A stretch of DNA of 64,000 nucleotides from Lepidodermella squamata (Eukaryota; Animalia; Gastrotricha), in the NCBI GenBank assembly GCA_047495785.1, contig JBLDXI010000017.1, positions 1,922,001-1,986,000 on the forward strand, in the 5' to 3' direction. The notes beneath the pieces are model-generated. The model worked only from the letters and a program-made list of their open reading frames with translations. It did not search any database and was not told the origin of the DNA. Below are positions 1 to 64,000 of this stretch, piece after piece. The position numbers were made by a program, and so were the translations under genes. The first letter of the stretch is position 1, and each line of letters begins with the position of its first letter.

Positions 1-32
1 GCATGCCACCTTAAATTTCAATGCAAATTATT

Positions 33-203
33 ACATCGCGGGGTGGGCGACAGAAAGACTTGCCTAAAATAGAAACAAATGGCGTTTTTGCATCTCCGCC
101 AAGTCAGTCGCGTGCCTGTGATTCCTAAAGAACGCGTTTCGGATCATTAAATGTCATCTGTTTCTATTCTAGACAAGTCATTCTGACGGCCACCCCGTGA
201 TAT
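33..203. mobile_element. Short MITE-like inverted-repeat element
   Basis: About 55-bp imperfect inverted repeats: 35-89 (ATCGCGGGGTGGGCGACAGAAAGACTTGCCTAAAATAGAAAC) vs the reverse complement of ~150-201 (ATCACGGGGTGGCCGTCAGAATGACTTGTCTAGAATAGAAAC). No coding capacity; TSD unclear. Confidence 0.6.
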
Positions 204-463
204 GCCACTATATCGGGGCATTTCAAAATAAGCGTAAAACTTCACTTGGTTGGGCATGATAAAAGGACTGCCAGGAACTCAAAAAACCATATGTTAGGAG
301 CAGGAACCTCGAGTTTAGGCACATCCAATCTGAAATCATCCAAAAACAAAAATTGGGTTAAAAAGAAATTTTTCATAAATTTATTGTTCGAATTGCCAGT
401 TTTCAAAACTTGAGTAAAAAATGTTTGAGCAAATTAGTTTCACCCTTATTATTATTATGAATT

Positions 464-2340
464 TTATTCAGTTGTCTGGCACCACCACGCCTTGAAAAAT
501 CCAACATCATCGATCGCAATATCGGAAGATCCGCGCCGATCCGCGCCAACTGTTGCTTGGAAAGAGACTCGAAAAAGGGTGGTAACATCGCGCGGAACTG
601 CAACCTGCGCATTGTTCCACTGGCCACCCTTGAAGCCGCGAATAACCAACAAAGGGCGCACATCGTCAAGCCCGGTTGTTGCCGACCGGGTAACAAGAGA
701 TACAGCAAGCCTGCCGGTGTAACTGCCGGCTTTGTAGTACCAGAAATTGATACAGTCAACGTCGGTGATGTTGAACTCGCGTTTCGACGCCAACACGGCT
801 ACGTCGCCGGGAAATCGGCCTCGAGAGACGGCCGCTGCGAATTGGCCATCTTTCGACGACTTTGTATGGTCTACTTTCGGCAATATTGCGCCAAGAACTC
901 TGTCGACACTAGTAGCACTTCCCTTCGTCACCTAAATTAGCGACAAAAAAATAATTTTGAATTAAAATTTTTTGAAAATTTTGAAATTTAAATTTAAATT
1001 TTGAAAAATTCCTTAAAATATAAATTAAAATTAAAATTATTTCAAATTTCTTATATTACCTGCCAATTGAATGTTGCCAGGTCCCAATTTTCAAGCAAAT
1101 TCAGGCAGAAAGTTGAATCTTCGAAATCGCAGAAATATGTATACAACTGAGTAACGTCCCGCGTTGTAGTCGGCGTCGTTCTAACAGTCGTCGGTTTCGG
1201 CGTTATGAAATAGGCAAACGACCTCGCGACTGTGAATTTAAATCCCGATCCTTTCGGATAGCCCTCGCCATAAATTCGGAAGGCAATGTAAATCGAATTT
1301 GATGTCGTTTTAAAAATGTCACGCGGCCGTTCGTTGCCGCATAACGACGCAACTGTTGGGTAAGAGCTGTTGATTCCGTCGTAGATAAACAGTCCAGCTA
1401 GGGAGCAATTCGGCGAATTCTCTATATCGAACCATGAAAATTGAACAGCAATTATCGTCCGGCGAACACGTGGGTCATCATCGTTTTCAGCGTCGTAGTA
1501 GTCAGGTGTTAATTCAAGCGGAACGGTGACGAGCCAGCTTTCATTCTTGTACATTCGATCATTCTCGTCGGCGGAATTTTCTATTCGGACAAACGTTTCG
1601 TTTTCGTAAATTGTCGGCACTTCCCCGTCCAAATTCAGGTCGGAATCACCTTGGTATGGGATTAAATGACTAGGCGGCTTGAAAGGCGCCACTGTTGTGC
1701 TCGGGGGCGGTTCGGTCTTGAAAAACTGGCAGGTCGAGTTGAAAACGTGAATGCTTTTCAGGTAGATTATACTATCGACCGATATATCCTCTCGTCTCAG
1801 TCGAGTTCCATTCAGCAATAGGACTATGGTAGAATCCACCATTATTTGCAACGTTTCGACCAACCATGAGTTATGGCAACTTTCGCCCTGAGTTTTTCTC
1901 CAGATCAATTTCGAACTATTTTGAATAGGATAGCCGTAACTTAGCAGCTGGAGTGAGTTGTCGCGATTCCCACACATTTTGTAAACTATCGTAATACAGT
2001 AAGGAATCGCTGCGATCTTATAATTCTGCCCTAATCCAGGTAGAAGCGGGAAACTGGCAACGGCTGCTGAACCGCTTTGATTTGTATAAAAATAGCCGCT
2101 GGAATGGTCGATCCCAGGTAACTTCGGACCGGCTGTGTATCCGCTGATGAGCCATCGAGGATCTCGCTCGAGAAAACGCCATTTAGGACAATCCTCGAAA
2201 GTGCACATCATATAGGGCTGAAGTAGGTTAGGCGGCGCCAGCAATGGGGTAGCCATGGTTGTAACATTCAGCTTGTAAATCGCCGAAACCCCTAACACGT
2301 TACCGAATACCAGCAGACATAGCTCAATATTCGAAAACAT
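464..2340 (-). CDS. Secreted MAM-like/CUB/MAM protein, 2 exons (intron ~933-1059)
   Basis: Signal peptide; CUB motifs (FDIENSPNCS, IYDG, LCG, GSGFKF); MAM motifs (CDFEDSTFC, CINFWYY, GGQW, DIAIDDV); GTAATA...ATTTAG intron joins ORFs 1051..2340 and 464..931. Confidence 0.85.
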
Positions 2341-2759
2341 TGTAAAACCTAAATTTCAGCATTCAGCATTCATTTTTAGTGATAATTCAAGTTTTTTTAA
2401 TAAATTAAACTTAAAAAAATCGCTTAAGAGACTAAGTGTGGTAGTTTTCTAGTCGTGTAATTTTATTAAGCGCGCGAGTTCGAAAAAGCGTGCCGCTCGC
2501 GGTCAGGTAAACAAAAAGATGCGCGCACCGTGTGACCGCGCGAGCTTTGTGTCCGAAAAAAACATCTTTAGCCGCAGCTTTTTAAAAATGAGTCTATGAC
2601 ATTGCTGGCTCGAGCTTTCATGCAGCACATGCATCATTATGTTTACCAGCCAACAATTTTCATATTTTTCGCATCTATTGCTCTGGTGTAAAATTTTACC
2701 GACTGCTAGCCACTGTCTATTATATACTACACATCATTCTACAGTCATTCTTTTTTGCC

Positions 2760-3547
2760 ATGAATAATTGGCTCGACATTGGAAAGTCGCTTATTTTCGC
2801 CGTTTTAGCGCTGCTTTTACAAAAAACCTCGGTAACATCTCTATGAACCTATTCGGCCTCATTTTTTCATTAAGAAAATTTTAATTTTCAAGGCTAATTA
2901 TTGCAAGCTACCATCAACACCTCATATGCTCATTACAATAAATGGCATGAGAGTAAGGGCCGGTTCGCTGATTCCTGCAGGGACAGAAATCGCATTCGCC
3001 TGCGCTTCTGGATATTGGCTGACAAAAGCTGGTGAAGACATCTCAATCAAAACGTATTGCCTTCAATCTGGCCGATTCTTAGCCGATGTTGGAATATGCG
3101 TTCCAGGCAAGCCTTACTTATTCTAGAAAATTCCTATTGATATTTCAGAATTTAGATTGCAAAGACCTGCCAAGGGTCGAGCATGGCGAGTTATCTGGAG
3201 TTGAAGTGGACGAAAACGGTGTTCAATTTCGGAAAATTAACTGCGACCGGAATTACAAAATCATCACGCAAACAAAGGACATTCAGTGCAGCGATGCGAC
3301 AGGCGGCGAGTGGACCGATCCTGACCCGTGTGTCCGGGTCTGCGGGCGGCTACCTACAATACAAAACGGCATCATCATGGCGACAAGCAACTACGATCGG
3401 CATGTTGGTTCGACTCGGCGTGTTGTCTGCGATAACGGCTACATTCTATCAGGCTCGTCATCTGTAGTTTGCGGACGAGACGGCAAGTGGCAAGTTTCAG
3501 CGACGTGTTGGCGGGCTGGCCAACGAAGATCTCAACCTCAGAATTGA
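2760..3547 (+). CDS. Small secreted sushi/CCP-repeat protein (3 CCP), 3 exons
   Basis: Exon 1 2760-2831 encodes a signal peptide (MNNWLDIGKSLIFAVLALLLQKTS); introns 2832-2892 and ~3100-3148; three C..P..NG...C..GY.L...C...G.W...C modules; AATAAA just after the stop. Confidence 0.8.
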
Positions 3548-3673
3548 TTCAAATAAAATGCTATTTTTGACGAAACCAATTTTTATTGTTTGAAACAACA
3601 GATTTTTTTGCATAAATAGCGAGGGCATGCTTGATTAATTCGCAACTATTCAAGCTGTGATGATACATTAGTT

Positions 3674-4334
3674 TTACGAGCAAAGCGGAGGGTGGATGAT
3701 GCTGATTGAAACATTGTCGTCACTTTTGCCGATTGAGATGAAGAGAGGCTGTTCGTACCAGTAGTAGACGTCGAAGGAAGACGGCCCAACTATGCAGGCC
3801 CAATCGCCGCCGAAAGCCAGATTGAACTGGTTCTGGACGTAGTTCGAAATTTCGTCGTAAGCTGTGAATAGCTTGAAGCCAAGCGTGACGAAATGCAACG
3901 CATCTTGCTTGGTAGCCTCAGTTAATTTACTATGGGTGTTCGGCAGGAAGTAAAATTTGCTCTAAAAAACACAAAAAAATCCTAAAAAAAATATCGAAAT
4001 TAAACAAAATTACCGTATCAAGCGGCCGAGACGTAGGAGCAGCTGTGAGGTGCGGCTTTAGCCTTGAGCAAATTTCTTTAAAAATGATTACATCAATATC
4101 ACCCCGGCGTAGATGAACATAATTAGGCGCGACGTATTTGCCGCTGATCGCCATGGTAGCTGGTCCGATGATGGTGCCCCAATAATTGCCGTAGATAGTA
4201 TTAAACCGCTCGCTGATGTATTTGACCCGGTCGAACACGGTAAGGCCGTAACGGAAGGCTTGCTGCGTGACATTCAACGCATTTTGCGGCACCAAATCGC
4301 CCAAATTATCGTCCATACTCACAATCGCGAAGTC
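3674..4334 (-). CDS. Two tandem dynein-light-chain (LC8)-like domains, probably 3' exons of the CCP gene
   Basis: After splicing ~4013-3962: QNALNVTQQAF..YISERFNTIYGNYWGTIIG..VIIFK and LTEATKQDALHF..ISNYVQNQFNLAFGGDWACIVG match the recalled LC8 pattern [32 protein letters not shown]. Confidence 0.7.
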
Positions 4335-4497
4335 CTGTTTAGAATGGGGAGGACAAAAATCACGCAAAAAATGCATCTATCATCCCTAATTTCGGGAAAT
4401 TAATCTAAACAAACCACAGTCTTTTTTAGCGGTATAGTTTTCTCGATTTCTAGACAATAATAATTAATTAAATTCGCAGAATTTTTAATAAAAAATT

Positions 4498-6211
4498 TTA
4501 ATTACGGCGAGAACAGGAACCTTTGACACGCCAGGTTCCGTCGTCATGGCAACGAATAATGTTGGACCCATTTAATGAAAACCCGGCCTCGCATCGAAAT
4601 TTGCGCTCCGCCCCCTGGAAGTTGGCGTTCGACATTTCGAAGGTTGCATGCGCAACATCCGGCAGGGTCAAGCAAGCTAAGAAACCATATTATAACCAAA
4701 ATAAGCCGTTTAATTTCACTAATGAATACCAGGCGAGCATACAGAGTCAACAACCCAAACGCCTTGATCGCTGCAGGTCACATTTTCGGCGCCTTGCAGT
4801 GAATAGCCGAAGTTACACGTGATTTTCCTGGCCGCCCCGGACAGCGAACTACCCGGCGCCACGACTCCGTTCGCAACATACGGCACAGTGCCGCAATTTC
4901 TGAAAAGGGTCTGTCTAATATCCTCGCCATTATCACTAGGCTCGTCAATCGATGGCAATTGCTGCTGCTTTTGGCTTTGTTCAAACGCCTCGCCGCCGCC
5001 TAGCCTAATTTCCAAGACCGGGGTTGTAGTCACCCTGGGTGTCTCGGTTGTTTCTACAGCTTCCGTTGTCGATACATGGGAATATCGCCGCAAGTGTGAC
5101 GACCCACCCGGGTGCATTCGATGAGGCGCGACTGAGGTTGGTTCGGTGAAATGGTGGTAAAAATCATCGGCAGTCGGCGAGGTGCTTTCATCATCAGGTT
5201 CCGGTGTGGTACTAACACCAGTTGTAGTATCAGGGTCTGGTGTGGTTGTAGTAGTCGTAGTTGTTGAAGTTGATGTTGAGGTTGAGGTTGAGGTTGTTGT
5301 TGAGGATGAAGTAGGTAAAGTGGTTTTTTCAGTTGAAGTTGAACTATTCACGTTAATAAGGTACGACATACCGGCATCTTCCTTCTCATTGCTAACTTTG
5401 CCCATTGGACTAGCCACGGCCGATGATCGGCTCGCTGGGTGTTCCAACTTGAGCGATATGCACTTGCCAACCTCGTTGGCCCACTGGCCGTCTGTTAAAC
5501 AGAAGGAAAACTCATCGCCGGATAAAGCGTAACCTGGGTCGCAAATGACGCGAATTCGGTTGCCTGGCAACACCTTCGAGTAGTTTTCCGTCACTTCCAT
5601 AACCCGTTTGTAACCGGTGTACGCTAGAATAGCCCCATTTTCGACCAGTACTACCGTGCATTTCGTAACTTGGTGTTCGAGCTGGAAAAAATTACAATTT
5701 ATTTCGAAATTTATGAGAATTTTTTGAAATTATTACTGATGGCTTTGGCGTGCTTGGCGTTTCAGGCGTGCCTGTTGTAGATAGAACAGAACTTGAATAG
5801 TACTGATAATGGAGCTTCGGCACATATCTACAGTGAGTGGTGTCACCGGCCCATTCGCCGTCAACCGTCGACCACTCGCCCCTGGCCGTACAAATTCGCG
5901 TTTGCACGGCTTCGATATGCGGCCCGAACGTGTAGCCACTCAGGCACTGAATCTGAATCTGCGTGCCCGGCGGCACAATTATCGGCACGTTTGTTCGCCC
6001 TGTTATTGTGATGTTCGCATTGTGAATGATGGGCGTTAGACAATGCAAGTCTTTTCCGGACTAAAAATTGAATAATAAAAATACCGCCTTAATAATTTTA
6101 TCAATATCTTACGTTTGCATCACTGTCATCCGTGATGAATCTGCAAAGAATCAATCCAACCAGAAAATTCGAAAAAAGGTGCAATGTTAAAAAGTGTGCA
6201 GTTCGCGGCAT
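4498..6211 (-). CDS. Secreted CCP-CCP-mucin-CCP-CCP protein (may continue into 3674-4334)
   Basis: ATG 6211 with signal peptide; exons 6211-6113, 6060-~5737, ~5681-4730, 4676-4506; four CCP modules and a Ser/Thr-rich stalk. Confidence 0.85.
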
Positions 6212-6788
6212 TTCCTATATGACGAAACAAAAAAAATTGAAAAGAAAAAATGTGAGTGTAAAATTTTAGTGAGTATGTTGTTGCTTTGATGAACTCAAGC
6301 GCGCACTCGCAATTATCTAGATAAACCGGGTTCGAAAACAAACAAAAACTACTTATTATGCTGCGTGAATACATGTTGTATTTTTCCTTCAGGTATCGCA
6401 TGTTTTATCGCAACCACCACCATCATCATCATCATCTCCGACATTATTTGACGGCGTTTCAAATACTTTATTTACCGAGACGGATCGGCTGCACCTTCCG
6501 CGTTCTACACAACAGCGAGGTTACGGGCTGCTATTGTCGCCTCAATTTGAAATCAAACATATATTGGTCTCGTCCGGCGCGCAAATATGCGAGACAAACG
6601 CGCCCCTGTTAGACACGCTAATTTTGGTGTGTGCGAATATTAGCGGCAATTAATTGCGAATAAAATTCGGCGAAAAAACAATGCAAAAGAAATCTCGGCC
6701 GATGACATTTATTTTCTATATCGCGGAAATAATTGAAAAAAAATGATGAGTGGCAAGATTCGAGTTAGAGTTTGCATTTTTCCATCGG

Positions 6789-7062
6789 TCACTTGTAGTG
6801 CAAATTGACAGCGGCGGTATTGCTGCAGACCCGTTGACCGGTTGCTGTAGTACGGCATGACGTCCGTTTGACAGCCTCGCCGGGATGATGCTGCCCGTGT
6901 ATGACAGGGCCCCGATTCACGACATGAGTCTGGCTGCCTACATATCGATGAGCCGAAATAGTGAGAAGGGCCGAACTCTAAAGGAGACATTTTTTAAAGT
7001 AAAAAAATTACCAATTAGTTTACCAGAAGAGCCGCTATTAACAGCAGTATTAACTTCATCAT
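6789..7062 (-). CDS. 75-aa secreted peptide precursor, 2 exons (absent from the ORF track)
   Basis: Exon 7062-7024, 46-nt GTAAAC...TTTAG intron, exon 6977-6789: MMKLILLLIAALLSSALLTISAHRYVGSQTHVVNRGPVIHGQHHPGEAVKRTSCRTTATGQRVCSNTAAVNLHYK*; AATAAA ~75 nt downstream. Confidence 0.7.
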
Positions 7063-7878
7063 GGCAAATTTAATGTGAGAATCAAATGTTGAAAAATACC
7101 ACTTTTGCCAGCTAGAGGTGCTCATTATTTATCGGAGTTTTTTTGATACGGTAACAGTTCACGCTTTGATGCTCATCGTTGCGCAATGTCATAGACTACG
7201 TCACAAGTCACTTTCTTCTTGCATTGCCTCAAATAACTTGACTCAAATAATATCAAAATAAAGCATCGCGCCCAATCACTTTTTGGGTTTTCCTGCTTTG
7301 CCAGCCAGGTGAATTTTTAGAAAATAAAGAGGGGTTCTTGGGCATCGAATGCCGGTTTCCGCAAGTCCGGACGATTTTACCTTGATTTAAGGCTAATTTT
7401 TTAGTCGCCTAGTCTCCTGGCCGGAATCAGGGAACCGGGTGCCCTCGTCGGCCACCTCATCCAGTTACGCTAAACCTTTAAATTATAAGTTTGATACCGT
7501 TAGTTTCGTCTCGGCAAGCTGAGTGTGGAAATCGCCTTCGTTGCCTTACCTGTGAGCTTTTCCCTGCCGACGTGATTCCTGAACCTCTCATGTTTATGGT
7601 AACAAATTACCTGAGAAACGACACGAGCCCCCTCGCGCATGTTAAGAACTAATTTTTTGCGATCACGTGCTTGAAAAATCACGAAAAAAATTGGCTCAAC
7701 AATGCGAATTTCTTGAGTTACGTGCAAATAACCTGCTACATAGCACTCAGTTTCCAAATTTCGGCTGGTGGCAAATTAGGAATTCCTGCTCTATCTTGAA
7801 CCAAACACTTGATGAAAATGTATCAATATTTATTTATTTTTACCGGATTATTGAAAAACTATAAATGGAATGAGAAAA

Positions 7879-9627
7879 TCATTCATCACTTGAGCTATCG
7901 TCACTATCACTTGAGCTTTGACCCATGGCATCACGGGTCGGATTTGCGTCATCAGAATCACTGCTATCGCTTTCCTTGTCCTCGTCGTCACGCGGCAGCG
8001 GGATATCTAGTATTTCAGCCTGATTATCATCCAAATCCTGGCCAGTTTTATTTTTCTCATACATCGAAAGCGCGACGCTAGGCAGAGCGTATAACCGGAA
8101 AGGGCCAGCCTCCGGGATTCGTTTCCCCTTATCGTCGTACAGCAGCCGATCGGCGCAGACGCTGCACATTAAGGTGGGATCTTCCGGGCATAGAAGGCAG
8201 TTCGCCACCGCCCATTTCGCGCCCAATCGCCAGCAACACATGCAAGGTCGGCGGAATTGCCTCTGCCGCATTTGAACCACCGGGTAGCATGCTAACAGCG
8301 AACAATCGGTTGTTTGGTTGAATAGCCTCACGTCCGTTACAACGACTAGATGCTCACAATTGCCTTGGTGAACGTACAAATACGGATAGCCAATTTTCAG
8401 GACAAGAGCTGATAATGGAGTTTTCGCCATTTCTGTCTCGGACTGCTTGAAATCCTGCCCATGGGCCAGCGCGTGGTCTACCACGATTTTAGACAAACTT
8501 TTCGCCTCAGGGTGGCGCATGTCGTCGTAAAAAGTATTGTTGAAACAGAAATAGCCACTTGGATAGCGGTCTTTGGTGATCGGAATCGGGCCTTCTGTTA
8601 TGGCGGTTGGTCGGTCCGAAAAATCACCCGCGAGTGACGAGTAATCGTACTCGCAGACAATCAGATCGCGCAAATCAGCCAGCGTATTGCAGCCCAACAG
8701 CAGATATTCACCCAATATCGTAGTCTTGAAAAATAAAGAACGTTTCAGATGAGAACAAAAATCTAATAGGAATTCAAACCTTGAATTTTCTAGTGGCGAC
8801 GTAAGGTTTGAAAACTTGAACGGTGATCAAAAGGTCATCTGGCGCTACTTTCGGGCTAGATGCAAATGCTTCTTCAGGATGGTGATGCGGTCCTAGTAAT
8901 ATCTATATCAATTCAGTTAGCAATCAAATCGAAAAAAATTAAGAATGGTAAACCTTTTTAACATCTGGTTCCCGAGTATCAGACATATTGCTGACATCCA
9001 TACTGGCAGTTTGATCATTTGAATTGGAGTTTGGCTCTCCTCTCTGGCCTTCAGAGTGTTTCTGTTTAGCAAGTTCAGCTGCTCTCCGCTTCAACTCTTC
9101 GCGAAACAGTCTTAAATCAAATAGTTTGCGCAATTCAGTAATAATTTGCTAGATACTTACAGTACAGATCTCAAAGTACTAGCTTGTGGTGTTGGATCCA
9201 AAGCTTGCGGTGGAACGCTGTTAGCAACAAGATCAGTCAATTTGATGCCACTTGTTGAAGTCGCCAACAACCCAGGGTGAAGTGCGGCGATTGACGGTGG
9301 TGTTGATCGAGAATACAAATGAGATGGGCTAAATTAGATTAGTCAGTAACCTTCAGATGAAATATCAACAAAAGCATACTCGCAAGACTTTTTCAGCTCT
9401 GCCATTATATCTGTAGGAATAGAGGTTTGCCATTGGTTAGCTGTCTTCTGAGAAAGCGATTCAGCAGTAACAGGCACTTTTCCATTCTCGTGGCCGAAAG
9501 ACTCCGAAAACTTCGAACGGAAGCGGTCAAAGCTGATCAGTTCAGAAAATTTCAACGCAGTGCCGGGAGTAATTCGGGTGCCCTCTTGTGGTCGCGTAGG
9601 CCTTGCTACAGTCGCTTCTTCATCCAT
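7879..9627 (-). CDS. SNAPC3: snRNA-activating protein complex subunit 3 (SNAP50), multi-exon
   Basis: Last exon has TLADLRDLIVC, SGYFCFNNTFYDDMR, GYPYLYVHQGNCEH and CxxC...CxxC, the SNAP50 zinc-finger region; upstream exons joined by short GT-AG introns; start ATG is inferred. Confidence 0.9.
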
Positions 9628-9673
9628 CCTTATTTCTCTCAAACAAACTAAAGCAAGAAAAAGATATTATACA

Positions 9674-9677
<4 letters not shown>

Positions 9678-9720
<43 letters not shown>
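9678..9720 (+). repeat. (GA)n microsatellite, ~21 units
   Basis: Perfect GA dinucleotide run. Confidence 0.98.
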
Positions 9721-9722
<2 letters not shown>

Positions 9723-9960
9723 ATCAATAATAACACTTAGATCACGTACAGAATCGGAAGAGTCGATTATGCTAGAGCTTAACGTTAAAGGAGTTGAAGG
9801 GTTATCTTTCCCAAACGAGAGAACAGAACATTTACTAATTGCAATTTCAAGTTGCCGCTTATCACACCATGAGACAACAGCATCACTGGCTTCTTGAAGT
9901 CGGGGTGAGGAGGTAGCAGAGAAAATATGAGCAATTTTTGAGTCAGCGGCGATTAGGGAG
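9715..9960 (-). mobile_element. LINE (CR1/L2-like) reverse-transcriptase fragment
   Basis: Minus-strand translation LIAADSKI...LQEASDAVVSWCDKRQLEIAISKCSVLSFG...VRDLSVIIDNSL resembles the post-YADD region of non-LTR RTs (LQ.DL..W...KC....DLGV.ID..L). Confidence 0.75.
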
Positions 9961-10149
9961 GCGAAAGAGCCAAGCTGTTATAGATATATTATAATTATAG
10001 ATGTAAGAAAAAGATAGCAAGAAAGCCCAATCACCATTTCTGGTGGTATTCTTGGGCTGGTGGTTTTCACAGGTGCTATCCACGGAACGAAAGACATTGA
10101 AGGTTCCGGAGTAGTGGTTACTGGTTACAACTACATGCGAGTCAATCAG

Positions 10150-11790
10150 CCGATTTAAAATTGCTTTTCTACCAGCGAGCGGAATGTCGTTTCGTCCAGC
10201 GAAGCCTCTTTGCAGCCACCGTGGGGGTTTTGCCGCCTTCGACACGGAGTCTCATCGCGGAAACCGTCTGCCACAGTCTCCGCAGTCCTCCAGTTTTGAT
10301 TTTTTGTGCTATTTGATAAAAAAAAATCCCGCTCAAAGTCATGTGAAGGACACTGCAAGGTATTATTAGAAATACATATTTCCTGGATATTATAATGTTG
10401 CCAAAATATTATATCCATTTTTTTTAATTTGTGACCTTGAACCATATATAGCCTGAGATGTGCCGCGAAATATTTGAATTCGATATATAGAGACATTCCG
10501 AACGACACGCACGTGCATGGGTGCGATCATTGCGAATTAGTTTCGAACTTGGGCCAAGGCTTTGACATACCGGATTGGCAGCGGAAACTGGATTGTCGCA
10601 CCAAGGAGCCATTTCGGATGAACTTATGACTATGACCAGCGGATTTGCATGTATTTTCAGCCCTACTGAGATACTGTAAAATTGGTAATCGCAGTGACTT
10701 GATTTTCGCGTTTCCGCTGTCCAACCTTCAGACCGCGTCAATTTTGGAATGATCGTTATTCATCACACAGAATGGAGAAACAACATATTCTATGTACTGA
10801 TTTAGGCTTTAGGCTTCAGGGTAGCAGCCTTGGTCCAGTGAATGTCACTATGCATGATGCTCCAATTTTTGGGATATGGCAAATTCGCATGGCACCGATC
10901 TGTATGTAGTACCTTGATATGTTACTTGCGGGGCAACACTCGGCCAGTCTGTGTTGTTCCGACGACAATAGTAATTTCACGCTTATTGTCGGTAGACATA
11001 ATGGCAACTTGTTTGGATCTTTGCAAGGTTCCATTCTTACGGAAGATATACGCGACAAAATTGACCTTCGTCCACTCGGAAGCGGGAACAATTCGGGTTC
11101 CCGTTTCATCGAGGTTAATAAAAGGTCGTTAGGGACAGCGAACTTCGCTGCTAAGGCTTGACAGTCAAGGGTAAACTGGCTGATGACTAACTCAGAATTG
11201 GGCACATCTGCCTTCGTCGATTTCGTCCCCTTTCGGCGGCTATAATTCATCCAGTCTTAAAGGCTGCGGGCCCAAGCCTTGCCCAATTCGACGGTCCCGC
11301 CGCGTGACATCACGACATGTGGGCACTCCAGGTTGACGACGGCTACGCCAACCACCTTTACAAGGGTCGTGTATACTACACTGCCACCATCTCGCAGCGC
11401 ACTAAGGTACTGACGAATCTTCAGATCAACTTTTTCGTGGAGATTTTTCGGTCGATCAGCCATCTTTTTCGATGACTGTTTCACCATTTCGATAGGAGAA
11501 ACACCTTCGGCTATCAGTCGACATTTTACTGAACGATATGTGCTCTCCGCAATTTTTCTTCGTGGAAATAGGCGGGTCTCGGGAGGCGTTTACAGGCCCA
11601 ATCTCGATAGTTTTCGAAGTAGTTCAGGTTATTCACGGATGCTAGCATCACTTTGCTTAGAGTCCGAGTTCCATTTTGATTAGCAAAAAACAGTAAATTT
11701 GGGAAGAATACAGGCGTTCTTATAGAAGTTGTACAATGGACGGTCAATATCTTCTCATGCGAACAGTCCCCAGAACTGGCTGCCAAAAAG
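10150..11790 (-). pseudogene. Degraded pogo-like DDE transposase
   Basis: Interrupted frames: KIRQYLSALRDGG..GKAWARSL*DWMNYSRRKGTK (CENPB-type HTH), then NLDETG..VP..WT and SKQVAIMSTDNKREIT...GRVLP...DRCH (DDE_1-like); stops and frameshifts; TIRs not located. Confidence 0.75.
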
Positions 11791-12161
11791 AGCGCTGCCG
11801 TCTACTTTGCTATCGCATACTTGACAGGGAATGTTTATCAAAATGCAGATGGCTCAGTTTTCATCGATGGGCTTTGGGTAGTTTGGATAGTTTTAAAATT
11901 GTTATGCCACGATCACTTGCGGCTAGTAAAGCCGGTTTCCAAGATATATTCTAATTGAGTAGCAGTTCCGAGAAAAACAAATTACCACACAGCTTCAATT
12001 TAGTCACCATCACTTGCGAAGTTTTCCAAAAAATCGCGGATTGTTTTTGTTTGCTATTTGCAAAAAAGTCATTAACTTTGTTTCATGAGCTCCAGGCCAA
12101 TCGTCTTTCCGTAATACGATGTCAAAGAGAGCAACATTTTTACTATTATTTTGCTCCTAGG

Positions 12162-13225
12162 ATGGTTAGCTTTACTAAATATCAGGCATTTGCCTACTTG
12201 TTCACGATAGTGGCGTTTAGCGTAAGTCATTTGCCAGATTTAATTTGAATGCATGATAGCTGGATCTTTTGTTTCAGATATGCGGGACATTGAACATCCT
12301 TTGGTCATGGACGATGCCTCATTGGACCTCCAATTTGATAGCTGCATATTTCCTGCGCTTCAGTATTCTGTTGACCGTTGTCGGTGCTGTGCAGTTACTT
12401 TTGGGCATTTTGGTCTTCATGAGCAGCTATTTGATAGATCACCACCGTAACTGCTTCATCGCCTTAGTTATGGGATCTTGTATTGTCATGTTATTTGCCT
12501 TGGTTCCGCTGAGCTGGACGGCAGCTCGTTATCCTGGCGACTTCAAAGATCAGTTGGCGGAAGACTTGAAGAACGAAGTTCTATTCAACAGCAGCGATCG
12601 TATTTTGGGAATGGCATTCAAAAAAGTATGTTATTACCTAAGAACTTTCTCAAAGTTCTTGACCACGTCAAATTTTAGTTTAATTGCTGCGGAGTCTACA
12701 AAGAAAGCACCTGCTCGAGAAACTACCCGCCGTATATTTTCAATGTTTCTGATACGACGAATGCTACTAATCTCAATGTTTCTGATACGGCAAACGCTAC
12801 TAATCCTAACCCGTGTGCATCCGGTTCTCTGCTCTGCGTTGAAGTTTACTGACAACTAATTCCGAGTTCATGAATCACAAATTTTATATTTCAGGGATGT
12901 TTGAATGTTATTTGGAGAAAACTGGTGGTACCTTACAAAGCTAGAAGCCGGATTTTTGCAGAAGCCTCAATGATCGCTTCGGTATGTGAACGGTAAATTT
13001 CGCTTTCTCGTAAACTTTTCTAATTTTAGTTGATTGCACCGATTTTCTTGTTATCGTCAATGTACCGTAATTATGGCCCCAAAAAGAGAAGTAATTTTTA
13101 AATTGGAATTTGATTCAATAATTAAATTGCCGATTTCTACTTCAGTTCAATTTGATTTCCGGAGATTCGGCCCTAGATCTGTGACTGCTACTTATATCGC
13201 GGAAAAATCTTACCAAAACATGTAA
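12162..13225 (+). CDS. Divergent tetraspanin 1, about 6 exons
   Basis: Four hydrophobic segments; exon starting FNCCG at ~12679; GC before TM4; C-terminal YQNM (YxxPhi) sorting motif. Confidence 0.8.
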
Positions 13226-14084
13226 CCGGTGATGAATTTCACGGCTGACTGTCGATCTGTGTTGCTCAAATTTCAAATATTATAGTCTCTATTTGCGCAG
13301 AATTAATAAATGATAATTTTGATATTTAATTTCATGTCGCTTATTGATCTGACACGAGGGACAGCTACATATTTTCGATAAAACGATTGCTATTTAGCAG
13401 GCCGTAAATCTTGCCTCACGAGTGTCACAAAGTTGTTTACGCTGTTCGTTTTGAGTGACGCGTATGTTTGTTGCTATTAGATTCTACACGAATGACCGAA
13501 AAATCGATTGCTATATTGTATACTTAGTCAAGGCTTCAGCGACGGCGCTGTTTATTTCATTATTATAGCCGCTGCCAGTATAGCCAGAGTGGCAAAATTA
13601 GCTGGCTTTGTATCGCAGAACTAGTCCGATGCTTATTGCCCCCACTCTAGAATGAAAGTTTAGCAGGTGTATCGCAAGAAATAAAAGCCAGCCTAATTTT
13701 TCTATTTAGTTATTGAAAATGCCCTGCCTGGGATATAGTATAGTGCATTTATATAACAAGTGACCATCGCTCGCATGACTTACGCACTATATTCCATTCA
13801 TACTCTATAGAGCAGGATTTAATTCACAGTGTCTGCAGGCAAATACGTGTTTTTGCCTCGTCTAGTAGTCGTATGAGTGTATATTGGCAGCATTTCACCT
13901 TATACCTACCTGACTCTTTTTATACAAACGCAGCCGCGCGTGTGGTTACGTTATGTTTTTCAGGCAATATAATAATTCCATGTGTTGTATAACGGCTCTT
14001 TTCCGCTGCGAATAGCACCATTCCTTATCGTAGACAGTTCTTGAGCATTTATTTCCCTCAGGTAAAAAAAAATCCGCTTTATAT

Positions 14085-16251
14085 ATGGAAGAAAATTACA
14101 GCCTGTTTGAGAAAGTTGCATTTCTATTCTCAATCGTTACATTTACGGTAAATTTTTCCTTTCCGAATAATCTCCAACAAAATGCGGTGTCTCGATAGTT
14201 ATCTGGCTGTGTGGATTTGCTGTGGGCCTGGGGCCTCGGCCGATGGGTGACTACACCGGTGACGCCGATTTTCGGCCCCCACACCACGTTACTAACCGCC
14301 CTAGGAGTTCTGCAGCTTTTCGTCAGCGCGGCTGTTCTGATGACGAGCTATGCGGTTGACGAGCATAGCAAACGCCGCCATGTCATGTTTTACATTGCTG
14401 TTCTAGCGACATGTTTCATCATTTTGGCCTGCGTGTGTCCGCTGGCGGTTTTCACGGCTCGGCAGCAGTTGGACGCGAAAGGCAAGCTGTTGGACGATTT
14501 GGCAGTTGAAGCGGCTGGAAATTCAACGGCTAGCATTTTCGAGATGGCTCATCAAAAGGTGAGAATTTTCTCGATTTTTCGAACTTTTTGTTCAATAAGG
14601 TCTGAAATTTGAGCCCAAAGTGGTTGATTCCTTGTTTCCTTCAAAATTGCCTTAGACGAATTATCTATTTTTACCTGATTTATGGGAATTTTAAATTTGA
14701 TTGGCTAACCTTGGATTTCTTTATAGGCTAGGTACAGTTATTCTTTTAGCGGTGTGGTGAGCTGTAAGTGGTAGCTGTTAACGGATAAGTGGGTTTTTGA
14801 AGCTACCCGGTAGATTTCATGCCACCAATTTTATACAAAAACACCCTTTTACTTCTCGATTTGGGTCAAATCGAAAATCGAAAACCCAGGCAAAATCAAT
14901 GGAATATATTCGTTCTATATAGGTTAAAGCGATCGGGACCAAGGACTAAGCAGGGCCACTCGACCTTGGCCTCATGGCTGAGTATGACTAAAGCTCTAGA
15001 TACTCCGATTTCGAAGTCAAATGTGTCATTTGAAAGCTGTCATCGATAGGAATCTGCTGGTGAAAACGCCATTGCCATAGGGTCCCAGAATCAGGGATAT
15101 TAGATATCTCGAGGCCTAAACTAGGTCGGCTGGTGGTGCCAATCGATGTGAAAGGAAGACCATTTTTCCAATTAGGAAAAAGGAGATTGTAGAATATAGT
15201 ATCAATGAATTTTCCTGTCGAATTTTCGTTCTGAGAAAATCCGTATTTTAATGTAAAATCGGCGTCTAGGTGACTATTCCGGCTAAGTTACCCTAGACCA
15301 CGGCACCAAAGTTTCCGGTTTTTCACCTGTAAAACGCCTCGTCGGATTTGTATTTATTCTTCGATTTCAGATTCGATTAAAAAATTTCATACAAAAATTG
15401 TTGGTAATTTTCAAGATATTAGGGTACCATAACGGCATCTTAATATTTATTCTCAGCTTCAATTGCTGAATTTTCTGAATGTCGAATTTTGCTCCTATCA
15501 CCGTATTTTCAAGTCGAAATCCTAATGTTTCCAATCCTCAATAAGAGATACCTTAGTCTAAGGTTACTTAGGCTAAAATCACCTTGTTATGGCTAAAGCT
15601 TTACGCTATTGGTTATATTTTCATCCAATTATAGTTCAACTGCTGTGGCATTGCCAATGAAACAACGTGTTCTCAAGACTACCCGCCGATTTTGCTCCAT
15701 TTTACCGATCAATTCAGCGAAGAATTGAACGCCACGATCACAACAAATTCTTCCGAAATTCTGTGCCCAAGCGGATCAGATAAATGCTCATTCGGCTGCG
15801 TCGAGCCGATCTATTACGAACTCATCCTTCCGTACCTTCCTATTGCCTCTTACCTGGCCTATGCTACCATTGGATTAACGGTTCAATTTTATCCTCAATT
15901 TTTTTCGTTATAATTTTAATTAATTTCTTGTATGAATAGGTGTTATGCCCGATTTTATTGCTGACGTCAGTGTTTCGGAAGACGATCACTGGTGTGTGCT
16001 TTAGAAATCGGAGGACTGATCAGCGTCGGGTCAATAAAACGCGGACTGATAGTGGCAACAGCAGTGGTGGGAAGAGGCGGACTACAAGTGACAGCACGCC
16101 GTCCGGCGTGGATGATTTCGACGATGACAGCCTGCCCGACTGCCGGCCTCTCACGAGTCACACTGAATCGTTCGAAATTAATTCGCCAAACAGCGATAAA
16201 ACTGCCTCATCTAGATCTAATAACCAAAATAGAGCCAATCAAAAAGTTTAA
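14085..16251 (+). CDS. Divergent tetraspanin 2 (tandem paralog) with a ~1.07-kb intron
   Basis: MEENYSLFEKVAFLFSIVTFT|LSGCVDLLWAW parallels paralog 1; FNCCG exon at 15634; GC motif; intron 14559-15633. Confidence 0.8.
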
Positions 16252-16509
16252 TTTTTTTCAAATTAGATTCTATCAATTTACAAGATCTTGTGTGCCTTGT
16301 TATATTCCAAATAAATGACGCTACTTGATATTTCGGAAAATAAAAAAGTTGAAAAGGATTATGATGGAATATATTTTGCTGTTAAATCGGGAATCAAATG
16401 AGTCGAGCGAATCGATTGCGCATTTCAACGAGTCGCTTTATTGCGCAACAACATGGAAATAAGATGCGACGATTTTAAATCAAAATTCAACAAATTTTTC
16501 GAAGTTTAA

Positions 16510-17144
16510 CAGCAAGTATCATGGCTTTCACAAAAAAGAACACCCGAGACAAAGACTACGTTTTACCGGGTCATCGCGACGTGCTGCAACCACCGAAATA
16601 CGACAAAACCTTTGTAAAATTGGATTTTATTGTTGTTGAATAATTTTCAGATTTTTTCAAAAGGATTTTGACATCGTTGATGAGTACACGAATTTTCCGT
16701 TCGATGGTGAGAAGTTGCCACAAAAGCCGAAGCCGGTCAAACCTAAATTTCGTCCAATCACTGCTGTAACTTTTCAGAATAAGCCGATTCAACTATTTCG
16801 ACTATCATTTTCTATTTTTTTCAGAAAGAGCCAGCCGCACCTCAAAATCCAGCTGTACCTGAGCGAAGTCAGCTGAAGCCAAAATCGAAACTATCGAATA
16901 GGGCCCATTTAAATGAGGTTCGAATCAATAACGATTATCGGTTATTTAGTGACATTGAAAATTGGCTCGACAACATGCCTGACAACAATGAAATCGAAGC
17001 AGTTGATTGGGATCCAACGTTGATCGACATGCCTAATACCGCATCGGAACGTCAAAATAAGGAAAGTTCTCAACCTATGAGTCGCATGGATTCTTTAATT
17101 TACAACGATCCCGCATCGGAAGCATTTTCGGAATGCCAACAATA
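16510..17144 (+). CDS. Possible small multi-exon gene of unknown function
   Basis: Phase-compatible exons ~16513-16613, 16652-16707 and open frame 16825-17144 (KEPAAPQNP...SECQQ*); no start codon or family identified. Confidence 0.3.
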
Positions 17145-17599
17145 AACCTTCGTGAGGATTTTTACATATGTGATTTTCAACTTTTTCAATTTAATATCAC
17201 TGCACTATTCCTGAGCAAATTCTGCGGCGTAAAATGCTGACAGATTTTTTAAGCTATAATAAAAAAGGAACAGTTTATTATTTAAATGATGCCTTCAAAA
17301 TCTCATTTTCAACCATTCTCTTAATATACTTGTGCACATTTCATAATAAAATTGTCGGCATTTTCAAGACAAGGCGATTATTTTTTGCAGCGTTTTTTTC
17401 CGCCGTAATTCTTGCATGCTATATAGTTGCCACAGTCGACGTCGATGAATAATCATACATCTCACAGCCGTATATGAAAAAGTACTGAGGCACGTAGGGT
17501 TGTGTAAATAATCGTTATACTACAGCGGCTGGTATGCACGCATGTTGTCACCTTTGAGTGAGCGAATGATAAAGCAATTATTACTGGGTGAAAACGGTC

Positions 17600-17671
17600 G
17601 GCTCAGTAGCTTAGAGGTAGAGCATCTGTCTTGTAAACAGAAGGTCGCGGGTTCGATTCCCGTCTGGGCCT
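17600..17671 (+). tRNA. tRNA-Thr(TGT)
   Basis: Acceptor stem GGCTCAG/CTGGGCC, anticodon arm TCTGT-CTTGTAA-ACAGA, T arm GCGGG-TTCGATT-CCCGT, T-run terminator at ~17681. Confidence 0.95.
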
Positions 17672-17838
17672 CCGCAAATCTTTTTTATTTTTATTTTTCA
17701 TTTTTTATTTTTATTTTTATTTTTTCATTATATATTTCTTGCATGATTTCTTGGGCATCACTGGTAAATGAGGAAATAATATTATGGCATGCCGTATCAT
17801 CTTGAGCAACGAATCGACGACAATCAGTTCAACTTCGG

Positions 17839-19096
17839 CTAGAACAAATCTGAAAATATTCAACTTCACCGCATATAACATCGAATTAGACGAATTTTCT
17901 CACCTATCACCCCGCTTCGTGCACTTGCGAGCAAGGCATCGACTGAAGTATTGCCTTTTGGTGGCGGTGACGAAAGCCGGCCAAGTTTGTAGCCTTTCAT
18001 TTCAATCAAATCGTCAATAATTCGCGTTACATCTTCCCGAGCTGATTCTACGCCAAACGCAGCAATCCGATAGAGTAAAACTGAAATTTTCAGAATGTGA
18101 AATTAAATGCAAACAGAGACTATTATTTTTTACCTTCCATAACCCTCATTTGAGGACCAATTAGGCCCATTAATACCGCTGCCTGCCGACTAACATTTTT
18201 CGTTTCAAGAATTACCGGGTAAATGTCACGCATTCCCAAAGTGGTATCAACATCAGAGATCGTAGACACGAGCTGTAGGCCATGGCTATCTAGGGGCTCA
18301 ACCAATTTAACGCCATTTTTGACCATTAAACTAGCAAAGTCCTCTTCACTTGTGGCATTCATGGCTTGCTTCGAGTTATCAATTTGCGATTGCATGGCTA
18401 GCTCGACACATTTTCGAGTAAGGACCATACCGATTTTAGGATTCAACTTTTGAGCGATCATTATTGCCTGATGAGGAGAAAATCGGCTAAGGAATAATCG
18501 AAGATTTTCCATTATCGCATAGCTTGAATCGTCCACTATCAAAATCCAATCGAATTTGTTTCTAGACTTGTATATATGCCTATATATAGGAAAATACATC
18601 ACCAAAATCGTTAAAATAGCCCGTTATCTTACTTCAGCATGAAGAAAGTCATGGCCGATGTCCCTTTTTCCGCCTTTGATGGAAATACGGCCGTTTTCAA
18701 GAGATGATCACCTGAATTGCTGATAAATAACAGACGATCACACCTTGCACCCCAAGTTTGTTTGATGAAATCGCCGTGAGATCGATGATTCTCCGACCTC
18801 GTCCTCACAAAACACATCACCCTAATCGAGGCGCGTAACACGTCCGCAATAGCCACTTGATCGGCGTAATTTTCGAGAATGAAACGGTTCGATTCTTCGT
18901 AGTTATCTATTACTGTTGTATTAGTCGCGTTATCATCACCGATTTCTTCGGAATTCGAGGCCGATCTAAATCGATGGCTGCACGTGATTAGAATAGGATT
19001 TTTGGCGATCTGAGGCAAAATGACACAAAGTAGATAGCTAATTGCTAACCCAACGGCAAAGCTAAGGTACGATGCCGGCGAGATATTATGTCGCAT
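17839..19096 (-). CDS. Degenerate C1GALT1-like paralog (type II membrane protein), about 4 exons
   Basis: N-terminal TM; IRVMCFV, TWGARCDRLLF, FDWILIVDDSSYAIMENLR; DDD motif reads DDS and the central catalytic motifs are eroded. Confidence 0.8.
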
Positions 19097-19270
19097 GGTT
19101 CAAAAAAAACGTTTAATCGAAAGAAAAAAAATTTACTTCACACATCATGTCAAAGTAAATGTTTGACTAATCGGCTTTTCGAGGAAATAATAGAAGCCAG
19201 GCATGTATATTAGTTATGCAAGAAATAGAATTGCAAGAAACACGGGGAATATCGATTAACAGTAACATAT

Positions 19271-20811
19271 TCAATTCAAGGGTTTGAAAGACATCAGAGC
19301 CAGACTGTCCGGCATTCCTGGAAGCAGGCGATTATTGTTCAGAGGAACAACCGGATAGCCGGGTGCATAAGATATCGGGCCCATACCAAATTGTTGGATA
19401 ACCATGGTAGATTGCTTATCAGCTGTTTGCATCTTCGTTGCTTTTGTTGTTCGGGTTGAAATATTACTGTCAACGGTAACTTGGCCGGGCGCATAAGATT
19501 TCAGGCCCATATTGAATTTGTCGATAATTTGGGTAGATAACGTAGTAGCTGGTTTTTGCATCTCTGTCGCTTTTGTTGTTTGGGTTGAATTATCACTCTG
19601 AACGGCAACTTGGCGCGGCCGACCTGAGAGATAGGTACTTAGCTGTTTGAAAATTTCAACCTTTAATAAAAATTCACCTGATTTTCTCAAGTTATTGTAG
19701 CCATTCTCCTTAAGGAGATTTTTCACAGTTGAATGATCAATTTGACCCTCAAATTTCGTCCCATACGGTCTTAGGCTGTGAATCAAAACTGAGCAATCGA
19801 CTGTAATGATTTTTCGAGAGAAATTGATAGAAAAACTCACAATCCAGCGTGTTCATTTGCCTCCCGGGGACGTGATGGAACAATGCTGAAGTTGGGCTGA
19901 TTCCAGCCGGGCCGGCGACGAACGGGTGAACATCGCCGCGCAGCCCGCTGAGTTCGAAGCTCAACAAATCTCGCAGCACGTGAACATCAGGCGAAAACGT
20001 GAAAAATCGCTGCCGGCCTTGATCATCGCGCGAATCAGCCACCTTAACGCCAAGCGCTCTCAAACAGTTGCCGAGTTCAACATCTTCCCCATCGCCCTTG
20101 GGTTCGTCAATTTTGCAGCCCTCAACATCGCCTTTGAACGCCTCGGAGCCGAATTTTTCTAAGGCCTTTCGATTTATCGCGTAGCCGGAGCCCCTGAGGA
20201 AACCCTGGATATGCCGGCCCATCATCAAAGGCTGGTCGGGGGAGAAATGGCTGAATAAAAACCGCATATTTTCCATGATCACGTAACTATCATCATCGGC
20301 TTTCAGAAACCAGTCGAACTCATCGAGATGGTTTTCATAGGCAAGCCTGAAATCAAAACACTAGTTTTTCGCCGATTTTTCAATATTGAATTTACTTGAA
20401 CATGGCCTTGGTTTTGCTCCAGAGAGCTGTATAATCTGAGTCGGTTGATGCGATAAAGGCGCCGATAGCATCGTCCTTTTCATCGCTAGCAAAGACAAGT
20501 TTATCGCATTTTTTGCCCCAACTTTGGTAGACGAAATCAGCCCGATCACGGTGATATTTCGCCGTTGTTAAAACCAGGCACATAACTTTGACGGATTTTC
20601 GCAGATAATCCGCCATTTCACGATTCGGCTGCTTCACTTCAATCACCGGTTCGATGCCATCACGCCTAGCGAAATAATCGACCAAGTAACTACGGCCTCG
20701 ACAGAATAGCGATCGATTTTCGATCAAGACAGGCGCAATATTCAATATAGCATAGCCGGTGATCAAACCGGAAAAAAGGCTTGGTATATTGAATTTTTCG
20801 AAAATTACCAT
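19271..20811 (-). CDS. C1GALT1: Core 1 beta-1,3-galactosyltransferase (T-synthase) with a repeat-containing tail, 3 exons
   Basis: VMCLVLT, SWGKKCDKL, LWSKTK, FDWFLKADDDSYVIMEN, GSGY, EDVELGNCL, DSRD, FHHV, LRPYG. Confidence 0.9.
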
Positions 20812-21023
20812 TTTTTTCTACAATAGCCAAATCAATCTTCTTTAGGTGCAGTTCAAGTCATTTTTGTTGGCTTTCTCTTACGCTTGTTAATTGTTAATAG
20901 GAATAAATTAATAATGAACCAAGTTGCATGGGAAAGGGCAGCTTCATTTTTAATAAGTTCCATAATATTATAAACCTCCAACAAGGCTTTCCGGAAAAAT
21001 GCAATAAAAAAATACGTCTTATA

Positions 21024-21092
21024 CACGTGTGAATATGCAAACATATTATTTAGGCGTATTGGCGCCCATAATAAAAAGTGGATGAAATTCTC
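21024..21092 (+). promoter_or_regulatory. U4 upstream elements (E-box/octamer-like and PSE-like)
   Basis: CACGTGTGAATATGCAAA and CCATAATAAAAAGTGGATGAAATTCTC (-41) recur at equivalent positions upstream of copy 3; the PSE-like part also upstream of copy 2. Confidence 0.6.
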
Positions 21093-21106
21093 GAAAAATT
21101 TGAATT

Positions 21107-21244
21107 AGCTTTGCGCAGTGGCAGTTCCATACTCAGTGAGGTGCAAACCGAGAGGTGGAAATTGCTAATTGAAAACTACCCCAATTACCCGCTCTGAGGA
21201 CCTACGGGTCCGCTGTAGCACTTTCTGGAGCCCCACAAGGGGCT
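21107..21244 (+). ncRNA. U4: U4 spliceosomal snRNA, copy 1
   Basis: Starts AGCTTTGCGCAGTGGCAGT (U6 stem II); kink-turn 5' stem-loop; TTGCTAATTGAAAACT (stem I); two 3' hairpins flanking the Sm-site position. Confidence 0.95.
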
Positions 21245-21473
21245 TTTGAAACTGAAATACAAATATCTTGGCCCACGCCACACCGTACTTGACCACACAA
21301 AAATACTTGATGTCAGTTTTTGCGTATAATAATGACGTGAAAAATAAGAAAATTCTCACGCGCTGAGGAATAAAATGCGCACAAAACTTGATTACGCCAA
21401 GTTTAGACAGATGATTCGATGGGTTAAGTGCGGTATAATAGAGTAAACAACTCTGCTGCCTGAACGGAAAAAA

Positions 21474-23309
21474 ATGTATTCACCATCACTTCTTTATCTC
21501 GGCATTCCGGAATTTATCGGGAAAATAATGTTACATAAAATACTAGGATGGTGCACTGTTCTATTTTTTATCGTATCATCGCTCATTCTCACCGCGATAT
21601 CGGAAACCTCGCCATCGGAAGCCAGTAGCGAGGATGATATCAGTCATTTTGCAATATCTGGTAATAAAAATATTAATTTTTGACTGATTTATGTCGAATA
21701 ACGTGCTAATTGCAGCTCATAGCGCTGATTACCCGGAACATCTATTGCTGAAACGGCTGACCGATCGCAGTTCGTACAGCAGGCTGGTGAAGCCTAACAA
21801 CAAACACAGTCCTAACAACACTTTAATCGTCCGGTCGCGGTTGTACATGATTCGAATACAGGAAATCGACGAGGCCACTGAGACTTTAAGATCTTCGATA
21901 AGAGTCCAACTGGTAATTTTTCAAAAATTGTTATCACGAATTTCATTAGGCTGATTTAGACCTGGCGAGATCCTACGTTATCATGGTCTCCTCAACAATA
22001 CGGCGGGCTGAAAGAGTTGGTAGTACCGAGTAATTTACTCTGGCTGCCTCCGATGCAAATCTCAAACGCCGTGGACACTGCCGAAGATGTGTTACGTGAC
22101 ACTAATTTCCCACTCCGGCTTCACTTTGATGGCAATGTCTGGTACCACCCAACCGGGAAAGTGGCCACTCGTTGCAAATTCGATCACACATTCTTCCCGT
22201 ACGACTCTCAGCGATGTGTCATCATCGTAGAATCGGCGATCTATCAAGAACGTGAACTGAAGCTAGCAATTAGAGCTGACGATCAGCAATCAGCTGTTTC
22301 GCTCGGAATGCTCGCGGAAAATGGTATTTTAATAATTAAATTTAAAATGAATTTAAACTAAAATTTTATTTAATACGTGAACTTTAATTTTATTAATAAT
22401 AATAAATAATAATTTTATATAATATTTTAAAATATTCCAAATTTTTCTGAAATTCTATTTGCAGATGTTTGGGACTTGCTCGAGGAGGGAGTCGGAGGAT
22501 TTTCGACGTCTTATAAGACTGGTTTTCGAACTTCGTTCAGCCGAATCCACTTCGTCATTGTCATGCGCCGCCGATCAGCATTTTTCGCTATTACAGTAAT
22601 AATTCCAGCTGTTCTACTTGCTGCTATCACCCTCCTAAATTACCTCGTCCCAGTTCACTACAACGACCGGCCTATTCAAGCAGTGACAACCTTAACAGCT
22701 GTAGCGTTGTTCGAATTGATGATAGCGGAAAAATTGCCTAAAAATTCCGCAAATTGCTACCTTAATATTTACATCACTGTCATTTTGTGCTCGTCGGCTT
22801 TTACTATTCTTATGACCAGTATCTGCCTGGCTATCATCGACCCGGGACGATTTATTTCCGCGCCTTGGGGTATTCCGGATTTGATCGCCGCAATAAGACG
22901 CTGCTGGGCGAGACGAAGTGAAAATTCGCCGACATTTTCGCGTGATTTACGAGGTTGGGTACCTGATTTCAACGACACGCCTAGCACTTCAAAATCTGCC
23001 CAAATTCGTCGGCGTGATTCATTAAGCCGTCGGAGAGCAATGTTGAAGCTCCGGCATGGCGTATACCCGGCTCGCTATTTCCAGCGCCAGAAGGCGAAAT
23101 CTCAACGAATAGCGAATAGGAGACGGCTAGCTAAATCGAAATCGGCGTGGATGATGGCCTACGCCGCTAACTGGATTGGTTTCGGGGTCTGCCTAGTCGC
23201 ACTCATCGTTGTGCCTGTGTTTGCCTTTTTTCATAGATTAATATCTGAGGAAAAACTTTCCTATCAAGATTTCGAAGCTGGGGCAGCTGTGCATTATTAC
23301 GGGGAATAA
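21474..23309 (+). CDS. Divergent Cys-loop ligand-gated ion channel subunit (nAChR/5-HT3-like, non-alpha), 4 exons
   Basis: Signal peptide, W.D..L.W, LWLP, Cys loop CKFDHTFFPYDSQRC, RR before M1, four TMs, LP after M2; introns 21661-21715, ~21913-21959, ~22324-22464; start may be 21528. Confidence 0.92.
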
Positions 23310-23332
23310 ACGCGATTTTTTTATTAAACATC

Positions 23333-26011
23333 TCAACAATTTATATTTAAGATTTTCATTGTAAAAATTTCCCGACCAGGTGTTTGAGTCGACTCGGCCT
23401 GATAGATGCCCAATTGAGGCGAAATCCGGCGCCATTGAAGCGATTGTCGGTTTTGAATACAACGCGAACATTGCTGCTTTGTAGAATCATGTTTTTCGGC
23501 CGCCGTTCGCCGCAAACTTTGCCAGCCAGCTCAAAATAAACAGCCGCCTCGCTATTATCTACTGTCTGATTCACGCCGGTTGTTTCTACATAGAAAGCCA
23601 GCGAATCGTACCGGCAATCCGATGACCCATTTACACCGGGTTCAATGTAGAAAATGTCGTTGAAAGCAATTGCTACGTACTGTAAAATTGATGAAAAATT
23701 AAGGAAGATTGCGAGCAAGGAAGAAACTCACATCACCCTCGGGAGCGCTGATGTCCCATATGCAGGTGAGGCGATTTTCGTAATTGCACGGGTAATGCAA
23801 GCTCCAGAAGCTTCCATCAGTTCCTTCTTGGTTCTTCGAATTGAAGCAGCCACTGTCGTCGCCTAGCAACGGCGCGCGGTCCCAAGAGAAGCCGTAATGA
23901 ACGCGGTCGTCATCGAAGCCCAAATCAGATGGGGAAATTTCGTTCAATTTCGCCAATTTAGCAGCAGAATCATCTAAGAAAAAATATTAATTTCGAGAAC
24001 AAATTCAACAGTTTTTCCTTACTTTCAAGACAGTAGCCTAAGGCTCGCCAGTAACCGCTTTGGAAGTCGCAAATAACTTCGTCGCTTATCATGACTGAAT
24101 AGCCGATGTCGCATTTCAGCTTTCGAACACCTTTTTCCATCGCAATGCGGCCATGTCGCGTGAATCGAGCTGTGACGCAGTCTTTCCCAGCCGACCGAAA
24201 CATGTCATCGTCATCCGACCCTTGTTTCATGCAGTTACCAGGCTGGCTCCACCTGCCGGCGTTGCAGAATACGGTCTCGGGTCCAGCGAGTAAGTAACCG
24301 GTTTGACAGCGTAGTCGTTTCCGAGCTGAAGCGCTGGTGTAGTAGGGCTTGTCGTCGACTAATTCCCCATTTGGGATATCAGGTAGTGGGCCACATTCGT
24401 CGCCAATCATACCGCCGATCGTGTAAGGGTGGAACATACCCGGCTGATTAGGCGCGATGCATTTGCCTGGAATGGACCAATGTCCGAATTGAGAACAAAC
24501 GATGGAATCGGCCCCGTTTAGGACAAAACCAGGTTTGCAGTAGATTCGCCGCACGTCACCGGGGGAATTCCCGCCAATCGCTGCTTGGCCATTCGGCACG
24601 AAAGGATCGGGTATACAAGTTGCGGGCGAGTAGTCCGGATTAGGACCGGGTTGGAATAGCCCGGCTCGGTTTGGTGCCAAGTCGTAGCCTAGCGGTGGAC
24701 GTAATGCTTGTTGCTGCCCCATTCCAAGTCCCATGCCAGCGCCCATTCCAGCGCCCATTCCAGCGCCTAATCCAGCGCCCATTCCAGCGCCTAATCCAGC
24801 GCCCATTCCAGCGCCTAATCCAGCGCCCATTCCAGCGCCCATTCCAGACATCGGCATTCCGAAGTTCGAGGACAAATCGGGTCGGCGGGGAGGGAAATTG
24901 CCGATTCCTGGGTTGTACCTCTCCTCATTATTGGGGCTGGACTCTTTAAGGGGAAGATGGAAAATAATTTGCGATATTCAACAGGTGCAACTAACTTTTA
25001 CAAGTTCCTGCGGAGGTCCAAACTCCGAACCTAGAGCATTCAATGAAATCAGGACCTTGCAATTCGAAATCAGGCCGGCACATAACAATTCGACGCTCCC
25101 CAATATCGGAAGGTCCAGGTGTGATGTAGCCATTTTCGACGACAGGCTCAGCTCCGCATTCTAAAAAATGGCGGTTTTTTTTAATTTTTCGATATAAATC
25201 ACTTACTTGTTATTCCTCCGTCTCGAAATTCGACCGGTTTACAGGGTCCGACCGGGTTAGTCCAGTTGAAAACTTGCCTCAAGCAGACAGCCTCGCCGAG
25301 AGATTCGCCAGAAAGTTCGAACTTGTTTGCGCAAACCAAGCGAATTCGAACCCCAGCCGGCGCTATTGAACCTGGTTTGAACGGCCTCGGAGATGCTACC
25401 TGGTGGCCAGCTCGGGATTGAATAGCGTAGACCAAGCCATTCGGCGTTGTAGGAACTCGGCAGCCAGGTGGCGGTGTGGGCTGGGCCGTTGTTCGAACTG
25501 TTGTTGTGTACAAGCCAGGATTTTTCTTCAGCTCATCCAATCTCAAACCTGTGCGGTAAAAATCCGAATTTATTTGAATCCAGCTATTTTTTAATATAAA
25601 TTAAGGGTGATTAATAATAACGTTAAACATTCTTGTCAGACATTTTCCAATCTGCGCCGACCATTCGCCGGTGTCTAGGCATACAACGGGGACGTCATCG
25701 GTTACAACCAGGCGATAACTGGCGTGGCAGAAGATGAAAACCTCGGTTCCTGGCATCACGTATGTCCCGTTCGGCAGCGGACCATCGGTGATGACACCGC
25801 TAGACCGGCTGTTTGCCGCTAGAGTTACAACATTGGCATTCGTTATGACTGGCAGTAAACAAAATTGTTGTCGGATGACGGGTAGTTGTGTAGAAGATGA
25901 ATTCAGCGCAACTTGGTCGATCTCTTCAACCTGCTTCGCATTAGGTAATAAGCTTTCAGAAGCTATCGCCGTTGCGAGTAATATAACAAAAAATATCGCT
26001 GATTCGCGCAT
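23333..26011 (-). CDS. Secreted multi-CCP (about 6) plus C-terminal CUB protein with a Gly/Ala/Met repeat
   Basis: Signal peptide; CCP modules in ORFs 25601..26011, 25199..25546, exon ~25160-24998 and 23970..24875; CUB motifs (SLHYPCNY, CIWDI, CRYDSL, VCG, FKTD, GF). Confidence 0.85.
24715..24850 (-). repeat. 12-nt coding tandem repeat (GAGM/GAGL)n
   Basis: CCAGCGCCCATT / CCAGCGCCTAAT units repeated about 9-10 times on the + strand. Confidence 0.95.
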
Positions 26012-26369
26012 AAATGTCGTGGAAAATAATTATTGAAAACTGCAACGAGAAAATTCACAACTAAATTTCGAGTTTAAAATTATTGGACGTTTCACGGTTT
26101 CAACAGCTGCTGATTAATACAACAGCAAATATTGACAAAATAATGGTGATCCTCAACACGTGGCACACTTCTTACCTGCACTTTTCAAAATGACCCTTAT
26201 AAGGGTGATTATCAGGGCGTGGTTGAAGCCAAGAACCGTTTTTCGCGCTTTTTTAACTCGACTAGAAAATTCGGAATACTCGTCTAATTCCACTTTTCAC
26301 TTTTCACTTGCCGATTAAAGTGCGATTTTATGTCTGCTTTTTCAATTTCTAAATCAACACCCATAGCGA

Positions 26370-27301
26370 GAAGAAACCTTTTTTCAGCAGCAGATTTCTT
26401 TTTTCAGCAGCAGAATACTTTTTTCTGCAGCAGATACTTTTCCCAGCAGCAGATACTTTTTTCTGCAGCAGATTATACTTTTTTCAGCAGCAAATTTCAA
26501 AATATCGATTTTCATTAAAAAAATGTAACCATTTTGATAGACACGCTTTCCTGAGTTCAAATATGTATACATATACATAACTGCGCACTTCGGGCGTTTG
26601 CCCTTTTGATGAATGGCTCGCAGGAGGATCATATCACTATGCGGCAGCAAGTAGTGGAGTGGATGATGGCAAATGAAGATGATTTGATGCCGTTTATGGC
26701 CGGTGTTACTGAGAAGGAGTCTCCTGGGCGTGGTTACACCAAGAACGATTCTATTGCAGTACAGAAACTGAGGCGCCCAGGCTATTGGGCAGGTAATGAG
26801 GCCCTATTCGCCTTGACGAACGTCCACGGCGTTTCAATCTTGATTTCAAAGATTTCAATCTTGCTGTTTTCAGTAAAGACGATGATTTTAACGCCGTAGA
26901 CGTTCGTCAAGGCGAATAGGGACTATATCCTTGTTTTACACGGGTGCACACTACATGGCCCTAGGCCGCTGAATTTTTCTTGATAGAACAGACTGAATTA
27001 ACTGACTTTCCATTCTCTGATGTTGTTAAATCTAATAAGAGTAATGACGAGTATATGGAAATAAATCATTTTAGGCGCGGTTGCTGCTTATAACGAAATA
27101 TGTATACATATTTGAACTCAGGAAAGCGTGTCTATCAAAATGGTTACATTTTTTTAATGAAAATCGATATTTTGAAATTTGCTGCTGAAAAAAGTATAAT
27201 CTGCTGCTGAAAAAAGTATCTGCTGCTGGGAAAAGTATCTGCTGCAGAAAAAAGTATTCTGCTGCTGAAAAAAGAAATCTGCTGCAGAAAAAAGAGCTAT
27301 C
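26370..27301. mobile_element. Non-autonomous foldback/Mutator-like DNA transposon with OTU cargo
   Basis: ~200-bp near-perfect TIRs (26370-26574 / 27098-27301) containing six ~20-nt TTTTTTCAGCAGCAGA subrepeats; GA...TC termini; direct repeat CCATAGCGA at 26361-26369 and 27302-27310. Confidence 0.9.
26576..26972 (+). pseudogene. Disrupted OTU cysteine-protease domain inside the element
   Basis: Cys box NCALRAFA, H..MRQQVV, GYWAGNEALFAL, and His box LFYTGAHYMAL (26931-26963, different frame). Confidence 0.8.
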
Positions 27302-29527
27302 CCATAGCGATGGCCATGTACCTTGACTAAAATCGAGTGACTAATCAATCATTATAAAATATGAAACGAACCTCGTCAACAAAAATTAAAAAAAGGACGT
27401 CTGGCAAAAGGTCCCAAACGACAGCGAGTTTCCGAATTGACAAGAAGATTCTCCCAAACTTGACAGCTTGCGGGACACTGAATTTTGACACATCGGGTAG
27501 CTTTTAATTTGGAACTTTAATTGTTCGCACCCTTGCCATGCCTACATTGCAAGTTCAGTGATGCGTATCAAAAACTATTCAGAGAGATGCCCGTCGCCTG
27601 AGCTTTATTAGCCGTTTCAGTTTGTCCTAGACGTACGCAATTAGGAGAATCAGCGCGTCTGGAAAATGATGCGGTAACTATGATACGACAAAATTCCTAT
27701 TTCTGTATAAGTATATTTGGCTGAGGTGAACTGTTCCAGCAACGAGTTCATACAAAAGCAAGTATGTGATGCTATTTATAACCGTGATAGTTCGGAAAAC
27801 TGTTGCGTACCATTTCAGCTAATATTCGAAATATTCGCCGCGATTTAGTCGGACGCATCTCGTTCGAATTAAATAAGATGTTCCTGTTCATAGGAAAAGT
27901 CTGCGACAATGTCTGAGCAAACTGCTCTAATTGATTATCAGAATAATATAAGTAATTATAAGCCAGTCGGGTGATAGTGTGACCTTTCAGTTTTGCTGAT
28001 CGAGGCCGATCGAGCAAATTTTGTGATCTCGTTCTGGCACGAGTCGTAATACTGCAATTTTCTCAGGTCACACCTGAGATTCCACGTCAAATGACCTACT
28101 TATTTGATTGATCAAAAATGCTTCGCCGCCAAATTCCTAATTTGCACCATTCGTAAAGATCCATGTCACCCACTTTTATTTCGCGGGATAAGCTAACCTA
28201 ATTCGTTATAGGAATAGCATGCAATCACACGCTTGCAGATGAGTGCAACGTTATAGAATGACTCCTTGACTCCCTTGAAAGTTTCTTCAACTTTTAGGTA
28301 GTTTATTTCCGTTGTTTTTCTCACTTGTTCAGTAAAAACAATCAGTGCCGGATTAACCTTCGGGAGGCCCCTGGGCAAAATCCGTTTAGCGGCCCCTCTT
28401 CCTATTATTCCGCGAAAGCTCGATTTTATTTACACGTCGAACTGTAGAAAAACAATCTTTCATCTTTCAAGAACCCAAACCGCTACTTGATTTTAACTGC
28501 GACGCTTACCTTTTCAACGAGTCAAACTCGAGGTGATAATGAATCGAAAATTCGTCATGGCGTTCGCGAATAGCTTATTTGGACTACTTATATTTGCCAA
28601 GTTTCGACACTCGCAGGTGTCATCTTTAGGCCATGGTTTAAACAAAGACTCTATTTAGACTTTCCTGTTAGTTCTAAGTTCAGAATAAAAGGAATCAAAT
28701 TGGTTTCCTCGCGTTATTGTTTTTTCACTGTACGTTTTTCTCTCCAATTTTTAACCAGGGTATAGAAGGGAGAAAATAAAAATAGACATATTGTCCAGAT
28801 CACGCTACACCCTGGGTAAACATGGTGGGTATAATTTCTAGTGTAAAGCCATTATTGAATCAGAAACCGCCATGGGTTAATCCCTGAACTTCCTATTAAT
28901 ATTACAGTATTCAAATTTCATTCGATATTTTTAGGCTATAAATTGCCCACAAGTAATCAACCTCCGATGAGTAGGTTGTTTTTGTATTGCGGCTTTACAC
29001 GGATATTAATAACATATGACCAAAATTAGGACGTTGAACATTCTGGCTTTAGCTATATATTATTCGAGCTTCTGTTGTCCAATGCCCGTAGTACAAAAGG
29101 TCTTCGAACAATCATCATCATGACCTTATCTAAATTTATTGGGAAACCCTGATGTGCATGAAACCCGATTGCGGAAACCTACGTAAAGCTTGAAATTCCA
29201 CTCGATGTCACGATGTCCTGAGAAGGGTAGATATGACACTGAATTAGCCGTTTCGCATAAACACCCTAATAAATAGCCTCGATCATAAAATTATCGCTCG
29301 CGCAGTCGCGAATAGCAGCTTACGTTATGTGCACTTTTAATAGTCTCGAAAGTCGACCCTGTGTTTCCGCAAGAGGTGCAGTATCTAGGCTATAACTTCC
29401 GTTGCCAAGTCTCTGAAACGGATGTTGATATAGCTGCATGCTTATACAGCCTTTTTCTAAATAGCGCACATGAATGCCACTTAATCATCACCGCCCTAAA
29501 TCTGATTTAATTTGACTATACAGCAGG

Positions 29528-30730
29528 ATGCTTAATTACCCGTTAGTGAGTGAAATTGTTTTTGAATCTGCAACTCCTGATTATCCACTATCTTCGACTA
29601 TGGAAACAATATCTTCTCTCGATGATTGGATAACATCGCTAGAGCAAACTGGTTACTTCAATACAAGCATTCAAGAATTCACACCATCTACTCAGCCAGC
29701 AGTTTGGTCGAATCGGGACTGCTTGATATTAGTCCTTTTTTCCACCGACTGCTTGTTGAACTTGATCCTATTAACTGCTCTTGTCATTCAGCAACGAAGA
29801 AAATCTGGAGCTTCCTTAACTCGTACGCTGTCACCAAACTCCGATTTTGCTGTAAATCAGCCGAGAGTCGTTGTTATAGGACACACGCAACCGCAATTTT
29901 CGATTGTCAACACAAGGCAGCGTTATTTCGTCGCGACTCTGGCTATTTCCAACATAATTGCAGGTTTTGGGGTGCTTTCTGAAAAATTCTTACCCCATCT
30001 CGGGATACCTTTTCTTTGCAATGAATTGCCTCGAGTCGCGTGTCTCAAACTGGCGAATTTTCAAATCCTGACTTCACTTGCAGGATGCTCCATCGACCAT
30101 TTCTACGCAATTCTTCGGCCTTTGCTACATCGAACTAGATCGGCTTTCCTAACCAGGAGATACAGGCTAGCGACAGTTTTGACTTGGTCAATAGGCGCTG
30201 GGCTTTTTCTCTCAGACTTTATAATGCCATTATTCCCGAACGAACAGTGCTTGGATGGGAATGACTGGGCTTCTTCTGTTTCGGATTTGAGGAGTCTGTG
30301 CAATATGATAATTTGCAACAACAACGACTACATCGAGGGGGCTCAGTTTCTTCTCTGGATTCCTTCTATCATCACGATATTGATATGCTACTTCCGCCTG
30401 TTGATCTTCTTCCTACGGACTAGAATCGGTCCATGCCGGAGTGAAGACAGCAACATCAGCCGGACAGCGGAGAGTTCATCGGTCAAGGGAGTTCTGTTAA
30501 CTTCCTTTATTCTTATCACATTTGCTGTAACCTGGTTGCCGTACATTTTCTTCGAGATCGTTGCACCATTTACGGCTTCTTTCTTCGAAGATGCTCCTTA
30601 TTTCTCGGCTTCATTTCTAGACTCCATTCGTTCTGTGACTGAAATGCTACTGATGTCCTTCAGCTGTTTAACGCCTATCATTTACGGCGTTAACTTACTT
30701 ACAAAACCTAGCAACAAGTCGAGGAGATGA
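29528..30730 (+). CDS. Orphan class A GPCR (G0), intronless
   Basis: Seven TMs; LAISN, IDHFYAILRPL, FAVTWLP, LTPIIYG. Confidence 0.88.
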   Translation: MLNYPLVSEIVFESATPDYPLSSTMETISSLDDWITSLEQTGYFNTSIQEFTPSTQPAVWSNRDCLILVLFSTDCLLNLILLTALVIQQRRKSGASLTRTLSPNSDFAVNQPRVVVIGHTQPQFSIVNTRQRYFVATLAISNIIAGFGVLSEKFLPHLGIPFLCNELPRVACLKLANFQILTSLAGCSIDHFYAILRPLLHRTRSAFLTRRYRLATVLTWSIGAGLFLSDFIMPLFPNEQCLDGNDWASSVSDLRSLCNMIICNNNDYIEGAQFLLWIPSIITILICYFRLLIFFLRTRIGPCRSEDSNISRTAESSSVKGVLLTSFILITFAVTWLPYIFFEIVAPFTASFFEDAPYFSASFLDSIRSVTEMLLMSFSCLTPIIYGVNLLTKPSNKSRR

Positions 30731-31146
30731 ATAAAAACTTTGTTAATTAACTAGACATGTTGTTAATTTCACTTCCTGACAAATTCCTACCTTGGGATTA
30801 ACGGACATTTTGTTCCAGACAGTAGATGATCGTTTTTATGGTTGGCTCTGCGAAATGGAGGGTGGATAATTAAATGACAGATTAACGGCTGAATGGTGAA
30901 CTTGATTTCTTTCCAAAGCCGCAGCGTCTATATTATATTGATTTTCACCAACTTTTTAATGACGCATCAAATGTCAATCAAAATCTGAGGTGGGTAGTAA
31001 AAATTGAATTTACGGCGCCACTCTTATGTGGGCGTTTCGTTTAGCAGTAACGGACAGACAATTTTTCTAAAAACTGATATCATTTATTTGTTACAGAAAA
31101 CGATACTAAGACAAGACAAACGGGGACGTAGTACAGTTTTCAGAGT

Positions 31147-32319
31147 TCAGACAGGCTTTTCAGCGGATCTTGTTGCCATAACGTTACTGCGAGAGGCGAG
31201 GCTTCTAATAGTTGGATTTCTGCTGATCGCAGATGCTCCCGGCTCATTCGTAGACTCATGGCCTTGCCTGCAGCATATGCCGCTATCCTTCGGCAGAAGT
31301 AAGCTGCAAACGAAAAGATTAAAGGCGCAGTTGAGGTATATGGGCCAAGCACAAGCAAGAACAGTGTTCGATTGAAGAGTCTTCTCAGACAATGACCAAT
31401 GCTTCGCCTGATAAATAGTCAGTGCGACCATACAATTCATAGGAAGAAACGCTAATATCGTAACCGCCATTGAAACCCCCATCAAAGAATTAAGCTGGAT
31501 TTCTCGTTTTCTCGCAGAGTCCAATAGACCTCTAGTTGCAAGCGTCGATCGAATTCGATAGATGTTTAGAAAATTGTAGGCTGCAATGCCCAATGGGAAG
31601 ACGAAGGCAATAAAGGCGTAGCTGATTTCAAGTAGCCTGACTGACGGTAGCCTTGACACAGAATGAACGCACATCTCAACCATTCTTCCGTCTGTCATTT
31701 CAACTGGCTCAAGGAACAGCAGGTGGAATATGCCGTACGGAACGTACCAGAGGAGGATCGCAGCGGCAGCAGACATCAAGATGGTAATTATTAGGTATGT
31801 CAAATTAAGGGATTTGGAAATATCGAAACGAGTTATGCAGAATCGGCGCTCGATGCTTATTGACGTGTACATCAAATTTGATAGCGTTGCCGGGGACAAG
31901 AAGACACAAAGAGCAAAGCGGCATCCAAGCTCGCCGTAAATCCAATTTTCATGCATTCTAGCGAAAACCTTTGCCCCGCCAACAGCCAAAAGCAGCAAAT
32001 TACACATAACTAGAATCGTTACTAATAGGAGAAGAGAAGCTTTAACGGCACAGCTTCGACTGAAGTTGACAATCGCACACGTGTTAGTCATTATTCCAAT
32101 GAAGGAAACAATTAAGGTGAATCCAATTTCGAATTTGGCACACTCCTCGTTTGGCCGGTTGATTTGTTGGCTGTAAAGAAAATAACACTCTTCCGAGCCA
32201 TTTTTGCAGATCCATGATTCTCTGAGTGAAGGTGCCGCATCTCCTTCATTTTCAAGTGAACTTGGCTGGGAGCTGAAGCCGTAACACTCCTTAATTGATG
32301 TTAACCAGCTTCTGAGCAT
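31147..32319 (-). CDS. FFAR4-like class A GPCR G1, intronless
   Basis: 7TM; CYFLYSQQINR N-terminal motif, ARMHENWIYGELGC, SIERRFCI. Confidence 0.88.
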   Translation of the reverse strand: MLRSWLTSIKECYGFSSQPSSLENEGDAAPSLRESWICKNGSEECYFLYSQQINRPNEECAKFEIGFTLIVSFIGIMTNTCAIVNFSRSCAVKASLLLLVTILVMCNLLLLAVGGAKVFARMHENWIYGELGCRFALCVFLSPATLSNLMYTSISIERRFCITRFDISKSLNLTYLIITILMSAAAAILLWYVPYGIFHLLFLEPVEMTDGRMVEMCVHSVSRLPSVRLLEISYAFIAFVFPLGIAAYNFLNIYRIRSTLATRGLLDSARKREIQLNSLMGVSMAVTILAFLPMNCMVALTIYQAKHWSLSEKTLQSNTVLACAWPIYLNCAFNLFVCSLLLPKDSGICCRQGHESTNEPGASAISRNPTIRSLASRSNVMATRSAEKPV

Positions 32320-32567
32320 GTTGCTAAATTAATCAAACCTCCTGTGCAAAGTATACTGCTATAGACTCCCGAAAATCAATTTGGTCACTGCAAATGGCTT
32401 TATTATTAAATGACAACGAGGGATTAGTTTCAATCGTCATATCCTCCAGTTAATCGAAAAGTCACGGGCTGTTCCCAGAATAAAGCATTATCGCGAGGCC
32501 CTGATGGGCGTAAATAGAAACCAGGCACTATCATTATATTTGTTCAAACTTATAGTTCCAAGTACAC

Positions 32568-33599
32568 TTATTGGATCATTGTCGTTGCGGTTAAGCTAAT
32601 CTGTGTTCTAGATCTGTTCGCAGTAGAAAATCGTCGAGATGAGAAGCGTAGGATGGTCATAATCGTCGGATTTACAATGGTTCTCGCCGTAACCAACAGA
32701 CAACAGGGAAAGAATAAGCTTTCGTAGATATCATGGGCAATTTCTTGCTTAGAGAAAGTCACAAAAGCGGTCAGAATGTGAATTGGTAGCGTGCAGACGA
32801 CAAAGGCTAAATTGGTCGCTCCAGCCATAACAGCTAATTGTGTCTCCCTACGGCTGATGCAGCGGCGAATGCTTCTCCCGTATAAGCTACCACGCACCAG
32901 AGACGAATGGCTACGAACGTAAAACCAAATGGAGAAGTAGCTACAGCAGTTGAATATGAAGGGTAGCAAAAACGTTATGGCGAAATTTATCGCGTTAGCC
33001 GTATGGAAATTATTTCTTGGATATTTCAAATTGCAAGCGCTTAGTCGGTCTTGAGCCGCATAAATACAGAGTAGCAAACTTGCAGCTATGAAGTAAACAA
33101 AAGCCATGATCAGAGCCACAGTTTCTTCCGGTCTCTGTTTGCATCTCGAACTTGCTAGCTTTATTGACCTAGATCGAACCCGAGTTCTTCGCTCGAGGGC
33201 AATCATCGAAGTCGAAAGAGCTGTTAGAGCCATGAGAAGCACCCAGACGTAGGAGAAGAAAGCACAAGCTGATTCACTGAAAAACCAGTTCTCAAAATTG
33301 AGCAATACACCTGCAACAACCGTATGACTTGACAGGAAAATATTTGCTATGCAATTTAATCCAAGTAGAAACAGAAATCGTTTGCTGCTTTTCGAGTTGT
33401 AAAACAACACGTAGTTGAAAACGTTTGCTGAAAGGCTGAGGACGAAAAGAAGCACGGCGAATCCTAGTTCGATGAACGCATCTCTTAGCGGTGGCCCCGA
33501 TTTGAGCGGGTTACTTAAACTGGTCTCCAGCATCGTCTGTCCTTCGTTAGCAAACAAAGTGGACTGAACATACTTTTTCGTCGATCTACTTGTATCCAC
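32568..33599 (-). CDS. Array GPCR G2, intronless
   Basis: 7TM; ALERR, VCTLPIH, RTIVNP; lacks the Cys-rich N-terminus. Confidence 0.88.
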   Translation of the reverse strand: MDTSRSTKKYVQSTLFANEGQTMLETSLSNPLKSGPPLRDAFIELGFAVLLFVLSLSANVFNYVLFYNSKSSKRFLFLLGLNCIANIFLSSHTVVAGVLLNFENWFFSESACAFFSYVWVLLMALTALSTSMIALERRTRVRSRSIKLASSRCKQRPEETVALIMAFVYFIAASLLLCIYAAQDRLSACNLKYPRNNFHTANAINFAITFLLPFIFNCCSYFSIWFYVRSHSSLVRGSLYGRSIRRCISRRETQLAVMAGATNLAFVVCTLPIHILTAFVTFSKQEIAHDIYESLFFPCCLLVTARTIVNPTIMTILRFSSRRFSTANRSRTQISLTATTMIQ

Positions 33600-34090
33600 T
33601 CCTCTGTGTAATACACGTCATCAATTGAATTACGCATGTAAATTTAGAATGCCGCGGAGGATAAATTTAGGAGCCTCAGCTGTCTGTGTTTATTTGAATC
33701 TGGACCATCTCCTGTCACAGTTATTTCGATCAGTTATTCAGTGAAACTATCTATTGCTGCATTTTGCCCAAGTTACGGGAATAAGGAATTGATGAACACA
33801 GCATCTTCGTGCAGTTAGCTTTTACCAGTAATTGCGTGGTTGCTGTGGGTCATGTCGTCCCATGTTATACCTATCATTCGATAACCCTCGATGCGTAACG
33901 GAATGAAAATGTTCAATATGTGCGACATCTCCCCCGGATGTTTCATTTATTGCGTGAGCGAAATTCGGTATCACCCAGGATTTGATGGCCATTTAATTAT
34001 TTAACGCAATTTACATCACGGTGGGGCTCACTGAATATTTGATGATGAAATCTCGATTTAAAAAACTCGGCATTCTAATTACCGTCGAAA

Positions 34091-34261
34091 ATGCACCGAT
34101 CGGAAATAGTTTTCCTCCTGCTTCTGAACGCTATATCGTCATCACAATGTCTAATAGCAGCCAAGCGGGGTGCAGCTGCTGACACTGGTCACAATCATGA
34201 ACCAATTCGATGGAGCCCTTGGAGAAACATTATCGGATCATTGTCGTTGCGGTTAAGCTAA
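34091..34261 (+). pseudogene. Truncated 5' duplicate of the Trp-rich membrane gene, still an open 56-aa frame
   Basis: 34091-34228 aligns with 35758-35892 and ends at the G3 stop codon. Confidence 0.75.
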
Positions 34262-35195
34262 TCTGCGTTCTAGATCTGTTCGCAGTAGAAAATCGTCGAG
34301 ATGAGACGCGTAAGATGGTCATAATCATCGGATTTATAATGGTTCTTGACGTAACCAACAAGCAACTTGGAAAGAGTAGCTTTTCGTAGGTATCATTTGC
34401 AGGTATCTCGTCAGAGAAAGCAACAAAAACAATTAGTATATGAATGGGAAGTGTGCAGACAGCAAAGGCGATACTAGTCGCTGCAGCCAAAATAGCCAAC
34501 TGAGTCTGCCTTCGTTGGATACTCCGGCCAACATTTCCGCCGTACAAGTTGCTGTTGACTGGATACGAATGCCTCCGAACGTGAAACCAAATAGAGGTGT
34601 ACATGTAGCAGTTGATGATGAATGGTAGGAGAAATGTTGTAACAAAATTTATCACATTTGCGATATGGAAATTATTTCTCGGATACGAACTGCAAGCTAC
34701 GCCACGCCACTCTTGAGCCGCATAAATAGAGAAAAGCCAAGCCGCAGAAATGATGTAAATAATAGCCATAACAATAAGAGTTGCCAAGTCTTCTGGTCTG
34801 CGATTCCATCTCCAACTGATTAGTTCCGGAGATCTAGACCGAACCCGAATTCTTCGCTCGAGGGCAATCAGCGAAGTAGAAAGAGCCGTTAGAGCCATGA
34901 GAAGCACCCAGACGTAGGAGAAGAAAGCACAAGCTGATTCACTTAAAGGCAAGTTCTCGCAATTTAGCAATACCCCTGCAACGACCGTATGGCTGGCCAG
35001 GAAGATATTTGTTAAACAATTGAAGCCAAGCAGAATCACCAATAGTTTACCGCTTTTCGAGTTGTAAAACAGTACGTAGTTGAAAATGTTTGCAGAAAGG
35101 CTGAGGACAAAAAACAGCATAGCAAATCCCAATTCGATGAAAGCATCTTTAGGTGCCTTCATTTCGAGAAGGTTGCTAAACGAAGTTTCCAGCAT
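34230..35195 (-). CDS. Array GPCR G3, close paralog of G2
   Basis: 7TM with long stretches nearly identical to G2. Confidence 0.88.
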   Translation of the reverse strand: MLETSFSNLLEMKAPKDAFIELGFAMLFFVLSLSANIFNYVLFYNSKSGKLLVILLGFNCLTNIFLASHTVVAGVLLNCENLPLSESACAFFSYVWVLLMALTALSTSLIALERRIRVRSRSPELISWRWNRRPEDLATLIVMAIIYIISAAWLFSIYAAQEWRGVACSSYPRNNFHIANVINFVTTFLLPFIINCYMYTSIWFHVRRHSYPVNSNLYGGNVGRSIQRRQTQLAILAAATSIAFAVCTLPIHILIVFVAFSDEIPANDTYEKLLFPSCLLVTSRTIINPMIMTILRVSSRRFSTANRSRTQISLTATTMIR

Positions 35196-35756
35196 CGCCA
35201 GGCATTTACTAGCAAATTTATGGTGGACTGAAAATATTTATTCCGGTCGACAATCCTACCCCTCCAGTTTAACCTAATGTCCTTCAGACCTTAATCGAAT
35301 TACGCTAGTAATTTTAAAATCCTGCAGTGGCGTCACCTCTCTGGCTGTCTCTTTTTAGTTGAATCTGTCAAAATTACTTTCTTTACTTTATAAGCAAACT
35401 ACGGCTCCGTTTTGAGTTTTAGGTTAATGGCGACAAGGCGCCTGACATACAGGATGATGAAATCAGCAAGTCCGTGGAATTAGAATGTACCAGGAAGTTC
35501 ATACTTGCCGAGGACCCCTTGTCCATCCGCGCGTTACTGATCAGTTTGATGCATAACCTTTTCTATTCGAAACTTAATGGAAATGCGTACAGCCGTGCGA
35601 CTTTTCGCCCGCTGATTGCGAGAGCGAAACTCGATATCACCCGGGAGTTGATGGCGGTTAAATGCACTGCGTACCTCCCGATACGTTCACTGAATATTTG
35701 ATGATAAACTGCGGATTAAAAAATCCTAACTGTCAAAATGCTATTGATAATTGACA

Positions 35757-36653
35757 ATGCACCAATCAAGAATGTTGTTCCTATATATTCTGAGCGCTAT
35801 ATCGTCATCACAGTCTCTAATAGTAGCCAAGCGGGGTACTGCTGACACTGATCATAATCATGAACCAATTCAATGGAGCCCTTGGACAAAAATGCAGCAT
35901 GCTGTACCATCTAGTAATAACAAATGGCCCAACAACTGGGAGATCACTGATTTCGAAAAGGGAAGGCACGTTGAAGTACCAGTATCCTGGGGTAGTTGGT
36001 CGAATTGGGACGGGCGAAAAGCGGCCCTTGATATCACCTGGCACAACAGTTGGGCTCCTTGGAATGCACCAGTTATATTCCCAACTGCGACTACCGCGAC
36101 GCTAAAATTGCAATCGACTACAACAACCACGGATCGATTGGAAAAATTAACCACAACTTTGACGATGAAGTCAACGGATGGTAAAAACACCAGCTCGATT
36201 CAAGCTAGGAAAATCAAGTTTTCTACATCTACTATCCAAAGTTCAGAGTATTTCACAAGTTCCGCTAGATTTAATGACATTCCATTAGCGTTCACTGAAG
36301 ATTCAAACAAGAGTTTCGTTGAAACTTTGGCATACTTTTCAAGTTTTCGCGCGGCTGATGTGAATTTGGCGCCTCAGTCTGAGAAAATCGTAGCGCCAAT
36401 ATTCGCCTACTTGATAATTGGAGTTGTTGCTGGATTGCCCTCTATAATTCACTCTGAAAACAAGAAGATGTTCTGTGCGTGGATCGCATTTTGGCCTTTC
36501 CTTGCCGTTTGCTGGCTCCTCACTTTCTTCGGTCTGGCCAAGTGGTGCATGACAGAAAGTGCCTCGAAAGGATACCACGCAGACTCCAGGTGTGACTGCT
36601 GGTTTTACAAAACATTTTGCTGCCATGAATCTGGTGAAATTGTGCCTTTGTAA
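35757..36653 (+). CDS. Orphan membrane protein: signal peptide, WxxW-rich head, Thr-rich stalk, two C-terminal hydrophobic segments, Cys-rich tail
   Basis: Single 300-aa ORF with WSPW, WGSWSNW and WAPW motifs. Confidence 0.75.
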   Translation: MHQSRMLFLYILSAISSSQSLIVAKRGTADTDHNHEPIQWSPWTKMQHAVPSSNNKWPNNWEITDFEKGRHVEVPVSWGSWSNWDGRKAALDITWHNSWAPWNAPVIFPTATTATLKLQSTTTTTDRLEKLTTTLTMKSTDGKNTSSIQARKIKFSTSTIQSSEYFTSSARFNDIPLAFTEDSNKSFVETLAYFSSFRAADVNLAPQSEKIVAPIFAYLIIGVVAGLPSIIHSENKKMFCAWIAFWPFLAVCWLLTFFGLAKWCMTESASKGYHADSRCDCWFYKTFCCHESGEIVPL

Positions 36654-36834
36654 ATAATTAAAAATCCCGGATGAGTAAAACCATATCTATTTCATTGACT
36701 ACAACGCCAAGGCATGCTTTTTCAATATTCCTCACCGTAGAATGATATTTACATCAGCACTAATATCAATAGGAAAACCGGTTAACATAGCATGTTTTTT
36801 CATCTTTTTTGGTATCATCACATCTGCCCCATTT

Positions 36835-38029
36835 TCAAGCCTTGGAGAAAACGCTTGGCGAACGAGAGCCATTATGATCGACTTGAGGACTATTAAGCGC
36901 CAGCAAAGTGTGTTTCGTATCCGTTGAGCTAAACTGGCTTGACTTTCGCTTATCTGCAGCAGCAGCCTTGTTGTTGCTATCCGATCGAACAAACGCCATG
37001 ACTATTGGGCTGAGAATCGTGCGAATGGTGATCAGGAGGCTACAAGCGAAGTAGAGTAGACTCTGCGAAGTTCGCTCATTGTATCGGTCGTAGGCGACCA
37101 CATAGAAAGTGACGACATGCAGAGGCAGCGTGCACGTAACAAACAAAGCGTGAGTCAGCCCGGCGACGAAAGCGAGGTTGATCTCACGGCGCTTCTTCTG
37201 ACGCGTGATCGATTTATCCAGAGTGCTCTGCTTCGACCCTCGACGAACAAAGAAAAAAATTACACTAAATAAAGACATGATATTAGAGCATTAAGGAGGG
37301 GGATTTGAGTTGAACTCACAAATAGTTGTAAATGTTCAACAGCACTGGAACAAGAAAGGTGATAAGGAAATAAACAATATCGGCCAAATATCGCAAGGTA
37401 GTTCGAGTGAAGATGGTGCAAACTTGGAAGGTTTCTGATCCAATCACTATGTCCAAAACCTTGGCGACTTTCAGAAAGTAGAACGGGTAGACCCATAGTG
37501 AAATGTTGACGATAGTTAGAATTACAGTTAGAATTACAATCCGTTTGATTCGAGATTCGTTCGGGTTTTTGGTGTTCCAATCGCAAACGCAGACCTTACG
37601 TTCGTATGAGATCATAGTCATAGTCCACATCGACATAGTCATGAGAGCCATCCATGAATTGAAGGTTGACTGGCAGCCGACTTCGCCAAGAGGCCAGTTC
37701 GGGAAAATTCGCGTAACGGCAGTCACAACGCCATGCATCGCGATCGCAATGTTGGAAATGCTGTAGATGGCGAGCAAAAACATAAACTCAGCCTTGACCT
37801 TGCGCCCGCGGAACGAAATGTAGTTGGCTATGTTGGCAGGTATCGAACAAAGTAGGAGCACAACTGTAATAATAGCCTCAGTGATAGCGCAGTATTGGGG
37901 TCGCTCATATTGCTGATGATACAAGAAGACGCATTTGACCGGAGATGAGCTACCATTGAAGCAGTACCAAGACTTGTTCTCCGCATTTGGTACCCCGAAG
38001 AAATCAAAGCATTTTGCAACAGATTCCAT
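36835..38029 (-). CDS. Array GPCR G4, 2 exons (intron 37265-37319)
   Basis: Cys-rich N-terminal motif, TRIFPNWPLGEVGC, SYERKVCV, CTLPLH, RTILSP. Confidence 0.88.
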
Positions 38030-38907
38030 GGCTTGGGTTTGTTTATAAAGCTCTAACAAGAATACAAGAATATTAAGTAGGAGGATCTATATCAGTTGCG
38101 GTGAAACAGGGTTAAACTCATTTTCAAGGACGGGAGTAATCAAAATTGCGGCATCTATCCTTCCTGAGCGCCTCAAGTTATTGATTGGCAAGGCTCCTAT
38201 GAATAAGCGAAGACAGCAGTCGATTGCTATGTTTCATGAATGAATACATTCTTGCTTGCATCACTGTGAAAACCTGCAATGTAACCCTCTTCTTATTTTG
38301 AAGAAACGTGGTGATATCAAATGCAAACAAAATATTTTTATTTTGAACTCCAAACGTCAGTGAAATATTACTAATATTTTTCTAGTTGTAGTAATCCCTT
38401 TCAAGTAATCATTCGCGTTGTGTATTGTATTATTTTTAATGGATTTTTGTGCGTCTCATTTCTAGTTCAACGCTGATGATGCGCTACCGGGTATACTCAA
38501 TTACATAAGACTTGTGACAAATCCCTTTTTGCCACCGGCGACTATTTTAGTAGGCAGAATGTTCGGTGTAAAAAGAAAATCGAATTTAACATCATTTCTT
38601 GACACATACTGATTCCCAGTATAGCGTTTAGTGATCGATCAACACGGAGCAATAAGAAGCTGCAAAAGAGCCTAGTTAGCTGAGACATCAGCACGACGTA
38701 AATAAACTTGATCCTAATATAATCCCCCGACCAAGCCCGGAATTACGCTGAAAAAAATGTTTCCAGAATGATCTATTCAGCATAATCCTTCAGATCCTTG
38801 AAAAGTACCGGTGCAAAATTGATGAATCATTAACTTTCAGTAAGCTTTATTGAATCAAGTTTCCGAAAGAATACGATCACGAAACAAAATGGGGTTTTGG
38901 TCATTTT

Positions 38908-40652
38908 TCAGAGGAAAACCGGCTCTGATGTCTCAACAACTACGACGGCCTGTGAGGGAGTTTCTTGATTGGTAAGAAGCGTTGTCCTGCTGGTGGCGTT
39001 CTCCGGAGAGCAGCTCGAATGAGTGCTGATGTTATCGCCAGCATTGTTCTTGTTGTTGTTATTATTTGGCAAGAGAAACGAAGAAAAGCCCCTTTTGTTA
39101 TTGAAAGTTGTGACGTTAGTTGTACTAGCAACGCTTGGATTAGCCTCTGATGATCCCGAAGAAGTTCGGCTGCAGGTCATCATGCCCGGGCCGAAGATCG
39201 TACGCATGAAAACGAGAAATGTACCGAAAAAGTACAGATTACCCTGCGAAATGTGATCTCCATAGCGATCAAAAGTTGCGATGAAGAACATGATGACGTG
39301 TAGGGGCAAAGTGCATACAACGAATACGATATTAGCGATGAACGCTACTGTGGCCAAACTGACCTCGCGTCTTCGGGCTATTCTCGCCAGCCGTTCGTTC
39401 ATCAGTGTATTTCCGGAAGGACGAGCGCGGCGCACGTAAAGCCATATCGAGAAGTAGTTGAAGATGTTTACAATCAACGGTACTAAGAAGGTGATTAAGA
39501 AGTACACCACGTCTGCTAGATATCGATGCGTTGTTTTCACGAAAATCGAACAAATCGCAACGGGTTCAGTTCCGTTTTTCACGCCGTCAATGTATACAGA
39601 AGCGACGCGAGCCACCCTCCGTACCATGAAGGGGTACGTCCATAAGCCGAGATTGACGAGTGCGAGTCCTGTTACGATCAGGATCATTCTTACAAGTCGC
39701 CGGCGGGATGATGAGAAAGTTTGGGTTGAACACACGCAGGCTCGCCGTTCGTAGCTGATTATTGTCATTGTCCAGCAACTCATGGTCATCAATACCATCC
39801 ATCTAAAACATAGTCAAAACAAGAGTTAGAGATAGATCTTCCTTCAGATAATTCAAACAAAGAATCTAGATTGATTAATTCACTTGATTTTTCTCGTTTC
39901 CTTTCCTATCCTTTCCTTTCATCTACTCCACCCTTTTCAGTGTTGCCAATCCCACCAGCTGTGATTGAGGTTATATCCAAAAAACTTCGCTAAGACGCCC
40001 AGAGCATTACATCTCATGATAAAATGAAAGCAGAAACCGTGGTTAGGTTATACAGTTAAAAGTTGATAAATTTAGGGATTAGTTTTTTGATCAATTTTTC
40101 TCGGACAGTTTGCGGGCCGAAGTCAGATTTGATCCTGTAGCTTTCTCAAATCTCCCATTTAAGGATATTAATATTCAAGGATACTAGCGACTACTTACAT
40201 TTCAAAAACAGCGGCACATCCCTGTTCACCAAAGAGCCAGTCATCATTCAGCCTATAAAAATTAAGGATTGAAGAAATTATCAACATTGAAAATTTGGCA
40301 TTTACTTGGCAAGATTGACGAATGCTCCGTGCAAAGCCATCGCTACATTACACCCGTTATAAACGCCGAGTAAGAACAGAAATTCTGGCTGAACATGCCG
40401 GCGTTTGTAGTAGTTGATAAAGTTCGTGATATTAAACGCAATTGAGCAGAAAAAAATCGCCCAGTTTAGCGCGACCTCGAGACATGCGCACAAGATCGAT
40501 CGATTGAACTGCTGGTAGTATAGAAAGAAGCATTCCTGATCAGGCCAAGCTGGGGATACGTTGTGGAACAGGTTGTCCAAGTACGAGCCTTTCAAGCAGA
40601 CCCAAGATTTGTTAACAGCTGAAGGATGGCCCAGAAAGCTGATGCACTCCAT
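38908..40652 (-). CDS. Array GPCR G5, 3 exons
   Basis: Exon 1 in ORF 40302..40652, micro-exon ~40251-40198 (LNDDWLFGEQGCAAVFE), exon 3 from ~39802; SYERRACV, CTLPLH, RTIFGP. Confidence 0.88.
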
Positions 40653-41125
40653 TGAAACAAAGCTGTCTTTATTCTATATATGAAGCAGTGCTAATGAATT
40701 TAATAAAAAATTCAAGTTCGCGTATCGCAGACTGGGCTAAAAAATTGCGTGAACGTCCCTCGAGGGAAATGCCACGAAGTGCGTATTTATAAATGACTAC
40801 GCTAATAAAGCCTGGTTATAAAAAATGAATACAATAGTATAATTTATTTACAACCGGCAATCGATTGTTATTGCCTAAAATGAAACTGATTTTAAAAGAC
40901 ATTTCTTGCTAATTAATTCTTAAGAAAATAGAGATATTTTTCTTAATACTGCGGGGTCATCTTAAGAAAAAAATTGATTTTCATGATGATGAAGTTTGCT
41001 TACAGCAAAATAACTTCTCTGTATCTTCTAATCTGGGAGGATCAAGTTAGCGTCGAAAATACATTTTTACTGCCAAGTCACTCATAATTTTATTTCCGTA
41101 AACCATACAGGAAATTAGTTTTTCT

Positions 41126-42370
41126 TCATTTTTGCTGCGATTGATCGATGTAAACTGCTGAAGTGGTTACTAATTGTTTTTTGTTTTTGCTACTACGAAT
41201 TAGACTAGGTGGCGTTGAGTTAGTAAGCTCCAGCGATTGATCCTGCTTAACCAGCCTAGCGAGCAGACTTTTCGGAGACAAATTTCGCTGTTTATCGTCG
41301 ACTGACGTCTTCAGTTTCGCAGTAGGATCGTTTGTTGTCTGGCTGCCTCGGTTCGAAGTCATCAAAAAAGGTCCGGCTATCGTGCGAATGTATAGAAGAA
41401 ATGTCCCTGCCACGTACAGTGAATTCGTCGAGATTTGGCCGTTGTACCGATCTGAAGTTGCGATGAAAAACATGACAACATGTAAGGGTAGGGTGCATAC
41501 AGCGAAAAGTAGGTTCGAACTAGCCGCGACAACCGCTAATCGCACTTCTCGCCTTTTCGCCACCTGGATAGAACGGCTCGACCCGGCGATAATGAAAGCC
41601 ACTCGACGTACGTGAAGCCAAATTTTCGCATAATTTGCGGCGTCGATGATTAGCGGAATTAAGAATGTTATTAAGAAATACACAACATCAGCCAAATATC
41701 GGAGATGGGTTTTTACGAAAACCGAACAAATTTTCACCGGATCTAGGCCATCTTTCACGCCGTGAACATAGACTGATGTCGTCCTAGCGACTTGTCGAAT
41801 AGCGAATGGGTACGTCCACATTCCTATATTGAGAAGGCCGCATAGGACTAGAACAACGATCACAATAGCGACGCGGCGTTTCGAAGTCGCGTCTGAGCAA
41901 ATGCAGGCCCGCCTTTCGAAACTGATGAGGGTCATGGTCCAGCTACTCAGCGTCATAAGAATCATGAAGCTCGCATGGATAGTTGCACAACCCCAATCGC
42001 CGAACATCCAATCGTCATTCAATTTGGCTAAGCTAGAAATTGCGCCGTGGAGGGTGATAAGGATATTGCAGCAGTTGTATACACCGATGAGGATCAGTAA
42101 CTCAGGGCGGACGTAACGTTTTTCGCGATATGTGTTGAAAACCATTCGGTTGCATAACAGCGACACGAGAAATATCAACCAGGTTAAAAAGACTTCAATG
42201 CAATTTCCAACTATCGAATTGCTGAGATTCTGGTAGTACAGGAAGAAGCACTCTTGATCAGACCAACGAGGCGATGCGTTTTGGAACATATTCTCGAGAA
42301 AATTCGCCGATAGACAAATCCATGATTTGTTGACGGCTGAAGGTGTTGCGAATAACCAGATTTTATCCAT
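41126..42370 (-). CDS. Array GPCR G6, intronless CDS
   Basis: Close paralog of G5; SFERRACI, CTLPLH, RTIAGP; likely start MDKIW. Confidence 0.88.
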   Translation of the reverse strand: MDKIWLFATPSAVNKSWICLSANFLENMFQNASPRWSDQECFFLYYQNLSNSIVGNCIEVFLTWLIFLVSLLCNRMVFNTYREKRYVRPELLILIGVYNCCNILITLHGAISSLAKLNDDWMFGDWGCATIHASFMILMTLSSWTMTLISFERRACICSDATSKRRVAIVIVVLVLCGLLNIGMWTYPFAIRQVARTTSVYVHGVKDGLDPVKICSVFVKTHLRYLADVVYFLITFLIPLIIDAANYAKIWLHVRRVAFIIAGSSRSIQVAKRREVRLAVVAASSNLLFAVCTLPLHVVMFFIATSDRYNGQISTNSLYVAGTFLLYIRTIAGPFLMTSNRGSQTTNDPTAKLKTSVDDKQRNLSPKSLLARLVKQDQSLELTNSTPPSLIRSSKNKKQLVTTSAVYIDQSQQK

Positions 42371-44888
42371 AATGCAAAACCTAGGAAATTTACAAGTGTA
42401 AATAAATATCAAACCAAACGTTGGAGAAGCTAATTTTCACTAAAAGCTATCGCCTCTGATAGACCAACTCTTTATGAAATTCTTTCATTCAAAACAGGAT
42501 GGAATCACGGACTGTACTATTTTAACGAGATTGAGAGAGCCACAGCGAAATTCCGTGGACAGATGAACGGAAATCGAGCATGGATCATTAAATTGCGCAA
42601 AACTGATTGCTAGTCTCCGCTGGAGTTAACGGTAATCATGCGAGTAAGGTAATTGGATGATTCGATTGCGAGCCTGGACAAGTGGGAAGAATATTTTTCA
42701 CGCACGTTTTTTTAGGTTTTATTTGGCGTAATATTTTATTGCGTTTGGTCTGAAACTCGTTTTTTCCATATCTCGTGCAGATTTGAAGATAATTAAGGTT
42801 GAGTGCACGCGTCTCTAAATTGGAAATTGTTAAGGTGATGCGTAATAAATATCTCACATAAAGTGGGGACATACTAAGACGCGACATCCGTTTTCACTTA
42901 ACTTCGCGAATTGTGTGTCTTCGCATCTGAGTTCGAGATTCTTTTCACCACGTATGTCACCAAAATTCAAGTATAATAATTTTATAACCAAATTGGACTT
43001 GCTGAAATCGGACTTATTTGAGAGTCGAGATTGAATCTAGGAAAAGGTGATAACAATAGGACATGCATCGCGAATGAAGAATGAATAGTGGCATATTTTT
43101 GCAAATTGGTCTGGATTCATACTTTGAAAATGGGGACCATTTGCAAAAAAACATCAGTCGATTTGTCCGTAATAATCAGGTAGAAAAATTGCACTCTCCT
43201 GAATCTCGGCGTAAATGTGGACCGCTTTTTTTTACTGCATAATGTATCTAGAAATCTGGAATGAGGTAAAAATGGGAATAAGATGTGAATAACTGTATCT
43301 CAAGAGTCAGAGAAATTAGTTTATAGTTAAAAGCAATTACCTCTGCATACTAAGCCCCTCCTTAACAAATGATGATAGTGAAAACAAGAAACAGGGATAA
43401 TACGTGGATTTGGGCATGATTAGGGCTCTTCATTTAAGCAAGACACTGAGTGACGCGAATGCAATTCTCATGGGCAATAATGCGTGTCAATGAGGGTTTG
43501 TCGGCTTAATTTGATAATTTGAAGCCAACATAAGCCAATTTTGTGACTCATTTGATCGAAAAGTGCACAAGGATTTCGCATAAGGCAATCATTTCAGCCT
43601 CTTAATTACGCGGCGCTAACTTAATTCGTAAGCTTATTTATGGAGTTTCGGCCAACTCGCATTATATTGGGGAAAACTACGTTCGCTATTAGGACAAGGA
43701 AACCATGTCTTGTCGAGAAAATGAGGAGATAGCATGGAATCTCTCGACAAAAAATGCTGAAACGTATTTCCTGAATGATTTATGATGGAATGACACACAT
43801 TTTGCGTGGTACACGGGTGTCCAAATTGTGACTACTCGCTAGCTTAAGCTCCCTAATGCAGGTGCTAGATAGAAATTTAAATTTTTAATTCCAAAACATT
43901 CGCTTTGATTTTAATGCTTAGGTATTTCACAATTTTGTGTAAGTCGGACTTTCCGTAAAACAAACAGGGCAACGCATGTCTCTACAGTCAAAGTATGTGT
44001 AACGCTAACAACCGGAAAATCAACGTCCGACGGGCTGCATATTGAATCATATAACCCCCGCGCAAACAAAGATCCAGCTCATACATCACTGGAAAATTAC
44101 CAGCCAATATAATTTCACCTCGCCATGTTCCTGAAAGCTAATTAGGAAAATTGACTACGTCATAAGTAGGGTGACAATAACTTCGAAAGATTAGTTTTTA
44201 CGCTATTTTGAGACGAAGGGGGAATGTCCGAAGACATAAAAAATACCGCAGCTGTGCATCCGTTTAATTGCAAGTCAAAAATAAATAATAAATAAAATAA
44301 AAAATAATAAAAATTGGGGCAGATAAGATAGAAATGTTAATAAATTTAAGAGGAAGAGAAAAAGTCTCAAGGTGTGCGATGCCATTAATAGAGAACTTGA
44401 AATCGTTCTTCCCTTTTTTGTTCGAAGTTAACTGGTCAGCACAGTTCAGCACATCGCGGGCATCTGAACCATGAAATTAAAATAGAAAATGGAAATACAG
44501 CAGTGACTGCACTCGATGGTAGCCAGCGTGTTGCTCATGGCAAATGTACGATGTTACTGCTTGAATGGTCATCATGTGATATTCAGGGACATGCTTTTTA
44601 TTAGCAAAAATGAAATGCAGCGTCCGGACCAAACAAATACTTATATGCGCAAAGCCAAGCAAGAGTACGCCAATAATTACAGTTTCCTTTAGCATTTCGA
44701 ATTTGCTCAGATTTTTCCAAATTATTCATTTTATTTACAAATGTTTATCACGTGCCTGACCTTGGCTCAAAAAGTGTCCGCCTTGCCTTTTCGTTCTAGT
44801 TTTCCTTTTTTTCTGATATCTATATAATGCGAAAGTCAAAGGGAATAAAAATATAGCTCTGAGATTAAAAGACAGTCTGCCAGACATT

Positions 44889-46265
44889 TCAATCTAGAGA
44901 AAACGCCGTCGCTACTTCCTTGGATTTATACATCAAGAGAGTTGGCAGCGAAGCCGCCCTAGTCCGCCTTATCAGCTGATGAATCGAGTAGTCTGAATGG
45001 CTCTTGGTCGACGAGCCGAAGTGAAATTGGGCTGATCGTCTAATGAGGCCGTACTTGCTTCTCAATATCAACATTTTCTGGCCGACCGCTGATAGACTGG
45101 CCGGGCGTAGGTAGTTGAAAATTAGGGGCGAAATGGCAGCGCGGACATATAACATTAGGGTAGATAGGAAAAACGCGGCTGATTGTAGGGTTTGAGCTTT
45201 CCTTTGATCGTAAGCGATATAGGCGACCGTAACTTGAAAGGGAACTGTGAAAACTACGAAGATGACTAAAGTTGCGCCTAGGATGATAGCTAGTTGAATT
45301 TCCCTATCCAAAGATCGCTTTCCGTTCGTCGCAATCGATTTCCGATGTACATATGCCCAAATTTGGCTATGGAATAGACATAAAACGCCCAAATAATGTT
45401 ACCTACCACAAATTGATCCTTACCAGTAGTTGTAGACGTTGAGAAGAAGGGGCACGACAAAGGCGAAAGAGAAGAAAATAGTCTCGGCAAACACTCGGCG
45501 AGATGGAATTCGAGCAGTTAGGGTACAAATGTGAATAACTCGACTTGCATTAGCTTTCATCCAACTTTCGTCAACTACCTCTTCGTAGTCGTTCCTAAAA
45601 TTCTGAAGCGGCCGAAATGTGTCACCGTTAACTGGCATAAGCCTAGCGACTCGAGAGATGAAAAACGGGTAACTCCAAAATAGAAGATTTGCAATTAGAA
45701 TTGTCGTTAATGCAACAGCTGTTCGGTAAATACGACGCTTGTCATTCCAGGTAGAGGGCCTTAGCCTCGAATTACAAATTCTTGACCGACGTTCAAAGCT
45801 GATAAGCGTCATCGACCATATGCTGAGGGTGATCAGGGTGATTGAAAGGTAAGGCAGTAATGCACAACCTACTTCGCCATACAAAAAATCATCACTTGTC
45901 CTAGAAAAAATCAAACAAATTATATTGTTGCTATTATAAGGCGTCTCTAGCAACCTTGCGTAAGTGATTACAGTTCCGAGGGACGTGAGCCCGATGTTAC
46001 AGAAGGCGTAAGTTGCGATTAGAAGCAACAGCTCGCGCTTCACCCGCCTTAGATAGAAATCCACAAAGCAAGCGACATTTGCGGGAATCGAAGCGGCACA
46101 GACTATTAGGCTGACCATCGTTTCTGCATAACCGCAGTGTTCCGATGTCCGATTCAATTGCTGAAAGTAAAGAAAGTAACAGCCGAAGCGGCGGTCTTCG
46201 TTATCAGGACATATCCAAGACTGGTTGACCGACGCTGGGTTACCCCAAAAGGCGAGACAACTCAT
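44889..46265 (-). CDS. Array GPCR G7, 3 exons
   Basis: In-frame 54-nt intron 45901-45954 and intron 45367-45423; SFERR, RAAISP. Confidence 0.85.
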
Positions 46266-46728
46266 TCAAAGTTCTGCAAAGTTATTTTGTGTATTGAGAG
46301 AGATTCATCATAAGAATTCTCTGATAAAACAAGCGGCATATTAGGAGATTCGTGTTTAACGCTACGTTTAGCACGGTGCAATGATTAGCTTACAGTTTCG
46401 CGCTCGTAAACAAGCGAAAACGGCCGCGTGATGACAGAGTGATACCATTAGCCGATCTTTGGCCCGGCAAATCGTTCGCACATTCTTTCATATAAGCAAT
46501 TTCCGCCCGTAGTGCACTGAATAACAGACAACTAGCGGCTGTTTGTTTCACTCGAATTAACCCGCGTATTTTTTTGAATTGAAAATTGTACCAGGTCAGC
46601 AAACATCAAGTTTTTTTTACGATTGAACTCCGCCTTTTACAGATACATTTTTTACATACGTAAATTAGTTAAGCTAGATTAGAAAATTTCACAGCAAAAA
46701 GGGGCCCGAAAAATCAGATTAGGAAATT

Positions 46729-46866
46729 AGCTTTGCGCAGTGGCAGTTCCATACTCAGTGAGGTGCAAACCGAGAGGTGGAAATTGCTAATTGAAAACTA
46801 CCCCAATTACCCGCTCTGAGGACCTACGGGTCCGCTGTAGCACTTTCTGGAGCCCCACAAGGGGCT
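46729..46866 (+). ncRNA. U4: U4 snRNA, copy 2
   Basis: Identical by eye to 21107-21244. Confidence 0.95.
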
Positions 46867-46958
46867 TTTGAAATTAAAAACAAACCATTGTCCAAGTTAT
46901 AGTTTAATGACCTTATTCGCTAGAAATATCATTCTTATTCACCCGATTAATCAGTTTA

Positions 46959-48483
46959 TCACATTGAGTTAGGTGTACCATTGTCCATTCGCCTACTATT
47001 TTCACACTCGTCGACAAGTGATGCCGTCTCCTCAATTTGAACTACTAACGACGATTTCCCAAATTTTCCAGACACTTCAAAATCAACAGCCGTGTTTGAG
47101 TTACTAATTGCTCCGGAAGTGTTACGGTAAAATCGCTTTCCGATCACACTAGCCACGGGTGAGTTTTGATAGTAGCCACTCAAGAAGGCATTGCTGGATT
47201 TGAAATTTGAGCTGCTGTTCATCTGTGATGACTGTTGGCTATTGACCTGACTGACAACAATCTGCAATATTGGATTGATAGTCGCGCGTAGATTTACCAA
47301 ACACGTGCAAAGAAACAAAACGGATGACTGAATCATTTTAGGCTCGCCGACTATGCGCCGCGTCAGCACGAACGCGGAAGCAACGTGTAATGGGAGGGTG
47401 CAAACAAAGAACAGCAGCAGCGTCGACGCCATTGAAAAGGCTACAACAAACCGCCGATGCTGATTGCGCTGATAAGCAGACGTTCCAGCGGAAGGTTTTA
47501 GAGCAGCTACGTTCAAGGCCTGCCAGATCGCACTATAAAATGGAAAATAAATATAAGTTAAATCCTCCTTAATAATATTGCTAACAAAACTTAAAAATCA
47601 ATAATCGTATTCAAACTTACAAGTAATTTTTGGCCATGATAATGAAAGGCACGAGAAAAGCACTGAGAAAGAAGAATGACTCAACAACTACAGGGGTCCA
47701 TAGCGAAACGCCAGCTCCATAAAAAATAACGCAAACACTGAGTTCGTTAGAAAGTGATAAATCCGTAGGAACTAAGATCGTCACCATCCTCGCAATTTGG
47801 ACATACGAGTAGACGTAGCCGACTATGAGCATAACGGTAAGAGCCGAAACTGTCACAACAGTTGAGACTGTAAGGAATCTGGTGCATCTTTCCTTTGGAT
47901 TGACAATGGATGTAGATTCATTAACTAACAACAGATGCTGTTCATTGGTGATTAGCGACATGATTAGACCAATTAGGACAGATAAAGTAATCCAACTGCT
48001 TGCAGTTGCAGTACAACCGATGCTACCGAACAGCCAATCTGACGAGAGTCTTGATACTCCTTTTATAACCCCAAGACTTGCAAGGAGGATGTTACATAAT
48101 CCTAATAGAGCGATTAGAAGCATGTGTTCGCGGTAAATTTTTCGCCGATAGAAAACTGTGATACAAGCTAAATTTGCTGCAATTGACGCTCCACAGATGA
48201 CGAAAGCAACCGTAGCTTCCATATAGGGACATAGTAAACTAGTCCGGCTGAGTTGTTGGAAGGGGAGGAAGTAATACTGATAGCTACCTAGCAACTGAGC
48301 CGCCTCGCTGAAATTCGCGTAATCGCGAGTTAGCTTGCTTCGTTCAGTCACGAAGTCAACATCGCCAAAGTTGAGAGCTGATTCGTTGAATATGAAATCA
48401 CCGTTGTCGATAGCGGAGGCTGCTGTCTGGGAGTTCGAACTAGACCACCAGTCATCGCCGGCAAATTTCAAACACGAGAACAT
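46959..48483 (-). CDS. Array GPCR G8, 2 exons (intron 47533-47620)
   Basis: 7TM; SRLSSDWLFGSIGC, NEQH at the DRY position, CTLPLH, RATINP. Confidence 0.87.
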
Positions 48484-51075
48484 AATATTCCTATAAGGGG
48501 AAGATAGCCTTGGTTTCCATGAAGAAAAACCGTATAATTAAGGCAGAACACTCTATCCTCAGTAGTCGCAAATTAATTTCCCTGCCTTTGTCGCGGAGGA
48601 AATTCGAATTTGGAGTGTCTCAAACAAAAAGAAAGGCCCCGCTTGGGTCGCAAATGAGCGTATGGTAGACGTACCCTGAACAAAACTTATATTCTTATCG
48701 ATCTATAGAAATCGAGTTTTCAGAGTAGTTAAACTGTTGCAATATTATTCAATTATATATCGCTCGAAAAATTGCTTTTAGCTCCTAAATTTTATATTTG
48801 TCGACCGTGTCTACACAGCGCTAAAAGGGGAGAAAATTCAGATAAAAAGGCGATAGTAAAATACACTTCAAGTTTCTTGCAAAAATAAACTGACGATATA
48901 ACTCTGGTTATGCCGATTTTTATGGATTTTTTTATGGAAAAAAGCGAGAAAGAAAACAGCGTGTGAAAAATAATCTGGCGTATTTCACTATATGCCTGAG
49001 AGGAGAAACACAATGCAACTTTCCATACTACGACCGAGGCATGCTATTTCTTAGGTTGGGTTCCCGTTACCACCAAGCATTTGATAAACCTAATACGTGA
49101 ACAACACAACCTATATATTGGCAATGTGATCGACCGGGACAGGAATCTACCCGAAATGGTTTTTTTTCCAACTAGATGAGGCATTGAAGGAGCACAAGTC
49201 AAGTGTAGGGAATACACGGGAAACTGGAAAATCTATGTGCGAAATTCTTATAATGCCTTTATATTCCCACTCCCATCGAAAATCAAGTCACTGACATCAA
49301 AATAAGACAAATGAAGTAATTTGTACAAAATATACATCTGTCATATGACATCACCTGTCTGGATTGAGGTCTATTCCGCTGCAGAAGAGATGGAGTTTCC
49401 GCAGTGAGAACGTTTAATTTCAGTTTGCACTCTGCAATAAAGCTCTAAGAAGCTGGGAAGCTGATGGCAACAATATTTTTCAAATTAATCCCATGAGATT
49501 ATAATAGTATCTTCCTAAGAAGTAAACAGATGAGACCTGTTAACCTTATTGTTTCGAAAAAACTAGATCAAGTGACTATCACTTAATTGAATAATAAGAG
49601 CGGGCGAGAGCATTCTAGATTTTAGTCACTTCGAGCAGAAAAGAATGTGTCTAATAAGGCATCTAATAAGCGCTGATATGACATATAATGTAATGACGTT
49701 AAAATGAAGCAAGCCGGTCCATTGATCAGCCAGCGTTAAGATATGATTCATAGGAATGACAGTATTTTGGTTACCATCCGTATTAGTTTCTATGCACTAT
49801 AAAGCAGGCGCTCTGATATAAGGTTTGTACTTTTTTCAAAATTTGGCGACACGATTATTCGCCGATAAATGTTTCAACTTCATTCTAGCAAGATGATGTG
49901 AAATAGAAAAGGCTCAGCCCGCTTATCCTTCGACGTGAAAGAAAGGCGGACGGATTACGTGGCTGAAGTAAAGGTCGGATTACTTTTGCGCTAATTGCGA
50001 TTGCGATTGGAATATCTTGGGACTAATAATAAAAATACGATGAGAGTTTCAATTTTCAACAAGATGAGCTCTTAACTTCGCATGCGATGTTAGCAAATCC
50101 GCTATTGAGTACAAAACGCAATCAATTCCTAGCGTATTCAAACATTTCAATAATAATAATATAAAATTCAACGATCCATCGATCAACTCTTTTGAGTTTT
50201 GAGCTATACTCAAAGTCAAATAGACCGTGAAGCATCTAATAACAACAACACCCGTCTTCCGCTTGTAGAAAGCTTTCCACATTTTATATTTAACGAGCAT
50301 TGCATGCGTTTAATTTGCTTTAATAAAACACGTGAATACATCAGAGATTGTCAGAGAACAGGATATACGCTTAGGACATCGTTCGCTTTTATTGAAAAAA
50401 CTAGCGTTAAGGCAAGGTACGTTGAAATTGATGAGACTTGAACGCACTGCATAACAAAATTCTCGAATTTCCTTTCAGACATCCACGTCTTCATTGATAC
50501 CGAATTTCATTTAGGTCTCATAATCGACTGTTGTGATTTACCCGGTTTTAAACTAACGAGCCGGTGCTTTTTCCTTCTTGATTACCTGCTGTCTCATTGA
50601 ATCAATCATCGCTCTCGACTTTTCTGATTATCAAGTTTTAGTGGGCCGTTGCTAATGCAGTCGACGTTTTGCGAACAAGTGCGTTTGTTAAGCCGGATAA
50701 ATTTTAAAAGGACACGCGATCGATCTCATTATATTGGACGCTAATTATAATTGATAATTTGATTCCTAGAGCTTAAAGAATTAACGACCAGAAAAATTGC
50801 GCAAGATAATCGTGGTCGACCCCGTGAAATCACGAGTAATGCAATTCAAATTGAAGTATTCAAGAGGAAGAAATTATTACTGATAAGTGATAAGGACTAG
50901 ACCGAAGAAAAATGGCCCTCGCCTCAGTTGCAGGGAAGAGACTTGTATGTAAAAAATGGTCGAAACATTCCTCTGACTGTTGAATTCGATAGAAATCATA
51001 GGTGTCTGCTTTATTTTCTATCAAAATTTTCTCGGAAAGAAATAACATTTTTCTCCCACGTGAAAACCAGATTCC

Positions 51076-52408
51076 TTATACTGTAGATGGCGGTCCTGAT
51101 GAGTCGAAATTGCTCAGATTACAAACAACCGGATCTTTGAGAGACTTCTTGTCTTCAATGATCAATGAAGCTGATCCCCCAGTATTAGGAAGTTTCGGGT
51201 CATTCGCCTGGCTGACCACAATCTGCAGTATCGGATTTATGGTTGCGCGAAGATTGACGAGGCAGGTGCAAAGGAACAAAACTGAGGACTGAATCATTTG
51301 CTGATCCCCAACCACGCGGCGTGATAAAACGAAAGCCGATGCTATGTGAAGTGGTAAAGTGCAAATGAAGAATAAAACTAATGTTGATGCCATTGAGAAT
51401 GAAACGATATAGCGACGTCGTTGACTGCGTTGATAAGCCGCCGTGCCAGCAGTAGGTTTTAAGGCTGCTTTATTAAGAGTTCTCCAAATTGAACTGTCAC
51501 GGAATGGATTAATATTAGTTCATAGTCTAAGAAAATATCACGGGGAAAACTTACAGGTAGTTTTTGGACACTATGATGAATGGAATAAGGAAGGCTCCTG
51601 AGAAGAATGTAGCCTCAATCAGAAAAGGGGCCCATATGGACACCCTAGCGCCATAATAGATAACACAGACGTTCAAAACTTTCGTGGCTGATAGCTGAGG
51701 CGGAACCGATATTGAAACCATCCTTGCAATTTGCACGAAGGAGAATATGTAGGTCATCAGCGTGAAGATAATGGTAACAACGACAGCTGTCACTAACACT
51801 ATTTTGTAGAAACGTGACCCTTTGATTGATTGCTTTAATTGATGATCCCCTAAGATGAGCCGTCGTTGTTCAGTAGTTAGCAGAGACATTATCAACCCTA
51901 TTAGAATTGATAGAGCTAGCCACAAACTGGTGACAGATTGGCATCCCCAGTTACCAAACAACCAATCAGCGCTAATTCGAGATATTCCTTTAATGAATCC
52001 TAATACTGCTAGTAATATGTTGCAAGAGGCCAATAGAGATATTAAAAACATGAGCTCGCGGTAAATCTTCCGCCGGCAGAACACAGTAATGCAAGCGATA
52101 TTTGCCGCTATTGAAGCCGAGCAAATTGTGAAAGCAAGGATAGCTTCGGTGTAAGGGCACAACACCGTAGTTCGGCTAAGTTGCTGAAACGGGAGGAAGT
52201 AGTAACGGTATTTTCCGATCCATAAGTCATCGTCCACTGTTTCTGAGGCATTGAAGCGATTTATCTCTCCGTCGCTTATCGCATTTTCTAGGATCGTATT
52301 GTTGAACAGATATTCATTAGATTCCTCCGCAGGTTGACCAGAAACTTCAGTTTTTGACGGTATTGATGCCCACCATTCGTCGCCGGCAAACTTGAAGCAA
52401 GACAGCAT
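51076..52408 (-). CDS. Array GPCR G9 (paralog of G8), 2 exons
   Basis: 7TM; SRISADWLFGNWGC, TEQR at the DRY position, CTLPLH, RATINP; intron ~51494-51554. Confidence 0.87.
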
Positions 52409-53697
52409 TTGCTGAGGCAGAACTCAGTGTCTAATTAACATGTCCTATAGTCGGAATTAATTTTCAATAGTAGGAACATTCATATCTACTGCAAATTTGA
52501 TGCTGTATTTACTTGGTCTAATCCTTATACAATAAATGCTTTTGATATTTAAGCTTAAGCTTTGAGCTACTGTATTAATCCATAAAAAATGCAGCCTGGA
52601 TTAGGTCTCGTAATTAACGGGAAAGCTCCCGATAACTACGCGTGACCTATTTTCGACTTCGAGAAATTACCGCGAAACAGCGGAAGTAATAAGTGTTTAT
52701 CGAGCTTATGGAGAGCAGCTGCTTTCGTGGCCAAAAACGATCAAGAGGCAGCGCGCATAAAGATGAATTCAAGGCTAATCGTGATTTATTCGGGACTAGC
52801 ATATAATCGATGGCTCGCATGAATTTACATTGCGACTTGCGCAGAAAAACGACGTTGATTGGGAGTCCTCTTAAATAAGTCGGCGCGTAAGTTTTTTTTT
52901 GCCATCCGGCTTTGGATCACGGGCAGTCGAAGAAATAATGTGAATGCAAAAACAGCTTAGCATTTGATAGCGGGTGTAAATTACTTGAGATGAAGCCGCG
53001 ATCCTCCATATGCAAATGACAACGAATTTGTATGCGAAGCGAAGCAAGAGAAAGCGTCAGTCGATGTGAATTAATGACTTGGGACTTGGACAAAATACAT
53101 CAATGGCTTCTATTAGAAATATCGATAGTGAATTGAGTTACATGATCTGGAAAATACGCCGCGCTTGTGGAATAGAGCGCAATATTTCTAAAAAAGCACC
53201 CTATTGTCTGGTTATACATAAATCGATAAATAAGAAAAAAATACTCTCTCGACTAATATTGCATTTAAATTCGACCGTATATAATTTATTTTTGCTATTC
53301 GAGGCAGGAAATCGGCAGGATTAGGCCTTTGGAAACTCATTTGCTCACCTTCGGCCTCGGCCAATGTATGTAAAATGCTCCTTTTCATCAGCCACGTAAA
53401 ACTACGAATTAGTCGATGAATGTCTCAGGATCCAGCGTAATCTGGATAAAAATAAAAATAAAAACTGATGACCCTACTAGTGAGTTCATCCGAATAATGC
53501 GATTATCCAACCGGAAATCAAGACTGAAAACATCTCTCAAACTGAAGCGCAGCTGACCTAGTCTCTAACAGCAAATGGCAAACAAGTAGGCGTAAATTGC
53601 CCACATATTTTAGATTAATAAGGTCATCACTTGGAAAGTTAATTACAAGCAATGCATTAGCTCTCGCCGAATCTTATTTTACGTGAATTTTGACCAA

Positions 53698-55652
53698 TCA
53701 TTTTATTTCATTTCTCTGGACAAAATTTAGATTGACGTATGAAACCAACGGGAACACGCCGTCACCATTTTCTCTAACAGCCGAATAAAAGTTAACAAAT
53801 CCAGATTTAGTTAATAGGGCGTTGAAGTTTATGACATCAGTGATCATCGTACTGTTTCTCCAGATGTGCAGCTCAACAGCCAGCATTCGGACATGTCTTT
53901 GTAGAAAGTTGTCTTTTAACGCCTGAATGATGCTCGCCACCTCGGCGCCCTCGATATCCACTTTCAGAACATCGATCACGCCCTGCTATTTCAACAGTGA
54001 GATGTAGCGATCTAGAAATTAATGAACTGTTACCTACCCTATCATGGCCGAAATATTTCGCGATTGAGGAGAGGGTTCGCATTGTCCAGTTGCCGGGATT
54101 TCGGTTTTTGTACATTTCATGTCCAGTTGGAACATAACTCGCGTTGATGTGAGATAAACCAATCCTGAAGAATGTTACCCTGGAACTCCGCCTGTAACCG
54201 TCTGGGAGTTCCAGGCTGAACAAAAACAATACATTTTTGCGCGCTTATGATAGAGTACCCAATACCTGCGGTCAAAAGAGTAGACTTGACAATGGTGAAT
54301 TGAACCCATGCTGTCATCAAAGCTCCAATCATCTGCAATGCTGGAGAGAATCGATTTTCAAAGATTAAAATGTAACTTCGTAAACAATTCTTGAAATACC
54401 CGAAAGAATAAACTGTGCAATTATCACGCTTGAGAGTATCGAAGCAAAGTACGTATGGTTCTTGATCGACATCGGTCATGTCGCAACCGACTTTTCTTTG
54501 ATCTTGGCACGCTAGAGACGGAGGTTTCCTGAAGAGCCACTTCACATACTCAAGTGATGGCGTCATAGCAGTCGAAATCGATCTGAAATCAGCGATGTTA
54601 GAAAATGAAACAAAATAATGGTCGTACTCTGACTTTTTCTGCGTCATGGCCTCGTTCCAGTTGACGTAAGATATTAACGGAAACAGGCCAGTATCCATCT
54701 CTCGAAGCGACAGATGGAAAGAAATGAAGCCGGCCTGTTCAAGTTTAGCTCGAAGATCGAGAATTCGTTGCATTTGCCATGGTTCACCGATAAGAGTGTT
54801 GTCTATATGCATTTCCATTGTCAGCATTGCAACGTGTCTTTGAAGAAACCCGTCTTCGATTGCTCGAAGTAAGCTATCTACCTCAGCACCTTCAACGTCA
54901 ATTTTGAGCAAATCAATAGTCCGCTACGTAAATGAAATGCATCACAGAAGTATTTGGAATACCAGACTTACATCTTGATGGTTGAATTTTTCGGCTATGC
55001 TTTTGAGGGTCCTCATAGTCCAGTCATTTGGATTCTTATTTTTGTAGTTTTCTCGACCAGTAGGAATGTAAGTCGTATCTTCGTGCCACAGTCCGACTTT
55101 GAAAAATCGTGGCCCAGTTTTGCGTCTGTAGTCATCAGGTAAATCTAGGCTAACACAAGCATTAAATCGCAGCTCTGTTAAATCCTGATAATTTACTAAC
55201 CTTGGATCGAAGGAAAATACTTCGCATTTGTATTCTTCGCCCATGATGTTATCAAACTGCCAGTCATCTGCTATTCCGAATGAGTAAACCAAGCAGTTTC
55301 CAGTTTTCAGCGCGTAAGGTGGATCGAAACAGATGGAGTAAGGATCTTGGTCGCCGTCTCTCTTCTTCCCTATTGCCAGTAGGTCTTTGCATGGCATCCT
55401 TGGGGGTTCAGAAACAGCCCACCTCAGATAAGTAAGTAGTCTGTTGTTATCATTTGCCTGCATGAGCTCGCAAACTTCGTCGCAAGAAACAGAATCGTCT
55501 TGAAAAGCAGACGACTTCGGTCGGCTGCCATTAAATTGATAGCCTACATTTTCACTCGATGTTTGCTTTTTCTTGAGTAAAATCGTGACAAAAATAGAGG
55601 CTATAAGGAATAAAATCACGGAAATGGTTTTTCGTAAAATTGGAGGAGCCAT
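53698..55652 (-). CDS. METTL24-like (FkbM-type) methyltransferase with two tandem domains, about 7 exons
   Basis: N-terminal TM/signal; two copies of C.VYSFGIADDW.FD, SFD[PR], MRTL.SI, LK.D.EGAE, E.H, FPL.SYVN. Confidence 0.85.
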
Positions 55653-56087
55653 GCACCGCTGCTCTGGCCTCCGTCTATTCAGCCATCACTACAGAGCAAT
55701 AAGCATCACCGGCCGGTATCGCTCCCTCTCCTCTTTCATTCCTTGGATGAATAGCATCCATTCATCTCCTTTGCCTTCGAGCTTTCACTTAAATTGAAAT
55801 GCTCTCTATTCACGATTTTTTGAATCTCCCAGCAATCAGGAGGAACTTTAAGCTAGGAAGATACATGCTTCCATCGGCCAACGGCAAACGCTCCATATTT
55901 ACAAGTTTTTCAATAACTATGTGAAGTTATGAAACGATTCGGCAGAAACGAAAAGCAGCACCATAAATGCAAGCAAATAATAAAAAGCAATTTGCGAATA
56001 ATTATGACACGTGAATATGCAAATAAATGTTTTGGTTGCATTAACTTTCACAATCAAACGCGGTTGAGATTCTCATCCTATCTAGTT

Positions 56088-56225
56088 AGCTTTGCGCAGT
56101 GGCAGTTCCATACTCAGTGAGGTGCAAACCGAGAGGTGGAAATTGCTAATTGAAAACTACCCCAATTACCCGCTCTGAGGACCTACGGGTCCGCTGTAGC
56201 ACTTTCTGGAGCCCCACAAGGGGCT
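56088..56225 (+). ncRNA. U4: U4 snRNA, copy 3
   Basis: Identical by eye to copies 1 and 2; ATGCAAAT octamer at ~56017. Confidence 0.95.
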
Positions 56226-56412
56226 TTTGAATTAACAAAAAATGCTAATGGCGGAGAAATCGCGACTGGTGTATGTTTCTTAGATCTTCAGGTCTCGATC
56301 AGGCTCGGATCTTGGTTTTTTGATAAGCCTTCAATAATCAAATTGTTAGTTTTATTTGGATGAGAACCGTTCACTAAAATACAAATGAACAGGATTTTAT
56401 CTGCTGAGTCTG

Positions 56413-57678
56413 TTAAATTGGTGAATTGTCATAATTGGTTGATGACGAATGTGGAGGAGTGCCCAATATTCGAAGCGCCGGTCCTGTCTCATTGCTTTTT
56501 CCAATAGCCTGAACTTGATTTACATTGAGTGACGTATTGCCACCAGCTTGATTGCTAGGCATAAAGGCTGCTGACTGGAAGTAGGTCGGATTGATATGCG
56601 TGACCGATGGATAGTGCTTGCACACGATAAATAAAACTTTCCTAGTGAGCGGGTTCACAATTGGGGTAATTTTTACGTCGAAAATCGTCGAGCCTACGAA
56701 GCCGTGTTGAGCAGTCGCTTGCAATCCATTAATTACACGCTGTTCTGTCGTTGCGCCGCTAGCGATTGCGTCAAGATATTCAGAAAGTTGCGAGTCGAAA
56801 GCTTCGTTATAAATTGATTCCAAAAAATTCGGCACAGTCGAAAAATCCTGAGGCCATTTCCAGCCTAAATAGAACGTCAAACGATGATCTGCATAAGTGA
56901 CAGAATAGTTTGGCGCGTCAAGTTTGTGACGAGTCGTGAAATGATCGGAAATCGACTCAGCCAACCCCGCCTCCCGAATCAATTGAGCTGCAGCTACGAA
57001 GCAATTGCCGTTTTTAAGGTGGCCGCTTATTCGAAATTGTTGATATTTGCCAGGCACGTTATTCGATCTGATTTTGCAATATACTTCGCTACTTGTCGCG
57101 TTTTCTGCATCACATCGCAGTGATTCCGGAGCTGATGTGACTGTATAGTGGAACATTTGCGAATCTTCAGGATGAATGAATTCGTTAACCGATGGCGAAG
57201 ACAGCCAATCATGTGCAGAAAAGCCAGTGAGACTCCAGACGGAATTTGTAACGGCCAATACTTTGCCGTTCGGAATTCGAATCGAAAACATGAAACAATC
57301 GCAAGCTTTCAGCATCAAACCCTGAAATTCGTTGTCGGAGGTGAAAAGCGGCCGGTTGATTGCGGCGTTAAACGGCGGCTGAGACTCAAGGAATTCGATT
57401 GTTTTCTCTAAAATCGCCAGTTTTTTCGGTCGCCGATCGCTACTGGAATGCTGGTCGTCTATGTAATTCTGATCGAGCTGTAGACACCTTGGAACGTACT
57501 GCCCCAACATTTGCACGTATTTTGTGAATTTCATCCGTCGGCATTGCTCGACCTCGCGATGTGTTCTTCGCCGGCGCTCCGTTAACGGGTCGATGTCGCC
57601 GTAGTCTTCTGGTGGTTCAAATTTCGCACTATTTGAATCAAAGTCGTCAAGCGAACTGTGACCTCTTATATCCTCCAT
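56413..57678 (-). CDS. Divergent ARNT/BMAL-like bHLH-PAS transcription factor, intronless
   Basis: HREVEQCRRMK...VP...KLAIL bHLH; SDNEFQGLMLKACDCFMF and FIHPED (PAS-A); FTTRH...NPLTRKVLFIVCKH (PAS-B/PAC). Confidence 0.85.
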   Translation of the reverse strand: MEDIRGHSSLDDFDSNSAKFEPPEDYGDIDPLTERRRRTHREVEQCRRMKFTKYVQMLGQYVPRCLQLDQNYIDDQHSSSDRRPKKLAILEKTIEFLESQPPFNAAINRPLFTSDNEFQGLMLKACDCFMFSIRIPNGKVLAVTNSVWSLTGFSAHDWLSSPSVNEFIHPEDSQMFHYTVTSAPESLRCDAENATSSEVYCKIRSNNVPGKYQQFRISGHLKNGNCFVAAAQLIREAGLAESISDHFTTRHKLDAPNYSVTYADHRLTFYLGWKWPQDFSTVPNFLESIYNEAFDSQLSEYLDAIASGATTEQRVINGLQATAQHGFVGSTIFDVKITPIVNPLTRKVLFIVCKHYPSVTHINPTYFQSAAFMPSNQAGGNTSLNVNQVQAIGKSNETGPALRILGTPPHSSSTNYDNSPI

Positions 57679-58954
57679 TGAATGCGTCGATATTTGAGGT
57701 TAAAATAGTATGTGTGTCCAATTCAACGAGATGTTGTAACCTTTACGCTGATAACACATGAGCATTGAACTTGGTGAAATGCACTTGTGTAAAATAATAG
57801 TAGACGTAAACAACACACATATATCAAGCTTTTTAAAAAAAGTATAAAACCCTATACCACTAAAACTATGTGTATTGTCATCTTTATACAAGTCGTAACA
57901 GTTTTAAATAATAAATGGTTCAATGGGGCATTGTTCCACTTCAGGATCGCAAGCTGAACTTTGATCCCATCCAAGTTTTGAATGAACAGGAAAGAAAGAT
58001 ATCAGCAGCCAATAATAGGATTAACAGTTCTATTGCTTTAATGACTGCCGGCCGATTGAGAAGAAGATTCAACAAATGCTTTAGATTTGCTTCACTGTTT
58101 TCGCTATCCTTTTCGCTAACTAGTATATTTGCTTTCCTTCAAATCCGGACTATCGCGAATACAGGTCTGATCTTGTCCATTTGATTGTAAGTAGTTCAAC
58201 GCCCGTCTGCCCGTAAAAAGGTCGTGAACATCATTGGCCTAACGTTAGGCGAAAAGAAATAGGGCGAATTTAACATTGAGATTCAGGAGGGCGACAAAGC
58301 TTGGCCTTAACGTTTACCGTTTTGCGCCCTTTTTCGCCTACAGGCATTCTGTGTTTTTACTGTTGCATGGAGAATTTTCGTTCGATGTAGCCCTTATTCG
58401 AAATAATGGCTTCAATAAAAGAGACAAAACGGATAGTTGGTCTTGGTTTTTGTAAGATTATAAGGCTGCCTGGATTTATATAAATAAATTGTTGAATAAA
58501 TTAGACGAAGGCAATGAGATTTAGCGTAAAATCTCTAAAAAATACACAAAAAACGCAGCCAAGCCGCAAATATTGTCGTGTATTCGAGGTGGTCTGTAGC
58601 TAAGCGTGACTTGAAACCAATTTTTCTACGACATTTGAATTAATCATCGAAATACTTTGTGGCGTCACGAGTAGGTGAAACACACGATTAAGCTGTGTAA
58701 TTTGTTTACTAACCGTTGTCGTGAAGAAAATACACGCAGTACTCAATGGTAAAAAACACAGCTCATATGACGTTCGAATAGCTTGAGATGATAATATCAA
58801 CCGCCTACTCAAAAATATCATCAAGCCGCGCTAACGCGAAGTTTCTCATTGCACGAAGGTGCCGGCTATATAATAGACAGCGAGTTGAAACAAAGATCAA
58901 TGTTATCAAAATACAATTACAGAATTCTCATAATTTCCTATCTTTCGTTTTAGA

Positions 58955-61900
58955 ATGATTTTGTTAACTAAGTCAATTTACACCGTTTGCCTCTTGCCAA
59001 TATTGGCAACTGCAGTTCTCAGTCAAGAAGCATCAGACAATGACCTTTGGCCCCCGGCTGGGCTGAGGGATGAATGGATTACCACCTGCAATTTCCGTAA
59101 CTCATCGCCCTGTAAGGTGTTCTTCAACTACGCCCGCGGGGCCCAGAACGTATTTGCTGTCCAGGCGGAAGATACCGGCAGCGAAGGTCGATCGATGCCG
59201 ACTATTAGATTCATCGCAACCGGAAGACAGATGAAAGGCGTCGCAAGGTACGGATCGAAGTACCTCATCCCTTCGCCCTTCAGCCCGGTCAAAGCTCTGT
59301 GCGTTTCATTTCGCTACCGTCTAACGGGCGATGCCTCACTTGGCCTTGTTGAGCAACCTCAAGGTGGACGCGAGAACACTTTTTGGAAGGACCTGGGTGG
59401 CAATCCGAACATCAAGAAGGGCGAGTGGCACTTTCACACCAGCCAGATCACTCAAAACCGGCCTGTAAAATTGATTTTCAACGCCATCGTGAACAGCGCT
59501 GGCGGTCAAGTTGCCCTGGCCGATATCTATCTCTACAACTACACCTGCACGACAAAGGATGGAGATAGCTTTGTACCTTACACCGGTGCGAGCCGTGCTT
59601 TGAGTGATGCTCCTTACTGGGCACCTATTCCGAATCCCGTGATTCCATATGAAATTCAAGGCGGCTTCACAGCGACGCAACGATCGATGATCATGCGCTT
59701 CTTCACTGATGCTTTCGCCAAAACCTGCGTCCGTTTTGTCGCCCGCACTTCCGAAGCCAACTACATGAACTTCATCAAGGTGGATCCTGGAAGCGGCTGC
59801 TCGGCTGATTTAGGAAGTGTTGGTCAGACAAAGGTTACCCTCGAAGATGACTGCTTTGACCAGGGTTATTGGAATATTGCCCACATGATTATGCACGGTC
59901 TCGGTCTTCGACATGAGCATGTCCGGCCTGATCGTGACAACTTTGTCCGAGTTAACACTGCTAACATCGATCCGACAAAAGTTGCTCAGTTCACCCGACG
60001 TGATTCTTGGAATCCAGCGGTTCTGAAGGTGCAATACGATTACAATTCGGTGAGCTAAACTACAAGAAAAAGTTGCTCTTTAATGTCTAGTTTTTATTTC
60101 ATACAGATCATGCACTTCTTCAGAGACCAGTATTCGAGCAATGGCTACAACACCATTGAGAAGAAGGATGATTCTGAATTCGATCTGTCAAACAGACAAG
60201 GTCCAACAAATCTGGATTTCCAAAAGATTGCCGCTGTTTATTGCAACGGCGTTGTCAAGCCTGGTAGCACCCCAGCTCCTCAGCCAGTTACGACCACAAC
60301 CGTTAGGCCATCAACCAGCAACCTCACCCCATGCACTTCGACAAGCACCCTCGAGCGTCCTTCGGGTCAGATTACGAACGACGTCATCCCCGGTGGAACC
60401 TATCGAAACGGTGAGAATTGTGGCTGGCTGCTCAAAGCTCCTCAGGGCAAACTTATCACCGCGCGTGTGACCATGTTGGATATTGAGGACTCTTCTCGTT
60501 GCAGCAAAGACGTTCTAACGATTTATGACGGAGATGCCTGGGATACTGCCCCTGTCATTGCTCAGCTTTGCGGTAACAGCCGACCCCTTGAAAATTACAC
60601 CTCAACTGCTGAGAACTTACTCGTTGTTCTATTTACTGACGACAACATCCAAGCTCGAGGATTCCAGATTGCCTATCAGGTTATCAGCAAAACTCCTGAT
60701 ACTGGGCCCTCGGCTGATGCATCCCTGTCTCCAGCTGACTGTAATTTCGAGCAATCTACCTGCGGTTGGGCGCAAGCTAGTACCGACCTGAAGTGGAACC
60801 GCAAAAAGTTGACTGGCCAGATTGATGACGACCACTCGACTTCTTCTACTGGCGGATCTTACGTCGCGATTGATTCAGCCACCGCAACTGCTCCGAATCA
60901 GTTTGGCGTTATTCGATCGAGCCGCATTCAGTGGTCTGATGGTTATGCCTGCTTTTCGTTCTGGTATCGCATTGCCGGTGCTGCGAGTAACATCAGACTT
61001 CAGGTCTTCTACGCAACTAATACGGGCGATCTTAACAAGCTGTGGGATGCTGATGATGCAGCCAATGCTCCAGTCAAAGCTGCTTCAACTAGAACTTGGC
61101 AGCAGGCTTCAATGCGCGTTTACGACATCGATGCCGATTTTTACAGGCTCAATATCAACGCCACTGTTAGGAATAACGCTGTTCGTGGTGGCATTGCCGT
61201 AGACGATATCGTCTTGACCCAGCAGGAATGCGATGCTGACTTACCTCCCCCAATCGATGACGGCTCATCAAATGTTCCGGATACCACTCCGCCCACAACT
61301 CAGCCATCACCCGTTGTCACAGGATCGCCATCAAGCAGTTCTAGCTATTCTTGCGATTTCGAGAATAATTTCTGTAGATGGAGCAATGCGTCCATTGGCG
61401 CTGATTCAAACTGGATCAGATTCGCTGGACGCTCTACTGCGGGATCTCAGTACGGTGTTCAGGTCGATCGCACCAAGGGAACCCCGAGTGGTAGATACTT
61501 ATTGCTGAACAGCTTCCCGAACACCAAGAGAACTGCAAGAGTCGAAACCAGTATTCCTGCTAACTCTGGTTTCAAATGCTTCGAGCTCTACTACATGATG
61601 TATGGTGAGCATCTTGGTCGCGTCCGAATTTTAGCTCGAACTGGAGATGGAGCCGACAGTGAAATGCTGCTCTACGAAGCTAGCGGTAACAAGAATAACA
61701 AATGGACCCTAGCTCAGGCCTCGGTTGACGGCCTTCTCCAGGCTTACACATTGGTTGTTGAGGGCTACACGACCGGCCAAACCGACGGCGATGTTGGCGT
61801 TGACGACTTCGTACTCCGTGCTAACGACTGCTATTCTCCTCCTCTTCAGGACGTGGCTACTACCACACCTTATATGACTCCTGATTATGAGTTCATGTGC

Positions 61901-62989
61901 GATTTCGAGGACAACGCTTTCTGCGCCAAGGCTCTTCGTCTTCAAAACGACGGAACAGCTGATTTGCAATTCAGAACTGCCCAGGGAGCGACGACAGGAG
62001 GTCCAACTACGGATCACTCTCAGGGTAACGCTAGGGGTCGTTATGGTTTGGCTAGCGGCGGGTTCAACGGTGCTACATCGATGTTGCGGACGAAAAATCT
62101 TAGTCAGGACCAAGCAACTTGCATGACGTTCTGGTACTTCATGGGCAACAATGACGCTGGAGGTATTAACGTGTCTGTGATCGACCGTGACGGTGAGCGT
62201 CCAATCTATCAAATTTCGTCGAGCAACCGTTTCACTGGCTCTTGGATCAATCCACAAGTCCCGGTTTCTCGAACAAACGGCCAGTTTGCTATCAAATTCA
62301 CCGCTATTTCAGGTGGAAGCAGATCAGTCATCGCTATCGACGATATCGAGATGGGCCGCAATTCCAAATGCACCCCACTCAGCCGCTCCGGTTCAGCCCT
62401 TCTTCCTCCTGGGCAACGTCGTAAGCGTCAATCTTCTCAAATCGACTGTCGATTCGGTAACAACGACTTCTGCGACTGGACTAACAATGGAAAATGGCAA
62501 GCAGTTACAACTTCTGCTCAGGTTGAGACCAGCGGGCCTGATGATCGCTTCGCGCACGTCACCAGTGGTCGTCTCATTGTTTCAGCCAACAACGCTCGTA
62601 CACTGCCTGGGGCACCGTCCGCAGATCTGACGTCGAACTTGACTGGCATTCTGACTTCACCTACAGTCAATAACATCCCGAGGTCTTGCTTCCGGTTTTA
62701 CTACAAACTCAGTGGATGGTACCGTGCTTTACCCATGGATACCCTTACTGTCTACATTCGCAGCGCTGCAAATGCCAATCGACGCCGCATTATCGCCTCG
62801 CTTTCGGCGTCTCAGTCGCCCCTCCGCGATTCTATGGACGAATGGATCGAACAGCGTTTCACTGTTTTCGAGCCCCAAAGCTACCAAGTCATCCTGGAAG
62901 GCACTACTGGTGACTCTTGGATCGGCACTCTCGCCGTTGACGACATCCAGCTGAAGTCGAGCCCTTGCCCGAGTGCTACCTTCCGTTGA
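58955..62989 (+). CDS. Secreted MAM-like/astacin/CUB/4xMAM protein (~1325 aa) lacking the catalytic Glu, 2 exons
   Basis: Signal peptide; TCVRF, GCS..G, HMIMHGLGLRHEHVRPDRD, YDYNS|IMHF across intron 60050-60106; CUB; four C.F...C/DD MAM modules; TATA-like box at ~58868; AATAAA at ~63069. Confidence 0.92.
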
Positions 62990-63719
62990 AAATCGCTAAA
63001 ATATCTTTCTAATTGCTGTAATTTGTCCGATTTATTAGATTCTTACTCAATGATGATGATTTTTCAATAATAAAACATGTGACTTTGTAAGGCTTGCATG
63101 GCTTTGAGCATGAATCAATTGCTGCATTGGAGAAACTCGAGATTGTCGGCCCATTAGGAATTGCATGGGCGCATCGCACTTACCATAAAATTACTATGCT
63201 TTTAATTCGATGGGTTTGATCAGATCAGCTATTTGAATAAAGCAATCGTGCATTTGACTGCAGGCGATTCTGCCGTCCTAGTAATATAGGGTTTTCGTTC
63301 TTCGAATTGTAAATCATGTAGGTCAAACAGGGCCTTACATTATCTCTTGAGATCCAAATGAAAATGGCATGATGAGGGGGAAGTTTGTACACCATTATCA
63401 GATTCTAATATCTTTGAATTTAGCGTAACACCCCGCCACAAAACGGCAAAAGTGAGAAATTGCCAGAAGTGAGCGGAGAGAGAAAAATCTTGTGGTGGCG
63501 CTACATGTTAACATAATAGATGTGCTCTACATACAAATGCAGTGCTTGGACATGCATCCAGGAATATGCTGAGAAAAAAATCGCCCGCACTGTAAAATGC
63601 GTTGGCTGAAGGAGTGCTACATCTATGTTGATTCATTGTTCAAGCTAAAGCCAAAGCGGAAACATTTAAAGACAGCATCTTGAAATGTCTTTCTATCATT
63701 TATTTGTTTAGCCAAAATT

Positions 63720-64000
63720 ATGACAGTATTGAAGACAGCTATCCACTTTGCAGCTCTCGTTCAAATCGCTATTTTAGCAGACAGTGCAGAGAAGTTGGTA
63801 CCTCCACCGGATGCTAAGCCAACGGCGAGCTGTTCAACTCTTAACTGTTTAGATTGGGAACAGACTTACGGCTGGGATGAAAGCGAGGACACAGAAGGCG
63901 CGGAAAGATTCGGCTATTTCCGAGTTACCGATCCTTCAAATGAGCAAATCATCTCGAAAAAGATCGAGGTGATACAGGATCCAGATTTAACCGCGGCATG
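63720..64000 (+). CDS. 5' end of a secreted protein, possibly MAM-like, running off the window
   Basis: Open frame MTVLKTAIHFAALVQIAILADSAEKLVPPPDAKPTASCSTLNCLDW...; signal peptide and PP..C....C..W pattern like the N-terminus of 464..2340. Confidence 0.6.
   Translation, partial: MTVLKTAIHFAALVQIAILADSAEKLVPPPDAKPTASCSTLNCLDWEQTYGWDESEDTEGAERFGYFRVTDPSNEQIISKKIEVIQDPDLTAA

Follow-up and report, generated by a model that had tools for sequence, protein, structure and literature searches.

The window, a 64,000-nucleotide stretch of the genome of the gastrotrich Lepidodermella squamata, carries nine co-oriented genes for seven-transmembrane (7TM) receptors on its minus strand between positions 31147 and 52408. 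Reading of open reading frames and splice sites indicated that all nine, here called G1 to G9, are intact class A G protein-coupled receptor (GPCR) genes with zero internal stops. Four are single-exon genes: G1 (31147..32319, 390 aa, Pfam 7tm_1 E = 1.7e-12), G2 (32568..33536, about 322 aa counted from the ATG at 33536), G3 (34230..35195, 321 aa) and G6 (41126..42370, 414 aa). One GT-AG intron interrupts G4 (36835..38029; exons 38029-37320 and 37264-36835), G8 (46959..48483; exons 48483-47621 and 47532-46959) and G9 (51076..52408; exons 52408-51555 and 51493-51076), and two introns interrupt G5 (38908..40652; exons 40652-40306, 40252-40199 and 39802-38908). The intron of G4, a gene for which Pfam matched both exons and the splice sites were read, is 55 nt long, in phase 2, and located directly after the "NY" of TM5. 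G7 (44889..46265; exons 46265-45955, 45900-45424 and 45366-44889) contains one intron and a probable second of 54 nt (45954-45901), which we infer because it is in-frame and because its removal restores the ECL1 spacing of the family. The likely translation starts are the ATG at 33536 in G2, position 38029 in G4 and position 42370 in G6. When single exons were used as queries, seven genes exceeded or approached the Pfam 7tm_1 (PF00001) cut-off; for G8 and G9 the first exon by itself fell short of it, yet both are alignable along their whole length.

Pairwise identity among the paralogues ranges from 20 to 69%, the upper value being that of the recent paralogues G2 and G3; G8 and G9 are 57% identical, and of the nine G1 diverges most in trees. 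One way to account for such an array is that it consists of decaying duplicated DNA, and loss of Arg3.50, which is Gln in both G8 (EQH) and G9 (EQR), could be read as a sign of decay. The remaining observations contradict that explanation, which we reject as very improbable. The youngest pair, G2 and G3, has a dN/dS of 0.32, the frames of all nine genes are intact even though synonymous sites have reached saturation in the other pairs, and splice sites are conserved. Moreover, orthologues from other organisms, the metagenome-derived P0001 and P0002, branch from within the set of window genes in trees. We conclude that the array genes are intact and evolve under purifying selection. Two open reading frames on the plus strand were considered and set aside: a GPCR at 29528-30730, which fell inside the clan described below on a branch of 3.67 in one tree and outside it in another and was not counted as a tenth member, and an open reading frame at 35751-36653 that matches no Pfam family.

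The nine genes retain most class A hallmarks, as C3.25, N1.50, P5.50 and P6.50 are present in 9/9 and P7.50 in 8/9. The residues at the receptor core are nevertheless unusual. In all 17 family members examined, D2.50 is replaced by Asn and W4.50, W6.48 and Y7.53 are absent; position 6.48 is Thr in 8/9 window genes, position 7.53 is Met, Phe or Gln, and an Arg at 7.45 occupies the former sodium pocket in G2 to G9. Most members keep P5.50, Y5.58, P6.50, P7.50 and the ER(R) motif. Because four core residues are replaced and most genes carry Arg7.45, the core must transmit signals in another way than it does in ordinary class A receptors. We conclude that the nine genes encode class A (rhodopsin-type) GPCRs and that they are atypical members of the class rather than non-members.

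A preliminary description of the locus had reported nine co-oriented 7TM paralogues sharing a set of motifs with free fatty acid receptor 4 (FFAR4, also called GPR120), and every count was reproduced from open reading frames and alignments. An N-terminal motif of the type [YF]FL[YP]xQQxxR is present in 7/9 genes, including a QN..N variant in G6 and a YFLPFQQ variant in G8, and a Glu in TM1 (E1.35) is present in 9/9. A basic residue at the top of TM2 (position 2.64) is found in 7/9, for example Arg in G1, G4 and G8 and Lys in G5 and G6, and S.ER..C[IV] is present in G1 (as ERR), G4, G5 and G6. The exceptions coincide: G2 and G3 have jointly lost the N-terminal motif and the basic residue, which is Leu in both, and retain E1.35. 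This joint loss is what the sequences show; the switch of ligand class that the preliminary description proposed for the two genes is speculative. The preliminary description took Arg2.64 to be an anchor for ligand carboxylates, a role that the cryo-EM structures of FFA4 contradict. In those structures the equivalent R99 makes no contact with the agonist and instead bonds to D30 in the N terminus and E43 (1.35), thereby stabilizing an aromatic N-terminal lid formed by F25, F27 and F28 (PMC10473637). Since R99 latches the lid and not the ligand, the shared motifs argue for a common lid architecture and not for carboxylate ligands.

Site tables were consistent with that architecture at the level of sequence. 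A Phe equivalent to F25 is present in 7/9 genes and missing in G2 and G3, most of these seven also have aromatics at the positions equivalent to F27 and F28, and the D30 equivalent is a non-acidic Gln or Asn. Six further family genes also carry the lid motif, as read directly. Moreover, vertebrate FFAR4, invertebrate FFAR4-like proteins and the array family line up at the N-terminal motif and the Glu in a MAFFT alignment, and the 46 peptide receptors compared do not. E1.35, found in 48/53 invertebrate FFAR4-like proteins, and the N-terminal motif each occur in 0/46 peptide receptors. Arg or Lys is present at 2.64 in 52/53 FFAR4-like proteins, whereas the five residues seen most often there in the 46 peptide receptors include neither. 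We conclude that the aromatic N terminus, the TM1 Glu and the basic 2.64 residue probably correspond to an FFAR4-type lid and latch.

Relatives of the family were sought by profile and sequence searches. Exhaustive HMMER search of a library of 1.8 billion proteins returned best relatives at E = 3e-87, and close kin were confined to metagenome contigs. Similarity of this degree, like the identity among the paralogues, far exceeds what chance would produce. The next tier, and thus the nearest named relatives, consisted of proteins from bivalves, Lingula, Lineus and Branchiostoma called "free fatty acid receptor 4-like", a name given by automatic annotation. A word-index protein search with G6 gave zero matches, an uninformative outcome given that the exhaustive search did find kin, and the ESM Atlas gave only generic class A neighbours with varied names. 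Searches against solved structures were less decisive. A profile of the nine genes scored 71.1 bits against the orexin receptor, 69.4 against FFAR4 and 68.1 against NPY1R, and searches with single genes were weak and mixed, led by neuromedin-B, galanin, opioid, LPA6 and GRP receptors. The HMMER alignment of the family to FFAR4 pairs the TM1 Glu, Arg99 and ERM/ERR.

The 1.7-bit lead of the orexin receptor and the single-gene results raise the possibility that the family is an orphan, lineage-specific class A group derived from orexin-, NPY- or NPFF-type peptide receptors, with peptide ligands and with FFAR4-like motifs that are convergent or plesiomorphic. The FFAR4 of Lingula, a true invertebrate FFAR4, bears on both readings: its best solved match is human FFAR4, in an alignment starting at residue 20, which favours the FFAR4 link, but the NPFF and somatostatin receptors follow at a distance of about 5 bits, a closeness that favours a peptide-receptor origin. 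Comparison of profiles by hhalign gave 311.5 for the family against FFAR4-like proteins, with the alignment extending through the N terminus, and 241 against peptide receptors, a preference of 70 units for the former. The score between FFAR4-like proteins and peptide receptors was 466, so these two are closer to each other than either is to the array family. The distribution of E1.35, the N-terminal motif and basic 2.64 residues likewise opposes a peptide-receptor origin.

Phylogenetic analysis was performed with IQ-TREE (LG+C20, PMSF) on the 7TM core only and with limited outgroup sampling. The family grouped with FFAR4 and FFAR4-like proteins in a clan apart from the peptide receptors with support of 100/99, and the same grouping appeared in 99.4% of 1000 bootstraps in a 70-row tree. 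An AU test rejected a clade of the family with NPY-type receptors (p = 0.023) and narrowly failed to reject a topology in which FFAR4-like and NPY-type receptors were grouped without the family (p = 0.053), a result that counts in favour of a peptide-receptor origin. Within the clan, the family forms its own clade, sister to or nested in FFAR4-like proteins, on a stem of 0.65-0.78. We note that a stem of this length makes long-branch effects possible. An earlier FastTree analysis of 129 rows was unresolving, as it joined FFAR4-like proteins, peptide receptors and the array family in a single three-way node, and it was replaced by the smaller mixture-model trees with outgroups. Orthology to FFAR4 on a one-to-one basis was ruled out, as the family is a separate, long-stemmed clade of many genes with at least 52 loci. 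The relatedness to FFAR4 proposed in the preliminary description is thus backed, more firmly than anticipated, by profile scores, named invertebrate intermediates, site tables and core-only trees that place the family in the FFAR4 clan at 99-100% bootstrap. We conclude that the family very likely belongs to the FFAR4 clan of class A GPCRs and that an origin from peptide receptors is improbable.

An AlphaFold2 model of G6 had seven helices, a mean pLDDT of 85 and a pTM of 0.81, and N-terminal residues 11-50 formed a confident hairpin with block-mean pLDDT values of 83-94. Residues 41..340 of the model aligned to 23..324 of FFAR4 chain 8iys_R, such that the alignment starts at the lid; insertion of the lid was judged from the model and this alignment range. 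The overall fold was non-discriminating. Z-scores against solved class A receptors were 26-27.6, and Foldseek and VIA-align placed FFAR4 level with the NTSR1, orexin and CCK receptors, peptide receptors heading the fold-search rankings. Sequence motifs and model together suggest that a lid-and-latch architecture is the probable arrangement in the array family.

The expansion extends well beyond the window. The N-terminal part of the family profile matches at least 52 loci genome-wide, a sister subfamily is also present, and no orthodox FFAR4-like gene was found in the genome. Together with the restriction of close kin to metagenome contigs, the number of loci bears out the earlier proposal of a lineage-specific expansion. 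We conclude, at a probability of roughly 60%, that the nine genes are functional and belong to a large, lineage-specific FFAR4-clan subfamily in L. squamata with an FFAR4-like extracellular architecture.

If the receptors work as the comparison with FFAR4 suggests, the aromatic N-terminal segment would insert among the helices and cover a largely hydrophobic pocket as a lid, residues 2.64 and 1.35 would hold the lid in place with Gln standing in for Asp30 of FFAR4, and a Cys-bridged hairpin, NxSW[IV]C...C[FY]FLY, would brace the lid further. Small hydrophobic or lipid-like molecules binding beneath the lid might then activate the receptor. Two features count against this reading: Asp30 of FFAR4 is Gln in the array family, and W6.48 and F6.44, on which FFAR4 activation relies, are mostly missing. 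Lipid-like ligands can be proposed tentatively, and the fatty-acid ligands of the preliminary description are speculative. Environmental chemoreceptors are usually recognizable in a genome as tandem arrays of over 50 genes that diverge fast and have few introns, and the family is large, lineage-restricted, tandem and fast-diverging. A chemosensory role would therefore be the most likely use, at a little short of even odds.

The altered core also fits receptors of the FFAR4 clan that are neither chemosensory nor fatty-acid responsive, for example internal receptors for other hydrophobic mediators, or receptors that are constitutively active, arrestin-only or non-canonical and use the tethered N terminus as a built-in ligand. 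Besides the loss of D2.50, W4.50, W6.48 and Y7.53 in 17/17 members and of R3.50 in G8 and G9, the FFAR4 pocket residues W198 in ECL2 and F6.44 are not retained. Against such receptors stand the size and tandem, few-intron organization of the family and the retention of P5.50, Y5.58, P6.50, P7.50 and ER(R) in most members, which suggests that coupling persists, and we regard them as unlikely, if a serious alternative to chemosensory use. More speculatively, and with low probability, the lid and latch could be an ancient bilaterian, possibly cnidarian, module that in gastrotrichs seeded a repertoire of some 50-100 chemoreceptors lacking Asp2.50, Trp6.48 and Tyr7.53 and carrying Arg in the old sodium pocket. 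Were that so, the family would represent a type of class A receptor activated by another route, in which the tethered N terminus is perhaps itself an agonist or inverse agonist displaced by external ligands.

FFAR4 is a drug target, and its unusual N-terminal lid was first seen in structures from 2023. To our knowledge, the evolutionary origin of the lid has hardly been discussed, and a literature search turned up no publication about FFAR4-like genes of invertebrates. The array is a real, previously undescribed variant of FFAR4-related receptors, and it indicates that lid, Glu1.35 and Arg2.64 are a conserved unit well outside vertebrates. Joint loss of lid and Arg in G2 and G3 is a natural experiment consistent with a structural role of Arg99. 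Moreover, an FFAR4-type scaffold supports a large receptor repertoire after replacement of four near-universal class A switch residues, and meiofauna biology gains a concrete family of candidate chemoreceptors that may detect lipid-like cues.

Compared with known systems, the array family is closest to the FFAR4-type receptors. Vertebrate FFAR4, a long-chain fatty-acid receptor with solved structures (8h4l, 8iys and 8id6), shares with it the class A fold, a place in the same clan in core-only trees, an aromatic segment right before TM1 at equal spacing to Glu1.35, Arg/Lys2.64, Phe7.36, Phe5.47 and, in four genes, an ER-type DRY motif with Cys3.53. Unlike FFAR4, which is present in one copy, the family has many copies, an additional Cys-bridged hairpin before the lid, Gln in place of Asp30, Asn at 2.50, Thr at 6.48, Met, Phe or Gln at 7.53, no W4.50, and Arg7.45 in G2 to G9. 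Invertebrate FFAR4-like proteins share an NxS-aromatic sequence, an aromatic motif ending in FNR, Glu1.35 and Arg2.64 with the family, but keep D2.50, W4.50, W6.48 and NPxxY and have SE where the array family has QQ. The beta-group peptide receptors (orexin, NPY, NPFF, QRFP and GPR83) resemble the family in 7TM similarity, a W-x-F-G motif in ECL1, the C3.25-ECL2 disulfide and equal structural Z-scores, but they are without the N-terminal motif and Glu1.35, do not have R/K2.64 among their commonest residues and occupy a separate branch in trees. Finally, nematode Srw/Srsx receptors, the GPCR arrays of the Aplysia rhinophore and flatworm PROF1 are lineage-specific expansions of rhodopsin-type receptors, tandem and fast diverging, with few introns and dozens of copies. 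The array family shows a similar genomic pattern but differs in its parent family, which here is the FFAR4 clan.

Nine class A GPCR genes, G1 to G9, fill window positions 31147-52408, all on the minus strand and spaced 0.25 to 2.6 kb apart. The co-oriented array claimed in the preliminary description was confirmed by open reading frames, splice sites, gene models without a single internal stop, and matches to Pfam 7tm_1 by the single-exon genes and the majority of exons. The window corresponds to C17:1922001-1986000 in an animal genome assembly of 121.2 Mb and 151 contigs, and its GC content ranges from 39 to 50%; the published Lepidodermella squamata assembly has 122 Mbp, 157 contigs, an N50 of 3.9 Mbp, and 43% GC, and the words "GPCR" and "receptor" are absent from the text of that paper (PMC11660948). 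Neighbors of the array are typical metazoan genes (MAM/CUB/astacin, Sushi, SNAPC3, and bHLH-PAS), with SNAPC3 at 7879-8715 and the bHLH-PAS gene at 56413-57678. The array is flanked by meprin-like sequences, namely, a minus-strand MAM+CUB ORF at 1051-2340 and, on the plus strand at 58955-62989, an astacin+MAM ORF followed by a 968-amino-acid ORF that encodes four MAM stretches plus a CUB domain. The interval between G3 and G4 contains a 300-amino-acid ORF on the opposite strand (35751-36653, plus strand), a putative gene whose product would be Thr rich in its middle and hydrophobic in its C-terminal part; it matched no Pfam family.

G1, G2, G3, and G6 are single-exon genes. A phase-2 GT-AG intron directly after the TM5 "NY" is common to G4 (37265-37319), G7 (45367-45423), G8 (47533-47620), and G9 (51494-51554), all on the minus strand, and is absent from G1, G2, G3, G5, and G6; G5 has two introns, neither of which is the post-TM5 intron. 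G7 very probably contains an additional, in-frame intron of 54 nt at 45954-45901, the ECL1 position and phase (phase 2) of which match those of the first G5 intron (40253-40305) and the removal of which restores the ECL1 spacing of the family. The patchy sharing of the post-TM5 and ECL1 introns among the nine genes implies that introns were lost repeatedly within the array. G2 and G3 are 69% identical with a dN/dS of 0.32, and in the remaining pairs synonymous sites are saturated (pS, 0.77 to 0.87) with frames still intact. Moreover, two metagenome proteins, P0001 and P0002, nested within G4 to G6 in trees, and thus, those duplications are older than the divergence from one or more other organisms.

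Similarity searches, profiles, and structure jobs were run on single exons or intronless genes (alignments A1 to A3), and the joined spliced models of G4, G5, G7, G8, and G9 were used for alignment, trees, and dN/dS but not for searches. A word-index protein search gave zero matches, neighbors in the ESM Atlas were generic class A receptors only, and single array genes matched solved structures weakly and across mixed receptors. The profile of all nine genes scored 71.1 bits against orexin receptor 2, 69.4 against human FFAR4, and 68.1 against NPY1R; the alignment to FFAR4 began ten residues before those to the other receptors and paired the TM1 Glu of the family with E43, its Arg with R99, and its ERR with ERM. 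The best match of Lingula FFAR4 among solved structures was human FFAR4, aligned from residue 20, with NPFF and somatostatin receptors just ~5 bits lower, and the tie between FFAR4 and orexin receptors arises because even Lingula FFAR4 separates by so little. An exhaustive HMMER search returned 2271 hits in three tiers: ten hits with E < 1e-30, those looked up all being on ENA or Logan metagenome contigs; invertebrate proteins named "free fatty acid receptor 4-like" by NCBI (bivalves, Lingula, Lineus, and Branchiostoma); and peptide receptors of the GPR83, NPY, orexin, RYamide, and galanin types. Guinea-pig FFAR4 (P0115) was also in the list. With hhalign, G1 to G9 and their relatives, here the window family, scored 311.5 against FFAR4-like proteins, aligned from column 22, and 241 against peptide receptors, aligned from column 58; FFAR4-like proteins scored 466 against peptide receptors, which marks the window family as the derived group on the long branch. 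No orthodox FFAR4-like gene was found in the genome assembly, where the best match of Lingula FFAR4 reached 55 bits and 26% identity and excluded the N terminus, an absence that fits the window family being this lineage's version of the FFAR4-like gene. No publication on invertebrate FFAR4-like genes, or on an expansion of them, turned up in literature searches.

FastTree left a three-way node unresolved. For IQ-TREE (LG+C20+F+G4, PMSF), the alignment was restricted to the 7TM core, and the columns of the N-terminal motif were excluded. In a 55-row tree, the window family and FFAR4/FFAR4-like proteins formed one clan with support of 100/99 and a branch length of 0.47, and NPY, orexin, GPR83, RYamide, galanin, and PAR3-like rows fell outside it; the clan was recovered in 99.4% of 1000 bootstraps when more GPCRs of the same genome were added (70 rows). 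The rival grouping with peptide receptors was weighed by AU tests: forcing the window family with the NPY-type clade cost 33.3 lnL (p = 0.023), and forcing FFAR4-like proteins there cost 24.0 lnL (p = 0.053). Robust grouping with peptide or other receptors was thus not obtained, and the FFAR4 kinship originally proposed is borne out in agreement by the profile match, the FFAR4-like tier, the N-terminal pattern described below, and the core-only trees. We conclude that the window family probably belongs to the FFAR4 clan (roughly 85%), in which it forms a clade of its own, either sister to the FFAR4-like group or nested within it, and is not a set of one-to-one orthologs of FFAR4. P0325 of Hydractinia symbiolongicarpus, annotated "neuropeptide Y receptor type 4-like," joined the family stem (96/95 with 55 rows and 93% with 70 rows), which hints that the FFAR4 clan may be older than bilaterians, unless the placement reflects long-branch attraction. 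A single-exon, 400-amino-acid class A GPCR lies tail-to-tail with G1 (29528-30730, plus strand; Pfam 7tm_1, E = 1.3e-10); neither Glu1.35 nor the ECL1 Trp is present in it, and it fell inside the FFAR4 clan in one tree (branch, 3.67) and outside in another.

The window family extends well beyond the array. At least 52 loci in the assembly had a profile match covering the N-terminal region, including arrays on C17 (1.604-1.630 Mb), C7 (1.075-1.123 Mb), C26, C2, C19, C30, and C34, and the N-terminal motif was read directly in six further genes. Another subfamily, largely without introns and encoding proteins of about 400 amino acids (loci L008-L014 and L018-L022), is found on C43, C28, C32, C10, C7, C36, C23, C54, C34, C19, and C33. 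Its members have a QFIGWYHDLEY-type N terminus and an ISYERR motif and lack Glu1.35, and they and the window family form a clade with 100% support, such that the FFAR4-clan expansion exceeds the 52-locus minimum. Genes that are tandem, fast diverging, few in introns, lineage restricted, and numerous are typical of chemoreceptor repertoires. The window family genes have each of these properties, and we infer that they are a candidate chemoreceptor repertoire.

The motif counts in the preliminary description were exact: a [YF]FL[YP]xQQxxR-type N-terminal motif in seven of the nine genes, a TM1 Glu in all, a basic residue, Arg or Lys, at the top of TM2 in seven (G2 and G3 have Leu), and S.ER..C[IV] in G1, G4, G5, and G6. 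MAFFT aligned a single N-terminal pattern at constant spacing to the Glu, reading NRT-RFPFFSD in vertebrate FFAR4, N.[ST]-YF[TS][YF][FY]SEFNR in invertebrate FFAR4-like proteins, and C[FY]FLY.QQFNR in the window family, with no comparable pattern among 46 peptide receptors; upstream of this pattern, NKSW[IV]C of the family matches an NxS-aromatic element (NRSYF...) in the invertebrate proteins. Glu1.35 is present in 9/9 window genes, 8/14 metagenome kin (P0001-P0014), 48/53 invertebrate FFAR4-like proteins, 6/6 vertebrate FFAR4s, and 0/46 peptide receptors. Arg/Lys2.64 is present in 7/9, 12/14, 52/53, and 6/6 of the first four groups, respectively, and is outside the five commonest residues in the 46 peptide receptor rows. 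Phe occupies the F25 position in 7/9 window genes, 46/53 invertebrate FFAR4-like proteins (15/15 in a smaller set), and 6/6 vertebrate FFAR4s.

Arg2.64 had been proposed as a carboxylate anchor, and this part of the original interpretation is contradicted by FFA4 cryo-EM, in which no specific contact is made between R99 and the carboxylates of agonists; the residue instead forms bonds with both D30(N) and E43(1.35), is stacked against F304(7.36), and stabilizes an aromatic lid of F25, F27, F28, F115, and F303 (PMC10473637). The lid forms as the N-terminal segment folds into the bundle in a U shape in contact with ligand (PMC10473637). As R99 holds the lid and not the carboxylate, the three motifs of the preliminary description probably represent that lid and the latch securing it. 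The window family retains the lid aromatics, Glu1.35, and Arg/Lys2.64, and G2 and G3 have lost both the lid and Arg2.64 and kept the Glu, a joint loss that a structural latch would predict. An AlphaFold2 model of G6 built on a 43-row family alignment (mean pLDDT, 85; pTM, 0.81; block means of 83 to 94 for residues 11-50) contains a confidently predicted N-terminal hairpin pairing a WICLS strand with a QECFF strand, which would set two conserved Cys side by side. VIA-align superposed model residues 41..340 on 23..324 of FFAR4 chain 8iys_R, starting at the lid (Z = 26.7), and NTSR1 and orexin receptors tied (Z = 27 to 27.6); the match is compatible with the lid reading and does not discriminate FFAR4 from those receptors. 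A lidded hydrophobic pocket suggests lipid-like cues as candidate ligands.

Compared to human FFAR4, the counterpart of F304 is conserved as Phe7.36 in seven of the nine genes, and Asp30 is replaced by Gln. The 7TM core is derived. All 17 family members examined have Asn at 2.50 and lack Trp at both 4.50 and 6.48, the latter site being Thr in eight of the nine window genes; Tyr is likewise missing at 7.53, where the window genes have Met, Phe, Gln, or Cys. Gln replaces Arg3.50 in G8 and G9. N1.50, P5.50, and P6.50 are kept, as are most Y5.58 and P7.50; FFAR4-like and peptide receptors retain all of the canonical core residues. G2 to G9 have Arg at 7.45 in TM7 (e.g., about residues 325-332 of G6), a former sodium-pocket site; together with Asn2.50, it places a fixed positive charge at the usual class A sodium site, and it is common to P0001 and P0002 and absent from deeper family branches. 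Judged by these residues, the core relay of the window family appears to depart from the textbook route, however signaling occurs.
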